This document shows positions 1-64,000 of a DNA stretch of 64,000 nt, piece by piece. Both the position numbers and the translations under genes were made by a program. Source of the stretch: a candidate division WWE3 bacterium. GTDB taxonomy: Bacteria > Patescibacteriota > WWE3 > 2-01-FULL-39-13. Location: NCBI GenBank assembly GCA_027002375.1, contig JALWZX010000011.1:18317-82316 (forward strand), in the 5' to 3' direction. A model generated the notes under the pieces. The model was not told where the DNA came from. It made no database searches and worked only from the letters and a program-made list of their open reading frames with translations. Positions within the stretch are counted from its first letter, which is position 1. The number at the start of each line of letters is the position of its first letter.

Positions 1-49
1 TACGCAACTACCAGCTTTACAAGCGCTATGGACACGATATAATTCTTGC

Positions 50-568
50 ATGGGACAACAAATCAAGCGTATTCCTCGTACAGAAATAGGAAAAAGGTTA
101 ACCCTCGAAAGCATTCAGGATATCCTATACGGCACAGATTACCAACTGAATACTTTAGATACTGGTGAAGAAATTATCGTGGGAACAAGAACAGATGTAG
201 AAAACCCATTAAACAGATTTGCACATACGAACAACGAATATCTTTTTCCACTTGCTGTTACGACTTATGTTAATGTTTGGGAACATGGACTCGGCGTTCT
301 ACATATTACCACTCCAAATCGGGGGCGTCCCGGTTCACGCATAAAAGTAACCGTGATATGTGCAGTACCTGAAAAAAACGACAAATTTGTAGGATTAGGT
401 TTACTTGGACCTACCGTTAACTTCACCAATGCGTCTATCTATATTAATCAGATTGAACAACTAATGAGAAATGTGCAAGAAACACATAATACAGATTTTA
501 CAGATTACTCTCCGCTGTTTGAATTAATCCGTGCAATAAGCCACCCTACCTCGGCAGATAACTCTTGA
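50..568 (+). CDS. hypothetical protein (172 aa)
   Basis: Intact ORF with no recognisable motif. A possible -35/-10 (TTACAA..TATAAT) lies at 20-46. It ends with TGA. Confidence 0.35.
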   Translation: MGQQIKRIPRTEIGKRLTLESIQDILYGTDYQLNTLDTGEEIIVGTRTDVENPLNRFAHTNNEYLFPLAVTTYVNVWEHGLGVLHITTPNRGRPGSRIKVTVICAVPEKNDKFVGLGLLGPTVNFTNASIYINQIEQLMRNVQETHNTDFTDYSPLFELIRAISHPTSADNS

Positions 569-2087
569 AATTCTCAGGTGTAATGTAAACCTTAGTAGTT
601 TTCCCTGTAATAATTTCTAGCGCGGCTTTGCGTGCCATATTCTCTAACATTCTCTGAAGCGAACGAATTCCACTATCAAAACCAAGAGGTCTAATCAAAA
701 CTGGCCAAACATCTGGCGAAAACTCTAACTGATCTTCTTCTAGCCCTGTTGTCTGACGAACACGTGGCAATAAATAATCGCGCGCAATAGCCTGCTTTTC
801 TTCATCTGTATACGAACCCATCTTTATAACTTCCAAACGATCAAGCAAAGCCGCGCTAAACGTACCAATCTTATTTGCGGAAACAATAAACATCACATCA
901 GACAAATCAAACGGATAATCCAAATAGTGATCTCTAAACGATGTATTTTGCTCAGGGTCTAAAATTTCAAGCATTGTTGCCATAACATCAGCCAACAAAC
1001 CTGCCTGCCCAGATGCCTTATCAAGCTCATCAAGCAATATTATTGGGTTTCGCACATCTGTTCTAACCAATGCCTTAATTATCTGACCAGGTTCTGCACC
1101 TTCAACGGCCTTATTTCTTCCACGAATTTCTAAAATTGAACCAATAGCACCCATTGAAATACGATAAAACGGCCTATTTAATGCTTTTGCGATACTCTTT
1201 GCCATTGTAGTTTTACCTATACCCTGAAGCCCCACCATACACAAAACTGGCGATCTTTTCATAGCCTTAAAATCCTTCTTTTGTGCCAACAATTTTCGCA
1301 TAGCAATATACTGTAAAACACGTTCTTTCACTGGCTCTAATCCATAGTGATTTGCATCCAACGTCTGCTTAACTCGCTCAATATCTAAAACCTCATCTGC
1401 AAACTTGTTCCATGGAACCTTAACCACCCAATCAATATAATTACTCAAAATGTCGTATTCACGCGAATAAACACCCGTTCGCGCCATTCTTTCTAAACGC
1501 TTAATCATCGTATAAATCTGTTCTTTTAAATCTTCAGGCGAAGCACTTTGTTCAATCTTTGTTCGCAATGCTTCAATTTCCTGCATTTCTTGACTATTTT
1601 TATTTGTGGAAATTCCGCCGTTCATTCCACTCCCCTGCTTATTAACTGTTTCTACTCTTTCAGTTTGCGTACCACCATCTTGCTTACTACTTGCATAATT
1701 ATCATCGTGATTAGTCCCAGTTTGGGCGCTTAGGTTTTGATTAACATTATTCTGACCAACGCTACTACTAATATCAGCCTGCCCAATGCTGTCCCGATTA
1801 GTACCTATTTGAGTGTCTAAATTCACGTTAACGTTATTCGGCCCCACATTACCGTCAACACCAAATTGCCCAGTGCCATTTTGATTGGTTGTACTTTGGC
1901 CAGTTACTTCTCTAACATCACCACCTTGATTACCACCCGTTGTATTGTCTTGATTTGAACTAGAATTGTTTTGAGAATTAAAACTACCAACAGAACCCGT
2001 ATTTACAACATCGTTTCTATTATTTCCCCCACTAAAATCATTAAAGGAATTATTATTTGAAAAAGAATTGTGTTGGGCAGTATCCAT
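546..2087 (-). CDS. Lon-family AAA+ ATPase module without peptidase S16 domain, with N-terminal Q/N/G/T-rich low-complexity region
   Basis: Walker A is GLQGIGKTT. The sequence is collinear with the LonA helical and AAA+ core (HYGLEPVKERVLQYIA..., ILLDELDKA, LLDRLEVIKMGSYTDEEK, sensor-2 GIRSLQR). The ORF ends just after ...ITPENFKSYLPR, where the LonA protease domain would begin. No Ser-Lys dyad region (GPSAG) is present. The N-terminal ~170 aa are N/Q/S/G-rich. Confidence 0.75.
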   Translation of the reverse strand: MDTAQHNSFSNNNSFNDFSGGNNRNDVVNTGSVGSFNSQNNSSSNQDNTTGGNQGGDVREVTGQSTTNQNGTGQFGVDGNVGPNNVNVNLDTQIGTNRDSIGQADISSSVGQNNVNQNLSAQTGTNHDDNYASSKQDGGTQTERVETVNKQGSGMNGGISTNKNSQEMQEIEALRTKIEQSASPEDLKEQIYTMIKRLERMARTGVYSREYDILSNYIDWVVKVPWNKFADEVLDIERVKQTLDANHYGLEPVKERVLQYIAMRKLLAQKKDFKAMKRSPVLCMVGLQGIGKTTMAKSIAKALNRPFYRISMGAIGSILEIRGRNKAVEGAEPGQIIKALVRTDVRNPIILLDELDKASGQAGLLADVMATMLEILDPEQNTSFRDHYLDYPFDLSDVMFIVSANKIGTFSAALLDRLEVIKMGSYTDEEKQAIARDYLLPRVRQTTGLEEDQLEFSPDVWPVLIRPLGFDSGIRSLQRMLENMARKAALEIITGKTTKVYITPENFKSYLPR

Positions 2088-2182
2088 GTGATTAGTATAT
2101 CAAAGGTATGTTTTTATAAAAAGCACATTGTGAAGCTTGCACAGTCATCATTTTGCACTTTTCTCACTAAAGCGAGTATAGA

Positions 2183-2698
2183 TTACTGAGCAAAACCAGA
2201 GTAATCATCGTTGTCTACAACAGTAACGCTCGTTTTCACATTTCCTGACTGAGTATTATTAGTGGAATTCGTATTCGTTTCTGTATCACCAGTTGATATA
2301 CCATCATAATCAGAATTTGTATTGTTCGTATTTGAAGGCAAAGTCACGTTACCAAACCCATCGCTGTCCTCATTATTCTTATTTTGCCCACTATTTCCCG
2401 TGCCAAACCCGTCATAATCTTGGGAATTAGCATCGTTATTCATATCACCATTGTATTCTGTCTCAACACCAGCAACTGCACCATTATCGTTATTTTGATC
2501 TGTAGCATCAACTTTTTCTACAGGTGCTGTATCAGTAATCTCTTTATTTTCTGTGCCACTAGTAGTTGCATCATCATGTGCAACTTGGCTTTTCTTAGAC
2601 ACAATTACCCCTGCTACTGCGCCGAATCCAACAAAAAGAACTACTATAACAATTGGTATTATCATTGATTTAAATTCCATTTTAATTTTAGTTGTCAA
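2183..2698 (-). CDS. membrane-anchored low-complexity protein (N-terminal TM, D/N/G/T-rich tail with D[YS]DG[FI] repeats)
   Basis: Hydrophobic segment IIPIVIVVLFVGFGAVAGVIV. Repeated DYDGFGTG/DSDGFGN/DYDGISTG/DYSGF motifs. Confidence 0.45.
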   Translation of the reverse strand: MTTKIKMEFKSMIIPIVIVVLFVGFGAVAGVIVSKKSQVAHDDATTSGTENKEITDTAPVEKVDATDQNNDNGAVAGVETEYNGDMNNDANSQDYDGFGTGNSGQNKNNEDSDGFGNVTLPSNTNNTNSDYDGISTGDTETNTNSTNNTQSGNVKTSVTVVDNDDYSGFAQ

Positions 2699-2766
2699 TT
2701 TTAGTACTACTATGTTCCAAAATTAACTCTCACTATTTTAATGGTATTCACAAACAAAAACAATCT

Positions 2767-4239
2767 TTAGTTCTGCCCTTCGACTTTTGGCAAACGTCCA
2801 AATAATATTATCGAAGGCTCTACCATTTCACCCGATAGTATATCACAGATGGTCTGACTTGTCTTTACCAAAATTGGCTTTAATAAAACACCTATATCAA
2901 AAACTTTATCAAATACATTCTGCAAAATCTCTGCTTTTTCTTTATCATTCTTTTTCCATGGTTCATTCGCATTCAGATACTCGTTTGATTCCCTAACTAA
3001 TTGGGAAATCTCATTAATAACGTCATGAAGGCGGAATTCCTCATAACTATTCAAAATATTTTCATGCTCAGATATAACCTCTTGATACTCACGAACTTCG
3101 GCTAGAACTTCAACATCACGCCCCATTTTATTAATTCGCGAAACTAAATTGCCTAGCCCATTAACCAAATCAGACGTATATTTACTATCAAACAAACCAA
3201 AACTTGCATCAGAATCGTCTTTGTATGGCAAATAAGCAAGCACCAAATAACGCGTAGCATCGATACCATAACGATCTATTAGAGCTGGAACATCAATAAC
3301 ATTACCCTTAGACTTACTTATTTTATCACCACCAACAGTTAAAAAACTGTGAACAAACGTAGACTTAGGAACATCATACCCTGCAGAAAGCAACATCGCT
3401 GGCCAGATAACATTATGAAACCACGAAATATCTTTACCCAAAACATGCGTAGCGTACTGCCAAAAATCTTGATTTTTATTAATTTCTAGAGAAGATAGAT
3501 AATTGATCAACGCATCTACCCAAACATAAACAGTTTGTTTGTCATCATCAGGAAAACCAACAGCCCATGAAACCTTATCAGCAGGTCTTGAAATACTTTG
3601 ATCTTCTAGCCCACCCTGAATTCTTGCTACTATTTCGTTCTTCTTACCAATTGGGTAAATTTTAAGAGTATCATTTTCTATTAATTTAAGTAGTTTATCA
3701 GAATATTTAGATAGCTTGAAAAAATAATTTTCTTCTTCAATCTTTATAACCTGATCTGGCCTATGAAGTGGGCACAAACCATCTTCAGTCATCTCGGATT
3801 TTGTTAAAAATTTTTCACACCCATAACAATAAACACCTTCGTACTTATCTTTATAAACATCACCTGCGTCAATCAATTTCTGCACAAAATTTTTAACAAA
3901 ATCCTCATGCTCCTTATTCGTTGTTCTTACAAAATAATCATAAGAAATCAACACATCATCAAATTTTTCTTTAAAATAATTCGACCTCATATCAACATAA
4001 TCTTGTAAATTATCATACCCAAGCTTTTTCGCAGACTGCTCAACCGTTGTACCATGCTCATCAGTGCCTGTGGTAAAAAACACGTTTTGACTTCCAAATA
4101 ACAATCTATAATGTCTAGCCAAAACATCCGTAACAGTAGTCGTCAAAAGATGCCCAATATGAGGCTCGCCATTAGCATAAAAAATCGGCGTAGTTAAATA
4201 TTTCTTTCTATTCATTTTATTATCATTAGTGGAATTCAT
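2767..4239 (-). CDS. metG: methionyl-tRNA synthetase (short form, no C-terminal tRNA-binding extension)
   Basis: HIGH motif (PHIGHLLT) and KMSKS motif (KISKSKGN) are present. A zinc knuckle (CYGCEKF...CPLH) is present. It has a class I aaRS anticodon-binding helical C-terminus. Confidence 0.9.
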   Translation of the reverse strand: MNSTNDNKMNRKKYLTTPIFYANGEPHIGHLLTTTVTDVLARHYRLLFGSQNVFFTTGTDEHGTTVEQSAKKLGYDNLQDYVDMRSNYFKEKFDDVLISYDYFVRTTNKEHEDFVKNFVQKLIDAGDVYKDKYEGVYCYGCEKFLTKSEMTEDGLCPLHRPDQVIKIEEENYFFKLSKYSDKLLKLIENDTLKIYPIGKKNEIVARIQGGLEDQSISRPADKVSWAVGFPDDDKQTVYVWVDALINYLSSLEINKNQDFWQYATHVLGKDISWFHNVIWPAMLLSAGYDVPKSTFVHSFLTVGGDKISKSKGNVIDVPALIDRYGIDATRYLVLAYLPYKDDSDASFGLFDSKYTSDLVNGLGNLVSRINKMGRDVEVLAEVREYQEVISEHENILNSYEEFRLHDVINEISQLVRESNEYLNANEPWKKNDKEKAEILQNVFDKVFDIGVLLKPILVKTSQTICDILSGEMVEPSIILFGRLPKVEGQN

Positions 4240-4404
4240 ATGATGATTTTAACACAAAATAAAAAGCTAGTAATGGTAAATATCCTGACTAAAGTTTAGA
4301 ATTTTCTATGATTGTGTTTGTTCACACATCTCCCACCTGAAATGGATTAATTCTATAGGCGTGGTAACGATTAAAACAAACACCACCTCACCCAACACCG
4401 CAAA

Positions 4405-7400
4405 TTAGTTTACGCAAGAATTCAAGTCAACTTTTGCGTTCCCCTTACAATACATATAAGTTTCTACATCTGACGATTTATTGCATGTGTTATCTAATAT
4501 AAATCTATCACATCTTTTCTCGTTATTTGTGCTTGAAACTAAAACAAGATTTAAATCACCGCTTGGATCACTACTATAAAAGTCGTTATCAAACCTAAAC
4601 ACTATGTCACCATACGGATAAAACCCATCTAAAAGTGGCACCCTAAATGGGTATTTATGATTTGATAAGTCTTCTACAAATGCTGTTCCAATCAACCTAT
4701 CATTCAGCATTATAGAAAGTTTCGCCCTTTTAGATTTAGCGATACCAGACACCTGCGATCTAGCTATCACGTATTCGATACGGCTGTTCTGCGTATCATC
4801 GCCGACAACTCTTATATCTCCGCCACAATACATGTGTAAGTCGAAATTCTCATCAAAAAAGTTATATTTGCAGTATGAAGCAGATAAATTGTCATAAACT
4901 ACATTAGTATCATTATCTTTAATACTCTTTATTACCAAGTTAACGTCTAAACCTGATTCTTCAGACGAATCATCGTTATCATAAACAAAATCCAAATCTT
5001 TTATATCAGTACCTACAGGCACTTCTACAACATAATCATTAAAATCATCTTTATCAATATAAACACTAGTATACTTTGTATCACCATTGTAGACAGAAAT
5101 TCTCGGCAACCTGTCAACATCACCAAAATTCTCTTTCTTTGCCGACATAACTATTTTTTTAGTTCGCGGACTTTCAGGTTTCAAGCACCTTATTGCAACG
5201 GGTGAATTCCAAATTTCAGTATCATTCCCACCTGTACCTTCTATATTTTTAGCAACAATATAAACCTTATGCTCCACTTCGTCATTTATGTAATTATCTA
5301 AATTCACAGAAAACCCATGATATGCGAATTTCTTTCCACCGAATTGTACTTCGAGATCGCTTCTATAATCATCGGCAACCATATCTTTAATTCTATTACT
5401 AGGGTCATCTATCGCTATATTTATACCAACGCCCTCTGCTGGTTTGTCTTGATCCCTAACCCATCCTTTTACAGTACATATGTCATTTTTAGCCACAACC
5501 ATACCTTGTGGGTCAAATAAGTTCAGGTCATTAATAACGTCGGTAGCTTCGTCTGAACAACCATCGTCACTTATCACTACTTTGTATTTAAATTTACTAT
5601 TTAGGGGGAATTCATCAGTTGTATTTCGCTCATCCTTGTAGTTGTACACATCGGCGAAATTGTAATCAGTATTTTTTGCAACAGCAACGTTGTTAACAAT
5701 GGTCTTCTCAACAGTTATGCCATCAGACACATAAATTCTGCTTAATTTTAACCGTGCACCATCTGAAATATCAGACCCTGTCTTTATGCTTACTGTAACT
5801 TTAACCGATGGGGCTGGATTTATTGATTGTATCACATTAATATTATCGAATTTAATACTATTATCCGAGAAACATATATTGCCTGGTGGCGGATTATTAT
5901 CGATTGTATATTTCAATAAATACCACGAATGATTTTTAACCTTTATCGTGTCATTACTTAAATCAACCGTCTTAGGTGCCACAGTGTTCAACACATTATC
6001 AGCATTTCTGTAATCTACCAAAACACCATTCAATGCACTACGATCTGCATCATATATACAGCTACTACCCCTGCTCTCTTCATAACATCCAACAACATAT
6101 TCTTGAACATTAGACTTATCTAAATTAAGTCCACCCGGTAAATTTAACTTTACGCTTGAATAACCATCTCTGATATGCCTGTTAACGATTACAAAATAAA
6201 CAGCATTCTTTTTATCTGTATAAGCGTATGTGCTAACAGTTTCTTCCTTGTCATTATTTGTTTCTAACATATATGGTGCCCTCGATATGTACTTGTCATA
6301 TAATTTAAAGGTTAAATACGGAGGACTAACATTTCCATACCCACTTATAATTGAATCGCCGCCCCATGTAGAGAAGTGCGTAGCACCATATACCCCCAAT
6401 TTTGCGTATCTACTCAACATGTCAGCGGTAAATAATTCATCCGAAACGGTACCCCATGCCACACTGGTCGAACCTGAAGTTTCCCATTCTGTTGGTATAT
6501 ATTTAACATTAGAAAGCCCTTTGTTATTCAAATATTGAGTAGAACATTCATAAAAAGCATCTAAGAACTTATAGCTTTCAATATCTTTTTCTATTTTACT
6601 TTTAACATTATCAGAAAGATTAACATTTACATTCCCAATAACAATCTCTTTACCACGTTCATCTGACGTAACAATTTCGTTTACACTTCGATCGCAATAG
6701 ACATCCTTACCGTAATTCGCAAGTGAGTTGTCTACACATGCCTTCTTGTCAACACTATCGTTTACCCTACACAATCCATCACCCCATGCGCGAAGTGGGT
6801 AACTGTGAGGTGTCCAAAAATCTGGTTTCGCAATATTACCGTTATCAACTTTGTTAAAACCGTCCCAAAACCCATTCAAACTATATTTCCATGAATCACC
6901 GTAACCAATATATGCACCAAGTTCTACATCAGAATATCTCTGTTTAAATCTTTTTGCAAAAAGTGCGTACATTTCGCCATACAATTTATAACGCGCATAA
7001 ACTCTGTCGTGTCCAATACCATAATTATAACTATTATCATAATTGGTCCACCAAATCTCGGGCTCTGAACCAAACTCTACATATTTAATAGGCTTTCCAA
7101 CTTCTTTTGAATAATCAATTATGTCAAAAAGTTCGCGAATCATCTCATCGAAATCAGGATTGTTTATGACATCATTTCTAATTGCGTCGGCATTTGTATT
7201 GCAGTGCCCGCTTTTACAACTTGACGGTTCTATAGTCGCCCCTGGTTGTACAGAAAAGATAAAATCGCCATTTATACTCTTGGCTAAAGATAAGTATTTA
7301 TCTAATAACCCACTTGTTAAAGGAAATCTACCATCTTTAAAAACAACACGATTAAAATCACTATCATCTACCAGCTCTTGCCCAACCGAATTCCCATTAT

Positions 7401-10400
7401 TATCAACTTCTCTTATACTAAATTTGTCAACTATCAATTTAGTATTATCGTCATTTCTGTCAGTTAACCCAATAACGATTCTAACCACCCCAGCATCTTT
7501 ATTAAGTAACGGATTATATGTAAAGTAGATACTTTTGGTTTTATGATTAGAAGTATTATCAACGTTTTGTACATTCTCATCAAACAACATTGTAGATCCA
7601 ATATAAAACCTTAACTGATCTTTATATACAACCGTTCCCCTTAATCGCATTTTGTTATTAACCATAGCATGATCACCTATTACAGAGTATACAACTGACA
7701 CTTTATATTTAGCACCTTTCTTAAACTTTTTGGCATCAATATATTGAAAAATTCTACCACTTCGAACAAATTCTACAGAACTACCATCATACTTTTTTAT
7801 ATAGTCATCCGAACCAGATGCGAATGACCATTCGTTAATATCTGGGTTTGGTATATACACATAAGATTTGTCACTATACCTGTATAAAGGCACTTTCAAA
7901 TCTTTTAATGGTGCAATATATAAACTCTCATCGTTTTCATTCAAGACTGACGATGCCTTAGGCGTTAAATTTTGACCTAGAAGAGCTCTACTAAAAGCTG
8001 AGACATACTTATTTTCGACATTCATCTCTAAACTTGAAATTTCTGTACCAGAGAATCCAGTTATTTCGTCAGTTTCGTTGTCATTAGTTACATTTTTCAT
8101 CAAAGTAACATTATCAATATAAAAATCGTTTGAGGCATTTGAATCTGAAAGAAAGTATAAATTATACTTTCTTCCGCTATGTGCTTTGAACACTAGATTT
8201 ATATTATCCCAATTCTCAGATTTGCTAACATCTTGTACAACAACAACACTGTCATCAGTAGCATCCTTAATAAAAACCCTCAATTTTCCTCTCTCTACAA
8301 ATACATCTGCACTAATAGAATATGTATTAGAATCTAGCAACAAATCACTATCATATTTAATTCCCACCTCTGCACCTTCTGCGTGAATCTTTTGACTCTT
8401 TTTTCCGGTAGCTGATTTGACACTCGTAACCAAGAATCCCTGTGGGACTGTTACCGGCCCCACTCTTCGCCATTTATTACCTACTGTACCAACAGTACAA
8501 ACCTGTGATTTCTCAACCTCAGTTTTGGTGTCATTAGTTTCAAAACCTGCCGAATCGCCTACATCAAATGTTTGTACGCCTGTGCCGGCTGTCGTAAGAA
8601 TTAATTCACTAATAACATCTCTACCATCACTGTTATCCTTTAGCATAATATCGAAACCGTTTGGCCATCGTGGCTTTAAGTAATCAGGTAAGTTAGAATT
8701 AGAATCCCCAATAGCACCATTAAATACAGGGTTCTCTATTATCCACGATCCCGACACCCACTTTTTAGTATTATGTTTTTTGACTGTGACCAATTTAGTT
8801 GATCCACTTTCCCCAGCGTACACAATATCAAATGTACCGTTATCATTGTCTAACCACGTCATTTTCAACAACACTTTTTTACCATTCAACTTTTTCACCC
8901 ATTCATCGTCAACATCTATTAGTATATTTTTATCAATGTATCGCGCAGAATAATATCTCCAATCGTTTTTACCTTCCCCAGTTGATTTAGTCAGGTCTCT
9001 AAATTCCTTATCCTTAGACCAAGCTGTTAAATCATCACTATTTTTTGGCGACCACCTATTAGCTAATTCCAAATCAGTTTTCATACCGTATGTGTAATTA
9101 AAATAATCAAAACAATAAAAGTTATCGTTGACGGGCCGACCTTTAAAAGTTATCCATATAGTATCGTTGTCTTTTGGTGGAATTCCTAGGTATTTATTAC
9201 CGAATGCTATTATATCTTGTGGTATCTTATACCACGATCCAGTTACTGGATCATTTGGATCATTAGACATCCATAACATTATTCTTCTATTCCTTCTAGC
9301 AACTGAATTTCTAAAAGTCCACTCGAACAATGCTCTAGATGACACATATGGTTCATAGAAATGATGATATTCTCTATTAGACGGATACCCCCACCCTAAT
9401 GCCTCAGCTTCTAACCACATGGTATGCATATGCACATCAAAATCGGCGGGCGTGTACTTAGGATATTGTAACTGCATATAGATCCTGTTGTATCTCTTGT
9501 CAAATGCTTTCAAACATCCAGTCTGAATAGGATATAGACCACTTTCTTGAATTCCAACTCTGTATTTAGCCAAATACTTACGCCATGCCTCACCCATAAA
9601 TGGAAAAACATAACCTGAACTGGTCTGTACTGAAATATCCTTAGACACATCTTTCCACTCTTCCCCAATCTCAGATACAACGGGTACAATATAATCGTAA
9701 ACATATCTAGGATCCTTAGTCTCTTTGTACTTATATGAGGAATTCATAAACGCATCTCTCCACGCGTCTGTTGAACACCCGCCATATTGTGTAGTCATCC
9801 ATGGCTTAGCTTCACCAGCTGACCCTGGACCATAAACAACTCCTATAACACGATCGTCATTCTTAAATTCTTTTGCAAAGCTTCTTGTCCATTTCTTCAT
9901 TTCACTAATTGTGGAGGGCGACAAATAATTCAGTCTCCATGCCGAACATTTCGCATCGTCATTTACATAAATCATGTTACTGGGGTTTGAAGCTATTCTT
10001 TGTGGAACGTATGCATCGTACTGTTGCCCGTTTGGAAGTTTACTAAAATCACTATATCCACTGGACATCAATCTGATAATAACTTTGTTTTCAGGTCTAA
10101 GCTTGTTCAACTGATTCTTAATTCTGCCCCAATCGCCATCCGTTTGCGCCCAAGAAACATTCATTAAGATAATGTGAACACCAGGGTTCCTATCTATCCA
10201 CCTTTGAGCATCGTCTATATCGCTCCTATCAACCATTAAGCCACTTGTGTTAATCGTATCCTTACGCACTGGCTCCGGAAGCTTGTATGTCTTTACATCC
10301 ATATCGTCAGAATCGTTAGGGATAATTCCACCGGCTGGTATGTTTTCTACATTATCCGACAAGTCAGGTGTACTATTTTTTTCATTCTGCGACGCATCGT

Positions 10401-11211
10401 GTACAACTTCATACTCAACTTCTAGCACAGGAGATATATCAATAGTAGAAGAGTGTTCTTTAGAGTAAAAGTTATATTGAACATTGCTAGATGAAAAGGA
10501 ATCTATATACATACCATTATTCTTTATTGTTCCATTTACCAAATCTTGAATTAAATCGGTAACGTCTATCGTTACATCACCATTTATACTAGAAATCATA
10601 GGCGATTGTGCATAAGTCTTGTCACCCATTTGTGGCCTTGTATTCCACGTTACACTTCGCTCGTTCCAATCACCTTCAACACCTTTCACTTTAAACCAAA
10701 TAGAATTTTCATTACTTCTAGCATTAACATGCAATTTTAATTTAGCACTTCTTATAACTTTTCCATTTAATTGGATTAGATCAAACTTTATTAATGGTCG
10801 TTTTATACCTGGCCTAACCGCAACTTCTGTAATATTACCGGCATTGACATCTGGATTCCATCTATCAACAAAAGTGTCTTCTACAGCTCCCAAGTTAACT
10901 CTTGAAACACCCAAAACCTTCGTATCTTTAGATATGCTTGCACTGTTACCTTCTACATTAGCCATTGATAGTTCATGCACATAATCAGGGCATACGCCTT
11001 CAGTAGTAAAGGTAGCATTGTGTACACCACCCTCAAAATCACCATTAACAATTTTACTGGAATCTTCTGACGAGGCTTTTTGTATAAAATTTACACTAAG
11101 AAAAGTAGCACCAACTAATACAAAAGCTAGAATTGCAAGCAAAATTACAACAAGATAATTTTTCCTGAGAATCTTAACACGATAATATAACTTCTTAAAA
11201 GGTCTGGACAT
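4405..11211 (-). CDS. giant (2268 aa) membrane-anchored surface protein with DNRLRE-like module, two glycoside-hydrolase-like TIM-barrel regions and beta-sandwich/CBM-like modules
   Basis: N-terminal TM anchor (LVVILLAILAFVLVGATFL). DNRLRE-like motif (RPLIKFDLIQLNGKVIRSAKLKLHV). Clan GH-A-like signatures (YVEFGSEPEIWW ... IPTEWETSG). A second TIM-like region (GVVYGPGSAGEAKPW...). Several Ig/CBM-like stretches. Confidence 0.7.
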   Translation of the reverse strand: MSRPFKKLYYRVKILRKNYLVVILLAILAFVLVGATFLSVNFIQKASSEDSSKIVNGDFEGGVHNATFTTEGVCPDYVHELSMANVEGNSASISKDTKVLGVSRVNLGAVEDTFVDRWNPDVNAGNITEVAVRPGIKRPLIKFDLIQLNGKVIRSAKLKLHVNARSNENSIWFKVKGVEGDWNERSVTWNTRPQMGDKTYAQSPMISSINGDVTIDVTDLIQDLVNGTIKNNGMYIDSFSSSNVQYNFYSKEHSSTIDISPVLEVEYEVVHDASQNEKNSTPDLSDNVENIPAGGIIPNDSDDMDVKTYKLPEPVRKDTINTSGLMVDRSDIDDAQRWIDRNPGVHIILMNVSWAQTDGDWGRIKNQLNKLRPENKVIIRLMSSGYSDFSKLPNGQQYDAYVPQRIASNPSNMIYVNDDAKCSAWRLNYLSPSTISEMKKWTRSFAKEFKNDDRVIGVVYGPGSAGEAKPWMTTQYGGCSTDAWRDAFMNSSYKYKETKDPRYVYDYIVPVVSEIGEEWKDVSKDISVQTSSGYVFPFMGEAWRKYLAKYRVGIQESGLYPIQTGCLKAFDKRYNRIYMQLQYPKYTPADFDVHMHTMWLEAEALGWGYPSNREYHHFYEPYVSSRALFEWTFRNSVARRNRRIMLWMSNDPNDPVTGSWYKIPQDIIAFGNKYLGIPPKDNDTIWITFKGRPVNDNFYCFDYFNYTYGMKTDLELANRWSPKNSDDLTAWSKDKEFRDLTKSTGEGKNDWRYYSARYIDKNILIDVDDEWVKKLNGKKVLLKMTWLDNDNGTFDIVYAGESGSTKLVTVKKHNTKKWVSGSWIIENPVFNGAIGDSNSNLPDYLKPRWPNGFDIMLKDNSDGRDVISELILTTAGTGVQTFDVGDSAGFETNDTKTEVEKSQVCTVGTVGNKWRRVGPVTVPQGFLVTSVKSATGKKSQKIHAEGAEVGIKYDSDLLLDSNTYSISADVFVERGKLRVFIKDATDDSVVVVQDVSKSENWDNINLVFKAHSGRKYNLYFLSDSNASNDFYIDNVTLMKNVTNDNETDEITGFSGTEISSLEMNVENKYVSAFSRALLGQNLTPKASSVLNENDESLYIAPLKDLKVPLYRYSDKSYVYIPNPDINEWSFASGSDDYIKKYDGSSVEFVRSGRIFQYIDAKKFKKGAKYKVSVVYSVIGDHAMVNNKMRLRGTVVYKDQLRFYIGSTMLFDENVQNVDNTSNHKTKSIYFTYNPLLNKDAGVVRIVIGLTDRNDDNTKLIVDKFSIREVDNNGNSVGQELVDDSDFNRVVFKDGRFPLTSGLLDKYLSLAKSINGDFIFSVQPGATIEPSSCKSGHCNTNADAIRNDVINNPDFDEMIRELFDIIDYSKEVGKPIKYVEFGSEPEIWWTNYDNSYNYGIGHDRVYARYKLYGEMYALFAKRFKQRYSDVELGAYIGYGDSWKYSLNGFWDGFNKVDNGNIAKPDFWTPHSYPLRAWGDGLCRVNDSVDKKACVDNSLANYGKDVYCDRSVNEIVTSDERGKEIVIGNVNVNLSDNVKSKIEKDIESYKFLDAFYECSTQYLNNKGLSNVKYIPTEWETSGSTSVAWGTVSDELFTADMLSRYAKLGVYGATHFSTWGGDSIISGYGNVSPPYLTFKLYDKYISRAPYMLETNNDKEETVSTYAYTDKKNAVYFVIVNRHIRDGYSSVKLNLPGGLNLDKSNVQEYVVGCYEESRGSSCIYDADRSALNGVLVDYRNADNVLNTVAPKTVDLSNDTIKVKNHSWYLLKYTIDNNPPPGNICFSDNSIKFDNINVIQSINPAPSVKVTVSIKTGSDISDGARLKLSRIYVSDGITVEKTIVNNVAVAKNTDYNFADVYNYKDERNTTDEFPLNSKFKYKVVISDDGCSDEATDVINDLNLFDPQGMVVAKNDICTVKGWVRDQDKPAEGVGINIAIDDPSNRIKDMVADDYRSDLEVQFGGKKFAYHGFSVNLDNYINDEVEHKVYIVAKNIEGTGGNDTEIWNSPVAIRCLKPESPRTKKIVMSAKKENFGDVDRLPRISVYNGDTKYTSVYIDKDDFNDYVVEVPVGTDIKDLDFVYDNDDSSEESGLDVNLVIKSIKDNDTNVVYDNLSASYCKYNFFDENFDLHMYCGGDIRVVGDDTQNSRIEYVIARSQVSGIAKSKRAKLSIMLNDRLIGTAFVEDLSNHKYPFRVPLLDGFYPYGDIVFRFDNDFYSSDPSGDLNLVLVSSTNNEKRCDRFILDNTCNKSSDVETYMYCKGNAKVDLNSCVN

Positions 11212-11366
11212 TAATGTAATTATACAATATCTCTATCAATATGAGAACTACAACAAACCATTATCTGCCACAGGTTTATGCATATTATAATATGCTTTAG
11301 CAAGCACTTTTATCAAAAAAATCACAATCTCTTGTATTTCAAGCAATCACCCCTTACAATCAAACC

Positions 11367-12572
11367 ATGACCACTGAAATAACATACTTAATATCATCAA
11401 TAATTGTTACCTTTACCTTATTTGGTGCAGTAATGTATTTCATGAACAAACGTTTCAAAGAAATTCAAGACAAGAATTCCACCAAAGAAAAAGATGAAAT
11501 ATTAACAAAATGGCTTGAAAACATGCAACAAACTCTAGAAACTCGACTTGAAAATGTGCAAGGAACTGTAAACGGGCAACTAAAAAATGTTCAATCTGAA
11601 TTACACCAAACCACAAATACATTAAACAAACGATTCGATTCAAATGCGCAAGATCTAAACAAACGTCTAGACCACTCTGCAGAACTAATGAGCAAACTGC
11701 AAAAAGAACTTGGCTCAATGAGTGAAATTGGTCGAAGCATGAAAGATCTGCAAGACTTTTTAAAATCACCAAAATTAAGGGGAAACATAGGCGAAGAAGT
11801 TTTAAAGGATATGCTAGAACAAATGCTGCCATCTGATCAATACAAACTGCAACATACCTTTTCTACAGGCGATCGCGTAGATGCTTTACTAAAACTAACA
11901 GAAGGTTACGTGTCTGTTGACTCTAAATTCCCAATGGAAAATTTTACAAAAATGATGCAAGCTGAAACACAAGATGATCGTGAAAGATGTAGAAAAGACT
12001 TTCACAAAGATGTTAAAAAGCATATTAATGACATTTCGAAAAAGTACATATTAACAGATGAAGGTACTGTGGATTTTGCTTTGATGTACATACCTAGCGA
12101 AGCGATTTATTACGAAGTGGTAGTAAACAACCCAGAGCTTGGCAAATATGCTTGGGAAAAACGCGTTTTACCAGTATCACCAAACGTATTTTACTCTTAC
12201 TTAAAGGCAATAATGATAGGTTTAGAGGGCAAAAAAGTAGAATCACGCGCGAAAGAAATTTTAAGACAAATTCAGGGTATCAAAAAAGATGCAGAAAAGT
12301 TTTCTGATGGGTTGCGGGTTTTAACAAAACATATAACAAATGCTAAAAACTCTGCCGACACAGTAAATAGCAGCTTCGAAAAACTAGACGCAAAAATTGA
12401 CAATTTAAGTAATGTTCAAATAGCTGGTGAAGAGAAAGCAAATATAATTGAAAGTGATATGGGGAATTCAACCGAAAATGTTGCATTAGAATCGAATTCA
12501 AATGATTCAAATGGCAAAAACAACAGCACCGACACCTCGCATGATTCAGAACAAATTGGTTTGATAGATTAA
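11367..12572 (+). CDS. rmuC: DNA recombination protein RmuC
   Basis: N-terminal TM followed by a long coiled coil. Conserved RmuC core (PKLRGNIGEEVLKDMLEQMLP ... VDALLKLTEGYVSVDSKFPMENF ... MYIPSEAIYYE). Confidence 0.8.
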   Translation: MTTEITYLISSIIVTFTLFGAVMYFMNKRFKEIQDKNSTKEKDEILTKWLENMQQTLETRLENVQGTVNGQLKNVQSELHQTTNTLNKRFDSNAQDLNKRLDHSAELMSKLQKELGSMSEIGRSMKDLQDFLKSPKLRGNIGEEVLKDMLEQMLPSDQYKLQHTFSTGDRVDALLKLTEGYVSVDSKFPMENFTKMMQAETQDDRERCRKDFHKDVKKHINDISKKYILTDEGTVDFALMYIPSEAIYYEVVVNNPELGKYAWEKRVLPVSPNVFYSYLKAIMIGLEGKKVESRAKEILRQIQGIKKDAEKFSDGLRVLTKHITNAKNSADTVNSSFEKLDAKIDNLSNVQIAGEEKANIIESDMGNSTENVALESNSNDSNGKNNSTDTSHDSEQIGLID

Positions 12573-12574
12573 TT

Positions 12575-13510
12575 ATGAACCCGAATATTGCAGATATTGA
12601 GCTACCACTTAATGCAGACCCTAAAGATACAATTGCTACACCAACATCTAGCGATCCCACAGATGAAAAAGAAATGCCACCATCACACGAACAATCTATT
12701 TCACCCGCACAGATAAAAAACATAAGAGCATCTACAGCAATGTTGTTTTTAACCCTAATGCTACTCTTGTCATCATGCCAAAACACAAGCGATACCATAA
12801 ACTTAGCAAACCAAATAAATGCTCTTAACCAACAATTAATTGCAACAGCTATTCCCCAAGAAAGATATGAATTCTTAATGCAAAACCCACCTCAACCATT
12901 TGAATATAATGGGTTTCCAGCTTGGTTTGGTGATTACATGAAACAAATAGAATCAAATAAAAGCGATAAAACGTTTATAAAAATTGAGAACCCCGACGAT
13001 AATGGTGCTTTTGCAATCACATTCAACCTATTAGACCTGTTAGATACAGATAATATATTGCCTTCAAATGCAAAAACCGTACAAACACCCTTCGCAGTTT
13101 TATTAACAATATCGCCAGAAGACATTATTAGATCTTTTGAAAACAAGGGAATACAACATGCAGCTACCCACGCATTACCACTTCACACTCCTGAATCCGT
13201 AACATCTAATCATTCAATACAATACACACCAACACTAGTTATGCCGTCTGAAAACGAAGATTTTCCAATATTGGGCAGAGCATTTTCAATGTGCCTAAGA
13301 GAAACAGACACTGACAAAAACCAAACAATTCGCGAAACAGGAATCGCTTATATATTGCTAGGAATAAAAGAAGGTAACAGCATAAGGCCACTAACTTCAG
13401 CCGACATAACAAATCCAAAAGATAAAGAACTAGCTTTATTCTTAGTCATCAATAACCCAGACAATTCAGAAAAATACATTCCCTTCTCTCAATACGTAAA
13501 TGTCAACTAA
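12575..13510 (+). CDS. putative lipoprotein of unknown function
   Basis: Hydrophobic segment followed by a lipobox-like LLLSSC. No catalytic motifs recognised. Confidence 0.5.
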   Translation: MNPNIADIELPLNADPKDTIATPTSSDPTDEKEMPPSHEQSISPAQIKNIRASTAMLFLTLMLLLSSCQNTSDTINLANQINALNQQLIATAIPQERYEFLMQNPPQPFEYNGFPAWFGDYMKQIESNKSDKTFIKIENPDDNGAFAITFNLLDLLDTDNILPSNAKTVQTPFAVLLTISPEDIIRSFENKGIQHAATHALPLHTPESVTSNHSIQYTPTLVMPSENEDFPILGRAFSMCLRETDTDKNQTIRETGIAYILLGIKEGNSIRPLTSADITNPKDKELALFLVINNPDNSEKYIPFSQYVNVN

Positions 13511-13511
13511 A

Positions 13512-14225
13512 TCAATATTTCTTACTATCCCCACCAAACCGCCTCTCACGACCAGCATAATCCTTCAAAGCCTTTTTATACTCATCAACACCAAAATCTG
13601 GCATAAACGTATCCGTAAAATAAAGCTCGGCGTCAGCTATCTGCCAAATCAAATATCCAGAAGTCCTCAAATTTCCCCCTGTTCTAATCATAAAATCAAC
13701 ATCAGGTTGCCCAGCAGTATACAAATGCTCACTAATCGTCTCTTGTGTAATATTTTTTGGTGGAATTCCCTCACTAACAATTTCTTTAACAGCTTTTGTA
13801 ATTTCTGCTCTACCCTCATACCCAATAGCCCAATTAACAACAAGTTTAGGATTATCAACTTTTTGAGACATTTTCTTATTCGCCAACCTAGCCAGCCCCT
13901 TAGGAAAACCATCCCAAGAACCAATATGTCTATTCTCTACACCATTCTTACGTGCTCGATCAAACAAGCTCTCATTATTAAGCTCAGCCTCAAAAAGCTT
14001 CATCGCAGCAGACACAAAATCTTTACTACGCTTAAAATTCTTAGGAGACCATGCCCAAAGAGTCAAATACTCAACACCAATATTAGCAGAGTACTCAATC
14101 AACTCTTCAATACGTTTCAAAGCCTCTTTATGCCCCTCTACATAAGGCAAATTATGTGATACAGCCCACCTTCTGTTACCATCCATAATAATGGCTACAT
14201 GGGTGGGGGTATTTAGCTTAAACAT
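13512..14225 (-). CDS. uppS: isoprenyl transferase (undecaprenyl diphosphate synthase)
   Basis: HVAIIMDGNRRWA motif. IRTGGNLRTSGYLIWQ...WPDF-type C-terminus typical of cis-prenyltransferases. Confidence 0.9.
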   Translation of the reverse strand: MFKLNTPTHVAIIMDGNRRWAVSHNLPYVEGHKEALKRIEELIEYSANIGVEYLTLWAWSPKNFKRSKDFVSAAMKLFEAELNNESLFDRARKNGVENRHIGSWDGFPKGLARLANKKMSQKVDNPKLVVNWAIGYEGRAEITKAVKEIVSEGIPPKNITQETISEHLYTAGQPDVDFMIRTGGNLRTSGYLIWQIADAELYFTDTFMPDFGVDEYKKALKDYAGRERRFGGDSKKY

Positions 14226-14342
14226 TTATTTATTTGTTAAATATATCATAAAATTACTGATTGCCAAATTATAACATACAGTTAACAATCATTAACAAAT
14301 GTCGTATAATTTGTCAGAAGTGGTTGTAAAACATACCCTAAA

Positions 14343-15365
14343 ATGGAAGAAGCACATATTAAGGAACATACACAAAATAAAATAACATTGGTTTGTAACC
14401 CAATATTCGTTGCTGCAACGCATTATGAGGACGCATTAACACCAAGAGATATACCTATAGCATCTTTTCAAGAGTTTGAACACAGTCCTGATCCAGTAAT
14501 TAGTTGGGCGTTACACAGGGTTGCCGAAACGTCTGCGTCAGATGCTTTGCGTCAAATCAGTAGCGAATTGATTTATAGAAGACCACCCTACTATGTACGA
14601 ACCGCCCCATCCCCAAAGGCTAAAGGGATATTTGACATGGTAGTTGCCGACGCTTTGGAACCAATTAATATAGGGAAAAATACACTTCTACTATTTTCAC
14701 ACGCCTCAAGGATCATCTCAAAACATCCAGATATTGGTTCGAGAAAAGCATATGTACTTGGGTTACTTGAAAACCAAAAAGAAACTGATCGATTGTTAGG
14801 CTCATCATCTATCCAGGCAATAATAGCATTTGCAACAGCATTAGGTTTGCAAAGAAGAGATTTTATTACTATAGATATGCACGATCCTCGCCACTCTAGA
14901 TTTAGAATCGAAGACGATACTGGAGTGGACGTAACTGCAATTCACTCTTATTTGAAACAATCCTTAGGACGCACAAAATTAGACACACGGACACTCGTAG
15001 AACTAGGTGAGTTGTGGAAAAGTATAGAAATGCCATTAATATCTGCTACATCACGTAGTAGAGTTAATAGTTTTACCAGTATAATAGTAACAAAAGCTTT
15101 TACTGATATCATCGTTACACATTATAAAGAAAACCGAATTGTCCCACGGGAAGCACGAAAACTTGCTGGTAAAAACCCGCTTACAGGTCCAATATATGGC
15201 AACATATCAATAGTATTCGAGTCGACCGCAACGCTTGCTTTACTTAGAGCATTGAAAAGCACATCAATAGACAGGGATACACTAATTACTGTCATAAAAA
15301 ACAACTATCCAACCACGCAATTCAGTCTAGCCAAACCAAGAATGTCCATAAAACCAACCGTGTAA
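14343..15365 (+). CDS. hypothetical protein (340 aa), compositionally GC-shifted relative to neighbours
   Basis: Intact ORF. Visibly higher G+C and more CGN/GCG codons than flanking genes. Co-oriented with the downstream aldolase and kinase. Confidence 0.45.
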   Translation: MEEAHIKEHTQNKITLVCNPIFVAATHYEDALTPRDIPIASFQEFEHSPDPVISWALHRVAETSASDALRQISSELIYRRPPYYVRTAPSPKAKGIFDMVVADALEPINIGKNTLLLFSHASRIISKHPDIGSRKAYVLGLLENQKETDRLLGSSSIQAIIAFATALGLQRRDFITIDMHDPRHSRFRIEDDTGVDVTAIHSYLKQSLGRTKLDTRTLVELGELWKSIEMPLISATSRSRVNSFTSIIVTKAFTDIIVTHYKENRIVPREARKLAGKNPLTGPIYGNISIVFESTATLALLRALKSTSIDRDTLITVIKNNYPTTQFSLAKPRMSIKPTV

Positions 15366-15380
15366 AACCAATGCAAATCC

Positions 15381-16358
15381 ATGGCACGCATAATAACTGA
15401 CCAACAAACCAACAACTTAGATGACACAACAATAGTGGTGAGAATTCCAAATACTAATGCTACAATAGAAACAATGACTGAACCACAAAAAGACAAACCT
15501 ACCCTAAAACAACCAATTAAAATTTTCGCGATAGACCACAGAGGCTCACTTAAAAAGATTCTAAACGAAAACCTATTATCAAAATTCAAGTTATTAACAA
15601 CGAAAACGTTCGCCCCTTATAACACAGCGGTTTTAGTCGATCCTGAATATGGGGCTGAAACGATTGAATTTGTAAAAAACAATCATCTTCAACTGCTTCT
15701 GACTCGTGAAAAAACTGGTTATACACCAAGCGATGGCGGTCGCGAATTAGAGTTATACGAGAAATTTACTTCTCAAAAGCTAAAAGAAATGGGGGCAAGT
15801 GCAATCAAACTTTTATATTATTACAATTCAAAAGCTCCTAATACGTTCGACCAGCTTACAATGCTGAAAAAGGTTAAAGCCGAAGCCGATGCGGTTAATT
15901 TACCACTTTTGGTTGAACCTATTACCTACCCTTTAGAAAATGATGTGGAATTCAACCGTGGTACCGAAACCTTGCGTGCTATCGAAGCAATTCAACCACA
16001 TTGTGATATTTTAAAGATTGAATTCCCAACTAACACGAACTTTCATAAGTTATTCGACAAAATGCCAGAAGATATAGACGAACAAGTTAATGCTGGGTTA
16101 AACGAAGGTATTAAGTATCTAGAAAAATTCCCTACTCTAATCGATAAACCCTGGGTTCTGTTAAGTCGTGGCATGCCATTTGATGTTTACATTGAAGCAT
16201 TAAAGCTCTCTAAACAATATGGAGCAAGCGGTTACGCAGTCGGTCGTGCGGTATGGCAAGAAATTTCTGAAATGAATTCCAACTGGCAAAAAATCGAGGA
16301 ATTTATAACAACAACTGCCCTCGAAAGAATGCAAGAAATTTCAGCTACATTTGATTAA
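15381..16358 (+). CDS. class I ketose-bisphosphate aldolase, LacD/tagatose-1,6-bisphosphate aldolase-like
   Basis: IFAIDHRGSL matches the LacD N-terminal motif (AFDQRGAL). TIM-barrel-like repeat pattern with AIKLLYYY...ADAVNLPLLVEP...CDILKIEFP. Confidence 0.55.
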   Translation: MARIITDQQTNNLDDTTIVVRIPNTNATIETMTEPQKDKPTLKQPIKIFAIDHRGSLKKILNENLLSKFKLLTTKTFAPYNTAVLVDPEYGAETIEFVKNNHLQLLLTREKTGYTPSDGGRELELYEKFTSQKLKEMGASAIKLLYYYNSKAPNTFDQLTMLKKVKAEADAVNLPLLVEPITYPLENDVEFNRGTETLRAIEAIQPHCDILKIEFPTNTNFHKLFDKMPEDIDEQVNAGLNEGIKYLEKFPTLIDKPWVLLSRGMPFDVYIEALKLSKQYGASGYAVGRAVWQEISEMNSNWQKIEEFITTTALERMQEISATFD

Positions 16359-16425
16359 GTTTGGCAAGAACAAACTATTTCAATTACATACTTCACCAAT
16401 CTACATATTTTGTTAATATCTAATT

Positions 16426-17292
16426 ATGTACATATCAATAGATATCGGTGGAACCAAAACAAGAGTTACGTCAAAGTCAAAAATTGACCAACAAAACCTA
16501 ATAGATTTTGAAAAATTTCACGTTTTCAATACACCAAAAAACTTAAAATCCCTTAAATCACATATCAAAGAAACAATACTCGATAATTTTCAAATAAAAG
16601 AGACAGAAATAGATGCTCTAATTATAGGCGTAGCTGGAATGATAGACAGAAAAGAACAAAAAGTGTTATTTGCACCCAATGTTCCCTATCTAAATACAAA
16701 AAAAGTATTAGAAATCGTGCCGTTCAAGAACCTAAAGAAAAATACAGCTTTCGTAGAAAACGATGCATCTCTAGCAGGTCTAGCCGAATCAGTTGCAGGT
16801 GTCGCAACAGCATACAATGTAGTTGCATACATAACAATCAGCACAGGCGTAGGTGGTGAACGTATAATAAACAAAAAAATAGACGACTCAAGATACAATT
16901 ACGAACCCGGCCATCACATAATAGATCGCGAAGGCCCAACAGACACCAAAACTGGCATACATGGCTCATTTGAAGCATTTTCTTCAGGCAATGCTTTTAG
17001 AGAAATTTATCAGTTGTCCCCGCAAGATTGTGTAGACGACTTAATCTGGGAATCTTACGCAGAAGATCTATCGGTTGGTTTGTACAATGTAATCATGATG
17101 TGGCAACCCGAAGTAATAGTGCTAGGCGGTGGACTTTCACAAAAAGCTGATTATTTTTTAAAGCATTTACAAGAATATCTAGACAACATGGTTTGGTTCA
17201 ACCGCCCTATTCCAGACATAAAAGTCTCACATTTCGATAATAAAAACGTACTAATTGGCGGTTATGTCTATCTAAATCAAAAAATAAATTAA
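16426..17292 (+). CDS. ROK-family sugar kinase (glucokinase-like)
   Basis: N-terminal ISIDIGGTKTR. ENDASLAGLAE motif. Second ATPase motif ITISTGVGGERI. EPGHHI motif. ASKHA-fold signatures. Confidence 0.65.
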   Translation: MYISIDIGGTKTRVTSKSKIDQQNLIDFEKFHVFNTPKNLKSLKSHIKETILDNFQIKETEIDALIIGVAGMIDRKEQKVLFAPNVPYLNTKKVLEIVPFKNLKKNTAFVENDASLAGLAESVAGVATAYNVVAYITISTGVGGERIINKKIDDSRYNYEPGHHIIDREGPTDTKTGIHGSFEAFSSGNAFREIYQLSPQDCVDDLIWESYAEDLSVGLYNVIMMWQPEVIVLGGGLSQKADYFLKHLQEYLDNMVWFNRPIPDIKVSHFDNKNVLIGGYVYLNQKIN

Positions 17293-17318
17293 TATTTTGG
17301 GGGGAATCAAGCCGAAAA

Positions 17319-18494
17319 TCACTGTTTCTCAGCTGATCCTGCAAACAAACCTTTCGCTGTATACCAAAAGAATGGGTTGTTATTTTGCTCTTTTTCCCAA
17401 AGCCACCATTCTGCGCCCCACACATAAATATCTTTAACACCTGACTTTTGCGCATAGTTTAACGTTTGCCAAAAGTGTCTCTTAGACATTGTTTTGTCTT
17501 TTTGTTCCTGTGTTAATTGGGAATTCAAACCTGGTCCCCATGGCTCAGCTTGCAATTCAGTAACAATTAATTTATCAAATGGAACACCAGTTAAATGAGC
17601 TTTTATTTTATATGTCCAATGAGCCAATGGATACTGAAAATAGATTGATTTCCCAAAAACTAACCCCCAAAAATCGAACCAAATACGTCTATACATCGAA
17701 ATTGCTAAATAATCTGCCAAATTATAAGTCATAAACCATACCCCACCCTCGCCACTATCTTGTATTACAATTGGGCGATTATGATCGTCAGCTTTTCTTA
17801 CAATTGCAACCTCATCTTTGACCTCATCTACCGTTACAGGCTCACAAACTCCAAACGGAAAAAATGGCTCATTTTCAACCTGCCACATTTTAATATTATC
17901 GTAATCTTTTAGTTCCATGACAGTTCTTTCAACAAATTCATATTGTTCAATCTTTTTCATTTCCGAACTGTTGATTTCATGCCACCATTTTGGTGCAAAA
18001 CACTCTGGCCATCGTGGCACCTTTCGCCCAACTGTAAGAATAACATCTGCATCGCGTTTTTGAGCTTCAGCTAATTGCCATTTAATTCTAGAGTAATCAT
18101 AGCGGTCGTTTTGGGGCTCGATTTCGCTCCAATATGCAACCAACCGCAAATGTTTAACACCTAAATCATCTAAAATCTTTGTATAAGTATCTCTCCAATC
18201 GAGCCCCATCTCTTCAGAATACAAATCACTAAAAGTGATACCCCAATTAACATTTTTGGCTGGTTTTGGTCGCCAAATAAAAAATAATATAAGTGGAAAT
18301 GCTAAAAACAGAATAAACGTAATGGTTAAAATTTTAAGTAGTTTTAAGCTAAACAGCTTTCTTAACAAGCATTCTGCCTCTTGTACATCGTTATTTCCAA
18401 CACAAACAATTCTTTGCTTTATTTTTTTGTGGGAATTCTTATCGTTTTTTACAGCTTTTTCATTGCTAGTACTATTAGATAACTTTTTAGGCAT
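17319..18494 (-). CDS. membrane-anchored glycoside hydrolase, clan GH-A (GH5/GH113-like)
   Basis: Basic cytoplasmic N-terminus plus TM. Catalytic acid/base motif WQVENEP. Nucleophile motif VTELQAEPWG. Aromatic-rich barrel. Confidence 0.6.
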   Translation of the reverse strand: MPKKLSNSTSNEKAVKNDKNSHKKIKQRIVCVGNNDVQEAECLLRKLFSLKLLKILTITFILFLAFPLILFFIWRPKPAKNVNWGITFSDLYSEEMGLDWRDTYTKILDDLGVKHLRLVAYWSEIEPQNDRYDYSRIKWQLAEAQKRDADVILTVGRKVPRWPECFAPKWWHEINSSEMKKIEQYEFVERTVMELKDYDNIKMWQVENEPFFPFGVCEPVTVDEVKDEVAIVRKADDHNRPIVIQDSGEGGVWFMTYNLADYLAISMYRRIWFDFWGLVFGKSIYFQYPLAHWTYKIKAHLTGVPFDKLIVTELQAEPWGPGLNSQLTQEQKDKTMSKRHFWQTLNYAQKSGVKDIYVWGAEWWLWEKEQNNNPFFWYTAKGLFAGSAEKQ

Positions 18495-18825
18495 TAAAAC
18501 AATTATACTAGTTTTTCAAAACATATGTAATCATCGATTTTTCACGCATGAATTGAGTTAATTACATAATAATTAGCGATCATTTATCACTGACTTACAT
18601 AGTGATACCTGTGATGATATTCAATACCATTTCTGAAAACTTTAGATTTAGTTTACAAAAATTTTTGTTTTGTACTTATTATCATAGAAAACAATAAATT
18701 TTTGCACGTAACCTCTCATCTCTAAAACACCAATTGCACATTGTCTACCACTCAACTTCCGTACACTTATTTTACACAAACATGGCGTATAAGATATGCG
18801 TAAATTCATGGTATAATTTAATTAA

Positions 18826-21800
18826 TTGAGTATGAACCTGTCCAACATATTTGCAAAAATCAAGAAACGTCTTGCTATTGTCTCGTATTTGCAAAAGTGC
18901 TCTATTTATTTAACAGATATTGCCACCAAATTTTATGCACATTTGTCAAAGCGCTTTTACTGCTATGACAGTGCGAACGCACATATTGCGTTACTCTTAA
19001 GTATCCCTAAACTAATCGAAAAACATCTACAGCGTTCTTTTGCGGTTTTAATAACCCCAGCTAAAACCCTAATGATTTTGCTTCTAATATTATTTTTAGT
19101 GGTCGGTCCATTAACAACAAGCATGTCCTATGCTCAGAAAGAAAACGTGAGAAACAATCAGTCAGTCTACAAGTCTGATACCACTTCTCCTATCAAAAAT
19201 GTGTTACTAGCACTAAAAGACAGTGAAGGCGCCAATAAAGGTGATAAAACAAGTAAAGATATTCAAATTCCCACTACAAAACCACCTTTAGAGCCAGAAA
19301 ATTCAGATAACGTAATTCAAGCAAATAAGCCGATAAAACTTAAAATCAAAGATGAAACCATTAAAGCTAAAAAGTTGAGATACATTGTTGAGCGTGAAAA
19401 AACGCATGAAATGATCGAAGTCACTAGCATAATTGATGATATTAATAACCAGTTGGTATTAAAGCCAAAAAGGGCATTTAGACCGGGAAAATATAAGTTA
19501 CAAGTAGTAGAAAATATAGACGTAGACTCGACCAAAAACGAAAATGTACAAGCAAAGCAGAAAGACGCCAATAACGCACAAACAAAACCAAGCAATAACG
19601 ATCAGTCACCAACAGAACAACCCAATACTGATCGATCGACAACAGACCAAACTGACAACTCGTTAGATGAACAAGTCAACAGTACACAAACAACTGATTC
19701 CCCTTCTCAGCAACCTATATACGAACAAGAATTTTTATGGGGAGTCTTAGCATACAATAGCGACAAGGCACAATACCTATTGTATGAAACCGCTCAATTT
19801 CAAATCGGGGTCCTTGACGAACAAGGAAACATAATTTGCGATGCTGACATCGATTTAACAATCACAAACAAAGATGCAAATCATAAAACCATATTATCAA
19901 CGAAAACAGGCACTATAACTGAAAGCAACGAGTGTATTAAACATGATTTCACTCTAGAACCTGACTACAAGAGCGAATTACAACTCACCCATTCAGGAAA
20001 ATATACGGTAGAAATAACAGCAACAACAAAAAATGGAACATATAAAACAACCGATTCTTTTGAAGTAATAGAACCAGATGATGTTCCGTTTTTAATACAA
20101 AGAAATACGCCAACAAGAGTCTATCCAAAAAAAGATTATCCAGTTGAAATAACAATAATTCCAAATGAAGATTTTAATGGCGAAATTGTTGAAACAGTAC
20201 CAAGAGATTTTCTAATAAAAAGATCATATCTTGGAATTCCATATACAAATATTCAAAAAACGTCAGGAGATAAAAAAATAATATGGAAAATCAAGCTAGA
20301 AAAAGACGTGCCTGTGATTCTCTCTTATAAATACGATGCGCCGAATATATCACCACAATTTTATTTATTAGGTCCGATAGAGTTTGTGAGAACAACTGAA
20401 ACCACTACCCTATCTGATGAACCGAACCAAGATACTGATAATAATCGAAATCTATACAAAGATAATGAGTTAGATAACGCCAAAGATAAAAACAATAACA
20501 AGAACGCCGATAAAAACAACAGTACAAAGAAAAGCGATAATAACCAACAAACCAAGAATAAAAGTCAACAAAATCAAAATCCAAATCAACGAGACCAAAA
20601 TAAAATTAAAAATGTCGAGACTATAAGAAATATTGATATACCCTCGATAGACCTCGAACCAAACAACACCTACGCATCTAAAGTAACGACAAATAAAAAA
20701 GTAATATTTACAGAACAGAGAGAATGGCAGCTTGCCAATGACGCTATCGATGATTATGCAATATACACAGACACAAATGGAACACATGATACTGATAACT
20801 CATCGTACACAGGCGTACCCTTCAACAATCAAGTAGCACAGGGAGGTATCTTTACTCAAAATGCCAACGACATTGATGTAGGTTTAGGTTCTGATGGTCA
20901 CTATTTATTTGGATATGTAATACAGGCTAGAAACGATTCGTATGGCAATCGTATCTCTTATCTGTCTAGGGTCACATTAGACGAAACAGAAAATTTAACA
21001 GGACACGGCCAAGGGTATAGAAGAAACGCAACAAATGACAGATATTACACATACGGATATGGAATTGTAAATGCATCTTCTGGTGATAACATACGTGTAG
21101 AAGTTATTAGACAAGGTGATAATACAGCGTCACACACATTAGAAGCAAACCGATCCTCTTTTTGGTTAGTTAAATTAGACGACGATTGGGCATATTTAAA
21201 GTTACAAGGCCAAGACAATCAATCAACCTCGACTTCCCTGCAAGATATTAACTTTACCACATCGATAGAAAATACAGATACGGATACTTTTGGACACAGT
21301 ACGTCGACAAACTCAAATCAAATTACATTGAAATCATCAGGTCATTACTTGGTCACATACTCTGTAGGTGTTGACGGCGCTACAAGCAGAACTTCTGTAA
21401 CAACAAATTTAGCACTGAACGGTACAGCAATACCACAATCATATGATTACTCATACATACGATCGTTAAACTCTACAACACATGGTACTGCAACAAACAT
21501 GTCGATCATAAACGCATCTGCAAACGACGTTCTAACTTTAAAATGGGGCGCTACTGGTGCACACAGTTCATATGGAACTCAAACAAGATCAGACCGAACG
21601 TTTATTGCAGTTGTTAAATTGCCTGACGATGGCGATTATTTAATGGCACATGACACAAGTGGGACTCAAAACGTAGGCGGGTTAAACAATACGCTAACAT
21701 TCGACACATCAGACGAGGCAGATTCAACTTCTTTTTCATTTAGCACATCAACAGGTACAGCTACAATACAACAAGATGACACCTATTTATTTATGAGTGG

Positions 21801-24800
21801 TGCAAGAAGTAACAGAACAACAGGTACAGCCCGTCTAACAAGTGCGGGTTTATTTTACGTAAATGGGACACAACAAAGTGTTGGAAACACAGGTGTATAT
21901 GTCAGAGGTGATCAAGGTACACCAGACACATTTGATGGAGGCTGGACTGGTGCTGGCATTTTTGACCTGTCACAAAACGATCAAGTAACATTTAGACAAG
22001 TTGATGAAGGTGATAACGGTGGTGACGATAAGTTTGTAGCAAATGCACTCGGTTTAACCGCAATAAACCTAGATACAATCTTAATTCCAGTAACAAACGA
22101 TAGCCCTAATGCACCACAAACACCTTATGTAAATAATGATACAGCTCAGAGTGGGCAAGCTTCCCCTGTTTCTAACTTAACTGATATAACACCTGCGTTT
22201 TCTGCAATTTATGATGATAATGACGCATCTGATACCGCCCCTTTTTACCAAATTCAAGTAGGTGACGATACAGATTGGTCAGATGCACCAGAACTTTGGG
22301 ACAGTAACAAATCTTCTCTAACAACAGCCGTAAACGAAAATTCAAGATCTGAAGATATTATATATAATGGAACAGCTCTAACTGCAGGCTCAACATATTA
22401 CTGGCGAATAAAGTTTTGGGACAATAACGGTGCAGAAGGTGCGTGGTCAGCTACACAGCAATTTAGCATGGCAACAAATAACGATCCAAACGCACCACAA
22501 ACACCTTATGCAAATAACGATACTGCGCAATCCGGTCAGGTATCACCTGTTTATAATTTAACAGATACTACACCGGCCTTCTCTGCGATTTATGATGATG
22601 ATGATACTACAGACAAGGCTTCATATTATCAGTTACAAGTAGGTGACGATACAGATTGGTCAGATGCACCAGAGCTTTGGGACAGCACCAAGACGGCATT
22701 CACAACATCATTAGATGAAAATTCTAGGTCAGACGATATAATTTACGGTGGCTCTGCACTAACACTTGGCTCAACATATTACTGGCGAATAAAGTTTTGG
22801 GACAACAGAGGTGGTGAAGGCGCGTGGTCAGCTACACAACAATTTTCTCTAGCAAGTTCAGTCGGTAATGATGGCGACGTGGCAATTTATCAAGATACAA
22901 ATGGAACACATAATACCAATAATACATCATATACTGGCGTTCCGTTTAATAATGTTGTAACGCAAGACCCAACTTTTTCTCAAAACGCAAATGATATTGA
23001 CGTAAAACTTGTAAATGGTGGACACTATCTAGTTGGTTACAAAGTAGAAGCTCAAAACACATCTTACGGAAACAGAATTGGCTATCTGTCAAGATTATTG
23101 CTAAATAGTACAGAAGAATTATCGGCACATGGGCAGGGTTATAGAAGAGATGCAACGAACAACCGTTACTACGCTTACGGTTATGGTATTATAAGTGCAA
23201 ACGCGAGTAATAATATTAGGGTTGAAGTAATTAGAAACGGTACTAATTCTGCAGAACACGATCTCATTGCAAATAAATCTAGTTTCTGGTTAGCTAAACT
23301 AACAGATTCTTGGGCGTATTTAAGATTACAAGGTCAGGATAATCAAACGACATCGACTTCCCTACAAGATATAAACTTCACAACTTCTATAGAAAATAGT
23401 GATACGAATACATTCGGTCATAGTACATCAACTAACTCAAATCAAATTACTCTAAAACAAGCAGGCCATTATTTAGTTACGTACAATGTCGGTATAGACA
23501 GTACAACAGATAGAACATCTATTACGACAAACCTTGCTCTAAATGGGACTGCGATACCGCAATCATATGGTTACGCTTACGCTAGAGGTTTAAACGGTGC
23601 AACAGATGCAACAGCATCAAACATAACAATAATAAATGCATCCGTAAACGATATTTTAACATTAGAATGGGGCGCAACAGGCGCATATGCAACAAATGGA
23701 TCTCAAACAAGATCAGACAGAACTAGTATTCAAATTGTAAAGCTACCAGACACAGGTGATTATTTGCGAATTCACGAAAATACAGATGGTCAAGATATCG
23801 GTGGTCTAAATAACACAATAACATTTGATACATCAGATGAGGCAGATGCTAACTCTTTCACCTACTCTACCTCAACAAGCCAAACAACAATAAATAAAGG
23901 TGCTTTTTACATTTTTACATCAGGCGCACGGACACATAGAACAACTGGTGGCACAAGGTTAACCTCTAAAGGCGCATTTTTTATAGATGGCACTCAATCA
24001 GACTTAGCTAATACAGGTACTTATATTAGAGGTGTCCAATCACCAAATAATACACTAGATGGTGGTTGGTCAGCCGGCGGAATTCTATCGTTATCAAAAA
24101 ATAACGTTGTTGATTTTAGACAAATAGACGAAGGTGGCAACGGAGACGATGATAAGTTTGTCGCAAATTCATACGGAATAACAGCAGTAAACCTAAATTC
24201 TTTCTATACAATCTCAATATCAGGAACGTGCCAACAATACGATGAATCTACCAATTGTGCAAATGGTGAAACAGTAAAAGTAGCAGTAGACGGCCAACTA
24301 CAATCGCAAACCACAACAACATCATCGGGCACCTTCACAATTTCGGGTATTCCTAAACCAGCGAAAAATTCAGTAATAACCGTATTTCTCGACAATGTTA
24401 GTGATTCGAATGAGGCTGTAACAATAACTAAATACGCTGGCTCAGGTGATATATCAAATCTAAAACTATACGAAGAACATCTTACTTTAGGAAACGAGTC
24501 AAACACATCACCAATATCGAATTCTGATGTTGCCAAATACGACAACTCTGTCTCATCAGATGAAGATATATTTTTCGACGTAGACTCTAGTAATAACTTA
24601 ACGGTCGACTATACAGCACAATCAACACAAGAAAAATTATATGTACTAGCTAACAACACTTTCAGGCCAGATGACACAAATGCAACAACTGTTACTACAG
24701 AAAAAGTAAAAGTAGACGGGGGGCTAACGCTAGATCAAACAACATTCAAGATAACTGGATCTGGTACTGGTTCAAGTGTACCAATAACTTTTGGCTCAAA

Positions 24801-27051
24801 CGGGATTCTAACTGCGAATTCCCCATCAACAGTAGAATTTAGTGGCACATCAGCGACAGAAATTCCGGCATTAACCTATTACAACTTAAAACTAGCACCA
24901 TCAAGTGGCTCACCCACCCACACGCTTGGCACTGCCACATCGCAAACTATAGATATAAACGGCTCTCTAACGATAGGCGATTCTACAAATACAGTAACGG
25001 CAGATCTTGGCACATACTCACCCGCAATAAATATCAATAAAAGTTTAATAGTTAATTCTAACGCCACCATGTCAGGTTCATACTCAAACACTATTAAAAC
25101 CGCAGGTTCGGTAACCGGTGGTGGCGTGATTAACATCTCAGGCACAGGTTCGTTTGAAAATAACGCTTCTGCAAATGTTTCTTTTGGATCTTCAACGGGT
25201 TCTAATAACTGGTCGTTCAGCAATTTAGCTTTCACGAATTCTGTATTCACACCTGTAACAATAACGTTAAATTCGGGTGGTACAGGTACGATTCAGGTAA
25301 CCAATACTCTAACAATCGGCAATTCTGCAGATACAGAGACAACCATTTTAGATAACGAAACAAATGATCGTAACTTAGATTTAGTCGATTTAACAATTAC
25401 TGATAAGGGGGAATTTAAGGCATCTTCGACTTCCACACAAAAAATTGCACAAAACTTTACAAATAATGGTACGTTTACGCCAAACAATTCAACCATAGAG
25501 TTTGATGATTCAACTAAGACTTCCAAATTATTATATTCTAGTAACACAACATTCTATAATCTAACCGTAAATACAGATAATAAACAAATACAATTCGACG
25601 AAACTGAACAAACAAATATAACAGGAACATTAACATTGCAAGGTTCAGCCTGCGGAACTAGCAGAGTACTAGTAGATTCTACAACAGACAACGACCAATT
25701 TGATATAAACGCAACAGGATCAACAACAACAGAATATGTTGATATAGAAGATTCAAATGCAGTAACAGCGCTAACAGCACGAAACGCAACTGAAGATAAT
25801 GGCGGTAACACTAACTGGACAATAATCGCAGGATCTTGTGGTTCAAACACCCCACCAAATGACCCGACATCTTTAACACAGGCTAAAACAGACGATACAG
25901 TTTTAAACACAGGTGACTATACAAACGAAACTTCAATAAAATTTTCTGCATCGGCAAGTGATACTGACAACCCTGATGGCTTAAAATTGTGTGTAGAAAT
26001 ACAACCAGTTGGCACAGCGTTTACAGGCACATCTACACAATGTTCAGACGAACAAACATATACTGGTTCAGCTCTCACATTAACTACAACGATATCTGGT
26101 TTAGATGCAGACGAATCTTATCATTGGCAAGCAAAAATCACAGATACAGCAAATTCTGATTCTAACTGGGTTTCATATGGGGGAAATCTAGAGACGGCTC
26201 GCGATGTAGGCATAGACACAACAGCACCAACCGTTGCAACTATATACGATGGCGATGTTAACGGTGTTGATAAAGAGATTAGCTCGAGCTCCCTATCAGA
26301 ATTATCTGCAAATTGGGATAACTTTGATGCAACAGTATCCGGCATCAAAGAATATGAATATTCAATTGGTCTAACTCAGGGTGGCACAGAAATTCTAGGT
26401 TGGACATCAAATGGAACAAGCACATCAGTAACGGCAACGGGTTTAACATTGCAAACTTCAAAAGTATATTATTTCAATGTAAGAGCAACTGATAATGCAA
26501 GTAATATCTCTAATGTTGCATCATCAGATGGGCAGATTGTAGCACCAAGTTTGCAGTTTTCTGTAACACCACCGACAGTAGAATTCTCTAACTTAAATGC
26601 ATTGAATGGATATTCAGCAGAACAAACTGCAACATTAACTACATCAACTAATGCTTACAATGGGTACGAGATTCGGGCATTTTTGGCTAACTTGCTGACA
26701 TCCAGCGACGGCGTAAACACAATCCAAAACTTTGACGGTGGCACCTACTCTGCCCCTGCTTCATGGGATTCTTCAGATAGAGGTTTCGGATACACATCTA
26801 GCGACACTTCAATACAAGGTGTAGATAAATTTAATTCGTCAACATGTGCAGGGGGCGGAGCCGCTCCTTGTTATGCACCATTTGCAACATCATCACCTGG
26901 CGACATAGTCGCAGATCACGAATCCACAGTAAGCGGCTCCGCGATATCAAATGAGCAATTCAACGTAACTTACAAAGTACAAACTGACTCAACGCAACCT
27001 GCATCTAAATATTCGACAACAGTTATATACGCAATTACAGCTAAATATTAA
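18826..27051 (+). CDS. giant (2741 aa) secreted adhesin-like protein with rhamnosidase-N-type FN3 tandem domains, duplicated ~440-aa lectin-like module, FN3 domains and C-terminal WxL-like (YxL) anchoring domain
   Basis: Signal/TM segment (LMILLLILFLVVGPLTTSMSYAQ). The true start may be the internal Met at 19072. Two FN3-like units with the GH78-N signature (...STYYWRIKFWDN.G.EGAWS). Large internal duplication. C-terminal FN3s (YHWQAKITD, YYFNVRATD). Final ~170 aa are homologous to the C-terminus of ORF 28362-29477. Confidence 0.75.
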   Translation: MSMNLSNIFAKIKKRLAIVSYLQKCSIYLTDIATKFYAHLSKRFYCYDSANAHIALLLSIPKLIEKHLQRSFAVLITPAKTLMILLLILFLVVGPLTTSMSYAQKENVRNNQSVYKSDTTSPIKNVLLALKDSEGANKGDKTSKDIQIPTTKPPLEPENSDNVIQANKPIKLKIKDETIKAKKLRYIVEREKTHEMIEVTSIIDDINNQLVLKPKRAFRPGKYKLQVVENIDVDSTKNENVQAKQKDANNAQTKPSNNDQSPTEQPNTDRSTTDQTDNSLDEQVNSTQTTDSPSQQPIYEQEFLWGVLAYNSDKAQYLLYETAQFQIGVLDEQGNIICDADIDLTITNKDANHKTILSTKTGTITESNECIKHDFTLEPDYKSELQLTHSGKYTVEITATTKNGTYKTTDSFEVIEPDDVPFLIQRNTPTRVYPKKDYPVEITIIPNEDFNGEIVETVPRDFLIKRSYLGIPYTNIQKTSGDKKIIWKIKLEKDVPVILSYKYDAPNISPQFYLLGPIEFVRTTETTTLSDEPNQDTDNNRNLYKDNELDNAKDKNNNKNADKNNSTKKSDNNQQTKNKSQQNQNPNQRDQNKIKNVETIRNIDIPSIDLEPNNTYASKVTTNKKVIFTEQREWQLANDAIDDYAIYTDTNGTHDTDNSSYTGVPFNNQVAQGGIFTQNANDIDVGLGSDGHYLFGYVIQARNDSYGNRISYLSRVTLDETENLTGHGQGYRRNATNDRYYTYGYGIVNASSGDNIRVEVIRQGDNTASHTLEANRSSFWLVKLDDDWAYLKLQGQDNQSTSTSLQDINFTTSIENTDTDTFGHSTSTNSNQITLKSSGHYLVTYSVGVDGATSRTSVTTNLALNGTAIPQSYDYSYIRSLNSTTHGTATNMSIINASANDVLTLKWGATGAHSSYGTQTRSDRTFIAVVKLPDDGDYLMAHDTSGTQNVGGLNNTLTFDTSDEADSTSFSFSTSTGTATIQQDDTYLFMSGARSNRTTGTARLTSAGLFYVNGTQQSVGNTGVYVRGDQGTPDTFDGGWTGAGIFDLSQNDQVTFRQVDEGDNGGDDKFVANALGLTAINLDTILIPVTNDSPNAPQTPYVNNDTAQSGQASPVSNLTDITPAFSAIYDDNDASDTAPFYQIQVGDDTDWSDAPELWDSNKSSLTTAVNENSRSEDIIYNGTALTAGSTYYWRIKFWDNNGAEGAWSATQQFSMATNNDPNAPQTPYANNDTAQSGQVSPVYNLTDTTPAFSAIYDDDDTTDKASYYQLQVGDDTDWSDAPELWDSTKTAFTTSLDENSRSDDIIYGGSALTLGSTYYWRIKFWDNRGGEGAWSATQQFSLASSVGNDGDVAIYQDTNGTHNTNNTSYTGVPFNNVVTQDPTFSQNANDIDVKLVNGGHYLVGYKVEAQNTSYGNRIGYLSRLLLNSTEELSAHGQGYRRDATNNRYYAYGYGIISANASNNIRVEVIRNGTNSAEHDLIANKSSFWLAKLTDSWAYLRLQGQDNQTTSTSLQDINFTTSIENSDTNTFGHSTSTNSNQITLKQAGHYLVTYNVGIDSTTDRTSITTNLALNGTAIPQSYGYAYARGLNGATDATASNITIINASVNDILTLEWGATGAYATNGSQTRSDRTSIQIVKLPDTGDYLRIHENTDGQDIGGLNNTITFDTSDEADANSFTYSTSTSQTTINKGAFYIFTSGARTHRTTGGTRLTSKGAFFIDGTQSDLANTGTYIRGVQSPNNTLDGGWSAGGILSLSKNNVVDFRQIDEGGNGDDDKFVANSYGITAVNLNSFYTISISGTCQQYDESTNCANGETVKVAVDGQLQSQTTTTSSGTFTISGIPKPAKNSVITVFLDNVSDSNEAVTITKYAGSGDISNLKLYEEHLTLGNESNTSPISNSDVAKYDNSVSSDEDIFFDVDSSNNLTVDYTAQSTQEKLYVLANNTFRPDDTNATTVTTEKVKVDGGLTLDQTTFKITGSGTGSSVPITFGSNGILTANSPSTVEFSGTSATEIPALTYYNLKLAPSSGSPTHTLGTATSQTIDINGSLTIGDSTNTVTADLGTYSPAININKSLIVNSNATMSGSYSNTIKTAGSVTGGGVINISGTGSFENNASANVSFGSSTGSNNWSFSNLAFTNSVFTPVTITLNSGGTGTIQVTNTLTIGNSADTETTILDNETNDRNLDLVDLTITDKGEFKASSTSTQKIAQNFTNNGTFTPNNSTIEFDDSTKTSKLLYSSNTTFYNLTVNTDNKQIQFDETEQTNITGTLTLQGSACGTSRVLVDSTTDNDQFDINATGSTTTEYVDIEDSNAVTALTARNATEDNGGNTNWTIIAGSCGSNTPPNDPTSLTQAKTDDTVLNTGDYTNETSIKFSASASDTDNPDGLKLCVEIQPVGTAFTGTSTQCSDEQTYTGSALTLTTTISGLDADESYHWQAKITDTANSDSNWVSYGGNLETARDVGIDTTAPTVATIYDGDVNGVDKEISSSSLSELSANWDNFDATVSGIKEYEYSIGLTQGGTEILGWTSNGTSTSVTATGLTLQTSKVYYFNVRATDNASNISNVASSDGQIVAPSLQFSVTPPTVEFSNLNALNGYSAEQTATLTTSTNAYNGYEIRAFLANLLTSSDGVNTIQNFDGGTYSAPASWDSSDRGFGYTSSDTSIQGVDKFNSSTCAGGGAAPCYAPFATSSPGDIVADHESTVSGSAISNEQFNVTYKVQTDSTQPASKYSTTVIYAITAKY
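20750..22080 (+). repeat. intragenic duplication unit A1 (~443 aa lectin-like triple module) of giant adhesin gene
   Basis: Protein segment IYTDTNGTHDTDNSSYTGVPFNN...KFVANALGLTAINLD is ~70% identical to A2. Confidence 0.8.
22095..22478 (+). repeat. intragenic tandem repeat b1 (128-aa rhamnosidase-N-type FN3 unit)
   Basis: NDSPNAPQTPYVNNDTAQSGQ...STYYWRIKFWDNNGAEGAWSATQQFSMA. ~85% identical to b2 at the DNA level. Confidence 0.8.
22479..22862 (+). repeat. intragenic tandem repeat b2 (128-aa FN3 unit)
   Basis: NDPNAPQTPYANNDTAQSGQ...STYYWRIKFWDNRGGEGAWSATQQFSLA. Confidence 0.8.
22875..24205 (+). repeat. intragenic duplication unit A2
   Basis: IYQDTNGTHNTNNTSYTGVPFNN...KFVANSYGITAVNLN. Collinear with A1. 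Confidence 0.8.
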
Positions 27052-27164
27052 TTATGTGGAATTCAAGCAAAACCTTAAAACAAAAGAAAAATCTAGAAGC
27101 ACAACCACACAAGCGTCGAAAAGTTACCGAGTCTACCAAGTTCAAAAGCGAAACACCACGGACT

Positions 27165-27257
27165 AAAGCCCGTAGTTTCTTATCGCCAATTACCATATTA
27201 ACTAACCCTATCCACACACTAAAGTGTATGAATTTAAGTTTGGTGACAATAAGGCTA
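27165..27257 (+). repeat. MITE-like interspersed repeat, copy 1 (hairpin + TTATCGCCAAT ... AAGTTTGGTGACAATAA)
   Basis: Shares the ~90-bp consensus ...TTTCTTATCGCTAATTATTATATTGACTAACTCCATCCACACATTAAAGTGCGTATTTTTAAGTTTGGCGATAATAAA with 5 other loci. Confidence 0.6.
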
Positions 27258-28352
27258 GCACTAATATTGGCTGTTCTTACTTTACTAATTTTATTGTTTC
27301 CGTTAAAAACACAGGCAAAAGATTTGATAATTAAGAATCAACTAGAAAGCGAAAATGCATACATACAAGATAATACACAAAATACACAACAACCTGTGTT
27401 TAGAAAGCCAACAATTGATTCCCACAATGATTTCACAGACAAAACCCTTTCTAACCCACAAGTTAAAGGAAAAGCAGTTTTATCAACAATAGCGATTGGC
27501 GTATCGCCTGCCATAGCTGAACTTCCCGTAGACCCTGTGAAAACTAAAGTTGCGAAAGTATATGTTTTTAACAATACCAATGTGCCACTACCAATACATG
27601 CTTTTTCTGATAATTTTTCTGTAAACGAAATTGTAATAGACAGTACAAAAGACAATTCAAACACTTTCGATGCTTCAAATTGGATAACAATAGACCCACC
27701 TGACTTTATACTTCAACCAAACGAAGAAAAAGAGGTCTATATCTCAATTTCGCCTACACCAAATGCAGAACCAGGTGGGCATTATGCCACCGTTTACTTT
27801 AGACCCTTAATCTCAGAAGAATATATAACCCCAGATAAAACCTACTTAACTGCACAAATTGGTGTATTATTGTTCTTAACTGTTTCAGGAAAAATCAAAG
27901 AATCTGCAAATATTTCTAACTTAACTTTACCTAAATACCCTACGCCAGATAACTTTTTACCAACAGTTTACATACAAAACAACGGAAACATACATATAAT
28001 TCCCAAAGGTAAAATAACAATCAAGGGCTTGTTTAGAAAAACAACACATGAATTCCCAATAGAAAATTCAATAGTTCTACCAAATACAGAAAAAAAGGTG
28101 GTTTCGCATACCAAGGCTTCATTAAAGACGGGACTATATCGAACATATTTTACAGGCAATTATGGTAGCAACAACAAGCCACTGGCCAGTAGCGACAAGA
28201 TATTCTTCGTATTCCCAAACCACAAGACACTTATTACTATATTTATTCTAATAATAGTTACACTTTTAGTTCAAAAGTTTCATAGAAACATACCATTGGC
28301 TATAAAAGTCTTGTTTGGTAAAATTGATGAATACAAAAGTGGCAGGAACTAA
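27228..28352 (+). CDS. CscA/DUF916-like cell-surface protein (signal peptide + C-terminal TM anchor), paralog 1
   Basis: Signal peptide MNLSLVTIRLALILAVLTLLILLFPLKTQA. Conserved core with paralog 29827-30915 (PTPNAEPGGHYATVYF vs PPTNAEPGGHFGSIVF). C-terminal TM LITIFILIIVTLLV plus basic tail. The ORF-track start at 27054 is extended through a repeat element and is probably artefactual. Confidence 0.55.
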   Translation: MNLSLVTIRLALILAVLTLLILLFPLKTQAKDLIIKNQLESENAYIQDNTQNTQQPVFRKPTIDSHNDFTDKTLSNPQVKGKAVLSTIAIGVSPAIAELPVDPVKTKVAKVYVFNNTNVPLPIHAFSDNFSVNEIVIDSTKDNSNTFDASNWITIDPPDFILQPNEEKEVYISISPTPNAEPGGHYATVYFRPLISEEYITPDKTYLTAQIGVLLFLTVSGKIKESANISNLTLPKYPTPDNFLPTVYIQNNGNIHIIPKGKITIKGLFRKTTHEFPIENSIVLPNTEKKVVSHTKASLKTGLYRTYFTGNYGSNNKPLASSDKIFFVFPNHKTLITIFILIIVTLLVQKFHRNIPLAIKVLFGKIDEYKSGRN

Positions 28353-28361
28353 TTTTGGTTA

Positions 28362-29477
28362 TTGCCACTTTTGTGTTTTTTAGTAATCAAAAAGGAGGTG
28401 ACTAGTACACAAATGAAAAACAAAAAATTATTTAAAGTTTTTTCTATGTTATCAGTTACTGCGCTCACGCTTTCACAGGTGGCACTTTCCCTGTCTATGC
28501 CAACTGCTCAAGCAGCATCACTGTCTGACGGCTCTGTTTCGCTTAGCGATTCACGACCCAGTCAAACCAATGTTACCTATACATCTTCATTTCAAAATGT
28601 TTCGGCAACATCAATTCAATGTATAGAATTAAACTTTAACACTGTAGCAAGTGGCACAGGTTCAGTACCAACAGGAATGTCTACTACTAGTGCGACATTA
28701 AATAGTTCATCAACATACATAACTCCAGCCAACTGGACTGTTGATGCAACAACCAATGGTACTGTTAAACTAACCTACGCAACTGGCGAAAGTGGAACAG
28801 ACGGTAATATCATATTAGATGGAATCACAAATGGTTCAACGGTAGACACAGGGTATTTCTTGCGATTTACAACATATAGTGATTCTAGCTGTACTACAGC
28901 TGTAGACAACGCAACTATAATGTTCATCTATACTAACGGGCAACTCGTTTCGTTAACGGTAGACCCAACATTGAGCTTTAGCGTTGCTTCAGTAGCCTCA
29001 GGTCAAACAGTCAACGGTGCAACAACAAATGTTGCTACATCAACAACAACAATACCTTTTGGAACAGTAACAACAAGTACAGATGTAGTCGCCGCACACG
29101 ATTTAACCGTCACAACAAATGCAACCAATGGTTATACCTTATATACAAGATATACGGGACAATTAACCAATGGATCAGGTGCAACAATTGATGATGTATC
29201 AGGTACAAACGCAACACCAGCATCTTTTGATACGGGCGAAGCCTTTGGTTATACTACAAACGATGCAACATTAAGTAGTGCACCAGTAGACAGATTTACA
29301 TCTAGCGGTGGTAATAAATGGGCTTCTTTCACAACATCAAATGCAGAAGTCGCATACGCCGATTCAGCAGTAGATACAGACACAACAAGAGTTGGTTACC
29401 AAGTAGGCATAGCCGGAACAACAGAAGCTGGAACCTACACAACAACTGTTGTATATACTGCAACACCTACCTATTAA
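28362..29477 (+). CDS. secreted protein with C-terminal WxL-like (YxL variant) domain
   Basis: Signal peptide ending AQA. C-terminal ~170 aa (LSFSV...IPFGTV...HDLTVTTNATNGYTLY...GTYTTTVVYTATPTY) are collinear with the C-terminus of the 2741-aa protein. The layout matches the WxL domain with Trp replaced by Tyr. Confidence 0.55.
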   Translation: MPLLCFLVIKKEVTSTQMKNKKLFKVFSMLSVTALTLSQVALSLSMPTAQAASLSDGSVSLSDSRPSQTNVTYTSSFQNVSATSIQCIELNFNTVASGTGSVPTGMSTTSATLNSSSTYITPANWTVDATTNGTVKLTYATGESGTDGNIILDGITNGSTVDTGYFLRFTTYSDSSCTTAVDNATIMFIYTNGQLVSLTVDPTLSFSVASVASGQTVNGATTNVATSTTTIPFGTVTTSTDVVAAHDLTVTTNATNGYTLYTRYTGQLTNGSGATIDDVSGTNATPASFDTGEAFGYTTNDATLSSAPVDRFTSSGGNKWASFTTSNAEVAYADSAVDTDTTRVGYQVGIAGTTEAGTYTTTVVYTATPTY

Positions 29478-29526
29478 AAATAATGTAAATGTAGAAAATC
29501 CTTATCTTGAATTAAAGATAAAAAAT

Positions 29527-29560
29527 AGAAGCCCCGGGCATACGCCCGGGGCTTCTTAGA
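29527..29560 (+). terminator. rho-independent terminator (GAAGCCCCGGGC-atac-GCCCGGGGCTTC + T-rich tail)
   Basis: Perfect 12-bp GC-rich stem 50 nt after the stop of ORF 28362-29477. Confidence 0.7.
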
Positions 29561-29826
29561 TAAAACATTCATCATTACCAAATTAAACACCTCCATTCCA
29601 AAACGAAATTCTATGATTCTTCTCGCTCATATCCTTCAACACGAAATACCAGCACCACTTTCAGACCCACCCTCTAAAACGAAGTGCCCCACCACCACTC
29701 GACATCAATTTCAAAACGAGACGTTTTTCACATTTACTTCTCTTTTTCCTACCCTATTGCTACAAAATTTAATTTGTGTAAAATCAAATTACAGTAAAAA
29801 ATATAAATCAAATTATAAATAACCAA

Positions 29827-30915
29827 ATGGCATACAAAACAGTTCCTACCCCAAAGATTAAAACATTTAGTAAGTTAACATTAACTTTAGTACTTTCTAT
29901 TACTATACTTTTGGCGTTAAGTTCCCATTCATTAGCACAAGAAGACACCAACACTCAAGAGCACAAACCAACGCCAGAGCTTATAAACGAAAAGCCATCT
30001 ACCAAAAATGACACAAACACTAACCAAAATAACAATCAAAAAACAGATACTCCTACGGAAGATACGGTCACAGACTCTACCACCATAGCCGTATCGCCAC
30101 CAACATTCGAGTTGGTAACAAACCCAGGCACACAAATCAAAAACACAATAAAAGTTAGTAACCCATCAGACAAGCCTATACATGTAACAACAGACATCAG
30201 AAACTTTGTGGCAGTCGGTGAAGAAGGCGCGGTAAACTTGACAGATGAAGACACAACTTATTCCCTAGCAAAATGGATAACAATAGCACCAACAAATGCA
30301 ACAATAAAACCAAAATCAACAGAAATTTTCACGTTCATAATCAACCCCCCTACGAATGCAGAACCAGGTGGCCATTTTGGCTCAATAGTATTTAGAACTG
30401 GGGGAAATCAAATCAATGAAACTGGTGCCTCAGTTGCACAAGAAGTTGCATCATTAATATTACTAAAGATAGCAGGACCTACTACAGAAAAAGCAACTCT
30501 AGAAGAATTCAAAACAACAGACTCAGTATACCAATCGATACCAATAACCTTTGAATATAAGGTAAGAAACGAAGGTAACGTTCACATTAAACCAACAGGA
30601 AAAATAACCATAACTAACATATTTGGCAAAGAAGTTGATTCATTTGCAGTTCCACCAAAAAATGTATTACCAAGTGCAACTAGAAAAACAGACGTAAATT
30701 ACGATAAAAAAGATTTGTTTGGTAAATACAATGCTACACTGGTATTAACCTATGGTGCAAACAATGAAACATTAGTTTCAAACACAATCTTTACAGTAAT
30801 TCCTGTTAAAAAGGTTGCTGTAGCACTTATAATAACTGCAATAGTCTTGTTCTTACTACTAAAAGGCCGTAAAAGAATATCGATGTCTCTAAAAGTACTA
30901 TTTGGAAAACAATAG
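29827..30915 (+). CDS. CscA/DUF916-like cell-surface protein (signal peptide + C-terminal TM anchor), paralog 2
   Basis: Signal peptide ...SSHSLAQ. Core shared with 27228-28352. C-terminal TM VAVALIITAIVLFLLL plus KGRKR. Confidence 0.55.
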   Translation: MAYKTVPTPKIKTFSKLTLTLVLSITILLALSSHSLAQEDTNTQEHKPTPELINEKPSTKNDTNTNQNNNQKTDTPTEDTVTDSTTIAVSPPTFELVTNPGTQIKNTIKVSNPSDKPIHVTTDIRNFVAVGEEGAVNLTDEDTTYSLAKWITIAPTNATIKPKSTEIFTFIINPPTNAEPGGHFGSIVFRTGGNQINETGASVAQEVASLILLKIAGPTTEKATLEEFKTTDSVYQSIPITFEYKVRNEGNVHIKPTGKITITNIFGKEVDSFAVPPKNVLPSATRKTDVNYDKKDLFGKYNATLVLTYGANNETLVSNTIFTVIPVKKVAVALIITAIVLFLLLKGRKRISMSLKVLFGKQ

Positions 30916-32239
30916 TGAAATGACCCATAAAGAACTCTATGAAATTCGCCGGGTTAAGGCCTGTGGCTTCTCATCGCTAATTATTATGTTGACCAACTCT
31001 ATCCAAGCACTAAAGTACGTGGTTTTAAGTTTGTCGATAATAAACACATTTTTATTATCTGTATTATTCACTACATCATTTTTGCTAACTTTATTTAGCA
31101 CTTTAATCACGATTTCTCCCACATCTATACACGCCCAAACACCAATAACAGTTTCATTAGACATATCAGACACAATATTAAGAATTCAAGGCTATGCGAG
31201 TCCGTATGCAAACATAACATTTATAGAAAATGAAGCAGTTATAGGCACTACTCAGGCAAATGTTTATGGGGAATTCAACAAAAATATTACATACGAAAGT
31301 GAAGGTATACACACTGTTTCATTTTATTCTACAGATCAAAACTCAAGCACATCGAGTACAATTACAATAACAGTTGCTGTATACACGCATGCCGTTACAA
31401 CCATTGAAGACATATTAATTCCACCAACGATAGATATAGATAACCCTATTCATACAACTAATTCAGAAGAAATTATCACTTTTAGTGGTCAAGCGACACC
31501 AAATACAACAATAACATTAATATCTGGGGGGCTATCGAAACAAACACAAACTCTAGTAACAGGCAACTGGAAAATTACATTTACAGGTGATCAGTTCACA
31601 ATCGGAACTCACACAGCAATTACCAAAACACAAAAGTTAAATGGCACATTAAGCGAAAATTCAAAAACTATTACTTTCAAGATTAACGAATACATCCCAC
31701 CTGAACCTGAACCAACACCTATACCTACCCCAGAAGAAACTACAGAAACATCAAAAAGCAAAAGTGATGAGACTAAGGGAAATGACGACGAAGACAAAAA
31801 AGAAGACAATACTGAGAACAAAGATACAAATATAGTTAGCAAAATCATAACTAAGATAAATGAAATAATTAACGGTAATGGCAATTCTGAGATTGAATAT
31901 TCATGCAATCTACACCCTTACTTAAAAAACTTTGACTATAATGGAAATTGTTTCATACCACATCGAACAGAAGAATTCGTAAACACTGTAACATACTGGA
32001 CTAAAAACTGGCGTGAAACAACAACCGCCATAAAGGGCTTCTTCGCAAACATTAATGCAGGTGAAAATTTAGACAACCTATCACCAAACGAAAAGCAAAA
32101 ATTAGAAAAAGAGATTAAACGATGTGACCTTGACAACGACAATTTATGCACACTTAAAGACTTTTCGATACTATTATATTATACTAATAACATCGAAGTT
32201 ACAGTTCAAACTGACAAAAGTCAGGATATAAGAAATTAG
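30902..32239 (+). CDS. surface protein with Ig-like N-terminal region, P/T/E/D-rich linker and C-terminal Cys-containing domain
   Basis: Hydrophobic leader. The start may be the internal Met near 30986; the 5' end lies inside a repeat element. Ig-like TIDIDNPIHTTNSEEIITFSGQATPNTTITLISGG. Linker PEPEPTPIPTPEETTE. Four-Cys C-terminal domain. Confidence 0.5.
   Translation: MENNSEMTHKELYEIRRVKACGFSSLIIMLTNSIQALKYVVLSLSIINTFLLSVLFTTSFLLTLFSTLITISPTSIHAQTPITVSLDISDTILRIQGYASPYANITFIENEAVIGTTQANVYGEFNKNITYESEGIHTVSFYSTDQNSSTSSTITITVAVYTHAVTTIEDILIPPTIDIDNPIHTTNSEEIITFSGQATPNTTITLISGGLSKQTQTLVTGNWKITFTGDQFTIGTHTAITKTQKLNGTLSENSKTITFKINEYIPPEPEPTPIPTPEETTETSKSKSDETKGNDDEDKKEDNTENKDTNIVSKIITKINEIINGNGNSEIEYSCNLHPYLKNFDYNGNCFIPHRTEEFVNTVTYWTKNWRETTTAIKGFFANINAGENLDNLSPNEKQKLEKEIKRCDLDNDNLCTLKDFSILLYYTNNIEVTVQTDKSQDIRN
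30947..31047 (+). repeat. MITE-like interspersed repeat, copy 2
   Basis: GGCTTCTCATCGCTAATTATTATGTTGACCAACTCTATCCAAGCACTAAAGTACGTGGTTTTAAGTTTGTCGATAATAAA. Confidence 0.6.
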
Positions 32240-32246
32240 TGGAACA

Positions 32247-32278
32247 CCGACAGCTTATGCAGTCGGCATTTTGCGTTT
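32247..32278 (+). terminator. terminator-like hairpin (CCGACAGC-ttat-GCAGTCGG) + TTTTG
   Basis: Located 8 nt after the stop of 30902-32239. The same hairpin plus T-run is repeated after groEL at 60634. Confidence 0.55.
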
Positions 32279-32337
32279 ATCTCGCCAAAGCTGGTTAGGC
32301 TACGCAAAACAATCTCATCTGATTGTTTACACAATCA
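32247..32337 (+). repeat. terminator-associated structured element B, copy 1 (~90 nt, three hairpins)
   Basis: CCGACAGCTTATGCAGTCGGCATTTTGCGTTTATCTCGCCAAAGCTGG...TACGCAAAACAATCTCATCTGATTGTTTACACAATCA. Confidence 0.55.
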
Positions 32338-32364
32338 TGTTGAAGTTATGAATAGTAAAATATA

Positions 32365-33504
32365 ATGAAAATACATGGTTTATCTTTAGCATTAAAAATA
32401 GCAATAATACTGATCGGCTCATGGCTCTTAATACATGGTTTAGCTTCTTTGGGAACCTTTTTAGCGCTAGCCTACCCAATCTGGTGGATACTAGCTCCAA
32501 AAAAAACGTATTGCATAGCATGTCGTGCGCAAAAAGAATCTGGCTACTGTAGCTTTTGCGAAGAACCAATAAAACCACGCCAACTATATCCAAAGAACTT
32601 AAGATCTGCCATATTGAATGCAATAACGATACTATTTCTTTCTTTATTTTCTATATTTGTCGTTTATATAGAATCACAAATAATTCAAAAAGTAATAAAT
32701 ATTAACACAGAAAAAACTGTAACATTCTCAATTAATGACAAAGGCCAATATAAAATGGGTGAGATATTTTCTATGGATATAGAGATAAGCGGTGTTCAAA
32801 AACCAGTAAACGCAATACGTGCAGACGTACAATTTGATCCAAAAAGACTAGAAGTAGTAAACATATCAACAGAAAATTCGTTCGCAGATATATTCATACA
32901 AAAAGAATATGACAATGAAAAAGGGTTCGCACGGTTAACTGGTGGTCTACCTAACCCAGGCTACAATGGCAACAAAGGTCTATTCGGTACTATCTACTTT
33001 AAATCTAAAAAAGCGGGTTTAACAGAGGTAAAATTTTTACCGACATCATTAGTCCTAGCAAACGATGGTCATGGTACAAACATATTAAAAGCACCGGAAT
33101 CAGCATTGTTTTTAATACTGCCCGAAACGATTTCCGCATACGAATCAAAGAAACAAGAAGTTATATTAAAACCATTAGTATTGGGAACTCAAACCGATAA
33201 GACAAAAGATCAACTACATCTTTACGATACTAAAACACACGATATCTCATCATCAGTCTTGGGAATGCAAGTAGAGCAACTAGACGAAAACGCTAAAAAC
33301 ACAGATCAAACCTCAGGCACACAAAATCAACAGGCAAATCAAAGTGAAAAGAATACCTATAAAAAAACTACGCGAACAAAGACAAAACAATTAGCACAGG
33401 TCACGCAAGACAATCAAACAGAAGAACAAAATATATTACAAAAAATACTAACCTACCTACATAAAATCGATATTTTTATATTAAGTATCTGGCAAATATT
33501 TTAG
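32365..33504 (+). CDS. membrane protein with zinc-ribbon (CxxC...CxxC) loop and cohesin-like domain
   Basis: Two N-terminal TMs flank CIACRAQ...CSFCEE. Cohesin-like beta-sandwich motif (VNAIRADVQFDPKRLEVVNIST...GLFGTIYFKSKKAGLTEVKF). Q/T/N-rich tail. Confidence 0.5.
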   Translation: MKIHGLSLALKIAIILIGSWLLIHGLASLGTFLALAYPIWWILAPKKTYCIACRAQKESGYCSFCEEPIKPRQLYPKNLRSAILNAITILFLSLFSIFVVYIESQIIQKVININTEKTVTFSINDKGQYKMGEIFSMDIEISGVQKPVNAIRADVQFDPKRLEVVNISTENSFADIFIQKEYDNEKGFARLTGGLPNPGYNGNKGLFGTIYFKSKKAGLTEVKFLPTSLVLANDGHGTNILKAPESALFLILPETISAYESKKQEVILKPLVLGTQTDKTKDQLHLYDTKTHDISSSVLGMQVEQLDENAKNTDQTSGTQNQQANQSEKNTYKKTTRTKTKQLAQVTQDNQTEEQNILQKILTYLHKIDIFILSIWQIF

Positions 33505-33587
33505 GCAGTTTGCGCTGTATTAAATGTGTACGCAAAATCTACAGCACTAGCGCCTTCTCTATTCTCACAACATGCTCTCTACCTTAA

Positions 33588-33680
33588 AGATAAAACTCCA
33601 CTGGATAATGCCCGCGGTTTCGCATCGCTAATTATTATATTGGCTAACTCCAACCACGCGCTAGTTTGGGAAACTCAGAA
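33588..33680 (+). repeat. MITE-like interspersed repeat, copy 3 (3' end divergent)
   Basis: GGTTTCGCATCGCTAATTATTATATTGGCTAACTCCAACCACGCGCTAGTTTGGGAAACTC. Explains the spurious ORF 33526-33717. Confidence 0.5.
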
Positions 33681-36600
33681 AATTTTTGTATCCTTCTCAT
33701 CTTTATATATCACATAATACAAAACTGGTATAAAAAGAAGCATAACAGTACCTGAAAATAGCAGTCCAGAAATAATAGCTCCACCTAAACCTCTCCAAAC
33801 TGGGTCAGAAATAGTTATGGGAATCAACCCCATTAATGTAGTTAATGAGCTTAATGCAATTGGCTCTAGCCTGCTTGCCGATGCATCAGAAATTGCTTCT
33901 TTTAGTTTCATGCCAGCAAACTCATTTTGCTTAATTTTCTCTACCAACATTATAGAATTGTTAACAACAATTCCAAACAAAGCCAATAAACCAATCAACG
34001 CAGGAAACGACAAAGGCGTGCCAGTTAAAGCAAATATAACAAACACTCCTGAGATCGCCAAGGGTATTACCATAAAAACAATAAAAGATTTTCTAAATGA
34101 TCCTAATTGAATAACCATTGTAATTATTATCAAGATCGCAGATATTATCATTGCTTCTATTATAGATTTAACAGACTTCTTATTCTCTTCATTTGCTCCA
34201 CCTGTTTTCCAAGTGTAGCCTTTTTCTAGTCCTAGTTCGGTAGAAGCATATTTTTCTACTTGTTTATTCAATGTAGGTGCAGAATACCCATCTGCCACAG
34301 AAGCTGTAACATACACTACCCTTTCGCCGTCTTCATGTGTTATATCAAATGGGTTTTCTTTTAACGTAATAACACCGAGAGATGATATTGGCATATATCC
34401 GCTTTTGGTTGGAATATAAATTCTATCTATATCTTCTGGTGTTTGAACATCAGTAGACGTTTTTAACACTATATCTTCATCATCAATGTAAACTGTATCA
34501 ATTGTTCCTAAATTAAAACCACTTGCAAAAGTTCTCAACCAAAACCCTACTTCTTTATTTGTTAATCCTAATTCACGCAATTTAGCTTCATTTGGCACGA
34601 AAGTTATCTTTCCTAAAGACGATTTGGCAGATTTTTCGGCATCATAAACACCTTGCATCATATTCATATAATTGACCAACTTATCAGCATAGCTATTAAC
34701 CTTATCTAAATCATCACCCAAAACCCTAATCTCTAAATCTGCGCCAACAGGTGGTCCACCAGAAATTTCTTTAACAGCAATATCACCAGCCGAAAAATCT
34801 GCCAACTTACCACGAAACGTTTCTGCTATCTCAAATGATGTTTCACCTCTCATATCACTATCTACGAGTTTCACAGAAATCAAAGCCTCATTAGATGACC
34901 CACCCCCGACAGACAGCATCGACTCAGCAAAAACCTTACCTACTTCAACAACCATATATTTTCCAACCTTTTTATACTCGGGCATACTCCTTAATTCGTT
35001 AGCCACTTTAAATGCACTTTCTCTAGTAATATCTAACTTTGTTCCAGATGGCATGGTTAATTGCACATATACAACGTCTTCATCTTTTTTGGGAAATAAT
35101 TCGTTCTCAACAAATCCCATCGGCACGAGTAAATACGAAAACAACGAGAACCCTAACACAACAACTAGCACCGTAACCCACGACTTTTTATTATTTAATA
35201 TCTTTTCAATAAACACTTTGTAATATTGGGAAATACCACCCAAATCTATAAACCCAACGGATATTTTATGTGAAATCCAACCAAGATATTTGTTCTTTTC
35301 AAGTCTATTAGTAAAATTTCGTAAAACAGTCACTATATCGCTACTACCATAGTCGTTTGAATTTGCATTAATATTTTTATCATCTTTAGAGTTGGCTTTT
35401 GAATTCATGTCAGAACTGCCTGAATCACCAGAGTTAACCCTTGAATTCTCCCTGTTAAAATTCGTGTCTTTCTTGATAAACAACCTAAACACAGCAACAA
35501 GCAAAATGTAAACCAAAAGAACAAATGGCAACATAATGCTTTTACCGACGAAAATACCAAGTAGAATTCCAATAAATAAAATAATCGAACTGTAAGCAAA
35601 CAACTTAACCCTGTCAGGCAATCGTGGCTTTAGAAAAATAATCATCAATGGTAGCGTAACAAGCACTGCAACGCTTGTTGATGCTAATAAAGTAGTAGAC
35701 ACGACAATGGGAATCGATTTTATAAATGACCCAATTACTCCTGTTGACAACAGCAAAGGTAAAAATGCCCACACAGTAGTTAATGTAGTTGTCCAAATTG
35801 GAACTATAAAATCACGCCAAACCAATGCACCTGTTTGCCTTTCATCAAACTTTCCTGTTCTGTGGTACCTTGTCATCGCAGAAACAATAACAATCGCATC
35901 GTCAACAACCAAACCAAGAGCCAACAACAACGAAAACATCGTCAAAAAGTTTAATGACAACCCAGCAAATTTCATAACAGCAAAAGCAATCAAGAATGTT
36001 AACGGAATACTAAATGAAGCTACACTGGCCTGTCGAATTCCCAGAAATACAACTAAAACAATAAATACTAATAAGAGAGTCATAATAAAATTACTGGACA
36101 ATGTGTCGAATTGATCTGCTATTAAATTCGCCGAATTATCAATGTCTGCAACTGTAAAACTACCATCGTATTCTGCTAGAGTAGAGTCGACAACCTCTTT
36201 AATATCATAATAAGTATCTTCAACCGGCTGATTTATTCTTTTATAAACACTAAAACTAACGGCACGACTAGCCTCGCCATTTTCTCCTATAACATATGTC
36301 GCCGTAATTTGATCTTTTGGCGCTTCAACAACATCTGCCACATCAGACAGAACAACTTGCGCAGGCGTACTAGGCATTGGCGATTCAGCAACTTCAATAG
36401 AATTAGCCGGGTCAACAACTCTTTGTGTAGCTCCTAAATCTAAAACCATATTTCTAATGTCATCGACACTAACAATGGTAGAATCTAGTGTTACCGAAAA
36501 GGAATTTCTACCAGTCTCTACACTACCAGCTGGATAACTTTTTAATTGGGAATCAATCAAAGATGCAAGTTGAGCCGGGTTCAAATTGTATTGTTGCAAT

Positions 36601-37229
36601 TTCTCTAAATCTACAACAATCTGAACCTCTAAAACTTCTTCACCATTAAGCTCCACCCTATCAACTTTTGGTAAATTCTCAATTTCATCAGACAAATTAC
36701 TAACCAATGTCATAAGAGACGCATCATCTTTATCAGTCAAAAGCGCAAATGTCCAAATAGGCACATCTTCAAAATCAATCCGCATGACCTTTGAATCTAA
36801 AGCGTCATCAGGCAGGTTATTAACAGAATCAACCGCTTGCTGAACATCTGTAACGGCTTTATCAGGGTCAAACTTAGATTCAAACTGTACTTTTATAATA
36901 GATAAATTTTCTTTTGATGTGGAACTCACACTTTCGATTCCATCTATAGACAGAATTTCTTTTTCAAGCGAGTTTGTAAGAAGAGTTTCAACATCTTCAG
37001 GGCCAGCACCAGGTAAAACTGTTGTAACAATAACAATAGGAATCTTAATTTCAGGCATAAAACGCCTAGAAAGTTCTTTATAGCTATAAATTCCCAATAT
37101 TAAGATACTTAAAATAAGCAAAATTACAAATCTAATATTCGTTATATATTTATAGAAAAACTTCTTTTCTAGTCCTGAATCATATCTTAATTGTTGTAAA
37201 TATTTAGAATCACTATCATTTCTTTTCAT
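33675..37229 (-). CDS. RND-superfamily efflux transporter permease (AcrB/MMPL-like) with inserted low-complexity loop
   Basis: AcrB-type N-terminus (IPIVIVTTVLPGAGPEDVE...). 12-TM two-repeat architecture. N/S/D-rich ~70-aa insertion. Confidence 0.8.
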   Translation of the reverse strand: MKRNDSDSKYLQQLRYDSGLEKKFFYKYITNIRFVILLILSILILGIYSYKELSRRFMPEIKIPIVIVTTVLPGAGPEDVETLLTNSLEKEILSIDGIESVSSTSKENLSIIKVQFESKFDPDKAVTDVQQAVDSVNNLPDDALDSKVMRIDFEDVPIWTFALLTDKDDASLMTLVSNLSDEIENLPKVDRVELNGEEVLEVQIVVDLEKLQQYNLNPAQLASLIDSQLKSYPAGSVETGRNSFSVTLDSTIVSVDDIRNMVLDLGATQRVVDPANSIEVAESPMPSTPAQVVLSDVADVVEAPKDQITATYVIGENGEASRAVSFSVYKRINQPVEDTYYDIKEVVDSTLAEYDGSFTVADIDNSANLIADQFDTLSSNFIMTLLLVFIVLVVFLGIRQASVASFSIPLTFLIAFAVMKFAGLSLNFLTMFSLLLALGLVVDDAIVIVSAMTRYHRTGKFDERQTGALVWRDFIVPIWTTTLTTVWAFLPLLLSTGVIGSFIKSIPIVVSTTLLASTSVAVLVTLPLMIIFLKPRLPDRVKLFAYSSIILFIGILLGIFVGKSIMLPFVLLVYILLVAVFRLFIKKDTNFNRENSRVNSGDSGSSDMNSKANSKDDKNINANSNDYGSSDIVTVLRNFTNRLEKNKYLGWISHKISVGFIDLGGISQYYKVFIEKILNNKKSWVTVLVVVLGFSLFSYLLVPMGFVENELFPKKDEDVVYVQLTMPSGTKLDITRESAFKVANELRSMPEYKKVGKYMVVEVGKVFAESMLSVGGGSSNEALISVKLVDSDMRGETSFEIAETFRGKLADFSAGDIAVKEISGGPPVGADLEIRVLGDDLDKVNSYADKLVNYMNMMQGVYDAEKSAKSSLGKITFVPNEAKLRELGLTNKEVGFWLRTFASGFNLGTIDTVYIDDEDIVLKTSTDVQTPEDIDRIYIPTKSGYMPISSLGVITLKENPFDITHEDGERVVYVTASVADGYSAPTLNKQVEKYASTELGLEKGYTWKTGGANEENKKSVKSIIEAMIISAILIIITMVIQLGSFRKSFIVFMVIPLAISGVFVIFALTGTPLSFPALIGLLALFGIVVNNSIMLVEKIKQNEFAGMKLKEAISDASASRLEPIALSSLTTLMGLIPITISDPVWRGLGGAIISGLLFSGTVMLLFIPVLYYVIYKDEKDTKIF

Positions 37230-37306
37230 TTTAAAATTGAAAGAGAGTTAAACTAACTATATTGCTTGAATTACAGGCATAGAGAATTTCATGCGTCGAA
37301 AAAGCC

Positions 37307-38710
37307 TCACTTCACACATATTCCTACGCCATCTTCGCTAACAACTTTATCACCTTCTACAACATTTCTGTTCATAATCACAGATTCATCATTAGCCAAC
37401 CCACTATAAATATAAGCAAACTCCCCATAAAGCGGGCCAAGTTCAATCTTTTTACTCTTTGCAATACAATCATCACCAATAAGTAGAACATATGCTCCAT
37501 CTTGTGTGTTATGAATAGCATCAATAGGAATATAAACACCTTCTGAATTCCCCGTATCATTTGCATAACCTAGAGGCACCTTAACCATAACAAATTCTTT
37601 GTTGCCCAAGATCGCATTATATTGCTCTGGTATATCATACAAAATTGAATAAAGAGTTCCACGTGTAGCCTCATTAGAAACAAAACTAGGCAGAACTTCA
37701 AAACTGTCATTATCTAAACTAATAATACTTGGCGATGTGGCAGAAACATTTTTTGCAGTGTTTTTTGAAACATAAGCAGTTGCTGTAATATCAGATGAAT
37801 CACCTAGTATTGTAGCAATTGGCGTTCCTGGGGAAACAAGTTGACCCTTTTTTATGAAAACTTGTTGAACAACACCAGTAAAAGGTGAAGCTGGATACAA
37901 AAGTGATTCTTGAATTTTAGCTAAATCGAGCTGTAATTTTAAAATTTCATGGTTTAAATCTAACGCCTTTTCTTGTACGTTAATTTGTTCAATTGTAGCG
38001 TCTTTTTGTAGCTCAGAAAGTTTGCTTGGTGGGTTATTTTTATCAGTTTGGTACTCTAATTGTCGCAAACCAGATTTCGCATTTTCAAGAGAAGCCTTAA
38101 ATTGTGCCCGTGACATTTGCATAGTTAAATCACCAGTTGCATCTATGATTTGATCCAACTGCGCTAAGATTTCCTCATTATAACTTATTAAATCTTTAGT
38201 GCCCTCTATCGATTTTTTATTAATCTCAGCTAATTCATCGGAGTTCTCGTCAGCTAAATTTGCAATATCTTTTTGTTTTTTCAGCAAATCTTTTTGGTCA
38301 TTATATGTTGCCTCAAAATTCTCGTACTGTTTTTGGGCAAGCTGTCTAGAAACAGTTTGCGCACTTGCACCTTGATAATTAGAAGACAAGCCTGCGAGCC
38401 AATTACCACGCTTGACAGCTTGCCCCTCATTCACGTAAATCTTCTGCACTACACCACCAGTTTGTGCTACGACAGTAACAACTCCGGCTTTATCAATTTG
38501 TGCTTGCACTTTTATATATGGAAATTTGCCGACTTTATACAGTTCAACCGATTTACTAATAGATTCACTGGTATTTATATGTTTTGTTTGGTTCTCGTGT
38601 TTAATTTGTCTAGAAACAACTAATAAACCCAACAAGACGGTTAAGAGAATAAAAAAAGAAACTATTGTATAGTTACCTATAAAATTTGTAAATCGCTTAA
38701 GAACATTCAT
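37307..38710 (-). CDS. efflux RND periplasmic adaptor (HlyD/membrane-fusion protein family)
   Basis: N-terminal TM, lipoyl-like hairpin (VVQKIYVNEGQAVKRGNWLAGL), long coiled coil, beta-barrel (FTGVVQQVFIKKGQLVSPGTPIATI). The start is chosen at the Met at 38710, because the ORF-track start at 38830 reads through a repeat element. Confidence 0.7.
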   Translation of the reverse strand: MNVLKRFTNFIGNYTIVSFFILLTVLLGLLVVSRQIKHENQTKHINTSESISKSVELYKVGKFPYIKVQAQIDKAGVVTVVAQTGGVVQKIYVNEGQAVKRGNWLAGLSSNYQGASAQTVSRQLAQKQYENFEATYNDQKDLLKKQKDIANLADENSDELAEINKKSIEGTKDLISYNEEILAQLDQIIDATGDLTMQMSRAQFKASLENAKSGLRQLEYQTDKNNPPSKLSELQKDATIEQINVQEKALDLNHEILKLQLDLAKIQESLLYPASPFTGVVQQVFIKKGQLVSPGTPIATILGDSSDITATAYVSKNTAKNVSATSPSIISLDNDSFEVLPSFVSNEATRGTLYSILYDIPEQYNAILGNKEFVMVKVPLGYANDTGNSEGVYIPIDAIHNTQDGAYVLLIGDDCIAKSKKIELGPLYGEFAYIYSGLANDESVIMNRNVVEGDKVVSEDGVGICVK

Positions 38711-38796
38711 ATCTAATGAAATATAGCGTAATCGGATAACAATAGCAATATTACTTAAATCATAATCATACAAATTAAACTCCTCGAGCTGAAACC

Positions 38797-38868
38797 CGTT
38801 AGTTTTATCGCTAATTATGGCTAACTCCATTTACGCATTAAAGTGCGGGTTATGAGATTGGCGACAAT
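38797..38868 (+). repeat. MITE-like interspersed repeat, copy 4 (short form)
   Basis: TTATCGCTAATTATGGCTAACTCCATTTACGCATTAAAGTGCGGGTTATGAGATTGGCGACAATAAT. Lies between two minus-strand genes. Confidence 0.55.
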
Positions 38869-41114
38869 AATTTGTTTATCTCATCAATCCCATAAACATA
38901 TAATCGATTTATCGCTCTAGTTGAAAAAACAAATAATCTTTTAGCAGAAATTGGGTTATTTGGATATAATTCTTTATTTGCATCTAATATAAAAACACTA
39001 TTAAATTCTAGCCCTTTTACCAAATCCCCAGGAACCAAGAATACACCATTATTACTAAATTCATCAAAAAACCTATCTACAAATACCAGGTCAAATTTAG
39101 CATCTTTATCTAACTTTTTACCTAAAGATTTTTCTGCATCTGCAAATTTCTTTGCCAACTTCTCAAATGTATCTTTTGCATTTTCACTATTAGGTTCTAT
39201 TATTCCAACAGCACGAAAGTCGCCGGCAAGTCGCATATTCACAACCTCTTTTACAACACTGTCTAACATTTCATCGTTATTATTAAATGTAGAAACCACA
39301 GGTTCGCTACCATGTCTATCAAATGGTTCAGGTAAATATGTAAAATCAGAAAACTTCTCTAGAATGCCCTTAGCAAATGTTATTATTTCTTTTGTTGTTC
39401 TGTAACTTATCTTAATATTGTAGTAATCAATATCATTTGAATCCCAAATATATTCTAAGTCTTGCCACGATTTCAAACTGCCATTGTCTTCTGTAGCTTG
39501 GTTTAAATCCCCCAAAATTGTGAATCCGTTTCCACGCACAAATGTATCTATCACTAAATAATTTAACAAACCTAAATCTTGAGCCTCGTCTACTATCACA
39601 TGCTTAAAACTTTTGTATGGCACTACGCCCCGCAATTTATACGCTATATAATAAACTGCCGATATATCATCAACACTCAATTGATTTTTGTTAAATTTTA
39701 TTTCAAAAGTATTTGGTACATAAGTAGACCGTAAGAATTCCCCATAAAACTTAATTGGGTCAAAAAGATTCAAAATCTTAGTTAATCGCCCAACAACAGA
39801 ATTTATACCCCTTAAACGACCCAATACAGCAGTATTACCCTGCTTATATTCTTCTGAATGGGCATCTGCGTCATCAGAATACGCATCGATCATATCAGAA
39901 ATTATGTCGTACGGCGCACGTATATCATATCTTGTAAAATATCTGTTCATTGAAAGATCGTTATATTGTGGAATTCTATCGATTTCCTTTTTTATGTAAT
40001 TCTTTTTATACTCGACAAATCTCTTTAACCCCTCTATAAACTCTATTGAATTCTTTTGTTTGCTATATTCATCTTTATGATTAAACGTTCTGCGAGAATC
40101 TATTTCGTAACCGAATCCCTTTAAAGACTTACGAATAAAACTTGTAAGCGTATTTCTGGCCAATGAGTAAATTTCTAGCTCAGGTAATGTTTGTGCCACA
40201 TAATTAACCAAAACCTTAGACGAAGACAGTAAAAGTGTATTATGTTCTGTTAAATAATCTTTGTATGTGTAAAAGAGATAAGACATTCGATGTATGGCTA
40301 CGGTTGTTTTTCCAGAGCCGGCGGTGCCTTGAACTACACAAATTCTAAACGGGTCTGATCTAATTATCTCATCTTGTTCTTTTTGAATGGTTCTGACAAT
40401 ATCTTCTAAGGCACCGCCGGCCTTTTTATTCAATTCACTAGACAGCAAGTCAATTCTTAAACTGTTATCGTAAATCGCAAGTAAATTATCATGCGAAACT
40501 TCTATATTTCGCCTCAATTGTAGTGCACCTTGAACTGTTCTATGCTCTTTTACCCACGGCTTACCCTCCACATCAACAGGAAAATCGTAAAATGCTTCTT
40601 TAGTAGGCTCTGTATAATTATAATATAGTGAAGCAATAGGTGAACGCCAATCCATAACCTGATATTCGCCATCTTTATGGTAGAAAGCATGTTTGCCTAT
40701 ATATAGAGACATAGTTTGACTTCCACCAAAAGTTTGCATACTGAAATTCGACTTCTCATTATCGCTTCTGTTAGCACTAACCCCAGTAGGCAAAAAATCA
40801 ATACGTGCAAAATATACCCTTTGCAATTGACCCTCTAATCTTTCAACAAATAATTTTAGAAACTGGTAACTTCGGGCTTCGAAGGTGTAATTAAGAGATT
40901 TTATCAAATCAACAGCGTCATCTTGCTTACCTTCTTTTGCAGCCTCTTTTAGGCCTTCTGCATAAAACTGTTCGAGTTTTTTTACTCTTCCACTATAAAC
41001 AGTATATTCCTGCCTTACTCTATTATATGTTTCTTTAAGATGATTTTCTTCTAACTTATATATATCGCCGTCCTCACCGCTATTCTTTTTTTTATTACGG
41101 GGAACTCTAGACAT
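38850..41114 (-). CDS. UvrD/HelD-family superfamily-1 DNA helicase
   Basis: Walker A VVQGTAGSGKTTVAIHR. UvrD-like C-terminal motifs (VFVDRFFDE...GLEFNSVFILD...LFVFSTRAINRLYVYG). ~750 aa with N-terminal coiled coil, as in helicase IV. Confidence 0.7.
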   Translation of the reverse strand: MSRVPRNKKKNSGEDGDIYKLEENHLKETYNRVRQEYTVYSGRVKKLEQFYAEGLKEAAKEGKQDDAVDLIKSLNYTFEARSYQFLKLFVERLEGQLQRVYFARIDFLPTGVSANRSDNEKSNFSMQTFGGSQTMSLYIGKHAFYHKDGEYQVMDWRSPIASLYYNYTEPTKEAFYDFPVDVEGKPWVKEHRTVQGALQLRRNIEVSHDNLLAIYDNSLRIDLLSSELNKKAGGALEDIVRTIQKEQDEIIRSDPFRICVVQGTAGSGKTTVAIHRMSYLFYTYKDYLTEHNTLLLSSSKVLVNYVAQTLPELEIYSLARNTLTSFIRKSLKGFGYEIDSRRTFNHKDEYSKQKNSIEFIEGLKRFVEYKKNYIKKEIDRIPQYNDLSMNRYFTRYDIRAPYDIISDMIDAYSDDADAHSEEYKQGNTAVLGRLRGINSVVGRLTKILNLFDPIKFYGEFLRSTYVPNTFEIKFNKNQLSVDDISAVYYIAYKLRGVVPYKSFKHVIVDEAQDLGLLNYLVIDTFVRGNGFTILGDLNQATEDNGSLKSWQDLEYIWDSNDIDYYNIKISYRTTKEIITFAKGILEKFSDFTYLPEPFDRHGSEPVVSTFNNNDEMLDSVVKEVVNMRLAGDFRAVGIIEPNSENAKDTFEKLAKKFADAEKSLGKKLDKDAKFDLVFVDRFFDEFSNNGVFLVPGDLVKGLEFNSVFILDANKELYPNNPISAKRLFVFSTRAINRLYVYGIDEINKLLSPIS

Positions 41115-41225
41115 CTAATTAAATTATCACACATTACTCGAAAGCACAACCTACTATTGTGCAATAATCCTAATCAAATTAAGCATATTTTGCATTGGAA
41201 AATATCTTCATTCACCTATACCTAT

Positions 41226-42035
41226 CTATTTACACTCACCATCAAATTTCTCTTGATCCTTCCAATTTCCACCGGCGTACGTATCTAGCCATTCCACTAG
41301 ATCACTACTCATGTCTTCTTCGTTTATGTTGAGTTGATTATTTGTAATATCAAATTGACCTTTTGCCAAAGATTCTAAAGCTGTAACATCTTCTGGTATA
41401 TCACACGACAATTTATTTTTCTGAGCATGAAACACTTTTAACTTTTTGAGGTTAGATATAGATTGTGGAATATTACCTTCAATCGCATTGTTCGCAATAG
41501 AAAGCATCTTTAACTCAGACAGATTTCCTATCTTCTCGGGAATTTCACCCCTGATATTATTTTGGTATATCTCAAGATATTCTAGGTTAGTCATATCTGC
41601 GAATTCACTTGCAAATTCCCCTTCAAACTCATTCATACTTATATTTAATTTTTTCAAACCGGTTAGAGTAGAAAACATTTCAACATCACCACTCAATTTA
41701 TTATTGCTTAAATCAAGAACCTGCAAATTTTCTAGCTTTTCCAAATCATTTGGCACCTTACCACTTAATTCATTCCCTGATAAATTTAAGGTTTGTAGAC
41801 CAGACAATACTGACAACCCCACAGGAATTTTACCTATCAAATTATTTTCACGTAAATCTAAATTAACCACATGTTTTTTGTCGTCACTACATTCTATGCC
41901 ATACCAATTACATACGCTCGTATCTGCAACCCAACCCGTATTATCTTTCCACTCTTTACCATTAGTTTCGTCAAAAAGCTTAGCCAATACAACACACTCC
42001 TCTTTTGACACATCAGCCACTTTTGTGCATACCAC
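41226..42035 (-). CDS. plant-specific-type leucine-rich repeat protein with LRRNT_2-like Cys cap
   Basis: CNWYGIEC cap followed by ~8 LxxLxxLxLSxNxLSGxIP-type repeats. No signal peptide of its own. It is in frame with the upstream ORF across a single TGA (see findings). Confidence 0.7.
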   Translation of the reverse strand: MVCTKVADVSKEECVVLAKLFDETNGKEWKDNTGWVADTSVCNWYGIECSDDKKHVVNLDLRENNLIGKIPVGLSVLSGLQTLNLSGNELSGKVPNDLEKLENLQVLDLSNNKLSGDVEMFSTLTGLKKLNISMNEFEGEFASEFADMTNLEYLEIYQNNIRGEIPEKIGNLSELKMLSIANNAIEGNIPQSISNLKKLKVFHAQKNKLSCDIPEDVTALESLAKGQFDITNNQLNINEEDMSSDLVEWLDTYAGGNWKDQEKFDGECK

Positions 42036-42089
42036 TGCTACATCACCAGCCTCGGTTAATTCACACGCCGAAGGTGAAACCGAATTATC

Positions 42090-44144
42090 TCAAGTGTATC
42101 CTTTTTCAACTTCACACAAAGAAGAACATCCATCAGAATTTGACAAATTACCATCATCACACAGTTCACCTTCGTCTATAACACCATTGCCACATAAACT
42201 TTCTTCAATACCACCATTATTCGTATCATTACCACCTATCCCATCATCGTTTCCATCACTGTTTTCATCGTCATTTTCATCATCGTCGTTAAGTGTAGCC
42301 ATTTCATCATCTGACATTTCGTTAACAGAAATAGATTTCACAGTCGCTACGGTTTTTGACTTTGTGGTTAAAACATATAACTCATCAGGTACAAAATCGT
42401 CAGTCGTTTCCAAATAATCTGACTTATTTGGTTCAAATATCTTAGACTGGTTACTCAACGAATCTTTCAAAATAACCTGAACGCCTCCACTTTCTATATC
42501 AGCATCAAAACGAACCTCGTAATACTTATTTTCTGCCAACAAAATGTCTTGATATATACCACTACCCTGTCTTTCACTTTCTATCTTCTGAAAACCATTG
42601 CCAGCTTCATAATGTCTATACGACACATTAGCATCCGTAAACTTAGGATACACCTGCCATCCTTTAGCTATCGTGCCGAAGTCACATGGCTCAGCATTAT
42701 CACCTGTAGTCTCATCTGCAACTGCACATACACGATATTTTATCGTAAAGTTGGGTCTCAAATCTTCTTTTGAATCATACGAATAGATAATCTGTGAACC
42801 ATCCGTACCATTACCCTTAGCTTCAAGTATCATTCCGTTATTGTCTTCTGGGTTACTTGTCCAATCTATTGTCAAAAACCTCAAATCTGCTTCATACTTA
42901 CCTGTATTGTTCACATCATTTAACACAGACGCAATCCCGTTTACGTCATTATCACCATTTGCACCAGGCACTTCCCACTTTTCAGAAGAATTTACATCAA
43001 TCCATGTAACATCCTTAATACTATCGTGCCAGTTTTTAGAGACACCCATAAATCTATAAACATTATCGACATCTCCAGAATTTTTAACATTAAAAGTGAA
43101 TGTAGCACTATCTATAATTGCATTACGGGGAATTTCAGCGAGATCCCAATAAAACAATGGCTTGTCAACGTTTGCCCCAACCATCAATTCTTCTTTGTCA
43201 CTAAAATTTTTGTCGTTTGACGAACCGCTTATATACGTATCGTTCCCACGAAAAGTTTTCTCACCTTTTTCGCATACAACGTGAACAGGCTTCAAATCAC
43301 CGCTTAAATCTTCTTCTATTCCATCGTCATCACCACTATCATCTATATTATCACTATCTTCATCGCCCGTATTATCTGTATCATCATTAGCATCTCCATT
43401 ATCGATCCCGTCAGAATCTGAACTATCTTCTTTATATTCGACAGATAATGTTGGTTCCTTTTCACCATTCTCAGAAGACCAAAATGTATAATCCTTATCA
43501 ACAGCATCTGTAACAAGCAAAACACCATAGTTACCATTACTTATTTGCTCGCTAACGATATCCGTAATATCAACTAATGTTGTATTTCCGTCTTTATATA
43601 TATAACCTTCTCCATGTGCTGTATTTAAAAACTCATTAACCAATTCGTTCCCGCTAATTGGCGGTAAGGGCCCACTGATTGCACCAACAGGATTAAACTT
43701 TTCGCCATCATACGTTCCAAGCAATTTTATAATCTCTTGTACATCTTGTTTTTTACTGTTCCACGATTCATCGAGCATGAAAGCGTAAATTTTGTTGGTT
43801 TCCTTATCAAAATTTTCAGTCGGCATTAACCTAACAGTAGCCTTCAAAATAGTTTTGTTAGAATCTAAATTTGCTAAATCAAACTTAATATACGAGACAG
43901 TCTCGCCACGCTTAAAATGAAGCATGTTATCTGTATATTCAGAACCATCTTTTGCATAGCTCTCATCCTCACTAGCCAGAATGCTCAAGCTATCAGTACC
44001 CAACACAGCCTTTTTATAACTATCAGACACCTCAGCATGTATAGTGCCAATGTTGTAAAAAGAATATAAGCCTACGATAAGCACAAAGGATAAAATTCCT
44101 GATAATGAAGTTTTAATGTTTTTTAAAAGTCTTTTTCTGGGCAT
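42090..44144 (-). CDS. secreted surface protein with two DNRLRE-like modules, poly-acidic linkers and C-terminal Myxococcus-type cysteine-rich repeat
   Basis: Signal peptide ...IGTIHA. DNRLRE-like motifs (VSYIKFDLANLDSNKTILKATVRLM; LFYWDLAEIPRNAIIDSATFTFNV). D/E/G-rich runs. Terminal CGNGVIDEGELCDDGNLSNSDGCSSLC. Confidence 0.6.
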   Translation of the reverse strand: MPRKRLLKNIKTSLSGILSFVLIVGLYSFYNIGTIHAEVSDSYKKAVLGTDSLSILASEDESYAKDGSEYTDNMLHFKRGETVSYIKFDLANLDSNKTILKATVRLMPTENFDKETNKIYAFMLDESWNSKKQDVQEIIKLLGTYDGEKFNPVGAISGPLPPISGNELVNEFLNTAHGEGYIYKDGNTTLVDITDIVSEQISNGNYGVLLVTDAVDKDYTFWSSENGEKEPTLSVEYKEDSSDSDGIDNGDANDDTDNTGDEDSDNIDDSGDDDGIEEDLSGDLKPVHVVCEKGEKTFRGNDTYISGSSNDKNFSDKEELMVGANVDKPLFYWDLAEIPRNAIIDSATFTFNVKNSGDVDNVYRFMGVSKNWHDSIKDVTWIDVNSSEKWEVPGANGDNDVNGIASVLNDVNNTGKYEADLRFLTIDWTSNPEDNNGMILEAKGNGTDGSQIIYSYDSKEDLRPNFTIKYRVCAVADETTGDNAEPCDFGTIAKGWQVYPKFTDANVSYRHYEAGNGFQKIESERQGSGIYQDILLAENKYYEVRFDADIESGGVQVILKDSLSNQSKIFEPNKSDYLETTDDFVPDELYVLTTKSKTVATVKSISVNEMSDDEMATLNDDDENDDENSDGNDDGIGGNDTNNGGIEESLCGNGVIDEGELCDDGNLSNSDGCSSLCEVEKGYT

Positions 44145-44410
44145 GTTACACCTTTGGGATAAGTATATTTAACTTCAACAGAGCCTTCTGTAAAAGACCC
44201 ATTGTTAACTCTTTCTGTGGTTTTGTCTGTTCCTGCTTCTTGCTTAGTATTAACGACTTGCATAGCTGAATAAATTACAACAGGTAATGCTAAAAACAAA
44301 AAGACTGCTATTGCTATTTGTTTTTTGCTAAGTGAAGTGCTTTGCATATTACATATATTTTACACTATATATTTAGGAAATCAAAATCTATGCAACATAC
44401 ATTGAATTCC

Positions 44411-44546
44411 TTTATAAGTTTGGCGATAATGAAACCACGGGCTTCAGCCCGTGGTTTCTTATCAGCAATTACTCTATATTGACTAACTCCATCCACACAT
44501 TAAAGCGCGTATTTTTAAGTTTGGCGATAATAAATTTAAAATATAG
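44411..44546 (+). repeat. MITE-like interspersed repeat, copy 5, with extra flanking 3'-end unit (AAGTTTGGCGATAAT present at both ends)
   Basis: AAGTTTGGCGATAATGAAA-CCACGGGCTTCAGCCCGTGG-TTTCTTATCAGCAATTACTCTATATTGACTAACTCCATCCACACATTAAAGCGCGTATTTTTAAGTTTGGCGATAATAAA. Confidence 0.6.
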
Positions 44547-44573
44547 TAAACCATTCTTGATTGACATATTAGT

Positions 44574-45893
44574 GTGGCAACTGTAAATTACTATATTATG
44601 AACGGAAAAATAATATTTACAACTCTAACCATCTTTGTAGTATCAGTAGTGGCGCTCGTTTTTATTAAAGACTTTAAAAATCGACGGGATGCAAAAACAG
44701 TTTATGTTGGACCAACAAAAGTTCTATGCCTAAGTAACAGGTTACAACGATGTTACCAAATAAAAGAAAATGAAAATGATGATTACAAATTATTCAATGG
44801 TACTATTCGAAACTTCTCATATGTACCAGGTTATGAATATAAATTACTCGTAGATGAAGTAACAGTTGAAAACATAAACAATGGTCAAAAATTTGTAACG
44901 TACGACTTGTATAAGCAAGTAGAGAAAAAAGAAGTTCCCTATGTATTAACAGTAACTCCAAACGATGGGCAAGTATTACCAATAAACAGATCATTCACGG
45001 TGGCAGGAAAAGCAAGAGGTGTATATGAAGGAAACATAGTAATAGAAGCTAAAGACCTAAAAGGCAACTTGCTAGCAAGAGTTCCCACAACAATGCCAAC
45101 AGACAAGCCAGGTGCAGAATCTGTCTGGCAAGCGCAATTATCGGTAAATACAAAACCTGGAACCAAAGCATTAATTGTAGCTTACTCACCTAGCCCGGCG
45201 AACGAATCAGAAACTAAAAAAACAGATGAAAACAAAAACAATGAACAAGACACACAAAAGAAAGACGAAAATAACAACCAAGACGCTCAAAAAGCAACTG
45301 TTAACCCACTATCTTACTCAACAATAGTTGTTTTTGATCCAAAAGCAAAAGCAATTCCTGTTCAAACATCTTTAGAAAATACATCATGGCTTTTAAAGTC
45401 GTACAAAACTCCAAACGGAACAGAGATAAAACAAGCGTCACAAACAACACCGGTAACAGCAACCTTCTTAAACGGTAAAATTGGCGGAACTTCAGGATGC
45501 AATAACTACCAAGCCAGTTACGAAACAAAAGGGGACACAATAACTGTAGGGCCAATAGCATCTACACGAAAAGCTTGTGAGGATAATGTAAATAAATTAG
45601 AAAACGATTACCAATTAAGCCTGCAATCTGTTGCTTACTATCAAGCACAACCAACATCTCTAATACTTTATAATTCACAAAGAGTACCTTTGCTAGAATA
45701 TACTAGAGTAATAAGAAGAAAACAGACACCAAATCAAGATCAAAATACAAGCGATCAGCAAGATGCCAACAAAGAAAATACAGACGACAATACACAACAA
45801 TCAGAAGATATGAATAACGACAAACAAGATACAAACAAGCAAACTGATCAAGAAAAAACTGATCAGAACACGAATGATCAACAACAAAATTAA
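44574..45893 (+). CDS. membrane-anchored DUF4377-like + Ig-like + META/HslJ-domain protein with Q/N/D-rich tail
   Basis: N-terminal TM. META-like region (WLLKSY...FLNGKIGGTSGCNNYQASYETKGDTITVGPIASTRKAC). Low-complexity C-terminus. Confidence 0.55.
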   Translation: MATVNYYIMNGKIIFTTLTIFVVSVVALVFIKDFKNRRDAKTVYVGPTKVLCLSNRLQRCYQIKENENDDYKLFNGTIRNFSYVPGYEYKLLVDEVTVENINNGQKFVTYDLYKQVEKKEVPYVLTVTPNDGQVLPINRSFTVAGKARGVYEGNIVIEAKDLKGNLLARVPTTMPTDKPGAESVWQAQLSVNTKPGTKALIVAYSPSPANESETKKTDENKNNEQDTQKKDENNNQDAQKATVNPLSYSTIVVFDPKAKAIPVQTSLENTSWLLKSYKTPNGTEIKQASQTTPVTATFLNGKIGGTSGCNNYQASYETKGDTITVGPIASTRKACEDNVNKLENDYQLSLQSVAYYQAQPTSLILYNSQRVPLLEYTRVIRRKQTPNQDQNTSDQQDANKENTDDNTQQSEDMNNDKQDTNKQTDQEKTDQNTNDQQQN

Positions 45894-45965
45894 AAAGATC
45901 AAAATACTGATCAATGAATGAGTCAAAATACAAACGAATGATTTCTAAATTAATACGAATTTAGA

Positions 45966-46003
45966 AAAAAAGGGGTGGCATTTCATGCCACCCCTTTTTC
46001 GTT
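45966..46003. terminator. bidirectional rho-independent terminator (AAAAAGGGGTGGCAT-ttc-ATGCCACCCCTTTTT)
   Basis: Perfect 13-bp stem with an A-tract 5' and a T-tract 3'. Lies between 44574-45893 and 46095-47591. Confidence 0.75.
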
Positions 46004-46094
46004 TTCGTCAAGCGATAGCAACTGTGCACAGCGATCGCAATGGAAATACTTAAACTTCCTCTACAAACAGCAAGCGCAATACAATATTTAAACC

Positions 46095-47591
46095 TTGATT
46101 CAAGTTGATTTTATATATAGAATCAACACAATAATTATGAGCAACAAAAATGGCTCATACAAAATAAAATCTCTAGATGAGCGCGATCATCTATGTACAA
46201 AGGCAGTAAATCTGAGAGAATCCGGTAATCTTAAAAAGTCGTTAATATTATTTGAGCGAATCAAAAATTTTGATCAAAAGCATAATAGGCATGAGCCCCT
46301 AATAGATATTTTAGGACATATTAGAATCGTATACACACGCCTCGCAGAATCATCATCATGCAAAAGTAAAAAATTACATTATCTTTACAACGCGCTACAA
46401 GCATTAAATGATGCAACAAACGTTTGTACAAGCCACCCATCAATCAGCATAGAAACTCAGTCAGTACTTCATGCCCACATTTCAAGTGTAATACTAAAAT
46501 TGTCATTGCTAGAAGATTATGATAACTACAAAAAGAACAAACTGTTAAATTCAGCCTTAGAACACATAGAGAAATCAATCAAAAACATTCCTGGATCGAT
46601 CGCACATAAGGCTTGGCCAGCAAATACTAAAGCACAAATATTATTAGAACTTGGCAATATAGAAGAAGCATTAACAACAGTAAAAAGTGCAGAAACATGG
46701 TTAAAAACAGGGAAAAACGCTGAACTGTCCTCGAATGATGCAACCTCTCATATAAAATTAGATGTTTGGACAACAGGATTATATTTAACAAAGGCAAAAA
46801 TCTACATGGCCGAATTAAAACCGATTTTAGCAAAATATTATATAGATCTAGTACTAGACTACCCGACCATAGAAAATCATCTTGAAGAACGAAAAAAAGA
46901 TGCTCAGATCCTTTTAGATAAACTAAAAGAAAAGTTTTGGTATTTAGACATATTGGAAACAAATCTAAAACCGACAAATCTAACCATAAAATCGAGCGTA
47001 TATGAGAGAAACTTAACACTTGAATCATATATTAAAAATCAACTCGCGTCTGCACCAAATCAAACACCGCTTTCCCTAGAATCCATAAAATTCTGGGACA
47101 CATATAACAATAACCCTATAGGTAAAATAGAAACCTCACTGGCAGAACTATATGTAAATTCCCATAAAAAAATCTCATCAAATAACCATAAGAATAACAC
47201 AAAAGACAATTTTGAAATAGACGAAATAAGTAATAGGTATCTTAAGATAGCCTATATACAAAAAGAAATCAACTATTCCCAAGTTAGCGATATAAATCAA
47301 CTGCGAAAGTATCTAACGGTCTTAAATACACTCACGGACACGAATGATGAGCTACGCGTTTATTCCACGCAACTACAAGCGCATATATTATATATGCTTC
47401 ACAGAACTAGAGAGTCTTTAGAAACATTAAGTTATTCGGCAAATCTACTCAATAACTTGAAAAACGAAACCGACTACTACAAGATATTAAAAATAAATGA
47501 ATCAAAAAGTTACATAAAAATATATTCATCAGAAAAAGAAGGGAAACTTCTAAAAAAGCACCTACACAATATAGATAACCTACTGAAATGA
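46095..47591 (+). CDS. hypothetical all-helical cytoplasmic protein (498 aa)
   Basis: Intact ORF with no TM and a helical-repeat-like composition. No catalytic motif seen. Confidence 0.4.
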   Translation: MIQVDFIYRINTIIMSNKNGSYKIKSLDERDHLCTKAVNLRESGNLKKSLILFERIKNFDQKHNRHEPLIDILGHIRIVYTRLAESSSCKSKKLHYLYNALQALNDATNVCTSHPSISIETQSVLHAHISSVILKLSLLEDYDNYKKNKLLNSALEHIEKSIKNIPGSIAHKAWPANTKAQILLELGNIEEALTTVKSAETWLKTGKNAELSSNDATSHIKLDVWTTGLYLTKAKIYMAELKPILAKYYIDLVLDYPTIENHLEERKKDAQILLDKLKEKFWYLDILETNLKPTNLTIKSSVYERNLTLESYIKNQLASAPNQTPLSLESIKFWDTYNNNPIGKIETSLAELYVNSHKKISSNNHKNNTKDNFEIDEISNRYLKIAYIQKEINYSQVSDINQLRKYLTVLNTLTDTNDELRVYSTQLQAHILYMLHRTRESLETLSYSANLLNNLKNETDYYKILKINESKSYIKIYSSEKEGKLLKKHLHNIDNLLK

Positions 47592-47624
47592 CAAGAAGAG
47601 CCTACAGGGTTTTATGAAAAATAA

Positions 47625-48062
47625 TTATCTTTCTATCACTAAAAGTGTAACAGGCAATACGGTATCGTCAAATTTACTTGGCGTAGTAACAATCAAATTA
47701 ACCCTTGAGTTTTCATGCTGTTTTGCAACTCTAAACCCCTTATCTTCATACTCTACAGGCAACACAACAGTTATCATTGCATCATCTTTTATCTGTATAC
47801 CATTAAGCACATCATAAAAAGTTTGAGTTCTATCTTTCGTTAAATTTAAATCAATATCAATTCGTCTCTCTCTCAAATTGTCAATATCAGTACTATTCGT
47901 CGAATCTTCTTTATTCACGACTGTAAATGTTTTCTGCGCACCAAGTACACTACTCTGTGGTTTGTCGTACTCGATAAATCCAGATGCCAAATATGGCAAT
48001 GTAAACAAGCCAAACAACATTAGAACCAATACTGAATTTTTTATCAAACTTTTATTTTTCAT
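47625..48062 (-). CDS. small secreted/anchored hypothetical protein
   Basis: N-terminal signal/TM LVLMLFGLFTLPYLASG. Its start overlaps the stop of the upstream gene by 4 nt, suggesting an operon with 48059-48631. Confidence 0.4.
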   Translation of the reverse strand: MKNKSLIKNSVLVLMLFGLFTLPYLASGFIEYDKPQSSVLGAQKTFTVVNKEDSTNSTDIDNLRERRIDIDLNLTKDRTQTFYDVLNGIQIKDDAMITVVLPVEYEDKGFRVAKQHENSRVNLIVTTPSKFDDTVLPVTLLVIER

Positions 48063-48631
48063 GATACTATATCCTTTTTGAGTTGATCTATTGTAACTAC
48101 ATTAACTACTTGATTATCAGTATTTTTCTTTGGGGAAACCTCTCGTTCAACGTCAACGACTAACAAAACTGTAGCCACAACCGATGCAATTAAAGAAAAC
48201 CAAAAAACAGACCAATATGATAACGCATAAAAAGATTGAACACCAAACATAATTGTTAATAACCATGCATAAGATAGCCAAATAAATGCCTGCGAAAAAA
48301 TCGTCTCAGAATTATGAATTAAACCTTGCATATTAGAATTGTATAATTTTGCAGATAATGACGGTGTAACATGTGTATCATGAAAAACATGCGCCTTTAC
48401 AACAACCCAAATCAATCCTCCCAAAACAGAAGCTAGCATAAAATAAGAAGAATATGAATTAATCGCGATAAAATTCTCAAAATTTTCGAACGACAATCTA
48501 ACACCATCGACGGCATAATCAGCTTGAAAATAATGTGTTAAAAAGACAATCCCTATAATTTTGGCAGCAACTATCAAAACTGCTGGAAATATTGCGTAAT
48601 CAATGAGTTTTATTAATGTTTTAGAAAACAT
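48059..48631 (-). CDS. integral membrane protein (4-5 TM), unknown function
   Basis: Multiple hydrophobic helices. Translationally coupled to 47625-48062. Confidence 0.45.
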   Translation of the reverse strand: MFSKTLIKLIDYAIFPAVLIVAAKIIGIVFLTHYFQADYAVDGVRLSFENFENFIAINSYSSYFMLASVLGGLIWVVVKAHVFHDTHVTPSLSAKLYNSNMQGLIHNSETIFSQAFIWLSYAWLLTIMFGVQSFYALSYWSVFWFSLIASVVATVLLVVDVEREVSPKKNTDNQVVNVVTIDQLKKDIVS

Positions 48632-48726
48632 AGGCAGAATTCCTTATATAACAAAATTGCTTATATAATAATTATAGTACAAAAGTAATAAACATCAAAC
48701 TATTTTTCAAATTACTGGCAATGCGG

Positions 48727-50034
48727 TTAAGTTCCAGCATCTTTGTTGGTTTCGTCATGAGCACCATTAGGATTTTCGTTATTCTTGTTATCGCCAGCAT
48801 TTTCTGTGTCTTCAGTATCACTGTCTTGTGCACCTTTTGCCTCTATTTTTTCGGTATATTGACTGCTTCCACTTATCCATCCTTCTTTACCGGGCTCGTA
48901 TTCTATTTTATACCACCCATTCGATTCCTCCAAAATGTCAAATGTTTCACCTACTTTTACTTGTGCAACTTCAGAATTGCTTCTGCCTGCACCTGATCTA
49001 ACTCTCAAAAAACCTAAGCTATTTGGTTTAATCTTAACTTGATCTTTCACACTAACGCCCTCTTTTTCACTATTAGTAATGTCAACTTCTTTGCCTAATA
49101 TCTGAGCAACAACTTTATTCGCATCGTCAGACAGACCTTCTTCGTGACTTGACCCCAAGTATGCAACTAATGTACCGTCTTCTAATTTAACATCTGTAGC
49201 ATTAATTTCGTTTCCCGTATCATTATATATTTTACCATTGTCATCAATAAAATAGTCAAACTTACTTACATTTGCTGTATTTCCCAATGTCTGCGAACCT
49301 CGTGTAGACAACCAATAATTAATCGCTTTAGCCCAATCTTGCTTATTAGTATAACCAGCATTGTCATAGTTGGTAAAACTGTAAAAAGAAACTCCCTCTG
49401 GTAAACCTTCGAGTTCCCCATTAACAGGTCTAATTGGTTCTAAAAATAAATCTACACTCACAGTTACCTCATAACCAGCTCTAGCTTTTAATGTCGTTTG
49501 CAAAGACTCGTATCCATCTTTTTTATACTCAACATTGTATGTTTCGTCATCTTTATGGTTCAGTAAAGATTTAGTAGAAACTTTCACGGGTGCTTTCCCA
49601 ACCTCTACACCGTCAATTACAATACTAACATCATCTAAATTAGGGGAAACAAAAGAAAGAAGTGCATCATCTCTACCTGTCTTCGTTAACCACGTATTTG
49701 ACCCAGACCTAAAAACATCGCTAATACCTAAATCTCTGATCACAACAACCATTGTATTAGCTGATGGATTAATCGTTGTCTTATATGAGTTCAGATCACC
49801 GTTCATTTCTACTTCAACATTCGTAGTCTTAACATCTGCATAGTTAACAGGCGTTTGTCCCCTATCCTCGCCATTAATCTTAACAGATGCCTTGCCATAT
49901 AATGAATCAACTTTTACAGCCACTTTGCCCATTTTCCCCTTATTAGAAAAATTAAATATTAAAGCACCAGTGGCAACAAGTATTGCGATTATAAGAATAA
50001 TGATTGTAAATTTATATAAATCAGGTTTTTTCAT
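48727..50034 (-). CDS. membrane-anchored PEGA-domain + bacterial SH3-domain protein
   Basis: N-terminal TM. PEGA-like VSIVIDGVEVGKAPVKV...YNVEYKKDGYESL. C-terminal SH3b-like FLRVRSGAGRSNSEVAQVKVGETFDILEESNGWYKIEY. Confidence 0.5.
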   Translation of the reverse strand: MKKPDLYKFTIIILIIAILVATGALIFNFSNKGKMGKVAVKVDSLYGKASVKINGEDRGQTPVNYADVKTTNVEVEMNGDLNSYKTTINPSANTMVVVIRDLGISDVFRSGSNTWLTKTGRDDALLSFVSPNLDDVSIVIDGVEVGKAPVKVSTKSLLNHKDDETYNVEYKKDGYESLQTTLKARAGYEVTVSVDLFLEPIRPVNGELEGLPEGVSFYSFTNYDNAGYTNKQDWAKAINYWLSTRGSQTLGNTANVSKFDYFIDDNGKIYNDTGNEINATDVKLEDGTLVAYLGSSHEEGLSDDANKVVAQILGKEVDITNSEKEGVSVKDQVKIKPNSLGFLRVRSGAGRSNSEVAQVKVGETFDILEESNGWYKIEYEPGKEGWISGSSQYTEKIEAKGAQDSDTEDTENAGDNKNNENPNGAHDETNKDAGT

Positions 50035-50246
50035 ATATAATTAGAAACTAACATTTTATACAATTGTATACAAGATTGTACATAAATTTTATGTGGAACT
50101 CAACGCTCGTATTGCGTCTTACGACTTTAAATATTAAAGAACATTTGTTTTCTTACGTCAAAAGACATAGCAACTAAACGTGCTCACAATGTAGACTTTT
50201 CAAATCTTCTAATATACAATAAGCTCAAGATTGGCACATTAATTAT

Positions 50247-50322
50247 GGTGAGGTAGCCAAGGTGGTCACGGCACCGGTCTGAAAAACCGGCTATGTGAGT
50301 TCGACTCTCACCCTCACCACCA
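50247..50322 (+). tRNA. tRNA-Phe (anticodon GAA)
   Basis: Manual cloverleaf. Acceptor GGTGAGG/CCTCACC. Anticodon stem CCGGT/ACCGG with loop CTGAAAA. T-arm GTGAG-TTCGACT-CTCAC. Encoded ACCA 3' end. Confidence 0.85.
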
Positions 50323-50446
50323 CATGAGATTAGCGAGCGAGAAATCATTGATATTAAATTATACTTAATCGTAATCTCATACCTGTTCCTACGCTTAAAC
50401 TTTAGGCGTAGAGTCAATAATATTCACAAGGGGGTGAACATTACAA

Positions 50447-50932
50447 ATGCCAGCACAACCAACTTTATACGCAGATCCTTATGCAAATTCTTACGCAGCT
50501 GATGCCGCAACAACTGCTGCAACAGGCGCATTCTTCGGAATATACATGCTTTTTTGGCTTGCAATCGCAGTATTAATGCTAATTGCTCAAATAAAGGTAT
50601 TTTCGAAAGCAGGAAGAAAATGGTGGGAAGCTTTAATTCCCTTTTACAACATATATGTATTATTAGAAATAGTACAAAGACCCGGATGGTGGTTAATATT
50701 ATTTTTTGTTCCATTCGTAAACTTCGTGGTAATGATAATCTTATTAAACGATCTATCAAAAGCTTTCGGTCACGGTGTCGGTTTCACCTTAGGTTTATTA
50801 TTTTTAGGCCCAATATTTTGGTTAATATTAGGTTTCAATAAAGACAAGTATGTTTTAGCTAAAGCTTCAACATCACAAAAACCGGTAGCAGAAACGGATG
50901 TTAAGCAAGAAACTGTACAAAAGGCAGAATAA
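50447..50932 (+). CDS. small multi-TM protein, DUF5684-like
   Basis: Strong SD (AAGGGGGTG) 8 nt upstream. Motifs KAGRKWWEALIPFYN, RPGWWLILFFVPFVNFVV, FGHGVGFTLGLLFL. Confidence 0.55.
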   Translation: MPAQPTLYADPYANSYAADAATTAATGAFFGIYMLFWLAIAVLMLIAQIKVFSKAGRKWWEALIPFYNIYVLLEIVQRPGWWLILFFVPFVNFVVMIILLNDLSKAFGHGVGFTLGLLFLGPIFWLILGFNKDKYVLAKASTSQKPVAETDVKQETVQKAE

Positions 50933-50961
50933 ATAATTCTACCGAAACATTTGTATGCGAC

Positions 50962-50992
50962 AGTCGCGGGCTTATGCCCGCGACTTTTTGTT
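50962..50992 (+). terminator. rho-independent terminator (AGTCGCGGGC-ttat-GCCCGCGACT + TTTTTG)
   Basis: 10-bp GC stem plus T-run 30 nt after the stop of 50447-50932. Confidence 0.75.
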
Positions 50993-51023
50993 AGAAAAGT
51001 CACAAACTAAAATTTTGTAATTT

Positions 51024-51225
51024 TTATCGCTAATTATTATATTAATCCGAACATAAAACCCGCGACTTTAGTCGCGTGGGTGAAGTTTAGTCAATCGCAT
51101 AATGTAATTATGCGACTATTTTCTAATGTAAGCCACGTACTTTAGTGTGTGGCAGTTCACTGAGCAATTCCACTCACACGCTAAAGTGCGTAATTTTAAG
51201 TTTGGGGGAATTAAAGTACTCTAGA
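51024..51225 (+). repeat. MITE-like interspersed repeat, copy 6 (composite/long form, ~200 bp)
   Basis: Starts TTTTTATCGCTAATTATTATATTAATCC..., contains the hairpin CCCGCGAC-ttta-GTCGCGTGGG, and ends ...CACACGCTAAAGTGCGTAATTTTAAGTTTGGGGGAATTAAAG. Confidence 0.55.
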
Positions 51226-51346
51226 CCCTAAACAATTAGCACACAGATAGATTTGCACAAACTCTAGTAGACCTAAAACATGTCTCACAGAATCAGTAGT
51301 TAAAATATTTAAAACAATTAAATTTTATGGTAAGTTTTCATTAATA

Positions 51347-52561
51347 ATGATAAAAAAAGAATGTCAAACTTGTCACAATCAATTCACAATCATAGATCAA
51401 GAAATTGATTTTCTAAAAAAGCTTGACTTTCCCCTACCGACTGACTGCCCTAAATGTAGAAAGGAAAAAAGAGAAAAGTTAGTAGATAAACCATTTTATG
51501 AGGAAGTCAAATGTGATAACTGCAAAAAAGAAATTTTAATTTGGCATAAAGTAGAACCAAACAAACAAATCTTTTGTAGAGAGTGCTTTAGAAAACTAAA
51601 ACACGAGGGCAAACTTGATCGACCACAACCAGGATACAAAGAAGGAATTCCATTTTTTGAACAACTTAAAGAGCTTCACAAACAAACACCAATAGTCGGA
51701 ACAGATATCTACCAAGATGATGAAGTTAACCAAAAAACATTAAGATCACATGAATGTTCATATACTACAAACACAATTGATTCATTTGATTTATCTAAAT
51801 GTGTTAACACCGTAAATTCACAACATCTAATCAATGCTAATAATTGTGTTGATTGTACAAACTCGATGGCTACTGAAAACTCAGTCGGCTTAGTTTCCTC
51901 ATACAGATGCAATAATTGCTCATATTTAAATTCTTGTTTTGTTTGCGACAATTGCCATTACTGCGATAATTGTGAAGACTGCCAAAATTGTTTCGCATGC
52001 TCTGGGTTGCGAAATAAAAAATATTATGTTTTTAACAAAAAATATTCGGAAAAAGAGTATAAAGCAAAAGTAAAAGAACTTTCACGACTTCCACATAATG
52101 AATTAATTGAAACAATAAAAAATTTTAAAAATACCTTACCCCTACCAGAATCTAGAAGACATCAAAACATAAACGATTGCAAATACACCAACGAAGTATT
52201 TAATTGTAATGGTTGTTTTTATGCATTTGAATCTAGAAACGTAAATAATAGTGGCTATTTATGGCATTCAGAAGCTATAAAGAACTCTTGGGATATTACA
52301 ACAATGGCCAGAAGAGTTAATGATTCATATAGCTGTTCAGACATGAGTTATGTAGAAAATTGTTACTTTTCATCAAGACTATTTGATTCGTCTAATTGTT
52401 ATTTCTCACATGATCTATATAAGTGTTATAACTGCTTCGGGTGTGTAGGTAATTCAAATGCAAAATACAACATATTAAATAAAGAATATTCACAAGAAGA
52501 TTATAATAAAATTGTAGCTCAAATTAGAGACGAAATCGGTTTACATTATAGTGAAGAGTAA
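51347..52561 (+). CDS. cysteine-rich protein: N-terminal double zinc ribbon + C(x2)C(x2-3)C tandem Cys repeats
   Basis: CQTCHNQF...CPKCRK...CDNCKK...CRECFRK, then runs such as CNNCSYLNSCFVCDNCHYCDNCEDCQNCFAC. The N-terminal ~85 aa are paralogous to 52581-52856. Confidence 0.5.
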   Translation: MIKKECQTCHNQFTIIDQEIDFLKKLDFPLPTDCPKCRKEKREKLVDKPFYEEVKCDNCKKEILIWHKVEPNKQIFCRECFRKLKHEGKLDRPQPGYKEGIPFFEQLKELHKQTPIVGTDIYQDDEVNQKTLRSHECSYTTNTIDSFDLSKCVNTVNSQHLINANNCVDCTNSMATENSVGLVSSYRCNNCSYLNSCFVCDNCHYCDNCEDCQNCFACSGLRNKKYYVFNKKYSEKEYKAKVKELSRLPHNELIETIKNFKNTLPLPESRRHQNINDCKYTNEVFNCNGCFYAFESRNVNNSGYLWHSEAIKNSWDITTMARRVNDSYSCSDMSYVENCYFSSRLFDSSNCYFSHDLYKCYNCFGCVGNSNAKYNILNKEYSQEDYNKIVAQIRDEIGLHYSEE

Positions 52562-52580
52562 CACTTAATTAAATAATATT

Positions 52581-52856
52581 ATGTCAGAAACAAAAATTTG
52601 TATAAAATGTTCAAGACAATTTGAGATATCAGATCTAGAAAAAGATATTCGCAAGAAAGCAAATGCCCCATTACCCGATAAATGCCACTTTTGCAGACTA
52701 AAAACACGTTATAATAAACTACCAATGTATGGTTTTAGAAAAGTAAAATGCCATTACTGTGGTGCAGAAATTGTAACATCTGTACCAGATACAGAAGGTC
52801 GCCCAATTGCTTGTAATAAGTGTTATAGAGAAAAGTTTCTTACCGAAATTAACTAG
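52581..52856 (+). CDS. small double zinc-ribbon protein (paralog of N-terminus of 51347-52561)
   Basis: CIKCSRQFEISDLEKDIRKKANAPLPDKCHFCR...CHYCGAEI...CNKCYREKF. Same C-spacing and F.I.D.E..F.KK...PLP..C..CR motif as the upstream gene. Confidence 0.5.
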   Translation: MSETKICIKCSRQFEISDLEKDIRKKANAPLPDKCHFCRLKTRYNKLPMYGFRKVKCHYCGAEIVTSVPDTEGRPIACNKCYREKFLTEIN

Positions 52857-52885
52857 AAGACACTAAGTCCATTTTTAACTTCTGT

Positions 52886-55048
52886 CTACAAAGGCGATTC
52901 AAAAGAATTCGTTTCATCTTCTTCATACAGTTTAACGTTATTTTTTATCACTTCGTCAACAACTTGATATATTTTATAATATTTTGTGTAGCTGTTACTT
53001 TTTATCTTGTGCACATAATCTATCTCCGGGTATGTAACAGTCAAGGTTTTACCCAAAAACGGCTTGCTAATCTTGCCATCAACACTAATCTTTGCCCAAA
53101 ACTTTCTAATGTCTAGATACGTAAAATCTTCTGGCAACAAATATGGTTTGAATTCCTCATATAAAATATTTGCATCACTTTGACCTAACCTGAAACTAAA
53201 GATAGAGCCGACATTTCCTAATATAGATTTCATAATATTTGGTTCAATTTGCCCTAAATACTGATGCGCAACAGTTAGTGCCAGTTTATATTTTCTTGCC
53301 TCAGAAAAAATATTCACAAAACTTTCTGTGCTAAACTTTTGAAATTCATCTACAAATAAGTTTGCCTGATGTCTTTCTTCGGTGGGCGCGTAAGTTTGTG
53401 AAAACATTTCTTGCAAAATTCTAGATATCATCATTGACCCTAAAAACGCGCTATTCCACTCACCCAACGCGCCCACCGACAAATTCACAAGTAAAATCTT
53501 TTTCTCTTTTAACACATCTCTAATGTAAAACGAACTTTTAGTCATACTAACAATTCTTCTAACTGTCGCATTAGAAAGCATTTGATTTACCTTACTAATT
53601 AGTGGCGAAACAGCTTCCCTACCATACTTATCAGAAAATGATAAGAATTCCACCGACCAAAAAGTCTTAACCACATCATCACCTATTTTCTCTATCAAAT
53701 CGTTGCGAAAAGTATTATCACTTAGTAATTTAGGAATTCTATCAATAGTTGCACCATTAGAATATTGAAGCGCCAAAACAACCTGCTTTAACAAAAACTC
53801 AAGCTTTGGGTTCCAATCAACACCAAAAAATTTCTTAAAACTTTCAACAACACCGTCAACATACAACTCTTCACTTCTGCTCACCCTTTCTAACGGATTA
53901 AAAGACAAAATAAAATCATGACTAGTAAAATCAGCATAAATCACATCGTCTTTTCTTTCTTTAGGAATTAATCTAAGCATATCTTTAGCAGTATCACCGT
54001 GTGGGTCAAGAAAAATAACACCCTCACCTTTATAAATATCATTCAACATCAAAAGTTCCATAAGTTTAGTCTTACCACTACCCGTTTTACCAACAATATA
54101 CACATGTTGATTTCTATCTTTTGGTGGAATTCCAACAAAATCAACCCCCAACCTACTAACATCATCAGCACCAACCGGTGCATCAATATCATAAAAGATA
54201 CCTCCAGGGGAAACCCCAACACCAACAATAGAAGTATCTTTACGTTTAGAAGCATCAGCAACACTTTTTGAAACAGGCAAAACTTTTTCGTTCTTTGTAA
54301 TTAACTTTCTAGACATATTTATACTCGCAGGAAAATGCAAAACAGTTGAAATTTCGTCAACAGACAGCAAATCATTCAATTTTATCTTAGAATATTCACC
54401 CGGTTCTATTTTTGAAAACTTAAAAGAATTTCCATTTTTAAGAGAAAATCTATCAAAATAAAGTTTGAAGTCAGAAACATCTAGAATATCTTTATCATTA
54501 GAAATAAGCCGAATTTCCACATCATACAAGCTACCCTCAAACTTATTTTTAGTAAGTTTAACAATCTCACGATTACCTCGTAACACAGATGCCGCACCAG
54601 TAGAAAAACTCACCTTCTCTGTAATACCCTTACTGTGCTTTTTCACCCAAACCTCAAGCGAAATAAACAAATCATTACCTTTAAAATTTTGAAAAATCTC
54701 AACCAAGTGATCAACATAATCAATATCTAAATTATCAAATGTTTTATAGGGAACTAAACCATCTTTACTCTGCACAACCCTTTTAATAAACAAGTCCCCC
54801 ACCCTTGGATACTCATTGGTAACCGACACCCCCATATCAGGAAACAAAGATTTAATTACATTACTAACACTATCTGCATTCTCATCGGGAACACCCAGAA
54901 CAAAATAAAGATAATTATCAACTCTCGTTAAACCAATTAAAAACGCACTCTTATCACAAAGTTTTGCGGTACTATTTATAAAGTCAGAAAATTTAGTTAA
55001 ATCATGAACATCTTCAGTTGAAGGTTTTAAATAATAGTATTTGTGCAT
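52886..55048 (-). CDS. FtsK/HerA/TraD-superfamily P-loop ATPase (HerA/DUF87-like), no TM anchor
   Basis: Walker A VGKTGSGKT, followed by IFLDPHGD. Walker B LFVDEFQKF. ARKYKLALTVAHQYLGQI motif typical of HerA/TraD/VirD4 ATPases. ~300-aa unknown N-terminal domain. Confidence 0.6.
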   Translation of the reverse strand: MHKYYYLKPSTEDVHDLTKFSDFINSTAKLCDKSAFLIGLTRVDNYLYFVLGVPDENADSVSNVIKSLFPDMGVSVTNEYPRVGDLFIKRVVQSKDGLVPYKTFDNLDIDYVDHLVEIFQNFKGNDLFISLEVWVKKHSKGITEKVSFSTGAASVLRGNREIVKLTKNKFEGSLYDVEIRLISNDKDILDVSDFKLYFDRFSLKNGNSFKFSKIEPGEYSKIKLNDLLSVDEISTVLHFPASINMSRKLITKNEKVLPVSKSVADASKRKDTSIVGVGVSPGGIFYDIDAPVGADDVSRLGVDFVGIPPKDRNQHVYIVGKTGSGKTKLMELLMLNDIYKGEGVIFLDPHGDTAKDMLRLIPKERKDDVIYADFTSHDFILSFNPLERVSRSEELYVDGVVESFKKFFGVDWNPKLEFLLKQVVLALQYSNGATIDRIPKLLSDNTFRNDLIEKIGDDVVKTFWSVEFLSFSDKYGREAVSPLISKVNQMLSNATVRRIVSMTKSSFYIRDVLKEKKILLVNLSVGALGEWNSAFLGSMMISRILQEMFSQTYAPTEERHQANLFVDEFQKFSTESFVNIFSEARKYKLALTVAHQYLGQIEPNIMKSILGNVGSIFSFRLGQSDANILYEEFKPYLLPEDFTYLDIRKFWAKISVDGKISKPFLGKTLTVTYPEIDYVHKIKSNSYTKYYKIYQVVDEVIKNNVKLYEEDETNSFESPL

Positions 55049-55093
55049 TTAGATAGGCAAAACAAAGGTTTAAATTTCACTTTTGTATAAAAC

Positions 55094-55657
55094 CTAGCGC
55101 ATCTTAGAAGCACCGTTCAACACTTCAGAGGGCTCTTCAGAAAGCCTAAGACTAATTATATTCGCATCACCATAATGTAATCCTCTAATGCTTGGATGTG
55201 GTCCTCCTTGATCAACAAGCGTTCTATTCTCTACCCAAGCCTTCAATGAATAAGGGGTTTCAGGATTATCTTCTTTTAAACACTCAATACCTGTAATATC
55301 TACTCTATTTTTGGCAACAGGCTGAACCAACGTAACAGTTATACGCTCCTCACGGCCAAAAGCCTTACCGACAATTTGTATCACGTCATCTTCACCATTT
55401 ACACACCTCATATCTAATTGATCAGGAGTTGCCGTAACAATATTAAATTCACCGAAATAACTATCACGGTATTGTCGGTATAATCTTCCTAATTTATCAA
55501 CTTTCGGATTCATTTTGAGACTTTTAATATCGCGGCGGCTTCGAAAAACCTCCTGCCAGATCTCAAATACAAGAGAAAGGTCACCTAAGTTCTCCTTCCA
55601 CACATCAGGAATAGACTCGTATCTGGGTGTCGTTGGGTCAGTAATTGTTGAATTCAT
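55094..55657 (-). CDS. hypothetical protein (187 aa), upstream partner of the HerA-like ATPase
   Basis: Intact ORF 46 nt upstream of, and co-oriented with, 52886-55048. Confidence 0.4.
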   Translation of the reverse strand: MNSTITDPTTPRYESIPDVWKENLGDLSLVFEIWQEVFRSRRDIKSLKMNPKVDKLGRLYRQYRDSYFGEFNIVTATPDQLDMRCVNGEDDVIQIVGKAFGREERITVTLVQPVAKNRVDITGIECLKEDNPETPYSLKAWVENRTLVDQGGPHPSIRGLHYGDANIISLRLSEEPSEVLNGASKMR

Positions 55658-55717
55658 GCCTACATTATACGCAACACACCTTGTTTGTCAACACTATAAC
55701 ACATTCAACCCCTTTTG

Positions 55718-56797
55718 CTAATTCCTAACATATCTAGCCAAACCACCCAGAAAACCAGTATCACACTGCCTTAAATTTTTCAACGAATCCGTACCATCTT
55801 TCACACCTATAGCAATCTTATTCTTACAATAATCAACAGCACCACAATCGACCAACATATTCTTAACAATTTCATGATCTTCGTCAGTAACACCTTTTTT
55901 CTTTAAAATCTCAACTAGAACTTCCCTATCTTTTGAATTCAAATGAGTTAAACCATATTGCATCAACAACGTCATCTTACCCTCCTCCAAATCATCTTTA
56001 TTTGATTTCCCCGTATCATTAGGGTTACCAAACATACCTAATAAATCGTCGCGAATTTGAAAAGCAACACCAACGCCTTTAGCGTATTCAGACAACACAT
56101 CCAAAACATCATCACCCGCGCCAGCCAAAATTGCCCCACAATGTAATGGATTTTCAAAAGAATAAACCGCAGTTTTCATATACATCATGTTTCCAATATC
56201 ATCTTCAGAAACGTTAAAGTTTTGGGAATTCAATACATCTAATCCTTCACCACCACTTGTTATAAACATTCTCTCGGTTATATTCTCAAAAAGCTTTATC
56301 TTTACAGCATCATCAACGTCTAATCCCGCCAACAAATTGTACGCAAAATCACCACCCATAAGACCTGCAACAACACCTATAGAATTAGTAAAATGTTCGA
56401 TATCCGTCACTTCTAAACCATACTTTTCAATAAAATCACCAGCTAACTTATGTGCAGTCGGTTCACCCCTTCTTAAATCAGACTTATCAAACACATCGTC
56501 AATTACAAGCCAATGAGCGTGCAACAATTCTATAATTGCACCTACCTTAAATGCCAAATTTTTATCCTTGCCACCTAACATTTCATATGAAAAATAAACC
56601 AAAACAGGCCTAATTCTTTTCCCCTTTCGTAAAGCAACAGAAGAAAACAAATCAAAAATATCTTTTACCTTATTAGAATATGGGGAATTCAACCGTTTAA
56701 CTTCCTCCATAAAATACTCTTCAAAAAATGGGTCAAATTCTGAAATAAAATTGTTTAGTTCTTTTTTAAAATCACTATCAGTAGACATATCATTCAA
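55718..56797 (-). CDS. polyprenyl diphosphate synthase (trans-isoprenyl diphosphate synthase family)
   Basis: First aspartate-rich motif LVIDDVFD. Second aspartate-rich motif FQIRDDLLGMFGNPNDTGKS. GKRIRP motif. Confidence 0.85.
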   Translation of the reverse strand: MNDMSTDSDFKKELNNFISEFDPFFEEYFMEEVKRLNSPYSNKVKDIFDLFSSVALRKGKRIRPVLVYFSYEMLGGKDKNLAFKVGAIIELLHAHWLVIDDVFDKSDLRRGEPTAHKLAGDFIEKYGLEVTDIEHFTNSIGVVAGLMGGDFAYNLLAGLDVDDAVKIKLFENITERMFITSGGEGLDVLNSQNFNVSEDDIGNMMYMKTAVYSFENPLHCGAILAGAGDDVLDVLSEYAKGVGVAFQIRDDLLGMFGNPNDTGKSNKDDLEEGKMTLLMQYGLTHLNSKDREVLVEILKKKGVTDEDHEIVKNMLVDCGAVDYCKNKIAIGVKDGTDSLKNLRQCDTGFLGGLARYVRN

Positions 56798-56896
56798 AGT
56801 TTAACAGATTAACAAATAAAGTGTATTAGAAATAAGCAAATTTTTATGCTCATCTCGCACTGAACAAAATCTACATTTAGCAATTAAGCATATTCA

Positions 56897-58006
56897 TTGT
56901 ATAATTTATGCATGGCATTAGATGCTAAAACACCATTAACAAATAGCGCATGGACACCTAATTCTCTAACACCCATACCTGAAATGCCCAATATTGATGG
57001 AGTTAATACAATTAATCCAATTAATCCGATACCAAAAACAACCTTTATTAATGATGAACAATCGCACCAGGCCGAGGTATTTGCCGAAGAACTTAAAACT
57101 TTATTGAAAAACGCGGCTTTGGTAACAGAAGATGGTTCTTTGGTAATTGGAATGACAGCAGGTGCTTTTCCTAAACCTGGTGAACTTATTGAAAAACTAC
57201 TATCTGCATTAGGTAAAAACACGTCAGGCGAGCCTACAATAACAATTCTCGGTGAAGCTGAATCCACAATATCAATCACTCCATTAAGCTTGAACAAAGA
57301 AACCATCGTTGAATTACTAGAACATCATCTGGGTTTAAATTCTAGTAGACTATTACAACTTTCGGAAGAAGAACTTATCACATTTTTAGAAATAGCATTA
57401 CAAGAAATGTCAGAAAGAGAAGAAATAATATTTGCCGTAGCCAAACAAATCATAAGTGGAAAATTAATCAATACGGATTCTATAAATTTACTTGGGCAAG
57501 AAGAAATCGAGGTTCAGGTCGGCCTAGAATGCACTGTTGAGGCTGTTATGAATTTACAAAAAGCAGCACAAAACACTAATGCCGTGAACGTAACTTCATT
57601 CTCAAAAGAGGACGTCCAATCAGTACTACCGCGAGGTGGTCACGGAAGACATTTTGGAGATTTGCCTGCATTTTTAAGAAATCACGGTTATAATATAAAT
57701 CAGGCATTCAAATGGGAAGAAGTTATAGATTCTTTGATAGATGAAACTGGCGTTCTTTACACCCAAATAAACGGAAACCATGCTGTAGTTGTATGTGGAA
57801 TAAAAATAGAAAATAACAAAGCATATTTTCTTGTAGCGAATTCCATGAACCCTGAAATACGAGCTATAGAAATAAACCATTTTCTGCAAATCATGTCAGC
57901 ACCGAGAATCGTCAATAATCCGCATGTTCCACAAAATTATAGAAGCTCTGCATTTCTAGCAACATGGACAAGAAAAGAAGTTTTAGATCAAATAAGAGTA
58001 ATGTGA
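56897..58006 (+). CDS. hypothetical protein, possible papain-fold (C39-like) cysteine peptidase
   Basis: C-terminal HAVVVCGIK...FLVANSMNP resembles the His-containing strand of C39/transglutaminase-like peptidases, with a candidate Cys in GLECTVEAVMNL. Weak. Confidence 0.35.
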   Translation: MYNLCMALDAKTPLTNSAWTPNSLTPIPEMPNIDGVNTINPINPIPKTTFINDEQSHQAEVFAEELKTLLKNAALVTEDGSLVIGMTAGAFPKPGELIEKLLSALGKNTSGEPTITILGEAESTISITPLSLNKETIVELLEHHLGLNSSRLLQLSEEELITFLEIALQEMSEREEIIFAVAKQIISGKLINTDSINLLGQEEIEVQVGLECTVEAVMNLQKAAQNTNAVNVTSFSKEDVQSVLPRGGHGRHFGDLPAFLRNHGYNINQAFKWEEVIDSLIDETGVLYTQINGNHAVVVCGIKIENNKAYFLVANSMNPEIRAIEINHFLQIMSAPRIVNNPHVPQNYRSSAFLATWTRKEVLDQIRVM

Positions 58007-58129
58007 TGCGCCATTTTTAATGCTAACAAATTATTATAATAATCAACCAACCACCGTTTGAACAAAACAAAAGCTTAATAAATAATCAATATTAGAATAT
58101 AATCAAAAATGTAACGCATACTACCCTAC

Positions 58130-58204
58130 GGCCCGATAGCCAAGTGGGAAGGCAGGAGTCTGCAAAACTCTTATTCGCGGGTTCGATTCCCGCTCGGGCC
58201 TCCA
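58130..58204 (+). tRNA. tRNA-Cys (anticodon GCA)
   Basis: Manual cloverleaf. Acceptor GGCCCGA/TCGGGCC. Anticodon stem GGAGT/ACTCT with loop CTGCAAA. T-arm GCGGG-TTCGATT-CCCGC. Encoded CCA. Confidence 0.85.
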
Positions 58205-58288
58205 AATTTTCGTCTAGAATTCATAAACTCACACATTCATTTCAAGTCCCCCTTCAAACCAGCCTGCTTTATCACTCAAACCCAAACA

Positions 58289-58317
58289 TTGACAATTATC
58301 TAACCTATTGTTAATAT
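58289..58317 (+). promoter_or_regulatory. sigma70-like promoter for groES-groEL (TTGACA-N17-TAATAT)
   Basis: Consensus -35 and near-consensus -10 about 40 nt upstream of the groES start. No CIRCE inverted repeat seen. Confidence 0.5.
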
Positions 58318-58354
58318 TTAACCGATATTTAAGTACATATAATTTCAAAATCAG

Positions 58355-58648
58355 ATGAAAATCGAACCATTATCAGACAGAGTAGTTTTAAAACTGCTAA
58401 ATCCAAAAGACAAAACTAAAGCTGGCATAATTTTGCCCGAAGAAGCGCAAGAAGAATCGCACATGGCTACTGTGATAGCTGTCGGTAATGGCAAGTTTAC
58501 AGAAACCGGCCAGCTTATCAAACCAAGTGTCGAAGTTGGGCAAACAGTTTTAATTAGTGGTAAATGGGCCGGAAATAATGTAACATTAGACGGCGTAGAA
58601 TATAAAATAGTTAATGATTCTGATATATTAGCAGTAATTAAAGATTAA
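58355..58648 (+). CDS. groES: co-chaperonin GroES
   Basis: 97 aa. IKPLSDRVVLK...AGIILPE...GKWAG...ILAVI signature. Confidence 0.95.
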   Translation: MKIEPLSDRVVLKLLNPKDKTKAGIILPEEAQEESHMATVIAVGNGKFTETGQLIKPSVEVGQTVLISGKWAGNNVTLDGVEYKIVNDSDILAVIKD

Positions 58649-58829
58649 TTTTACGGGGAATTCAATAGTCAAACATAATTTAATGGTGATTTTTCAAAAA
58701 AAAACACCAGTGTAAAAATAACTATGAAATTCTCCCTAAAAATAAAAAAGTGTAATTAGTATAGTTTGAGTCAAAAGTTAAAGAAGTGTCAGATGTGTTT
58801 TTCTGATAACTTCTACAATTTAATTAAAT

Positions 58830-60461
58830 ATGGCAGCAAAAAAAGTCATTTACGACCAAGATGCAAGAAATAAACTAAAACAAGGTGTAGACGCACTTGC
58901 AAATGCAGTAGGCGCAACAATGGGTCCACTAGGCCGAAACGTAGGCATAGAAAAATCATGGGGCGCCCCAACAATAACTCATGATGGTGTTACCGTCGCA
59001 AAAGAAGTTGAATTAAAAGATAAATTTGAAAACATGGGCGCCAAGTTAGTACTAGAAGCCGCAACAAAAACAAATGACGTCGCAGGTGATGGTACAACTT
59101 CTGCAACGGTTCTAGCTCAAGCATTAGTAGACACCGGTTTAAGAAACGTAGCAGCTGGTGCAAACCCGATGTTTATAAGACGTGGTTTAGAAAGCGCTGT
59201 AAAAGAAGTGGTAAACGAGTTAAAAACGATGGCAAAAGACATAAAAACTAAAGAGCAACAAGCACAAGTAGCAACAAATTCAGCTCAAGATGTGGAAATC
59301 GGAAACATTATTGCCGAAGCGATAGAAAAAGTTGGACCAGACGGTGTAATAACAGTAGAAGAAGGTAGAAGTTTAGACTTAGAACTAGAAACAAAAGAAG
59401 GTATGAATTTTGACCAAGGGTATCTATCACCCTACTTTGTTACAGACCCAGAAAAAATGGTAGCTGAAATAGAAGATGCTTACATATTGATAACGGATAA
59501 AAAAATAAGTAACATTCAAGACATAGTTCCTATGCTAGAGAACTTGGTAAAGATAACACAAAACCTAGTAATCATCGCTGAAGACATAGAATCTCAAGCA
59601 TTAGCAACATTAGTTGTCAATAAACTAAGAGGATCACTTAAAGTTTTGGCAATAAAAGCACCAGGATTTGGCGACAGAAGAAAAGCTATGTTAGAAGACA
59701 TTGCAATTGTAACTGGTGGATCAGTAATCAGCGAAGACACTGGTAGAAAATTGGATTCTGTTTCTATCGAAGATTTGGGCCGAGCAGACAAAGTAATAAC
59801 AACAAAAGACGATACAACAATAGTCGGAGGAAAAGGCTCAAAAGCAAATATAGAAGCACGTGTAACACAAATTAAAAGAGAAATAGATGAATCTACAAGT
59901 GATTACGACAAAGAAAAATTACAAGAAAGACTAGCAAAACTAATTGGAGGTGTAGCAATAATAAGAGTTGGTGCTGCAACTGAAGCTGAAATGAAAGAAA
60001 AGAAATACAGAGTAGAAGACGCAGTTAATGCAACACAAGCCGCAGTTGCAGAAGGTATAGTTCCCGGTGGTGGAATCGCTTACCTTAAAGCACGAAAAGT
60101 ATTAGAGAAAACAAAGCTAGAAAGTGATGAAAAAGTAGGTGCGACAATATTGTTTGAGGCACTAGAAAAGCCTTTTAGAACAATTCTTACAAACGCTGGC
60201 CTAGAACCAGGAAAATACATAAAAGAAATAGAAGAAAACTTAGACAAAAACCTTGGATTAAATGTACTAGACGGCAAGTTGTATGATATGGTAGAAGCTG
60301 GTGTTATTGACCCTGTAAGAGTTACAAGAACAGCAGTAGAAAACGCAGTTAGTGTAACAATAAGCATTTTAACAACAGATGCTTTAATAGCAGAAGAACC
60401 AGAAGATAAACCCGAGCCACCAATGCCACAAGCACCAGGTGGAATGCCAGGCATGATGTAA
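58830..60461 (+). CDS. groEL: chaperonin GroEL
   Basis: [12 protein letters not shown]...GPLGRNV...[11 protein letters not shown]... Gly/Met-rich C-terminus PGGMPGMM. Confidence 0.97.
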
Positions 60462-60518
60462 GATTTATAGATTAATCTAATCGCGCACAGTTGCTTACCT
60501 ATTTAATGAGCGATTTGT

Positions 60519-60547
60519 GAAGCTCCCGATTTCAATCGGGAGCTTCC
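60519..60547 (+). other. stable hairpin (GAAGCTCCCGAT-ttcaa-ATCGGGAGCTTC) without T-run, 3' of groEL
   Basis: Perfect 12-bp inverted repeat. Could be an RNase-protective 3' stem or a protein-binding site. Confidence 0.3.
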
Positions 60548-60633
60548 TATGCCTGCGTTGCATAAAATCTAACGCTTGCCTATCTACCTCCACACATCTG
60601 AAGAATTGGAAATTTTAACAGCATAGTAAAATA

Positions 60634-60665
60634 CCGACAGCCTACGCAGTCGGCATTTTGCATTT
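60634..60665 (+). terminator. terminator-like hairpin + TTTTG (second copy of element at 32247)
   Basis: CCGACAGC-ctac-GCAGTCGG followed by CATTTTG, downstream of groEL. Confidence 0.5.
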
Positions 60666-60726
60666 AGCTCGCTAAAGCGAGTTCGGCTACGCCGAAACAA
60701 CTTCATCTGATTGCGTAAGCAATCAG
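60634..60726 (+). repeat. terminator-associated structured element B, copy 2
   Basis: CCGACAGCCTACGCAGTCGGCATTTTGCATTTAGCTCGCTAAAGCGAG...TACGCCGAAACAACTTCATCTGATTGCGTAAGCAATCA. Compensatory TGATTGT..ACAATCA vs TGATTGC..GCAATCA. Confidence 0.55.
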
Positions 60727-60931
60727 CAGTTATGAAAAGTAAAACAAACCGCCCCTTTTCGCCTTCAACTCCCTATTCAGCGAACAACATGAATACCCAA
60801 TTTCAAATCCGTTAACACAGGCTAACCCAATTGCACATGTACAAACGCAACACAAATTTACACATTAGTCTTGCAATCAAGATTAGTCAATTCCGCTTTA
60901 TTACTAATCTACTTTCTGATAAACTAAAGAT

Positions 60932-62419
60932 ATGAAAAAACCTGCCATATTCAATAAAAACAAGAACAAGGAAACAATAAATACAGAACAAGAACATGAA
61001 CAAACAGGCATAACAGATAATTCTAGAAATACTATGAAACCATCTTCTACACAGCAACAACCACAGCAAAGCACGACTGAGCGAACAGAATCGGCAACTG
61101 ATACACAAGAAACAAACATGTCAAAAAAACAAAACGCTACAAAGCACGTAGATAGCAAATCCAACAATGCTGAATTCGCAAAAAAAGGTTCTTTACTCGG
61201 TGCTAGAGAGTTAAAAAAGATAGGCATTGGTTGTTTCGGAATACTAGCCTTCTTCATAACCCTACTTGTAATATTCTCCGTGTACAAATCAGTAACACGA
61301 AATGATATCCCTGTACAAACAGAAAAACATCTAGTCTGCCAAAACGATTCATGCATAGAAATTCCAGGTGCTGGCACAAACGAATGCGAAACAAATAAAG
61401 ATTGCAAAAAGGAAAATGTGGAAATTGTCCCGTCATACGCCTACATCAAAGATAAAACAGAAATATACACCGCAACAGTAGATGGCAAAGAAAAGAAAAA
61501 AGTGTTATCTATTAACGATCAAAACCAAGAATTTACAACACTAACATGGAAAGATAAAGATCAAATCACATATGCGAAATGTGAAATTAATCATAGCAAA
61601 GACTGTTCTATAGAAACTCTAAATTTAAAGAACAGATCTATAACACCGGAAATTATACAATCTTTATCTGATAAAATCAGAAAAATAAAATTTAACAACA
61701 ATAAAAAGTATTTTGCGTACATTGGACAAGATTCCACAGAGAAAAATATAAACTTAACATTCTACATAAAAACTGGCACCGTAAAAACGCCATTAAAAAC
61801 AATCAGCTCCAACCCCGATCCTACTAATATACAAACACGTATTTTGTTCACCAACGACAATAATTATATAGTTTTCTCGGCAATAGAAGTAACACATGAT
61901 GAGAAGGATAAGAATAAGATATACAAAGTTCCACAAATATACATATATCAAATAAATGGCATCCTATTCGATAGGATAGAAAACGCTACCGACCCATTCA
62001 TCGTGAATAAAGATACTATTGGTTTTTCTAAAAACAACCAATTAATGTACAAAAAGATAGGCAACAAATTAGAAACTTCTGTAACACCGTTTAAACAAAG
62101 TTATAATCCAGTAATATCATTTGACAAAAGAAATATAGCATATTGGAAAAACGAAGGCGGTTTTAGCGACGTTTTACTAGGAATTTATAATATTGATATG
62201 GGAATTCATAGAAACATATTAAGAGGGGTAATTATACCTACGTGGGTAACAAACAACTCCTTAGTAGGCATAAAAGCAGATGGCTGTATAGGTCAAGCAT
62301 GCCTATTATATGAATTTCAAACAACAAGTTTAGTTCTAGTTAATATAGAAAACGGCGATGTAACAATAGTCGATCAAGGAAAATCAATTTCAAATATTGA
62401 TTTTTTGCAACCAAATTAG
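60932..62419 (+). CDS. membrane protein with low-complexity cytoplasmic N-terminus, single TM and extracytoplasmic beta-rich domain
   Basis: TM IGIGCFGILAFFITLLVIFSVY. Cys-rich segment CQNDSCIEIPGAGTNECETNKDCK. Alternating beta-strand-like repeats. Confidence 0.45.
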   Translation: MKKPAIFNKNKNKETINTEQEHEQTGITDNSRNTMKPSSTQQQPQQSTTERTESATDTQETNMSKKQNATKHVDSKSNNAEFAKKGSLLGARELKKIGIGCFGILAFFITLLVIFSVYKSVTRNDIPVQTEKHLVCQNDSCIEIPGAGTNECETNKDCKKENVEIVPSYAYIKDKTEIYTATVDGKEKKKVLSINDQNQEFTTLTWKDKDQITYAKCEINHSKDCSIETLNLKNRSITPEIIQSLSDKIRKIKFNNNKKYFAYIGQDSTEKNINLTFYIKTGTVKTPLKTISSNPDPTNIQTRILFTNDNNYIVFSAIEVTHDEKDKNKIYKVPQIYIYQINGILFDRIENATDPFIVNKDTIGFSKNNQLMYKKIGNKLETSVTPFKQSYNPVISFDKRNIAYWKNEGGFSDVLLGIYNIDMGIHRNILRGVIIPTWVTNNSLVGIKADGCIGQACLLYEFQTTSLVLVNIENGDVTIVDQGKSISNIDFLQPN

Positions 62420-62420
62420 T

Positions 62421-64000
62421 ATGCCTATACAAGAATCTGCATCAAATATGGCAAATGCGGGGCGTAAGCACCCTGTTCCTCAAAATGTGATGGACGTCGA
62501 ATTCAAAGTCGTGGGCGATCTTACCGTAAGACAGGTAATGTACTTATTCGTTGGCGCTTTTTTGATGTATGTCTTTTACAGAATGGGGTTACCATTCTTT
62601 TGGAAATGGCTATTTGTAATAGGAATCGGGGCGCTCTCCGTAGCAGTTGCTTTTATCCCAGTACAAGAACGCGGATTAGATAAGTGGCTAGTAAGCTTTG
62701 TCACAGCATTAAGAAATCCGACACAAAGAGTTTGGAAAAAATCACACAACCCACCTGCATATTTTTTATCCGATTACGCTAAAATAATTAAAAACGAAAT
62801 AATAACACTAACACCAGCCAAAAGTAGAAGTAAGTTAGATGAATATCTAGGCACTCAACAACAACAGACAACATACGATAACGAAACAAAAGAAAAACTT
62901 GAGCAAATACAATTACTCTACGCTCAGACCTCAACTATAGCTAAAAAATTACCAACTAAGCAACAACCAACACTAGCAGACGTTCATAAAGATGAACTAG
63001 AATCAAAATCAGAAATGACAAATACAACTAGAAACATAAACCGACCAATAAAAAACATTTCCGCAACGCTAGACAAAGGCATACAGATAAAAGTGAAATC
63101 AAAAATGCCTGACACCATAACACTTACAGAAATACAAAACATTAAAAAACAAGAAAAAGACATAAGCAAACAAATAGACAGCCTATTAAAAACAACCAAA
63201 AAAGCGCAAAAACAATTTAAGACAACTAAGCTGTCAACAGAACATAAACAAAACAGATTACAATTCTTTAATACAAAATACACAGAAATAAAAAACGCAA
63301 AACAATCTTTAGAAGGACAAATTCAACAAAAACAAGACGCGATAAAAGACAACAGTACAGTATCTAACGATGTACTGAAACAGATCAAATCTCTACAAAG
63401 TGAAAATGCCACACTGGAGATGCAGTTAAAGGAACTTCAAAAAGAAATAAACTCTCTAGTGTCAATAAAATCAGCACCAACCGAGAAGTTAAAACTAAAC
63501 ATTAACAACAATCAAATATCAAATACCAAAAACAACCTGTCTCCTACAAAGAAAAAAGCCACAAACAAGCTAAATGTACATATACCCAAACTAAACTTTG
63601 AAATTCCTAAAACCCAAGAAGCCACAACTGTTACGAAACAGAGTACAACGGCACAATCTTCACAACCAAGTACATCAACAAATTCCGACAACTTGTCAAA
63701 TATGAACGAAGATAAAAAGAAGCAGGCAGATAAAGCATTAGCAAATATATTAAACAACAAATATAGAACAGCAAATATACTAAAAGCAGAAAAAACCAAA
63801 AGCCAAAAACCCAAAACTCAAAAAGATACAGCACCTTCAGAAGACACGAACATAATCCATGGCGTTGTAAAAGATGCATCTGGAAAATTATTAGAAAACG
63901 CGGTAGTTTTAATAAAAAATAATAAAGGAGACATAGAAAGAGCTTTAAAAACTAACAAGCTTGGACACTTTAAAACGCAAACTAAATTAGACAATGGAAA
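62421..64000 (+). CDS. partial (3'-truncated by window edge) PrgI-like membrane protein with long coiled-coil tail and carboxypeptidase-regulatory-like domain
   Basis: ATG 2 nt after the upstream stop, open to the window end (>520 codons), which is why it is absent from the ORF track. Motif EFKVVGDLTVRQVMYLFVGAFL plus two TMs resembles the PrgI/VirB3-like T4SS family. K/Q/E-rich coiled coil. The end region IIHGVVKDASGKLLENAVVLIKNN...GHFKT resembles a CarboxypepD_reg domain. Confidence 0.5.
   Translation, partial: MPIQESASNMANAGRKHPVPQNVMDVEFKVVGDLTVRQVMYLFVGAFLMYVFYRMGLPFFWKWLFVIGIGALSVAVAFIPVQERGLDKWLVSFVTALRNPTQRVWKKSHNPPAYFLSDYAKIIKNEIITLTPAKSRSKLDEYLGTQQQQTTYDNETKEKLEQIQLLYAQTSTIAKKLPTKQQPTLADVHKDELESKSEMTNTTRNINRPIKNISATLDKGIQIKVKSKMPDTITLTEIQNIKKQEKDISKQIDSLLKTTKKAQKQFKTTKLSTEHKQNRLQFFNTKYTEIKNAKQSLEGQIQQKQDAIKDNSTVSNDVLKQIKSLQSENATLEMQLKELQKEINSLVSIKSAPTEKLKLNINNNQISNTKNNLSPTKKKATNKLNVHIPKLNFEIPKTQEATTVTKQSTTAQSSQPSTSTNSDNLSNMNEDKKKQADKALANILNNKYRTANILKAEKTKSQKPKTQKDTAPSEDTNIIHGVVKDASGKLLENAVVLIKNNKGDIERALKTNKLGHFKTQTKLDNG

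Follow-up and report, generated by a model that had tools for sequence, protein, structure and literature searches.

The closest described systems are the LonA proteases (E. coli Lon, Meiothermus taiwanensis LonA and human LONP1; MEROPS S16), in which an AAA+ ATPase module is joined to a LON substrate-binding N domain (PF02190) and to an S16 peptidase domain with a Ser-Lys dyad (PF05362). Much of the LonA hexamer interface is contributed by the protease domain. Lon N domains as well as S16 domains are each known to occur on their own, and BrxL from BREX is an example of a Lon-related module within a defence system. ClpX and HslU, which belong to the HCLR clade along with Lon, are partner-dependent unfoldases that have no peptidase domain of their own, and ClpXP and HslUV are two-component AAA+ proteases. 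The D1 ring of p97/Cdc48 is non-threading and shows aliphatic rather than aromatic pore-loop residues.

In the abstract of PMC9569914, Lon proteins are treated as fused ATPase-protease chains throughout. LonC from Meiothermus taiwanensis is described, in the abstracts of PMC3391209 and PMC13069640, as a Lon-like protease without ATPase activity that is partly a chaperone. For LonA of the same species, degradation depends on Tyr397 and Trp431, both of which touch the substrate (PMC8503904). Our full-text search of the literature library yielded no publication that deals with a Lon lacking its protease or with Patescibacterial Lon, and we met no account of a conserved Lon motor that stands alone in the searched literature.

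Here, we describe such a motor. It is encoded in a 64-kb window (the whole stretch of DNA that was analysed) and belongs to a family that fills a gap in the picture of Lon as an obligatorily fused ATPase-protease.

Domain architecture of the window ATPase

The gene is intact, corresponds to the ORF that an earlier note on this DNA had described, and encodes 513 aa from an ATG start to a TAG stop (546-548), which is followed by an in-frame TAA. An identical copy of the protein is found on other, independent assemblies of the same organism. The gene is subdivided as follows:

546..2087, minus strand: stand-alone Lon-type AAA+ ATPase, complete gene (ORF list; Pfam, NCBIfam and PDB matches)
1608..2087, minus strand: N-terminal tail, residues 1-160, N/Q/S/G-rich, predicted disordered, lineage-specific (composition, no domain matches)
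1350..1607, minus strand: helical pre-domain, residues 161-246, corresponding to the end of the N-terminal helical region in LonA (TIGR00763 from position 248)
816..1349, minus strand: AAA+ alpha/beta nucleotide-binding subdomain, residues 247-424 (Pfam AAA 282-421; fold match to Lon AAA+)
549..815, minus strand: Lon-type lid (small alpha subdomain), residues 425-513 (Pfam Lon_lid 447-499)

The Lon-like part, i.e., residues 161-513, comprises the helical, AAA+ and lid module of LonA and shows ~40% identity to LonA over the helical pre-domain, the AAA+ alpha/beta subdomain and the lid. Pfam reports AAA (PF00004; 7.6e-19) and Lon_lid (PF22667; 1.7e-08) within the protein, but neither PF05362 in any part of it nor PF02190 in the whole ATPase or in the tail alone. 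Both Lon profiles are covered in their middle part and score below their cut-offs, namely TIGR00763 (Lon) at profile positions 248-571 of 795 with 354.7 bits (cut-off 608.05) and NF008053 (E. coli-type Lon) at positions 248-579 of 784 with 253.5 (cut-off 891). Solved LonA/LONP1 structures align to residues ~168-511 (E 3e-81 to 1e-72) and their alignments stop before the protease domains; after the last aligned Lon position, the ATPase ends with 2 more residues. Profile and PDB matches hence agree on what the earlier note had proposed, i.e., a LonA-derived AAA+ ATPase without an S16 domain that ends at the boundary of the latter.

This is also reflected in the predicted structure. AlphaFold2 models residues 161-513 with pLDDT values of 85-97, including pre-domain helices at 161-179, 185-204, 208-223 and 236-246 (pLDDT above 90). 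The top Foldseek matches of the predicted fold are all Lon, with AAA+ modules scoring best (6n2i, TM 0.88); that is, the window ATPase shares the fold of LonA. Compared to LonB, the S16 domain is absent and no hydrophobic insertion (LonB-type, membrane) is seen in the model.

Comparison with Lon homologues

We found at least 126 homologues, mostly of 353-400 aa, which we place in Patescibacteria/CPR based on the homologues' names. The best 120 homologues all lack Lon_C. When the 126 homologues are aligned, they end at a common point within a few residues, such that the median C-terminal extension is 3 aa compared to 215 aa in LonA, while the median N-terminal extension is 17.5 aa compared to 255 aa. 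With a C-terminal extension in the range of 0-2 residues and the order pre-domain, AAA+ and lid, the window ATPase fits this architecture.

All 126 short forms, including the window protein, group in a single clade that contains no full-length Lon. Besides 56 invariant positions common to the family and LonA, there are 23 family-specific ones, which points to a long independent evolution from LonA. The family signatures, i.e., GLQG in the P-loop, GAEPGQ in pore loop 1, GLxxDxMA in pore loop 2, W461 and DSGIR, each reach a conservation of 90% or more within the family but less than 10% in LonA, and all of them are present in the window protein. The short forms are a monophyletic, protease-less and LonA-derived family that is kept across Patescibacteria.

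We also inspected Lon-like representatives of odd length (529-973 aa) as candidates for further protease-less architectures. Most of the proteins we checked turned out to be variants of canonical Lon or fragments of it and were rejected.

Conservation of nucleotide site and pore

Residue conservation was counted for the 126 family members and 73 LonA sequences. The respective elements of the window ATPase are:

1206..1232, minus strand: Walker A GLQGIGKTT, residues 286-294 (K292 in 126/126)
1017..1040, minus strand: Walker B ILLDELDK, residues 350-357 (D353 and E354 in 126/126)
873..875, minus strand: sensor-1 Asn405 (126/126 family, 73/73 LonA)
837..839, minus strand: arginine finger Arg417 (126/126 family, 73/73 LonA)
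663-665, minus strand: sensor-2 Arg475, in the lid (126/126)
1083..1124, minus strand: pore loop 1 RGRNKAVEGAEPGQ, residues 322-335 (LonA Tyr replaced by Val328)
975..1016, minus strand: pore loop 2 region ASGQAGLLADVMAT, residues 358-371 (2-residue insertion; aromatic replaced by Leu364)

As judged from the alignment, the residues needed for ATP binding and hydrolysis in a ring are all invariant across the family, and those of Walker A/B, sensor-1, arginine finger and sensor-2 are identical to LonA. In contrast, GPPG, GAMPG[RK], the pore-loop-1 tyrosine and the pore-loop-2 aromatic of LonA are all changed. Within the P-loop, GPPG is replaced by GLQG (L287 in 124/126 and Q288 in 123/126 family members, both in 0/73 LonA). 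The LonA stretch HRRTY[VI]GAMPG reads RNKAVEGAEPGQ in the window ATPase. Its tyrosine is found in 73/73 LonA sequences but in none of the 126 family members (I29, F25, V15, L15, D11, others), and the turn from GAMPG[RK] to GAEPGQ includes an exchange of M/L332 for Glu in 124/126. Pore loop 2 no longer shows the RGDP motif of LonA, and its column occupied by F/Y/W in most LonA holds Leu in 120/126 family members.

According to these alignments, the two aromatics that grip the substrate within the pore are replaced in the family, with new family-specific residues fixed around the pore. The earlier description of the protein as reproducing LonA motif-for-motif is therefore right for the ATPase residues, which are all present, and wrong at the pore. 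Since both aromatic pore-loop residues are lost, the suggestion that the protein acts as an unfoldase is doubtful, too. Some threading is possible, given that the pore-loop-1 position is still hydrophobic (I/F/V/L) in about two thirds of the sequences, with Phe in 25/126. By analogy, an intact nucleotide site with aliphatic pore residues may be likened to the D1 ring of p97/Cdc48, which differs in belonging to another AAA+ clade, with homology limited to the AAA+ core.

Functional interpretation

We consider it rather likely that the family provides a functional stand-alone LonA-derived ATPase that serves as a remodeller or chaperone and not as a protease. Being the motor half without the cutting domain, it probably reshapes proteins or complexes instead of degrading them. 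ATPase activity, ring formation and the clients of the family are inferred as follows. Pre-domain, nucleotide-binding subdomain and lid would assemble into a nucleotide-driven ring, which would spend ATP on remodelling, holding or releasing its clients, be they proteins or ribonucleoproteins. These would not be passed to a protease, and processive threading would be weak or missing, such that the ATPase would act as an autonomous "chaperone half" of Lon. The ring is not assured, as the protease domain that supplies much of the hexamer interface in LonA is missing here.

Both LonC and the family are Lon derivatives that lost one of two coupled activities, and LonC is the mirror image, i.e., it keeps the protease next to an inert AAA-like domain, while the family keeps a complete ATPase and no protease. 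A whole superphylum with minimal genomes retains the motor with a perfect ATPase site and a re-tooled pore. This makes the family a natural experiment on the proposed protease-independent, chaperone-like activity of Lon.

Genomic context of the family

We related the ATPase to its neighbours in 44 species-level short-form loci, with assessable subsets of 38, 37 and 34 loci. Of the assessable loci, 22/38 have a PNPase gene on the same strand whose end is less than 1.5 kb away on the upstream side, 25/37 have the start of RNase J less than 1.6 kb away on the downstream side, and 19/34 are flanked by both pnp and rnj, often with gaps below 400 nt. Both genes are among the three ribonucleases that CPR keep almost universally (PMC12641178). 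Given this recurrent position between pnp and rnj, the family is a candidate for an uncharacterised step of RNA metabolism in CPR.

Context counts and near-universal retention also argue for a more specific role, in which the protein would be the ATP-driven part of a Patescibacterial degradosome-like assembly and would remodel PNPase, RNase J or RNP substrates. On the other hand, gene order can persist in streamlined CPR genomes without functional coupling, and the pnp-rnj cluster extends the classical nusA-infB-rpsO-pnp operon. The window does not show the arrangement either: no PNPase, RNase J or UDG is found within its 64 kb, and the gene of the window and its subclade follows the methionyl-tRNA synthetase (MetRS) instead of being adjacent to pnp or rnj. 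Furthermore, the more acidic pore (E329, E332; R335 to Q) argues against threading of RNA. We thus treat a role in RNA turnover as tentative and on the unlikely side, noting that it refines and does not exclude the stand-alone remodeller.

Less likely still is the conjunction of all these elements, i.e., that a Lon motor which shed its protease and re-tooled its pore sits between pnp and rnj as the missing ATPase of a degradosome-like machine, and that the tail of the subclade drives self-association or condensates. The part on the tail would hold by analogy to RNase E, whose disordered region drives BR-bodies.

Search for a protease partner

An ATPase that ends exactly at the lid/protease boundary and has intact ATPase motifs could also be one half of a split Lon. 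That is, it might dock on or mix with a full LonA or an S16 peptidase from a separate gene and support proteolysis in trans, following the principle of ClpXP and HslUV. No candidate for such a partner was found in the sequences covered. The three minus-strand frames of 1-560, i.e., downstream of the gene, are all ridden with stops and hold no S16-like stretch, tblastn with seven Lon protease domains plus N domains gave no matches in the 64-kb window, and Pfam reports no peptidase for the 29 other large ORFs of the window. An extra 7 kb of L001 show no Lon_C domain, so that the search for S16 in the host genome covered ~71 kb of roughly 1 Mb, and neither an S16 nor a Lon N domain is found in ~10 kb around ~60 related short-form loci. 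With all downstream frames closed, negative tblastn results and homologues that end at the same point, the protease domain is not merely frameshifted nearby, as the earlier note had already stated.

Besides the missing Lon_C, a split Lon has to account for the loss of the substrate-pulling tyrosine and of the pore-loop-2 aromatic as well as for the 23 family-specific substitutions. This also sets the family apart from ClpX and HslU. They are likewise separate, peptidase-free AAA+ polypeptides, but have aromatic pore loops, elements for docking to ClpP or HslV and a peptidase that is usually encoded adjacent, while the family lost its pore aromatics and no partner peptidase was found nearby. 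Proteolysis in trans is therefore an improbable role for the family.

Origin and translation of the N-terminal extension

Residues 1-160 are dominated by few amino acids (N 19%, G 15%, S 12.5%, Q 9%, T 9%). They show no Pfam match even at E values up to 10 and no PDB sequence match, AlphaFold2 predicts no secondary structure (pLDDT below 50), and Tandem Repeats Finder reports no repeats on the DNA level. We thus rejected a hidden domain within the tail, since Pfam, PDB search and AlphaFold2 were all empty. The low-complexity region of ~170 aa noted earlier does exist as an N/Q/S/G-rich tail of 160 aa, but it does not replace the LonA N domain, which is simply absent family-wide.

The tail cannot be aligned on the DNA level with the closest relative, whose core is 93% identical. 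Its reading frame is free of stops, the remaining five frames contain 4-34 stops, and none of 5000 shuffles gave a stop-free frame. The pattern recurs in three relatives, i.e., in four lineages overall (0-11 of 5000 shuffles). At the N terminus, M(N/S)D(T/S/P)(A/V)(Q/R) is conserved, and the start is preceded by a short element:

2094..2103, minus strand: TTGATATACT, resembling an extended -10 element, 6 nt before the ATG, no intervening Shine-Dalgarno

TTGATATACT is also located 6-14 nt before the start in the related loci L012, L015 and L006, with a variant in L014. Upstream ATG, TTGATATACT context and first residues are kept across lineages with ~77% core identity. Scanning 1-2800 for generic promoters and terminators gave no excess of sites and left TTGATATACT unflagged; the element is a putative promoter. 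The tail is most likely translated from the conserved ATG, possibly on a leaderless transcript.

Alternatively, the tail might be untranslated, with the product starting at Met154 (360 aa) and the upstream 460 nt serving as its 5' leader or representing an ORF in decay. An SD-like GGGGAG is located 4 nt before the ATG of Met154, the resulting 353-360 aa are typical for the core family, and the tail has neither a predicted structure nor an alignable counterpart in the closest relative. Still, the stop-free frame in four lineages and the conserved upstream start with its context and first residues speak against an untranslated tail, and L012 does not share the internal SD-ATG, such that we regard an untranslated tail as unlikely. 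A shorter 360-aa product from Met154 may possibly be made.

The tail is a later, hypervariable and fast-evolving addition confined to the subclade of the window. It most likely forms a flexible tether or recruitment arm with a short conserved N-terminal motif.

Neighbouring genes of the window

In the window, the ATPase gene is accompanied by MetRS, a small membrane protein and RmuC, and it is overlapped by a convergent ORF:

2767..4239, minus strand: methionyl-tRNA synthetase (Pfam tRNA-synt_1g 1.4e-87), conserved upstream anchor in the subclade
2183..2698, minus strand: upstream neighbour, small single-pass membrane protein with N/D/T/G-rich tail (ORF list)
1..568, plus strand: convergent ORF, 197 aa on the longer contig copy (start outside the window; ORF 50..568 inside), 23-nt overlap with the ATPase 3' end

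MetRS is found upstream of the ATPase gene in the window, L012, L014, L015 and L010. The small membrane protein ends with a conserved C-terminus (GNVKTSVxVVDNDDYSGFA[QE]) and shows 44% identity to its positional counterpart in L012. It has no Pfam or PADLOC match and is not conserved in L014 or L015; its link to the ATPase is uncertain. The convergent plus-strand ORF, which the earlier note had mentioned, is real as an ORF. Neither Pfam nor PADLOC reports a match for it, the closest relative carries an unrelated ORF in its place, and it does not belong to the ATPase system.

In L003, L008, L010 and L019, a gene for a Zn-ribbon and transmembrane protein directly precedes the ATPase gene in tight coupling. 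As this protein is missing from most loci and from the window, and as the small membrane protein is shared with L012 only, neither qualifies as a universal partner gene.

Just past the 3' end of the ATPase gene, an AbiEii-domain gene and two ORFs without assignment are encoded. Together with the precedent of BrxL, they could suggest that the protein is a BrxL-like ATPase or part of the neighbouring AbiE-like module, in line with a defence association raised in the earlier note. BrxL and the window ATPase have in common that a Lon-related module is found outside of classical proteolysis, but the latter has no BREX neighbours and a housekeeping context. PADLOC reports only weak generic AAA matches (best DolB with 28 bits) and no BrxL. 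The AbiE-like genes are convergent and missing at the same position in relatives, i.e., the neighbourhood is not conserved, and the family is located in housekeeping operons of dozens of species. This conserved housekeeping context effectively refutes a defence function, which we regard as very unlikely.

Gene integrity and annotation

That we face an artefact or pseudogene, i.e., a LonA gene cut by frameshift, mis-assembly or recoding, has the bare absence of the domain in its favour and is practically excluded by the identical gene on independent assemblies, the truncation common to all 126 relatives, the TAG followed by TAA with all downstream frames closed, and the strong purifying selection on the 56 shared and 23 family-specific positions. 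Concerning recoding, which we rejected, the tandem TAG and TAA stops are complemented by long ORFs under table 11 that argue against UGA reassignment.

Proteins of the family are labelled "ATP-dependent Lon protease" by JGI. Due to this label, metabolic reconstructions may wrongly credit Patescibacteria with a Lon protease via the family gene.

A Lon-type ATPase without protease domain

The reading frame of the ATPase gene at window positions 546..2087 (-) is intact, i.e., it comprises 513 codons with an ATG start and a TAG stop, which is followed 16 codons later by an in-frame TAA. Two independent assemblies carry an identical copy of the gene. Pfam assigns two domains:

residues 282-421, AAA domain
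residues 447-499, Lon-specific lid

With regard to Lon profiles, only positions 248-571 of the 795 in TIGR00763 (NCBIfam Lon equivalog) align with the window protein, which scores 354.7 bits and thus stays below the 608-bit cut-off; of the E. coli-type Lon model, positions 248-579 of 784 are covered. Residues ~168-511 match solved LonA and LONP1 chains (E = 3e-81 to 1e-72), and these alignments end ahead of the protease domains. An AlphaFold2 model based on a family alignment of 43 sequences reaches high confidence over residues 161-513 (mostly pLDDT 85-97), and its top PDB matches are Lon AAA+ modules throughout, e.g., 6n2i (target TM-score 0.88). The core claim of the earlier note, i.e., a Lon-like ATPase lacking the protease domain, is correct.

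We searched 5.8 billion proteins for homologues and took the best 120 cluster representatives. No representative carries Lon_C, and almost every one has a length of 353-400 aa. Where names are given, these read "AAA family ATPase [Patescibacteria group bacterium]", candidate division WWE3 or, from JGI, "ATP-dependent Lon protease". The latter is the JGI/IMG name of the protease-less proteins P0021, P0023, P0027, P0038, P0056 and others, such that Lon proteolysis in Patescibacteria may be over-called in pathway reconstructions. We aligned 126 short forms with 73 full-length LonA; the short forms extend past the shared core by a median of 17.5 aa (N-terminal) and 3 aa (C-terminal), compared to 255 aa and 215 aa for LonA. 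In neighbour joining on the shared core, all 126 short forms fall into a single clade that contains no full-length Lon.

A species-level scan (one genome per GTDB species) yielded 44 short-form loci with record titles from Saccharibacteria, Nomura-, Shapiro-, Ames-, Levy-, Woese-, Davies- and Roizmanbacteria as well as "Patescibacteria group". Another 24 records are titled "uncultured Gammaproteobacteria" and similar. Since their GC content, synteny and RNase J are the same as in CPR loci, we hold these titles unreliable; they look like taxonomic mislabels. Such public MAG titles also read "Pseudomonadales" or "Methanoperedens", the GC being CPR-like (0.33-0.48), and most of the records carry the CPR PNPase-ATPase-RNase J cluster (L022, L023, L027, L028, L031, L033, L034, L037, L040-L044, L046, L048, L050-L052, L054, L056, L061). 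The ATPase is a conserved housekeeping gene across Patescibacteria.

Conserved ATPase site and altered pore

Walker A Lys292, Walker B Asp353-Glu354, sensor-1 Asn405, the arginine finger Arg417 and sensor-2 Arg475 are invariant in all 126 family members and form, as predicted from the alignment, the full set for ring-type ATP binding and hydrolysis. The pore loops differ. Pore loop 1 of LonA reads H-R-R-T-Y-[VI]-G-A-[ML]-P-G-[RK] with the Tyr present in 73/73 sequences, while the family shows R-[NSD]-K-[AS]-x-[PE]-G-A-E-P-G-Q and Tyr in 0/126; its position is taken by Ile (29), Phe (25), Val (15), Leu (15), Asp (11) and others (Val328 in the window protein). At the aromatic position of pore loop 2, which is Trp431 in M. 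taiwanensis LonA, 120/126 members have Leu; two inserted residues precede it, and no RGDP motif remains. In cryo-EM of this LonA, Tyr397 and Trp431 contact the substrate and each is needed for degradation (PMC8503904). Hence, the "motif-for-motif" match to LonA put forward in the earlier note holds for the ATPase site but not for the pore.

At 23 positions, the family is at least 90% conserved for a residue found in less than 10% of LonA. They concentrate in the P-loop preface (GLQG vs GPPG), both pore loops and the lid, and because of this family-specific pattern the sequences point to purifying selection on a re-tooled channel rather than decay.

Compared to LonA, the window protein lacks the S16 domain, the N domain and the pore-loop Tyr and misses the equivalog cut-off; its motifs are those of a competent AAA+ ATPase. 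That is, it is predicted to be a catalytically complete Lon-type AAA+ module without peptidase and N domain and with an altered pore. LonC (PMC3391209, PMC13069640) is the mirror image, i.e., it keeps the protease while its ATPase-like domain is inert. The literature covered here describes Lons without exception as single chains with ATPase and protease domain (PMC9569914). No description of a protease-less Lon family was found in the full-text literature searched. What makes the protein worth following up is, in our view, its family context together with the changed pore and the linkage to pnp and rnj.

Genomic context and possible functions

In species-level loci, PNPase usually precedes the ATPase and RNase J follows it, both in the same orientation as the ATPase; occasionally, a uracil-DNA glycosylase (UDG) lies ahead of RNase J or a Zn-ribbon membrane protein ahead of the ATPase.

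Same-strand neighbours of the ATPase at assessable loci
PNPase ending <1.5 kb upstream: 22/38 (15 within 400 nt)
RNase J starting <1.6 kb downstream: 25/37 (14 within 400 nt)
both: 19/34
neither: 9/34

The ribonuclease genes rnj, rnc and pnp are reported to be the non-redundant core kept by CPR (PMC12641178). The window and its nearest relatives are arranged differently: RmuC and MetRS come first, followed by a variable small gene and then the ATPase, and UvrD is often found a few kb beyond. Locus L010 stands between the two arrangements, with MetRS, the Zn-ribbon protein, the ATPase, UDG and RNase J in this order. Further neighbours are:

L001:11520-14082 (longer copy of the window's contig; window 1-568 plus sequence to its left), three co-directional genes converging on the ATPase 3' end
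window 2183-2698 (-) and L012:5485-5922 (closest relative), small single-pass membrane protein just upstream of the ATPase
L003:7024-7998, L008:4966-5994, L010:5065-5997, L019:8956-9780, Zn-ribbon membrane protein, 310-342 aa
window 11367-12572 (+) and 38850-41114 (-), also L001, L010, L014, L015, recurrent DNA-repair genes

The three convergent genes encode a 197-aa unknown, a 430-aa AbiEii-domain and a 214-aa unknown protein, are not found at that position in relatives and may constitute an AbiE-like toxin-antitoxin or abortive-infection module. PADLOC gave no BrxL match and only weak generic AAA matches. The small membrane protein of the window and L012 carries repeated D-Y/S-D-G-F motifs in a tail rich in N/D/T/G, and its C-terminus (GNVKTSVxVVDNDDYSGFA[QE]) is strictly conserved; this acidic-aromatic end could be a putative docking or degron-like motif. 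The Zn-ribbon proteins, whose genes end 3-6 nt ahead of the ATPase start, have a Zn ribbon at the N-terminus, a single transmembrane helix and a ~200-aa domain without Pfam match. They are mutually homologous (E 1e-10 to 2e-91) and missing from most loci and the window. In many lineages, DNA-repair genes are found no more than a few kb from the ATPase (RmuC and UvrD-type helicases, UDG in other lineages), which may merely be conserved CPR gene order.

The protein probably works as an autonomous ATP-driven ring whose clients are remodelled or held rather than threaded into a protease. The most interesting refinement is that it would act in RNA turnover or in the remodelling of RNPs. This is suggested by the pnp-X-rnj arrangement, but we rate it as rather unlikely; the pore is shifted toward acidic, which speaks against RNA threading, such that any such role would more likely proceed via RNase proteins or complexes.

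A split Lon whose S16 partner is encoded at a distance is improbable. We ran tblastn with two regions from up to seven full-length Lons, namely the last 225-230 and the first 220-240 residues. Neither region has a match in the 64-kb window or within ~10 kb of any related short-form locus, while the same queries match every full-length Lon locus of the control set. A Pfam sweep revealed no peptidase among the 29 other large window ORFs. Many stops in each of the three minus-strand frames of 1-560 bear out the earlier note's view that the protease domain does not sit in an alternative frame nearby.

N-terminal tail and start site

N (19%), G (15%), S (12.5%), Q (9%) and T (9%) dominate residues 1-160, in which charged and aromatic residues are scarce. 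This segment shows no Pfam match, no PDB match and no structure in the AlphaFold2 prediction. Tails of 30-285 aa with similar though non-identical composition are restricted to the window's subclade, where the window's is the second longest. It cannot be aligned with that of L012 even as DNA; the cores are 93% identical.

The tail frame has no stops, compared to 4-34 in the other five frames, and was stop-free in 0/5000 shuffles; three other lineages behave alike. The ATG is conserved across lineages, and so are the N-terminal residues M(N/S)D(T/S/P)(A/V)(Q/R) and an extended -10-like motif 6-14 nt upstream:

window 2088-2103 (-), TTTG(A/T)TATACT; in L012, L015 and L006 just upstream of position 6001

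Since the frame is stop-free in four lineages and start codon, first residues and upstream motif are conserved, the tail is, judged by sequence, coding. The absence of a Shine-Dalgarno between motif and ATG suggests a leaderless mRNA in the subclade. Met154 is preceded by an SD-like GGGGAG in the window, which is not conserved in L012; a shorter isoform starting there is a minor possibility. Within the subclade, the disordered tail with its short conserved N-terminal motif probably serves as tether or recruitment arm. Its composition is partly a genome-wide tendency, given that seven other window proteins have N/Q-rich stretches.

Other genes of the window

The remaining window genes include:

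4405-11211 (-), giant ORF, 2268 aa, CBM96 match and transmembrane-like N-terminus in translation
18826-27051 (+), giant ORF, 2741 aa, Rha78A-like Ig domains
29827-33504, 42090-44144, 48727-50034, further Ig, cohesin, CBM96, SH3 and PEGA proteins
33675-38830 (-), AcrB-family RND transporter, 1184 aa, paired with HlyD-like adaptor
52886-55048 (-), VirD4/TrwB-like type IV coupling ATPase, 720 aa

Taken together, the first three entries make up an extensive set of surface or adhesion genes. The RND transporter and the coupling ATPase are somewhat unexpected for a streamlined genome.

Follow-up and report, generated by a model that had tools for sequence, protein, structure and literature searches.

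A probable Pam-type pilus operon with a giant candidate adhesin in a CPR/Patescibacteria bacterium

Introduction

For the most part, the organelles by which the ultrasmall CPR/Patescibacteria attach to the cells they live on are unknown. The locus described here, a row of surface-protein genes headed by an ORF of 2741 codons, raises the question of what kind of structure such a bacterium builds from these products, and in particular whether they remain a complex on the cell surface or polymerise into a fibre.

Two known systems bear on this question. [quoted passage not shown] In the WxLIP-WxL complex, predicted by AF2 and contained in PDB 9i25, a WxLIP strand completes the WxL sandwich, and WxL proteins are regarded as a static platform bound to peptidoglycan and not as polymerising subunits. 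On the other hand, the Pam pilus, identified in 2026 in one cultured species, Candidatus Mycosynbacter amalyticus, and so far the subject of one preprint, comprises PamA/PamB pilins, PamC/PamD chaperones, the PamT tip and the PamR anchor (bioRxiv 10.64898/2026.03.03.709456). Its growth proceeds by donor-strand exchange, assisted by PapD-like chaperones anchored in the membrane, and its fibres have been seen by cryo-EM. The same preprint is silent on WxL and DUF916, and claims that no relatives of the system exist outside CPR (bioRxiv 10.64898/2026.03.03.709456).

A first-pass annotation had read the locus as a WxL/Csc-type complex and, in an organism so divergent from Lactobacillales, as an unreported system. 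In this study, we present evidence that it is probably a Pam-type pilus operon building a thin adhesive pilus, and hence of a kind already reported in 2026 (bioRxiv 10.64898/2026.03.03.709456).

Results

All coordinates are positions in the window, that is, the whole stretch of 64,000 nt that was analysed, and all locus genes lie on the + strand. The ORF check bore out the five co-directional ORFs from which the first-pass annotation had set out (18826-27051, 27054/27228-28352, 28362-29477, 29827-30915 and 30902-32239). A sixth gene in the same direction, coding for TM segments and a Cohesin domain, is also part of the locus and is syntenic in seven related loci. Counting this membrane cohesin gene, the locus has six genes rather than five. 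Its features are as follows.

18826..27051, +: gene 1, giant surface protein and proposed tip adhesin (2741-aa ORF whose true start is uncertain)
26506..27048, +: pilin-type domain at the C-terminus of the giant (residues 2561-2741), extending to its final residue (…ITAKY), from a local HMM, NF058581 and BLASTP
27228..28352 (ORF opens at 27054), +: gene 2, chaperone/anchor A, with two Ig-like domains between a signal-like segment and a C-terminal TM helix, and a basic tail (…KVLFGK) at the end
28413..29477, +: gene 3, major pilin, 354-aa precursor with a signal peptide, an N-terminal beta-sandwich, a linker and a C-terminal Pam-type domain (NF058581, AF2)
28938..28964, +: pilin linker GQLVSLTVD, presumptive donor strand (conservation, AF2 monomer, PamA/PamB analogy)
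29527..29556, +: 13-bp GC-rich hairpin, 50 nt past the pilin stop codon, in a 349-nt spacer
29827..30915, +: gene 4, chaperone/anchor B, 362 aa, with a signal peptide, a low-complexity spacer, a DUF916-like Ig domain, a second Ig domain, a TM helix and a tail (…KVLFGKQ)
30920..32239 (alternative start 31019), +: gene 5, 439-aa secreted protein, proposed base adaptor (Big_6, alignment)
32365..33504, +: gene 6, 379-aa membrane protein, proposed anchor for the dockerin protein (Cohesin PF00963)

The order giant, chaperone, pilin, chaperone, Big_6 protein, cohesin protein is also found in related loci L010-L015 and L017, and the same components occur in other arrangements in L016 and L018-L023. 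The arrangement thus recurs in relatives, a check that had been set at the outset, with the operon present in at least seven other CPR genomes. The nearest named relatives of the locus are MAGs of WWE3, Woesebacteria and Saccharibacteria.

The small subunit most likely starts at the ATG at 28413, preceded by the RBS AAGGAGGTG, which gives 354 aa instead of the 371-aa ORF; one database copy has 343 aa, implying a start at the ATG at 28446. The domain said to be common to the C-termini of the giant and the 371-aa ORF, here of about 180 aa, was recovered by BLASTP (31% identity, E 8e-5) and by an HMM built from small-protein homologues, which matched residues 2561-2741 of the giant (E 3e-12) and no other ORF of the window. 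Moreover, the pilin aligned with the whole 148-position profile NF058581, 'CPR_Pam_pilin_C' (E 1.7e-7, 31 bits, below the 55-bit cut-off), and the giant's C-terminal domain matched it at E 5e-4 and 20 bits, also under the cut-off. This profile was matched by 60 of 64 pilin homologues (best E 3.6e-13). Since both window scores stand under 55 bits, membership runs through intermediate sequences: the HMM of the window C-terminal domain finds the pilins of L023 at E 8e-12 and 6e-15, and these score 122 and 119 bits on NF058581, above the cut-off. Such profile matches place the window pilin in the Pam domain superfamily, at a level short of NCBI's curated threshold. The match to the Pam pilin C-terminal domain also means that the shared domain turned out to be of the pilin type, the outcome that the first-pass annotation had itself named as refuting its WxL/Csc reading. 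The pilin family comprises 2051 sequence clusters, and the pilin, like its homologues, ends in an invariant C-terminal Tyr.

The AF2 model of the pilin (pLDDT 93.9) contains two beta domains, with strands in residues 5-137 and 153-318, separated by a conserved, unstructured linker (138-152). Block 141-150, with a pLDDT of 68, is the sole low-confidence, non-strand stretch of the monomer model. In the linker, G142 is invariant, and Q143, V145, V149 and D150 are conserved in at least 90% of the sequences. By analogy with PamA/PamB, GQLVSLTVD is presumptively the donor strand.

The giant carries a hydrophobic signal-like segment at residues 70-103 (TM-segment prediction), two Ig_Rha78A_N domains and weak BclA_C-like matches in Pfam, and internal duplications with repeat periods of 708 aa and 127 aa. 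The large upstream proteins of 12 related loci also terminate in a pilin-type domain, and a 1933-aa protein of L023 ends in a pilin domain scoring 113.7 bits on NF058581. NF058579, which tests for a PamT-type tip, gave no match to the giant, either at full length or with its C-terminal 218 aa. When the sequences are set side by side, the 'SLTVD' of the conserved pilin linker is absent upstream of the giant's C-terminal domain. Because the acceptor domain is present and the full linker is absent, the giant would fit only at the distal end of a fibre, and we propose that it is the tip adhesin.

Regarding the two anchor proteins, the claim that they are paralogous held (32% identity over 292 aa, E 4e-34), and so did their architecture, an N-terminal hydrophobic signal-like segment followed by a single C-terminal TM segment and a basic tail. 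In chaperone A the TM segment lies at residues 383-411, and the chaperone-family HMM matches at E 2e-84; the AF2 model of chaperone B (pLDDT 87.9) has a helix at 248-279. Of the DUF916 and DUF3324 similarities that the first-pass annotation had suggested looking for, the former was found. Chaperone B scores 27.6 bits on PF06030 (DUF916; cut-off 27.3), a family matched by 60 of 67 anchor-family members (best E 4.6e-9). In addition, full-length hhalign of the anchors against seven enterococcal, Melissococcus and Latilactobacillus WxLIPs gave Prob 97.2% (E 3e-11), and the N domain (DUF916) alone gave 95.3% (E 2e-8). The two-domain structure of the anchors resembles 9i1y. DUF3324 (PF11797) was detected by Pfam in none of the 67 anchor homologues, hhalign on the C domain alone was not significant, and the chaperones had no Pfam PapD match. 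The anchors are real relatives of DUF916/WxLIP (CscA-type) proteins, so that Pam chaperones and WxLIPs are homologous, a connection absent from the Pam preprint.

The Csc/WxL identification therefore stands in part: the gene grammar is as in PMC10599100 and the anchor is homologous, but the subunit domain is different or unrecognisable. None of the 64 homologues matched PF13731, even at E up to 1; WxL positive controls matched it at 4.5e-75 and 1.4e-47. A WxL cluster has this domain, with its two Trp-x-Leu motifs, on at least two of its proteins. In hhalign comparisons of the pilin C-terminal domain with WxL, using full-length, trimmed and diversified profiles, Prob was 0.2-1%, and the best score (17.5, E 0.05) was above all 60 column shuffles, yet in the range of unrelated beta-domain pairs. 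No W-x-L motif occurs in the C-terminal domain of the giant or the pilin, the solved WxL chain 9i25_A is absent among the structural matches listed, and no sortase-type motif (LPXTG, cf. CscD) lies near the C-terminus of any locus protein. Under permissive settings, hhalign aligns three conserved blocks in order (…FG…; …TNA..GYT…/…D.RGT..GW.L…; …Y.TTVIYT…/…Y.TTLTW.L…), which we take as a lead and not as evidence.

Gene 5 probably starts at 30920 or 31019 and not at 30902. Its product has a signal/anchor segment, two Big_6 Ig domains, a Pro/Thr/acidic linker and a C-terminal dockerin-like module (…FDYNGNC…, CDLDNDNLCTLKDFSILLYY). The Ig-like domain predicted in this protein is thus a Big_6 domain (28.4 bits). 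Among ten syntenic members of the family, Big_6 was found in all ten, Dockerin_1 in two and EF-hand in three, and PF00404 was found in 4/10 database homologues. The window protein itself has no Pfam dockerin match, its two-loop DxNxDxxxxxxD motif being visible in the alignment only. It has no C-terminal TM segment either; its homologues in L019 and L020 have one, and in these two loci the cohesin gene was not detected, a mutually exclusive pattern. We also considered whether the conserved N-terminal strand of gene 5 (…ITVSLDIS…), which resembles VSLTVD of the pilin linker, could act as a free donor strand in the mature protein. This idea was downgraded because the segment falls at positions 1-11 of the Big_6 domain and is perhaps simply its first strand.

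The gene 6 product consists of an N-terminal TM hairpin, a K/R-rich CxxC…CxxC loop, a third TM segment, a Cohesin domain (residues 120-224) and a low-complexity tail. Its match to PF00963 reaches 34.3 bits (cut-off 24.1), and Cohesin is present in all eight family members. Together, the products of genes 5 and 6 have the look of a dockerin/cohesin pair, by which the fibre could be tethered.

The strong hairpin after the pilin gene has a z of -6.7 against shuffles, and a similar hairpin occupies the same place in L010; it is possibly an attenuator or an mRNA stabiliser that would raise the pilin share of transcripts. A 103-nt repeat precedes both chaperone A and gene 5. RNAalifold gave no convincing fold for it, and a coding explanation was rejected because its mismatches are even across codon positions.

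The locus had been described as lying next to several predicted glycosidases. Instead, it is flanked by genes for a DeoC-type aldolase, a ROK kinase, RmuC, an RND pump and an HlyD-type protein. The sole glycosidase signal among the flank genes is GH42-like, at 20.1 bits (below the 21-bit cut-off), and a glycan-utilisation context was rejected because the flanking genes are not glycosidases. CBM96 proteins occur elsewhere in the window. Usher families had no match in the 26 window proteins scanned against Pfam.

Discussion

Our results indicate that the locus is likely to encode a Pam-type pilus. According to the model that we propose, Sec would export or insert all six products. The two tethered two-Ig proteins, fixed to the outside of the cytoplasmic membrane, would act like PapD/FimC chaperones, each capping a subunit's incomplete C-terminal Ig-like domain with a beta-strand of its own. 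The pilin linker GQLVSLTVD would then replace the chaperone strand in the preceding subunit's C-terminal domain by donor-strand exchange, giving a thin fibre without usher or outer membrane. At the distal end, the giant would expose some 2500 residues of binding modules, and the Big_6/dockerin-like protein, together with the membrane cohesin protein, would probably fix the fibre base to the membrane. The results themselves establish the family of the pilin domain, the fold of the chaperones with their homology to WxLIP, and the conserved gene order; polymerisation, the giant's place at the tip and the parts played by genes 5 and 6 are proposals.

The strongest alternative is a non-filamentous complex of the WxL/Csc kind, where the anchor stays on the C-terminal domains of the giant and the small protein and keeps both at the cell surface as a static platform, in the way proposed for WxLIP-WxL in Firmicutes. 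The homology of the anchors with WxLIP is in line with such a complex, as are the shared grammar of large protein, small protein and TM partner, and the strand completion predicted by AF2 for WxLIP-WxL and present in PDB 9i25. However, we consider this reading unlikely. The subunit domain lacks the WxL signature and matches that of the Pam pilins, relatives of which have been seen by cryo-EM to form fibres, and the highly conserved inter-domain linker would have no role in a static 1:1 complex. Moreover, a chaperone gene after each subunit type and a strong hairpin after the small-subunit gene suit a polymerising subunit made in excess. Very improbable is a cellulosome-like glycan-utilisation complex, with cohesin-dockerin and Ig modules gathering enzymes and the giant as scaffold or carbohydrate-binding protein: Cohesin in gene 6, the dockerin-like module in gene 5, the two Ig_Rha78A_N domains of the giant and the CBM96 proteins of the window fit it, but no catalytic glycoside hydrolase domain was found in the six locus proteins, the flanks contribute one sub-threshold GH42-like match, there is one cohesin and one dockerin only, and the chaperone and pilin parts are left unexplained.

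The pilus reading describes a widespread variant operon in which a giant adhesin is fused to a pilin acceptor domain, and the cohesin-dockerin pair is possibly a new mode of pilus anchoring. A broader proposal, to which we give somewhat less than even weight, is that Pam and the WxL/Csc systems of Firmicutes are two offshoots of a single old donor-strand system of single-membrane bacteria that relied on chaperones and had no usher, with the WWE3-type fibre held by a dockerin-cohesin plug and not by a TM helix. If the subunit domains were homologous too, strand complementation or exchange would also assemble the WxL 'complexes' of enterococci, listeriae and lactobacilli, short fibres would be possible, and the Pam preprint's claim of no relatives outside CPR would need revising. 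The mechanism of WxLIP is still debated. Because Pam chaperones are related to the WxLIPs of enterococci, listeriae and lactobacilli, the notion that WxLIP may be a membrane-tethered subunit chaperone, and that WxL proteins may be put together by strand complementation or exchange, is a testable hypothesis for both fields.

Several known systems share parts of this design. As in cellulosome anchoring, a cohesin is carried by a membrane protein whose gene adjoins that of a secreted protein with a terminal two-loop dockerin-like module. Unlike in cellulosomes, no enzymes are attached, the pair is single and the cohesin carrier is polytopic with a CxxC…CxxC loop; its use at a pilus base is our inference. 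With chaperone-usher pili (Pap, Fim, CFA/I, Csu), the locus shares an incomplete Ig-like domain at the subunit C-terminus with a conserved terminal aromatic residue, and the giant, like FimH and PapG, would be a two-part tip adhesin made of a binding region and a pilin domain. Here, in contrast, usher and outer membrane are missing, the chaperones are membrane-tethered, and the presumptive donor is an inter-domain linker instead of an N-terminal extension.

Compared with WxL clusters, the subunit domain has no detectable WxL similarity or Trp-x-Leu, DUF3324 is undetected by sequence, an LPXTG protein is missing and the organism is far outside Firmicutes. Common to both are a homologous anchor, ending in a TM helix followed by a basic tail, and a pair of proteins, one small and one large with binding modules at its N-terminus, that share a domain of about 165-180 aa situated at the very C-terminus; in both, a strand of the partner is predicted to complete the subunit sandwich.

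The similarity to Pam is distant (31 bits on NF058581, against a cut-off of 55). One pilin gene is present here and three in Pam, and the flank genes scanned include no ATP synthase genes. Whereas PamT is small and single-domain, the tip candidate here is a 2741-aa multidomain adhesin fused to an acceptor domain. PamR combines two FnIII-like domains with an extra N-terminal strand and a TM helix at the C-terminus. The locus encodes nothing of the PamR type that has a TM helix of its own; in that position are the Big_6/dockerin-like product of gene 5 and the membrane cohesin protein of gene 6. Like Pam, however, the system belongs to CPR bacteria, has no usher and has all its parts, each with a signal sequence, in one operon. 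Like PamA/PamB, the pilin combines a beta-sandwich, a conserved linker and an open C-terminal Ig-like domain (NF058581 and, here, the AF2 model), and two PapD/FimC-like chaperones with a C-terminal TM helix correspond to PamC/PamD.

Results

The ORF positions proposed in the first-pass annotation were borne out, and a sixth gene in the same orientation is part of the locus. The genes, named here by their putative roles, are as follows:

18826-27051, giant protein
27228-28352, chaperone A (anchor protein)
28413-29477, pilin (354 aa, in a 371-aa ORF)
29827-30915, chaperone B (anchor protein)
30920-32239, gene 5
32365-33504, gene 6, same orientation

The pilin most likely starts at ATG 28413, which is preceded by AAGGAGGTG; one database copy of 343 aa implies the alternative ATG 28446. 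Several glycosidases had been thought to adjoin the locus. Around it we instead found RmuC, a DeoC-type aldolase, a ROK kinase and an RND pump with its HlyD-type partner, and the glycosidase signal is confined to a sub-threshold GH42-like match in one flank gene. Elsewhere in the window lie two further large secreted-looking proteins with CBM96 (and CBM60 / DUF4215) domains (4405-11211 and 42090-44144, both minus strand), neither of which carries the pilin C-terminal domain, and a VirD4/TrwB-like type IV secretion coupling protein (52886-55048, minus strand; T4SS-DNA_transf, E 9e-11).

The giant and the pilin had been reported to share a C-terminal domain (CTD), and BLASTP confirms this (31% identity, E 8e-5). 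An HMM of the C-terminal ~180 residues in 64 pilin homologues matches residues 2561-2741 of the giant (E 3e-12) and no other ORF of the window. The pilin CTD covers the whole NCBIfam profile NF058581 ('CPR_Pam_pilin_C') with E 1.7e-7 and 31 bits (cut-off 55), and 60 of the 64 homologues match it (best 3.6e-13). In L023, a related locus from another genome, the window CTD HMM finds two pilins (E 8e-12 and 6e-15) that exceed the NF058581 cut-off (122 and 119 bits), and a 1933-aa beta-propeller protein bears the same domain at its end (113.7 bits). Because the L023 pilins match both profiles, the window CTD is tied to bona fide Pam loci. The pilin family comprises 2051 clusters (50% identity, E up to 1e-3); among the 150 matches listed, nearly all stop no more than a few residues short of the protein C-terminus, and some belong to proteins 2600-3300 aa long.

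AF2 models the pilin (pLDDT 93.9) as two beta domains joined via IYTNGQLVSLTVDPT, the sole unstructured, lower-confidence stretch. Few parts of the family are as conserved as this linker, with G142 invariant and Q143, V145, V149 and D150 at least 90% conserved. Of the linker, SLTVD is missing from the giant whichever of two alignments is used, and the giant thus fits a subunit that accepts a strand and does not donate one; such a subunit would occupy a tip position like that of FimH or PapG. The giant also contains a large internal duplication (period 708 aa, 71-77% nucleotide identity; 20758-22081 and 22882-24205) with weak BclA_C-like matches, and a tandem pair of ~127-aa Ig_Rha78A_N-like domains (22092-22391 and 22473-22772).

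The two anchor proteins are paralogous (32% identity, E 4e-34), and each has a signal-like segment, a single C-terminal TM segment and a basic tail, as first described. The AF2 model of chaperone B (pLDDT 87.9) shows a pair of Ig-like domains and a helix at the terminus. Their suspected kinship with DUF916 also stood: PF06030 (DUF916, now WxLIP_PGBD) matches 29827-30915 barely over the cut-off and is matched by 60 of 67 family members. For a direct comparison with WxL-interacting proteins (WxLIPs), we searched the E. faecium WxLIP3 peptide (supplementary table, PMC10599100) against plasmid records and recovered annotated WxL clusters from Enterococcus, Melissococcus and Latilactobacillus, from which 7 WxLIPs and 11 small WxL proteins were aligned as references. 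With hhalign, the CPR anchors align with the WxLIPs over 248 columns (Prob 97.2%, E 3e-11). It is the DUF916 domain that carries this signal (95.3% by itself); the second anchor domain, compared with the WxLIPs on its own, was not significant. Past the TM helix, the CPR family conserves a cytoplasmic tail, R.RxxLAxKVLFGK (28280-28352 and 30860-30915), whereas WxLIPs have only a basic RKKK tail, which points to a cytoplasmic contact partner.

Scanning one genome per species turned up 14 related loci, arranged as follows:

L010-L015 and L017 (7 loci), six-gene order identical to the window
12 loci, large upstream protein ending in the pilin domain
L016, L021 and L023, two leading pilin genes followed by a chaperone gene
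L016 and L021, an additional third domain-bearing protein; L016 also a second chaperone
L023, an additional 1933-aa giant

L013 (CAYTYZ010000004.1) and L014 (CAZSVV010000013.1) are MAG contigs titled 'Gammaproteobacteria' and 'Pseudomonadales' that carry a CPR-type operon with 51-53% pilin identity, and their titles probably reflect mislabelling or mis-binning. A single stop-to-stop ORF of L013 (9098-11059) holds both chaperone A and the pilin.

Members of the gene 5 family have a signal peptide, two Big_6 domains (10/10), a Pro/Thr linker and, in the alignment, a C-terminal two-loop DxNxDxxxxxxD…FSILLYY module. Pfam recognises this module as Dockerin_1 in 2 of 10 syntenic members and 4 of 10 database homologues; the window protein gave no Pfam dockerin match there. 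A conserved N-terminal strand, considered as a free donor strand, is probably just the first Big_6 strand. All eight gene 6 family members carry a Cohesin domain, preceded by TM segments and a K/R-rich CxxC…CxxC loop, and from the positive-inside rule we infer that the cohesin lies outside the cell. The loop holds a zinc-ribbon-like CxxC-x10-CxxC motif (residues ~51-68; 32515-32568), which L010 and L015 retain, while L014 and L017 have only a single CxxC left. In the gene 5 homologues of L019 (12086-13480) and L020 (11947-13377), a C-terminal TM helix replaces the dockerin-like module, and no gene 6 homologue was detected in either locus. Given this complementarity, gene 5 seems to be tied to the membrane, be it directly or by dockerin-cohesin pairing. 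A dockerin-domain envelope protein of Southlakia epibionticum, SEML1_0315, is essential for epibiotic growth (PMC10633639).

A 13-bp GC-rich hairpin lies 50 nt 3' of the pilin stop codon (z -6.7), and L010 has a hairpin at the same position. By analogy with the pap operon, this hairpin could boost the level of pilin transcript. A 103-nt direct repeat (73% identical) starts just past the stop of the giant and extends into the start of chaperone A (27150-27252), and recurs just past the stop of chaperone B, extending into the start of gene 5 (30941-31043). The repeat shares the reading frame of both downstream ORFs, with mismatches even across codon positions (8, 10, 10); RNA folding of the repeat gave no convincing fold, and the matching N-terminal extension is absent in relatives.

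Discussion

Fibres of the CPR bacterium Ca. Mycosynbacter amalyticus, examined by cryo-EM, revealed two pilins, PamA and PamB, which polymerise by insertion of a linker into the next subunit; PapD/FimC-like chaperones that bear a TM helix at the C-terminus (PamC, PamD), the small tip subunit PamT and the terminator PamR, which has a TM anchor, are products of the same operon (10.64898/2026.03.03.709456). The locus studied here, from a WWE3-like CPR bacterium, is in our view likely to be a Pam-type pilus operon. Tethering of gene 5 would then be the equivalent of the PamR TM helix. Pam-type systems were described only in 2026, and this locus is a new variant, whose notable extra is the homology of its chaperones to WxLIPs.

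The WxL/Csc-type complex proposed from the sequence survives in part: the homologous partner protein and the gene grammar are there, but a WxL domain and an LPXTG protein are not, which places the locus outside the definition of a WxL cluster. The shared CTD is not a WxL domain by Pfam, which matches 0 of 64 homologues although true WxL proteins score 4.5e-75; profile-profile comparison stayed at noise level, and no W-x-L motif was found in the CTD.

The Pam preprint claims no homologues outside CPR and mentions neither WxL nor DUF916 (10.64898/2026.03.03.709456), and among the papers listed in our literature searches none connects WxL with chaperone-usher systems or pili. Hence, we take the homology between chaperones and WxLIPs to be a solid observation, and a new one. 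The subunit domains, Pam pilin CTD and WxL, may be homologous as well. In AF2 predictions, a hairpin strand of the WxLIP enters WxL and completes its sandwich (PMC10599100); in mechanism, this predicted insertion is what a pilus chaperone does.

What the first reader, a model, noticed from the sequence alone, without database searches (positions are those of the whole stretch)
26560..27051. Shared C-terminal 'YxL' domain: WxL-like layout with both tryptophans replaced by tyrosine
Both C-termini are collinear across the same four blocks.
- Block 1: ...LQFSVTPPTVEFSN... in the giant protein versus ...LSFSV...TIPFGTV... in the 371-aa protein.
- Block 2: TLTTSTNAYNGYEIRAF versus LTVTTNATNGYTLYTRY.
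- Block 3: a central G(F)GYT(S/T)(S/N)D.
- Block 4: a final strand YSTTVIYAITAKY versus YTTTVVYTATPTY.
The positions where canonical WxL domains carry [LI]xWxL carry YxL/YxI here. A Trp-less WxL variant would be a new subfamily and could explain why such loci are not annotated in this lineage.
Basis: inference. Interest (0 to 1): 0.6.

Follow-up and report, generated by a model that had tools for sequence, protein, structure and literature searches.

The report
Pilin domain shared by pilus subunit and giant adhesin
The shared C-terminal domain is real, but it is the subunit-joining domain of a recently described pilus of ultrasmall (CPR) bacteria rather than a tryptophan-less WxL cell-wall anchor; its two helper genes, however, are clear relatives of the helper protein of WxL gene clusters.

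Summary
The last 169 residues of the 2741-aa protein (window 26542-27048) and the C-terminal half of the neighbouring pilin are homologous: BLASTP E 2e-6, and profile-profile 99.8% (E 3e-28) between the two subfamilies.

The WxL reading of the domain is not supported. There is no Pfam WxL hit in the 71 relatives scanned or in the giant's C-terminus. hhalign against 149 genuine WxL domains gives under 1% probability. The second "Tyr" position is not conserved.

The domain matches NCBIfam NF058581, the Pam pilus pilin C-terminal domain:
- The match is below the curated cut-off but covers the full profile length.
- 54 of 68 relatives match, the best at 49 bits.

Its AlphaFold model (pLDDT 96.9) resembles donor-strand fibre subunits such as CfaB, the PapG pilin domain, Csu and TasA-like proteins.

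The gene order is giant protein, helper, pilin, helper, Ig protein, with a cohesin protein last in four of the six. It is conserved in six CPR genomes.

The two membrane-anchored helpers are homologous to WxLIP (DUF916/DUF3324) proteins at 99.65% probability, E 3.8e-25.

Best reading: a divergent Pam-type pilus operon whose giant adhesin carries the pilin domain.

The parts
18826..27051 (+). Giant secreted protein (2741-aa ORF; true start uncertain, with a signal-like hydrophobic stretch around aa 85-105). It has about 2570 aa of beta-rich adhesin-like modules followed by the pilin-type C-terminal domain.
   Evidence: ORF and translation. Pfam: Ig_Rha78A_N x2 and BclA_C-like. A 443-aa module is duplicated at 67% identity. 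Giant proteins of 1700-3000 aa sit at the same position in five other CPR loci; the same C-terminal domain was confirmed in L001 and L002.
26545..26565 (+). Conserved linker strand P-S-L-Q-F-S-V immediately before the giant's C-terminal domain. It is the candidate donor strand.
   Evidence: Column counts: P 99, [ST] 99, L/I 101, F 103 of 111. It is a beta-strand (residues 4-9) in the AF2 model, in a block with pLDDT 96.
26542..27048 (+). The finding itself: the 169-aa C-terminal pilin-type (Pam CTD-like, incomplete-Ig) domain of the giant protein.
   Evidence: NF058581: 21.9 bits, E 1.4e-4, profile positions 7-148 of 148. AF2 pLDDT 96.9, pTM 0.90. Foldseek PDB top hits are donor-strand fibre subunits. 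hhalign 99.8% to the pilin-type domain.
27054..28352 (+). Helper A: 432 aa, signal or TM at the N-terminus, two Ig-like domains, a C-terminal TM helix and a basic tail. It resembles WxLIP and PamC/PamD.
   Evidence: 32% identical to helper B, E 4e-34. Included in the hhalign comparison with DUF916 proteins, 99.65%. The C-terminal hydrophobic helix can be read directly in the translation.
28413..29477 (+). Pilin (354 aa from the likely ATG; the ORF opens at 28362). Layout: signal peptide, beta-sandwich N-terminal domain (aa 39-172), linker strand (aa 185-193, nt 28965-28991), C-terminal domain (aa 183-354, nt 28959-29474).
   Evidence: AF2 pLDDT 91.6 with this secondary-structure layout. NF058581: 31.2 bits, E 1.9e-7, profile positions 2-148 of 148. 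737 homologues found, those with names being Patescibacteria or WWE3.
29827..30915 (+). Helper B: 362 aa with the same architecture as helper A.
   Evidence: Pfam WxLIP_PGBD 27.6 bits against a gathering score of 27.3. tblastn hits annotated DUF916 genes in Embleya (E 6e-6), Clavibacter, Deinococcus, Streptomyces and Rossellomorea. hhalign 99.65%.
30902..32239 (+). Gene 5: secreted protein with tandem Ig-like domains (one Big_6 Pfam hit in the window copy) and a Cys-flanked dockerin/EF-hand-like C-terminal loop. It is a possible base adaptor.
   Evidence: Big_6 28.4 bits. The motif CDLDNDNLCTLKDFSILLYY is shared with orthologues that score on Dockerin_1 and EF-hand.
32365..33504 (+). Gene 6: membrane protein with a cohesin domain. 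It is a possible membrane dock for gene 5.
   Evidence: Cohesin 34.3 bits against a gathering score of 24.1. The gene is present only in loci where gene 5 lacks its own TM anchor.

Best explanation
Window 26542-27048 encodes a pilin-type C-terminal domain. It is a divergent relative of the C-terminal domain of the Pam pilins of CPR bacteria (bioRxiv 10.64898/2026.03.03.709456). In that system the domain is an incomplete Ig-like barrel, completed by a beta-strand donated by the next subunit.

Proposed assembly:
1. All six gene products are exported by Sec.
2. The two membrane-anchored two-Ig helpers hold newly exported subunits by inserting a strand into the open domain.
3. The conserved linker strand P-[ST]-L-x-F-x-V of an incoming subunit displaces the helper (donor-strand exchange), building a fibre of the 354-aa pilin.
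4. The giant protein carries the same acceptor domain at its very C-terminus. It would therefore be joined to the fibre, most simply at the distal end as with FimH or PapG, and present about 2500 aa of adhesin-like modules to a host cell.
5. Gene 5 and gene 6 (a dockerin-like and cohesin pair) may tether the base to the membrane.

Shown here: the domain homology, the fold class, the conserved gene order, and the homology of the helpers to WxLIP.
Inferred by analogy: strand exchange, the order of subunits, the tip position of the giant protein, and the anchoring role of genes 5 and 6.
For: - NCBIfam NF058581 (Pam pilin C) matches the pilin at E 1.9e-7 and the giant's domain at E 1.4e-4, over essentially the whole 148-position profile. 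It matches 54 of 68 relatives. Intermediates P0165 and P0166 reach 46-49 bits against the 55-bit cut-off, and their N-termini also match PamT.
- The AF2 model of the pilin shows the Pam layout of N-terminal sandwich, single linker strand and C-terminal domain (compared with the description read).
- The model of the C-terminal domain alone (pLDDT 96.9) finds TLP-1a, CfaB, CS17, TasA, the PapG pilin domain bound to PapD, CooA, CsuA/B, CsuE, SafA, Caf1, FimG, PapE and EcpA. Probability is 1.00 for the top six and TM about 0.5.
- The gene order giant, helper, pilin, helper, Ig protein is kept in six CPR loci, and the domain was confirmed on both the giant and the pilin in the loci where the HMM was run (window, L001, L002/L003).
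- The helpers have a signal peptide, two Ig domains and a C-terminal TM helix, as described for PamC and PamD.
- The linker and the last strand are the most conserved segments, as reported for Pam pilins.
Against: - The scores to NF058581 are below NCBI's curated cut-off (31.2 and 21.9 against 55 bits).
- No NCBIfam Pam helper model or PapD family matches the helpers convincingly. PapD_N matches 1 of 14 at E 0.07.
- The PamA and PamB sequences and structures were not in the PDB copies searched, so no direct superposition was possible.
- The giant protein keeps the linker motif. A pure tip subunit would not need it, so its position in the fibre is open.
- ATP synthase genes, said to accompany pam operons, are absent from the ORFs I annotated in this 64-kb window.
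- No filament has been seen for this lineage.
Confidence: 0.75

Rival explanations
1. The domain is a tryptophan-less WxL domain that holds secreted proteins non-covalently on peptidoglycan, with the DUF916-type neighbour stabilising it on the wall.
For: - The neighbours are true WxLIP homologues.
- The domain is strictly C-terminal, and the cluster has a small and a large carrier of it, like WxL clusters.
- There are short motif-level resemblances. The N-terminal L-x-[LF]-x-x-x-P...F-[GS] strand pair, the G-[WY]-x-[LVI] turn, and the last strand Y-x-x-T-[LV]-x-[WY]-x-[LIA] ending 12 residues after the Tyr occur in the same order in both families (consensus strings; sequences).
- Genuine WxL proteins can lack Trp.
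Against: - No Pfam WxL hit in 71 members or in the giant's C-terminus.
- hhalign gives 1% or less in every mode and subset, while the positive controls give 99.8-100%.
- hmmsearch is negative in both directions.
- The second aromatic position is not conserved.
- The closest named family is a pilin whose polymer has been solved by cryo-EM.
Confidence: 0.1
2. The domain is a docking tag rather than a polymerising unit. The membrane-anchored two-Ig proteins complement it permanently by donating a strand, so the giant protein and the 354-aa protein are each displayed singly on the cell membrane. This is the role proposed for WxLIP in Firmicutes.
For: - The helpers have TM anchors, and there are two paralogues for two clients.
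- WxLIP is proposed to bind and stabilise WxL, with a DUF916 hairpin predicted to insert into it.
- A WxL-WxLIP complex has been crystallised as a stable entity, PDB 9i25.
Against: - The linker strand with alternating hydrophobic residues is conserved in both carriers, which a tag would not need.
- The related PamA and PamB form long filaments by strand exchange.
- The pilin family is very abundant and uniform in size, as expected of a major subunit.
Confidence: 0.13
3. The resemblance is a compositional artefact of Thr/Ser-rich beta-strand sequence and not a shared domain.
For: Both regions are rich in T, S and N, and the pairwise identity is only 35%.
Against: - BLASTP used composition-adjusted statistics and still gave E 2e-6.
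- hhalign E 3e-28 over 151 columns.
- Invariant, non-compositional columns exist (G-Y, G-Y-T-x-x-D, Y157).
- The AF2 model is confident.
Confidence: 0.01

Closest known systems
Pam pili of Candidatus Mycosynbacter amalyticus (PamA, PamB, PamT pilins; PamC, PamD helpers), bioRxiv 10.64898/2026.03.03.709456; NCBIfam NF058581 and NF058579
   Same: - CPR lineage.
- Two-domain pilin with a beta-sandwich N-terminal domain, one linker strand and an incomplete-Ig C-terminal domain.
- Full-length, though sub-threshold, match to the Pam pilin C model.
- Two membrane-anchored two-Ig helpers in the operon, and no usher.
   Different: - Scores are below the curated cut-off, so this is a distant branch. Its named relatives are WWE3 and unclassified Patescibacteria (one giant-type relative is labelled Saccharimonadales), not the Saccharimonadia of the founding example.
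- A 2741-aa adhesin-like protein is fused to the pilin domain, whereas PamT is a single domain.
- There is one major pilin instead of PamA plus PamB.
- No PamR-like FnIII-TM gene is present. Instead there is an Ig protein with a dockerin-like end plus a cohesin membrane protein.
- No ATP synthase genes were found in the ORFs annotated.
WxL clusters of Firmicutes (small WxL, large WxL, WxLIP = DUF916 + DUF3324 + TM; PMC9772566, PMC10599100; PDB 9i1y and 9i25)
   Same: - The helper protein is homologous (hhalign 99.65%).
- The cluster logic is the same: a small carrier, a large carrier with N-terminal adhesin modules, and the shared domain always at the C-terminus.
- A strand of the helper is predicted to insert into the client domain.
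   Different: - The client domain shows no detectable sequence relationship to WxL.
- There is no LPxTG partner gene.
- There are two helpers instead of one.
- WxL proteins are described as peptidoglycan binders, not as fibre subunits.
Chaperone-usher pili of Gram-negative bacteria (Fim, Pap, CFA/I, Csu, Saf, Caf1), especially two-domain tip adhesins FimH and PapG
   Same: - Fold class of the domain: Foldseek hits CfaB, the PapG pilin domain, CsuA/B, FimG and PapE.
- A C-terminal strand with alternating hydrophobic residues and a terminal aromatic residue.
- An adhesin part followed by a pilin domain at the C-terminus.
   Different: - No usher and no outer membrane.
- The helpers are membrane-anchored.
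- The candidate donor strand is an internal linker, not an N-terminal extension.
- TM scores are only about 0.5, and no Fimbrial or PapD Pfam membership was found.
TasA and TasA-like (TLP) donor-strand fibres
   Same: TLP-1a (9ikj) is the best Foldseek hit and the TasA fibre (8aur) is also listed. Both are monoderm or archaeal fibres built by strand complementation.
   Different: TasA-type fibres assemble without dedicated helpers (my own knowledge). TM scores are 0.35-0.48, and there is no sequence match.

Membership tests
Pam pilin C-terminal domain (NCBIfam NF058581) | HMM score at or above the curated cut-off (55 bits) | tested here: not met
   Pilin 31.2 bits (E 1.9e-7). Giant's domain 21.9 bits (E 1.4e-4). 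Both cover about the whole profile. 54 of 68 relatives match at E <= 0.01, the best at 48.9 bits. This is a distant relative, not a member by NCBI's rule.
Pam pilin C-terminal domain (NCBIfam NF058581) | Pilin built as a beta-sandwich N-terminal domain, a single linker strand and an incomplete Ig-like C-terminal domain | tested here: met
   AF2 model of the 354-aa protein: strands 39-172, strand 187-193, long loop, strands 225-352; pLDDT 91.6. This matches the description read.
Pam pilin C-terminal domain (NCBIfam NF058581) | The C-terminal domain fold resembles chaperone-usher pilins | tested here: met
   Foldseek against the PDB with the domain-only model: CfaB, CS17, the PapG pilin domain, Csu, Saf, Caf1, FimG and PapE, with TM up to 0.54.
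Pam pilin C-terminal domain (NCBIfam NF058581) | Operon encodes membrane-anchored two-Ig helpers (PamC, PamD) | tested here: met
   There are two paralogues with a signal peptide and a C-terminal TM helix, conserved in six loci.
Pam pilin C-terminal domain (NCBIfam NF058581) | Subunits polymerise by donor-strand exchange into filaments | not testable with these tools
   This needs multimer prediction or microscopy. Only the conserved linker motif speaks for it.
WxL domain (Pfam PF13731) | Pfam HMM at or above the gathering score (25 bits) | tested here: not met
   There is no hit even at E <= 10 in 71 members, nor for the giant's C-terminus. The control WxL protein from Rossellomorea scores 34.5 bits.
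WxL domain (Pfam PF13731) | Two conserved W-x-L motifs on adjacent strands | tested here: not met
   The first position is G-Y-x-[VIL], with Y in 107 of 111. The second is Y 64, L 22, F 14, I 8 followed by A/I/V. Some genuine WxL proteins also lack Trp, so this feature alone is weak.
WxL domain (Pfam PF13731) | Profile-profile similarity to WxL domains | tested here: not met
   hhalign gives 0.1-1.0% probability against 149 WxL domains, and against small and large WxL taken separately. Controls give 99.8% and 100%.
WxL domain (Pfam PF13731) | Cluster with a WxLIP (DUF916-DUF3324-TM) gene and with small and large carriers of the domain | tested here: met
   for the helper. for the two carriers.
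WxL domain (Pfam PF13731) | Same three-dimensional fold as WxL | not tested
WxL domain (Pfam PF13731) | Non-covalent binding to peptidoglycan | not testable with these tools
   This needs a binding assay.
Classical chaperone-usher pilins | Outer-membrane usher gene in the operon | tested here: not met
   None of the six operon genes or the annotated flanking ORFs matches an usher family.
Classical chaperone-usher pilins | Pfam Fimbrial / PapD family membership | tested here: not met
   There are no Fimbrial hits. PapD_N matches 1 of 14 helpers at E 0.07.

The most novel reading that the evidence does not exclude
Pam pili of CPR bacteria and the WxL clusters of Firmicutes would be branches of one old, usher-less, membrane-anchored-helper system of monoderm bacteria. 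Their WxL-like counterparts next to DUF916 genes in Actinobacteria, and possibly the unclassified neighbours in Deinococcus, would belong to it too.

On this reading the WxL domain is the Firmicute counterpart of the pilin C-terminal domain, diverged beyond sequence detection. WxL proteins would then be held, and perhaps polymerised, by strand complementation rather than simply sticking to peptidoglycan. This would also overturn the statement that the Pam machinery is exclusive to CPR.

The helper homology is already shown here. The client-domain homology is not.
Probability: 0.3. Interest if true: 0.8.

Novelty: new variant of a known kind. Interest (0 to 1): 0.5.

Why it matters
For this lineage, the result turns a block of six unannotated genes into a testable pilus operon. 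It also points to a 2741-aa protein as the likely host-contact adhesin of an episymbiotic bacterium.

More broadly, the helper proteins link two literatures that do not cite each other in the papers I could search:
- the "novel, CPR-exclusive" Pam pilus;
- the WxL/WxLIP surface clusters implicated in virulence of enterococci and Listeria.

If the client domains also prove related, the mechanism solved by cryo-EM for Pam (strand exchange) becomes the working model for WxL proteins. Their mode of attachment has been unclear since 2006-2007.

Tried and rejected
- **Sequence search of the PDB.** The pilin and its profile found nothing. PamA and PamB are evidently not in that copy.
- **Foldseek with the two-domain pilin model.** It gave only generic tandem-Ig hits with TM about 0.2. 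I therefore modelled the domain alone.
- **Collecting WxL sequences.**
  - The search for homologous proteins with the Rossellomorea WxL protein returned only itself.
  - I recovered 150 WxL relatives with the exhaustive representative search instead.
- **Genome scans.**
  - The search for related loci with the alignment failed for lack of a conserved stretch.
  - With the single protein it found only two loci.
- **Building an actinobacterial WxL-like profile.** tblastn with the Embleya WxL-like domain found only itself.
- **Partners of DUF916 in Deinococcus, Clavibacter, Streptomyces and Embleya.**
  - None matches the CPR domain profile (0.5% or less).
  - The three actinobacterial ones match WxL weakly to moderately (37-87%).
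- **Gene 5 as a PamR-style donor strand.** I considered that its mature N-terminus (for example ETVSFSVSV in L001) might play this role. I rejected it as unproven, because the Big_6 match starts at that strand, so it is probably just the first strand of the Ig domain.
- **Taxon of the window.** It could not be named. The identical protein is on unnamed contigs.

Full report
**Observation**

The window carries six co-directional genes on the + strand between 18826 and 33504. The first encodes a 2741-aa protein and the third a 371-aa ORF. The third most likely starts at 28413, giving 354 aa with a typical signal peptide.

The two C-termini are related:
- BLASTP gives 35% identity over 130 residues, E 2e-6.
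- Database searches returned 737 relatives of the pilin and 48 of the giant's C-terminus. All named ones are from Patescibacteria, WWE3 or Saccharimonadales.
- Profiles of the two subfamilies align over 151 columns at hhalign probability 99.8%, E 3e-28.

Two details need correcting. The first aromatic motif is G-Y-x-[VIL], mostly V. The second "Tyr" is only a hydrophobic position (Y 64, L 22, F 14, I 8 of 111). The invariant Tyr lies six residues upstream, and the chain ends in Y or F in 110 of 111 sequences.

**What the domain is**

Pfam has no family for it. NCBIfam NF058581, "CPR_Pam_pilin_C, Pam pilus system pilin subunit", matches as follows:
- the pilin at E 1.9e-7, 31.2 bits, profile positions 2-148 of 148;
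- the giant's domain at E 1.4e-4, 21.9 bits;
- 54 of 68 relatives, with intermediates P0165 and P0166 reaching 46-49 bits against the 55-bit cut-off. Their N-termini also match the PamT model.

The source of that family is a 2026 preprint (10.64898/2026.03.03.709456). It reports cryo-EM structures of filaments of Ca. Mycosynbacter amalyticus built from PamA and PamB. Each subunit has a beta-sandwich N-terminal domain, a single linker strand and a truncated Ig-like C-terminal domain. The C-terminal domain accepts the linker strand of the neighbouring subunit. The helpers PamC and PamD are PapD-like proteins with a C-terminal transmembrane helix.

The AlphaFold model of the 354-aa protein (pLDDT 91.6) has exactly that layout: strands 39-172, one strand 187-193 (LSFSVAS), a long loop, then strands 225-352.

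The model of the giant's last 169 residues is very confident (pLDDT 96.9, pTM 0.90). Its best PDB matches by Foldseek are almost all subunits of fibres built by strand complementation: TLP-1a, CfaB, CS17, TasA, the PapG pilin domain bound to PapD, CooA, CsuA/B, CsuE, SafA, Caf1, FimG, PapE and EcpA. Probability is 1.00 for the top six and TM up to 0.54.

**Surroundings**

The genes after the giant protein are:
- helper A (27054-28352);
- the pilin;
- helper B (29827-30915);
- a tandem Ig-like (Big_6) protein (30902-32239);
- a cohesin-domain membrane protein (32365-33504).

The helpers are 32% identical paralogues. Each has a signal peptide and a C-terminal hydrophobic helix followed by a basic tail.

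The same order, giant (1700-3000 aa), helper, pilin, helper, Ig protein, recurs in five further CPR contigs. The domain HMM hits both the giant's C-terminus and the pilin in the window and in L001, L002 and L003, the loci held when it was run. The N-terminal parts of the giants differ between genomes (Laminin_G_3, DUF2341, DUF7483, or none). This is what one expects of an exchangeable adhesin fused to a constant joining domain.

**Test of the WxL idea**

I obtained genuine WxL proteins in three steps.
1. tblastn of helper B against plasmids hit annotated DUF916 genes in Embleya (E 6e-6), Clavibacter, Deinococcus, Streptomyces and Rossellomorea.
2. The Rossellomorea gene sits next to a Pfam-positive WxL protein (34.5 bits).
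3. From that protein I collected WxL clusters on Bacillus, Listeria, Pontibacillus and Virgibacillus plasmids and 150 representatives from the exhaustive search.

Results:
- hhalign of the CPR domain (111 sequences) against WxL (149 sequences) gave 0.1-1.0% probability in local, greedy and global modes. The same held for giant-type or pilin-type against small or large WxL separately. No alignment was collinear.
- The positive controls gave 99.8% and 100%.
- hmmsearch found nothing in either direction.

Loss of Trp is also not novel within WxL. The Listeria pLIS40 protein annotated as WxL, which hits the WxL profile strongly, reads GRGYDV and TVTVAVVQGP, and the B. anthracis one reads KLTYSIVTGP.

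**What survives of the WxL idea**

The helpers are WxLIP homologues:
- Helper B passes the Pfam gathering score for WxLIP_PGBD (27.6 against 27.3).
- 9 of 14 CPR helpers match it.
- A profile of 14 CPR helpers aligns with 8 DUF916 proteins over 258 columns, including both Ig domains and the membrane anchor, at 99.65% probability, E 3.8e-25.

Hassan and Williamson describe WxLIP as two perpendicular Ig-like domains plus a TM helix, with a hairpin strand predicted to insert into WxL next to its N-terminal strand. The Pam preprint describes PamC and PamD as two-barrel PapD-like proteins with a TM helix whose strands insert into the pilin domain. It never mentions WxL or DUF916. No paper in the library combines WxL with donor-strand or pilus concepts.

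The cluster logic is also the same: a small carrier, a large carrier with the domain at its C-terminus, and a membrane-anchored helper.

Short resemblances occur in the same order in both families:
- the N-terminal strand pair L-x-[LF]-x-x-x-P...F-[GS];
- the G-[WY]-x-[LVI] turn;
- the last strand Y-x-x-T-[LV]-x-[WY]-x-[LIA], ending 12 residues after the Tyr.

They carry no statistical weight. Partners of DUF916 genes in Actinobacteria are weak WxL relatives (hhalign 37-87%) that end in Trp-less versions of that strand. The Deinococcus neighbours end in similar Trp-less strands by eye but match neither profile.

A crystal or cryo-EM entry containing both a WxL protein and EfmWxLIP1 exists (PDB 9i25).

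**Mechanism**

I commit to the Pam-type reading at 0.75. The domain is the acceptor half of a strand-exchange joint. The conserved linker P-[ST]-L-x-F-x-V is the donor. The two anchored helpers cap the domain after Sec export. The 354-aa protein is the major subunit. The giant protein is attached through its C-terminal domain and presents adhesin modules, most simply at the fibre tip as FimH and PapG do (the comparison with FimH and PapG is from my own knowledge).

Open points:
- The giant protein keeps the linker motif, so it may not be strictly terminal.
- No PamR-like anchor is present.

An unplanned observation may fill the second gap. In the four loci where gene 5 ends in a dockerin/EF-hand-like loop, it is followed by a cohesin membrane protein. 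In the two loci where gene 5 has its own TM helix, there is no cohesin gene.

**Rivals**

- A true WxL-like wall anchor: 0.10.
- A permanent docking tag held by the anchored helper, without polymerisation: 0.13.
- A compositional artefact: 0.01, already excluded.

**Verdict**

The feature is a divergent variant of the recently described Pam pilus, with a giant adhesin fused to the pilin domain. Its helpers tie the Pam system to WxLIP proteins outside CPR.

Noticed in passing
window 30902-32239 and 32365-33504; L001 12101-14628; L013 12106-14067; L014 12120-14238; contrast L002 12039-12944 and L015 12114-13481: Gene 5 ends either in a dockerin/EF-hand-like loop (CDLNxDxxCxLxDFSILLYY) and is followed by a cohesin-domain membrane protein, or it ends in its own TM helix and no cohesin gene follows. 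This complementary pattern suggests that a cohesin-dockerin pair anchors the pilus base. The window's own gene 5 does not score on Dockerin_1; the motif is shared by homology.
   Followed up: partly
PDB 9i25 (chains A and C) and 9i1y: A solved entry holds a 'WxL domain surface protein' together with EfmWxLIP1, so the WxL-WxLIP interface is known experimentally. I found no paper on it in the library. It would settle whether WxL is completed by a donated strand.
   Followed up: partly
P0170-P0319 (WxL representatives): Small and large WxL domains in this set are plainly homologous over 184 columns (hhalign 100%, E 3e-63). PMC9772566 states that their structures are completely different.
   Followed up: partly
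L005 7101-7727 (Clavibacter), L012 6777-8807 (Streptomyces), L010 6273-8636 (Embleya), L011 7941-8819 and 9825-10397 (Deinococcus): Genes next to DUF916 genes outside Firmicutes end in Trp-less versions of the last WxL strand (YSATLTVTAI, YAGTLTLTLL, ATLTYTLTS). The three actinobacterial proteins are weak WxL relatives by profile; the Deinococcus ones match neither profile. Most are annotated hypothetical or not annotated.
   Followed up: partly
window 20752-22080 versus 22876-24204 (giant protein aa 643-1085 versus 1351-1793): A 443-aa module is duplicated within the giant protein at 67% identity without gaps. The N-terminal part of each copy has BclA_C-like (C1q/TNF-type) hits, and two Ig_Rha78A_N domains lie between the copies.
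   Followed up: partly
window 4405-11211 (-) and 42090-44144 (-): A second giant secreted protein (2268 aa; CBM96, CBM60) and a 684-aa CBM96 protein are present. Neither carries the pilin-type domain.
   Followed up: partly
window 52886-55048 (-): A VirD4/TraG-like type IV coupling protein (T4SS-DNA_transf, TrwB_AAD_bind) is encoded. This may relate to the conjugation-like type IV secretion system reported for Patescibacteria.
   Followed up: no
L016 1359-8798: This is a differently organised relative of the operon: a pilin whose N-terminus matches PamT and whose C-terminus scores 46 bits on Pam_pilin_C, then a WxLIP_PGBD-type helper, two more secreted proteins, and a 916-aa CarboxypepD_reg protein. 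It bridges this window's family to the characterised Pam family.
   Followed up: partly

Follow-up and report, generated by a model that had tools for sequence, protein, structure and literature searches.

A hairpin-rich family of ~105-nt interspersed repeats in a CPR/Microgenomates-like bacterium

Repeat copies and their genomic setting

The window (the whole 64-kb stretch of DNA analysed, from an uncultured, CPR/Microgenomates-like bacterium of groundwater) contains a genuine family of hairpin-rich interspersed repeats of ~105 bases. Searches with nhmmer recovered six related copies at ~27.2, 31.0, 33.6, 38.8, 44.5 and 51.1 kb, where a preliminary description of this DNA had placed them, with scores well past chance (43–99 bits; E values of 3 × 10−12 to 1 × 10−29). 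All six full copies lie on the plus strand, spaced 2.6–7.8 kb apart, in intergenic DNA and overlapping gene ends, as had been described, and inspection of their flanks showed these to be unrelated to one another. Further pieces comprise a nested inverted variant (51.0–51.2 kb), a solo tail of 20 nt (44.41 kb) and two relics, at 18.5 and 29.5 kb (Table 1). All pieces in the window are confined to 18.5–51.2 kb, and no copy was found in the remaining ~38 kb of contiguous sequence scanned (the rest of the window and ~7 kb to its left on contig L021). One intact copy (111 bits) lies between an AI-2E transporter gene and tRNA-Trp on a second contig from the same metagenome (L024, 3.9 kb), bringing the sequence of the organism covered to ~75 kb.

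Table 1 Copies and fragments of the repeat in the window
Feature	Coordinates	Strand	Details
27-kb copy	27150..27254	+	105 nt = 35 codons; nhmmer 94 bits; hairpins degraded; fold z = −2.0
31-kb copy	30941..31045	+	105 nt = 35 codons; nhmmer 99.5 bits; fold z = −0.2
33.6-kb copy	33592..33670	+	3′ part missing/deleted; nhmmer 68 bits, model positions 2–79
38.8-kb copy	38776..38875	+	8-nt internal deletion; antisense to neighbours; nhmmer 76 bits
Solo tail	44411..44430	+	TTTATAAGTTTGGCGATAAT; directly abuts 5′ end of 44.5-kb copy
44.5-kb copy	44431..44538	+	Intergenic, divergent genes; nhmmer 93 bits; fold −24.7 kcal/mol, z = −3.3
51-kb copy (host of nested variant)	51024..51219	+	nhmmer 43 bits (51160–51217); E = 0.008 (50965–51045)
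Nested inverted variant	51044..51160	−	Inside 51-kb copy; fold −34.0 kcal/mol, z = −4.4
Degenerate relic	29527..29608	+	nhmmer E = 0.004; fold −29.1 kcal/mol, z = −6.6
Central-part fragment	18540..18582	−	ATCGCTAATTATTATGT...AACTCAATTCATGCG; upstream of giant gene; nhmmer E = 0.004

In the closest syntenic relative (L018), the eight genes stand in the same order and AcrB is 74% identical to that of the window, but no orthologous junction carries a copy of the repeat, the junctions being much shorter; the gap that holds the 33.6-kb copy, between a cohesin-domain gene (stop at 33504) and a convergent AcrB-like gene (stop at 33675), measures 170 nt in the window and 8 nt in L018. Given this shared gene order and AcrB identity, the absence of copies from L018 indicates that the window copies are lineage-specific insertions, with mobility deduced from comparison with this single, fairly distant genome. 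Strains were not seen to differ in the presence or absence of copies. Unrelated flanks, the lack of copies in L018, the nesting at 51 kb and the copy on a second contig together argue against two readings that the preliminary description had raised against itself, namely a segmental duplication with identical flanks and confinement to a single contig.

Several pieces could be related to neighbouring genes or to other copies. The 38.8-kb copy provides the final 7 codons and the stop of a UvrD-like gene (38850..41114, minus strand), the conserved core of whose product stops at about residue 743 of 754. Relative to HlyD, this copy is upstream of the true start (~38710, from alignment of the N-terminus with L018). 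At 44.4 kb, the 3′ unit does stand on both sides, as previously claimed, the solo tail being 19/20 identical to the 3′ tail of the adjoining copy (~44512–44531). The 51-kb copy begins with TTATCGCTAATTATTATATT (51024–51043, 20/20 identical to the 33.6-kb copy) and resumes at 51161–51219, beyond the nested element that splits it; its displaced first hairpin may be the terminator hairpin found at 50962–50985. The nested variant consists of a hairpin CCACACAC-TAAA-GTACGTGG, an extra central hairpin, a hairpin CCACGCGAC-TAAA-GTCGCGGG and a tail TTTTATGTTCGG, with a minus-strand match to the hairpin motif (51133–51152, 1 mismatch), and the 18.5-kb fragment is identical to the 31-kb copy at 17/17 positions.

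Window copies are 67–77% identical pairwise and 74–85% identical to the L024 copy, a star-like pattern that points to decay from a common founder, whose sequence L024 appears to preserve best. Together, these results make it probable that the copies are small, non-autonomous, formerly mobile interspersed repeats of ~105 nt, specific to this CPR/Microgenomates-like lineage, which decayed after insertion.

Anatomy of the element and loss of its fold

The element holds a 20-nt hairpin, CCACGnnC-TAAA-GnnCGTGG, twice in direct orientation. The first hairpin, at the 5′ end, is followed by TTTC/T-rich sequence and resembles an intrinsic terminator, in agreement with the GC hairpin and T-run described previously; it is clamped by GAAAC/GTTTC in the founder-like L024 copy, is conserved in 6 of 7 copies and forms a perfect 12-bp stem in the 44.5-kb copy. 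A scan with the hairpin motif CCACGnnCTAAAGnnCGTGG returned four sites at ≤2 mismatches (0.13 expected). The second hairpin is enclosed by the arms of a 10-bp inverted repeat (TTATCGCCAA/TTGGCGATAA); the preliminary description was right that these arms exist and wrong that they form both ends, as the first hairpin stands outside the left arm, which lies ~30 nt into the element. The literal 74-nt string said to be shared among copies has no match even at 3 mismatches and is a mosaic consensus.

Features of the insertion sites bear on how such an element may have moved. No consistent target-site duplication or direct repeat flanks the copies, the empty sites of L018 being too diverged for base-level comparison, and no transposase, recombinase, integrase, Y1_Tnp, RAYT or TnpB domain was detected in the window ORFs tested. 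A tentative refinement of the mechanism, itself rather unlikely and in no conflict with formerly mobile repeats, is a single-strand HUH/Y1 element, that is, an IS200/IS605-derived PATE or a REP/RAYT-type unit, in which the two subterminal hairpins would be transposase binding sites and the element would integrate 3′ of a short target, with no duplication and in a replication-biased orientation. The direct hairpins near both ends are consistent with this, as is the lack of evident terminal inverted repeats or target duplications. One copy adjoins the ...GATAAT tail end of another (the element ends ..AAT AAA), and the left flank ends in AT in 5 of 6 copies, but this AT target was defined post hoc in an AT-rich genome. 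Similarly, the six full copies share the plus strand in a region of uniformly negative GC skew, but with the nested variant and the 18.5-kb fragment included the orientation bias is weak (6–7 plus versus 2 minus, small numbers). The HUH/Y1 domains named above are absent from the window, and an inverted repeat around the second hairpin is foreign to IS200/IS605 ends. REP/BIME/REPIN elements are mobilised by RAYTs (IS200/IS605-type Y1 transposases), and the present element shares with them a 20-nt, GC-rich imperfect palindrome as its repeated unit, the lack of any clear target-site duplication and a possible strand bias; however, REPINs are inverted doublets, whereas the palindromes here are direct and set in ~65 nt of conserved non-palindromic sequence, with no RAYT gene in the window.

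The founder-like L024 copy folds at −36.8 kcal/mol (z = −5.4), whereas most window copies fold no better than shuffled sequence (z = −0.1 to −2.0). Compensatory changes had been reported for the internal hairpin, but in the six-copy alignment only 1 of 153 cells carried a compensatory double change, no better than shuffles, and 79.7% of cells paired, compared with 81.2% in shuffles; substitutions disrupt pairs rather than compensate. Loss of the fold in most copies and the lack of covariation weigh against the proposal, which we consider very unlikely, that the repeat is not mobile but a cis-regulatory module maintained by selection (a terminator–promoter cassette, a 5′ leader or a small RNA). 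The terminator-like first hairpin would suit such a role, as would a promoter-like match within the element (TTGACY-16-TAAAGT) and the location of several copies just downstream (29.5 kb, 33.6 kb and L024) or upstream (44.5 and 51.2 kb) of plus-strand genes. Promoter and terminator scans, however, showed no enrichment over shuffles, element sequences drew no Rfam match at the gathering score, nor any meaningful one at E ≤ 10, orthologous junctions of L018 lack the module throughout, and two copies sit in ORFs, one is antisense between minus-strand genes and one is nested. Also in favour of a regulatory role is the 29.5-kb relic, which retains a perfect 13-bp hairpin like the first one of the element, followed by TTCTTAG and located 50 nt past the stop codon of gene 28362..29477, but is otherwise decayed. 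This hairpin, 24/28 identical outside the loop to the first hairpin of the 44.5-kb copy, probably serves as the terminator of that gene; L018 carries a different terminator hairpin at this position.

Copies within surface-protein genes

Within ORF 27054..28352, the 27-kb copy follows codon 32 and immediately precedes a signal/anchor hydrophobic segment. The ATG at 27054 abuts the stop of the giant gene, likewise in L018 (TAATG), residues T7, Q10 and K11 are conserved, and the N-terminus minus 35 residues leaves 60 residues before NQLESE in both genomes. The 31-kb copy occupies the signal-peptide n-region of a gene starting at ATG 30920 (MTHKELY, the repeat, then NTFLLSV...), for which public gene calls give a 439-residue product (P0124); the start context (stop, 4–6 nt, ATGAC) is conserved with L018, and four homologues (P0125–P0128) have ordinary short signal peptides without an insert. 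Only one plus-strand frame of the element is stop-free. With lengths of exactly 35 codons, an open frame and conserved starts upstream, both copies are most likely true in-frame insertions, not mere ORF-calling artefacts, and the insert would be translated in both products. Against this, internal ATG/GTG codons of the repeat could act as new starts.

The earlier view that the repeats inflate gene predictions thus needs dividing: the HlyD extension (38830), the TTG start at 30902 and ORF 33526–33717 look spurious, whereas the in-frame insertions in the genes starting at 27054 and 30920 look genuine. The peptide SLIIMLTNSIQALK, said to be common to these ORFs, is exact in the 31-kb copy only; it has diverged in the 27-kb and 33.6-kb copies, and the 38830 ORF, on the opposite strand, lacks it. 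It is highly improbable that a peptide of ~35 residues (..ILTNSIHTLK.V.LSL..I) is the conserved unit, a coding module common to paralogous surface proteins with intergenic copies as pseudogene remnants, even though one operon has two copies in frame within secreted proteins that look paralogous, and several copies share this open frame. Differences between the 27-kb and 31-kb copies are even over codon positions (8/10/10), indicating that the peptide is not under purifying selection, it is missing from homologues in other genomes, and the majority of copies are intergenic or on the strand opposite to their neighbours; these points largely refute the module, and nucleotide palindromes account for the conservation better than the peptide does. 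A cassette system with the copies as its recombination sites (integron attC-like or of another site-specific recombinase), or segmental duplication, is scarcely credible despite the direct orientation and spacing of full copies, since L018 lacks the sites but shares the gene order and the genes were thus not assembled as cassettes, a tRNA gene and genes of housekeeping type separate copies, the window ORFs tested contain no integrase or recombinase domain, no R″/R′ core-site consensus is visible and the flanks are unrelated.

Relation to known repeats and proposed history

The preliminary label of a MITE-like family is a fair description, given the size (~105 nt, <300 bp), strong structure, lack of a transposase gene, dispersed copies with unrelated flanks and effects on ORF ends, as in classical MITEs (Correia/CREE, ERIC and Nezha). 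It fits less well in that the inverted repeat does not reach the left terminus, no consistent duplication (TA or other) was seen and no cognate transposase or parent insertion sequence was identified in the ~75 kb. SPRITE/BOX/RUP elements of Streptococcus pneumoniae are AT-rich, with a long stem and a U-rich terminator-like tract, lie near gene ends, cluster and insert into each other, and have minimal terminal inverted repeats, no established target-site duplication and no known matching insertion sequence (PMC3049150). The window element resembles these in its small size, AT-richness, terminator-like stem, gene-end placement, clustering and nesting, as well as in its minimal terminal inverted repeats and the lack of a clear target-site duplication or matching insertion sequence; the likeness is one of description rather than sequence homology, in another host phylum, and the duplicated hairpin, internal 10-bp inverted repeat and in-frame intragenic copies set it apart. 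Rickettsia palindromic elements (RPEs) are repeats of ~100–150 nt, found in frame in genes as well as in intergenic DNA as old, diverged copies, with no known transposase (PMC10969869). Here, too, the likeness is in behaviour only and implies no family membership, the phyla being unrelated: both have one open frame, a small reduced genome, similar size, diverged copies and in-frame as well as intergenic insertion, including here two 35-codon copies downstream of starts conserved with L018. In contrast to RPEs, which occur in metabolic enzymes, only 2 of ~10 pieces here are intragenic, in N-terminal signal/anchor regions of secreted proteins, and the terminator-like hairpin is a feature of the window element.

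A degenerate 3′-end pattern that fits 4 of 5 full window copies gave chance matches only in GTDB species genomes, JGI metagenomes and IMG/VR, with no second host lineage among these collections, and no small "selfish" repeat of this kind was found described in the literature for the host lineage. The family is a novel one within the known MITE/REP/SPRITE/RPE-like class of repeats.

For these formerly mobile repeats, we envisage that a trans-acting enzyme encoded elsewhere in the genome recognised the palindromes and either copied the element elsewhere or relocated it, with sites near gene ends and in an accessory, surface-protein-rich region perhaps favoured. After insertion, copies would simply have decayed, those within ORFs surviving only where the 35-codon length and single open plus-strand frame kept the host protein intact, such that two secreted or anchored proteins may have gained ~35 N-terminal residues. 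Retention of only the terminator hairpin at 29.5 kb suggests local exaptation as a terminator. Spread between genes, into another copy and twice in frame into surface-protein genes is ordinary for small bacterial "selfish" repeats; SPRITE/BOX/RUP and RPE offer documented precedents for each of clustering, nesting, terminator-like hairpins and in-frame fusions (PMC3049150, PMC10969869). A bolder reading, which we regard as doubtful, is that of an active or recently active CPR-specific mobile unit, in which an unrecognised enzyme reads the duplicated 20-nt hairpin and the host has repeatedly co-opted the first hairpin as a portable terminator and the open frame as a portable N-terminal extension that remodels cell-surface signal/anchor regions. 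If so, repeats would have driven the evolution of proteins and operons in the genome of an ultra-small episymbiont.

Copies and anatomy of the repeat

Repeat finding and nhmmer recovered, all on the + strand, the six related copies of a ~105-nt hairpin-rich repeat that a preliminary description of the window had reported from the sequence alone (43–99 bits; E values from 3e-12 to 1e-29). The copies are diverged, with pairwise identities of only 67–77%, and the literal 74-nt consensus proposed for them had 0 matches in an exact search, even allowing 3 mismatches. The 3′-tail unit that had also been seen flanking the 44.4-kb copy on its left was confirmed as a 20-nt duplicate (44411–44430, 19/20 identical). 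Profile searching located no copy in the window at 1–18 kb or 52–64 kb, nor does any lie in the adjoining 7 kb on its left side (L021).

Positions of the repeat in the window and on a second contig of the same metagenome
Feature	Sequence	Position	Strand	Remark	Basis
27-kb copy	window	27150-27254	+		repeat finding and profile search
31-kb copy	window	30941-31045	+		repeat finding and profile search
33.6-kb copy	window	33592-33670	+	3′ part absent	repeat finding and profile search
38.8-kb copy	window	38776-38875	+	8-nt deletion inside	repeat finding and profile search
44.5-kb copy	window	44431-44538	+		repeat finding and profile search
51-kb copy	window	51161-51219	+	later part of split copy	repeat finding and profile search
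Probable degenerate copy	window	29527-29608			E = 0.004 (nhmmer)
Repeat fragment	window	18540-18582	-	17/17 identical to 31-kb copy	
Further copy	L024	2341-2447		between AI-2E transporter gene stop and convergent tRNA-Trp	

A peptide-profile match to a 68-aa database protein (P0121/P0122) led to a further copy on L024, a 3.9-kb contig distinct from that of the window but drawn from the same metagenome (JOHN19-1; ENA ERZ23491050; Logan SRR14510437), to which exact protein matches assign the window, its source contig measuring 83 kb. That protein (L024 2339–2545) reads through the repeat and then through the tRNA-Trp in antisense, yielding a GGVGIEPT motif, and is a spurious ORF. The L024 copy is the most consensus-like, being 74–85% identical to each window copy in a star-like pattern, and it displays the full layout: GAAACT, CCACGGGC-TAAA-GCCCGTGG, TTTC, TTATCGCCAA and 22 nt, followed by CCACGCAC-TAAA-GTACGTGG, TTTTAAGT, TTGGCGATAA and TAAAG. 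One 20-nt palindrome is thus present twice per element, both times in the same direction; a T-rich tract after the first gives it a terminator-like appearance, and the second is enclosed by a perfect 10-bp inverted repeat. The copy folds at −36.8 kcal/mol (z = −5.4), and the hairpin motif occurs at 4 window sites, versus 0.13 expected.

Compensatory changes in the internal hairpin, as previously claimed, were unsupported: when the six copies are aligned, pairing holds in 79.7% of cells, compared with 81.2% in column shuffles, and only 1 of the 153 cells carries a double change, with most departures breaking a pair. The fold is largely lost from the copies at 31 kb (z = −0.2), 33.6 kb (z = −0.1), 38.8 kb (z = −1.0) and 27 kb (z = −2.0), good folding being left only at 44.5 kb (z = −3.3), in the nested 51-kb copy (z = −4.4) and on L024. 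The structure is not kept by selection, and the pattern is one of decay from a palindromic founder.

Insertion relative to a syntenic relative

The closest relative retrieved (L018; AcrB 74% identical) shares with the window the gene order HlyD, AcrB, cohesin-domain protein, four surface proteins and a giant protein (2,642 aa in L018), and L018 contains no copy of the repeat. The convergent AcrB/cohesin gap is 8 nt in L018 versus 170 nt in the window, and elsewhere in L018 stops and starts overlap or almost abut. At 29.5 kb, L018 has a different terminator hairpin, whereas the window has ~177 extra nt that open with a perfect 13-bp hairpin of the type of the repeat family. Junction DNA in L018 is too diverged to define empty sites at the base level. 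One block ahead of gene 29827..30915, TTTGTGTAAAATCAAATTA (window 29770–29800; L018 ~8395–8425, −), is conserved amid otherwise unalignable intergenic DNA and probably serves as the promoter of this gene. The window's giant ORF (18826..27051; 2,741 aa) contains Ig_Rha78A_N domains and, at 20758–23568, direct repeats of 300 nt with 71–74% identity (spacings of 2124 and 381 nt); this giant surface protein is composed of repeated modules. The best named relatives of the AcrB-like protein (33675..37229, −) belong to Levybacteria, Daviesbacteria and Roizmanbacteria, which makes the source organism a CPR/Microgenomates-type bacterium. The window has a G+C content of 35%, and every 4-kb bin of 1–64000 shows negative GC skew whatever the gene orientation (AT skew tracks gene strand); all of the window apparently lies on one replichore.

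Copies also interrupt one another. The 51-kb + copy breaks off after 51024–51043 (TTATCGCTAATTATTATATT, identical to the 33.6-kb copy) and resumes at 51161 (TGAGCAATTCC...); the intervening 117-nt segment, read on the minus strand, shares the family's architecture of hairpin, spacer, hairpin and TTTTATGTTCGG tail but has a different central hairpin, and is by its sequence a variant copy nested within another. The flanks of the copies are unrelated and a further copy lies on another contig, in line with the interspersed family that the preliminary description had set against a duplication with identical flanks confined to this region. Together with the absence from L018 and the nesting, these observations argue for past mobility; they speak against segmental duplication as well as against a regulatory motif maintained by conservation. 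On synteny and anatomy, segmental duplication was dropped, as were the integron/attC, DGR and CRISPR readings.

A second, unrelated-looking repeat family of ~125 nt (32237–32362 and 60624–60750, +; ~85% identical) contains three hairpins (CCGACAGC-TTAT-GCAGTCGG then TTTTG; CTCGCTAAAGCGAG; and AAACAATC..GATTGTTT) and has no Rfam match. Its 32-kb copy occupies an intergenic space that measures only 10 nt in L018, and so is also an insertion.

Reading frames through the repeat

All ORFs overlapping the repeat had been taken for artefacts, which proved correct in three cases and wrong for two genes. The true HlyD start is M41 (~38710), which aligns with MNKFFKKITNFIG of L018; the TTG start at 30902 is an artefact, and the 63-aa ORF at 33526–33717 is probably another. 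The 38.8-kb copy, read on the other strand, contributes the final seven codons and the stop codon of a UvrD-like gene, past the conserved core of that gene. Elsewhere, a 323-aa ORF (41446–42417, +) that overlaps an LRR-protein gene (41226–42035, −) is probably a shadow ORF.

The two exceptions appear to carry the repeat within genuine coding sequence. Gene 27054..28352 has its ATG 2 nt past the stop of the giant gene, with TAATG at the same place in L018, and T7, Q10 and K11 are common to both; 60 residues precede the conserved NQLESE motif in L018, compared with 60 + 35 in the window, and the 35 additional codons coincide exactly with the 27-kb copy. Gene 30920..32239 likewise has the same ATGAC start as in L018, 4 nt past the upstream stop, with the repeat directly after codon 7 and again exactly 35 codons long; public gene calls give a 439-aa product (P0124), and four homologues have ordinary signal peptides of 25–40 residues without the insert. 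Both copies lie in the element's sole stop-free + frame, and their differences, counted from the sequences, are evenly spread over codon positions (8/10/10), implying that the peptide itself is not under selection and that an open frame alone is required. From these comparisons, we conclude that the 27-kb and 31-kb copies represent in-frame insertions in the n-region of signal or anchor sequences. The predicted insert-encoded peptides include EIRRVK / ACGFSSLIIMLTNSIQALK and SFLSPITILTNPIHTLK, and the repeat holds internal ATG/GTG codons that are candidate translation starts besides the upstream one.

Distribution, proposed mobilization and significance

Relatives were sought with a degenerate 3′-end pattern that fits 4 of the 5 full window copies; it returned only 4 loci in GTDB species genomes, 11 in JGI metagenomes and 3 in IMG/VR, which are chance matches given that similarity was confined to the pattern span (<11 bits). 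A 5′-half pattern had 0 matches in IMG/VR. The family seems narrowly distributed, with the proviso that diverged relatives could escape such exact-pattern searches. A doubled profile of the repeat-encoded 34-mer found a single protein, P0121, and, having missed the window's own P0124, is unusable as evidence of absence. Rfam yielded only tRNAs and noise (whole window at the gathering score; three repeat regions at E ≤ 10), and promoter and terminator consensus scans gave counts equal to those of shuffles.

Searches of Pfam, NCBIfam and PHROGs revealed no transposase, integrase or recombinase domain in any of the window ORFs covered, all large or unannotated ones among them. Directly downstream of the 51-kb composite, a 404-aa Cys-rich repeat protein (51347–52561, +) with many CxxC motifs showed a weak CxxC-x17-CxxC match and phrog_15341 (unknown function); against PDB it gave zinc-ribbon noise only and no transposase resemblance. 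Type IV secretion/conjugation-type genes (52886–55048, −; 62421–63998, +; L005 5388–6080), comprising a VirD4/TrwB-like coupling ATPase, PrgI-like and TraC-like genes, flank GroEL and two tRNAs, and may form an apparatus for conjugation or competence of the sort typical of CPR.

No consistent target duplication was detected at the window copies; the left flank ends in AT for five of the six, and one copy directly adjoins a solo tail that ends in ...GATAAT. The motifs CCACGnnCTAAAGnnCGTGG and TTATCGCCAA are those to compare with transposase ends or flanking hairpins. We propose that the repeats would be non-autonomous and mobilized in trans by an enzyme recognizing the duplicated palindrome, after which copies would have decayed, the intragenic ones surviving where in frame; the first hairpin may have been locally reused as a terminator, probably at 29.5 kb and possibly on L024 and at 33.6 kb. 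Movement by a single-strand (IS200/IS605- or RAYT-like) mechanism would suit the two identical subterminal hairpins, the absence of inverted repeats at the termini and the prevalence of a single orientation (6–7 versus 2), but these numbers are too small and no such enzyme was seen in the window ORFs, leaving this mechanism improbable.

In behaviour, the repeat resembles the pneumococcal SPRITE, BOX and RUP elements, which combine a terminator-like stem and U-rich tract with proximity to gene ends, clustering and mutual insertion, and for which no target-site duplication or parent insertion sequence is known (PMC3049150). Its in-frame intragenic copies recall Rickettsia palindromic elements, for which such insertions have been described (PMC10969869). 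Unlike MITEs in the strict sense, the element has no inverted repeat at its left terminus, and its copies show no consistent target-site duplication; it is assigned to no named family. Small interspersed palindromic repeats are a well-known phenomenon. The open literature searched yielded no account of such small repeats from CPR/Patescibacteria genomes.

CPR/Patescibacteria genomes, at ~1 Mb, are usually called streamlined, and this family shows that they can carry decaying selfish repeats. Such repeats distort gene calls, the spurious 68-aa protein having already entered public databases, and the annotation of related metagenome-assembled genomes would benefit from an HMM built on the family. 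In two cases, ~35 residues have apparently been added to the N termini of secreted surface proteins, a class thought to mediate host attachment. The family introduces no new principle, and exemplifies how repeats can remodel the N termini of surface proteins in CPR.
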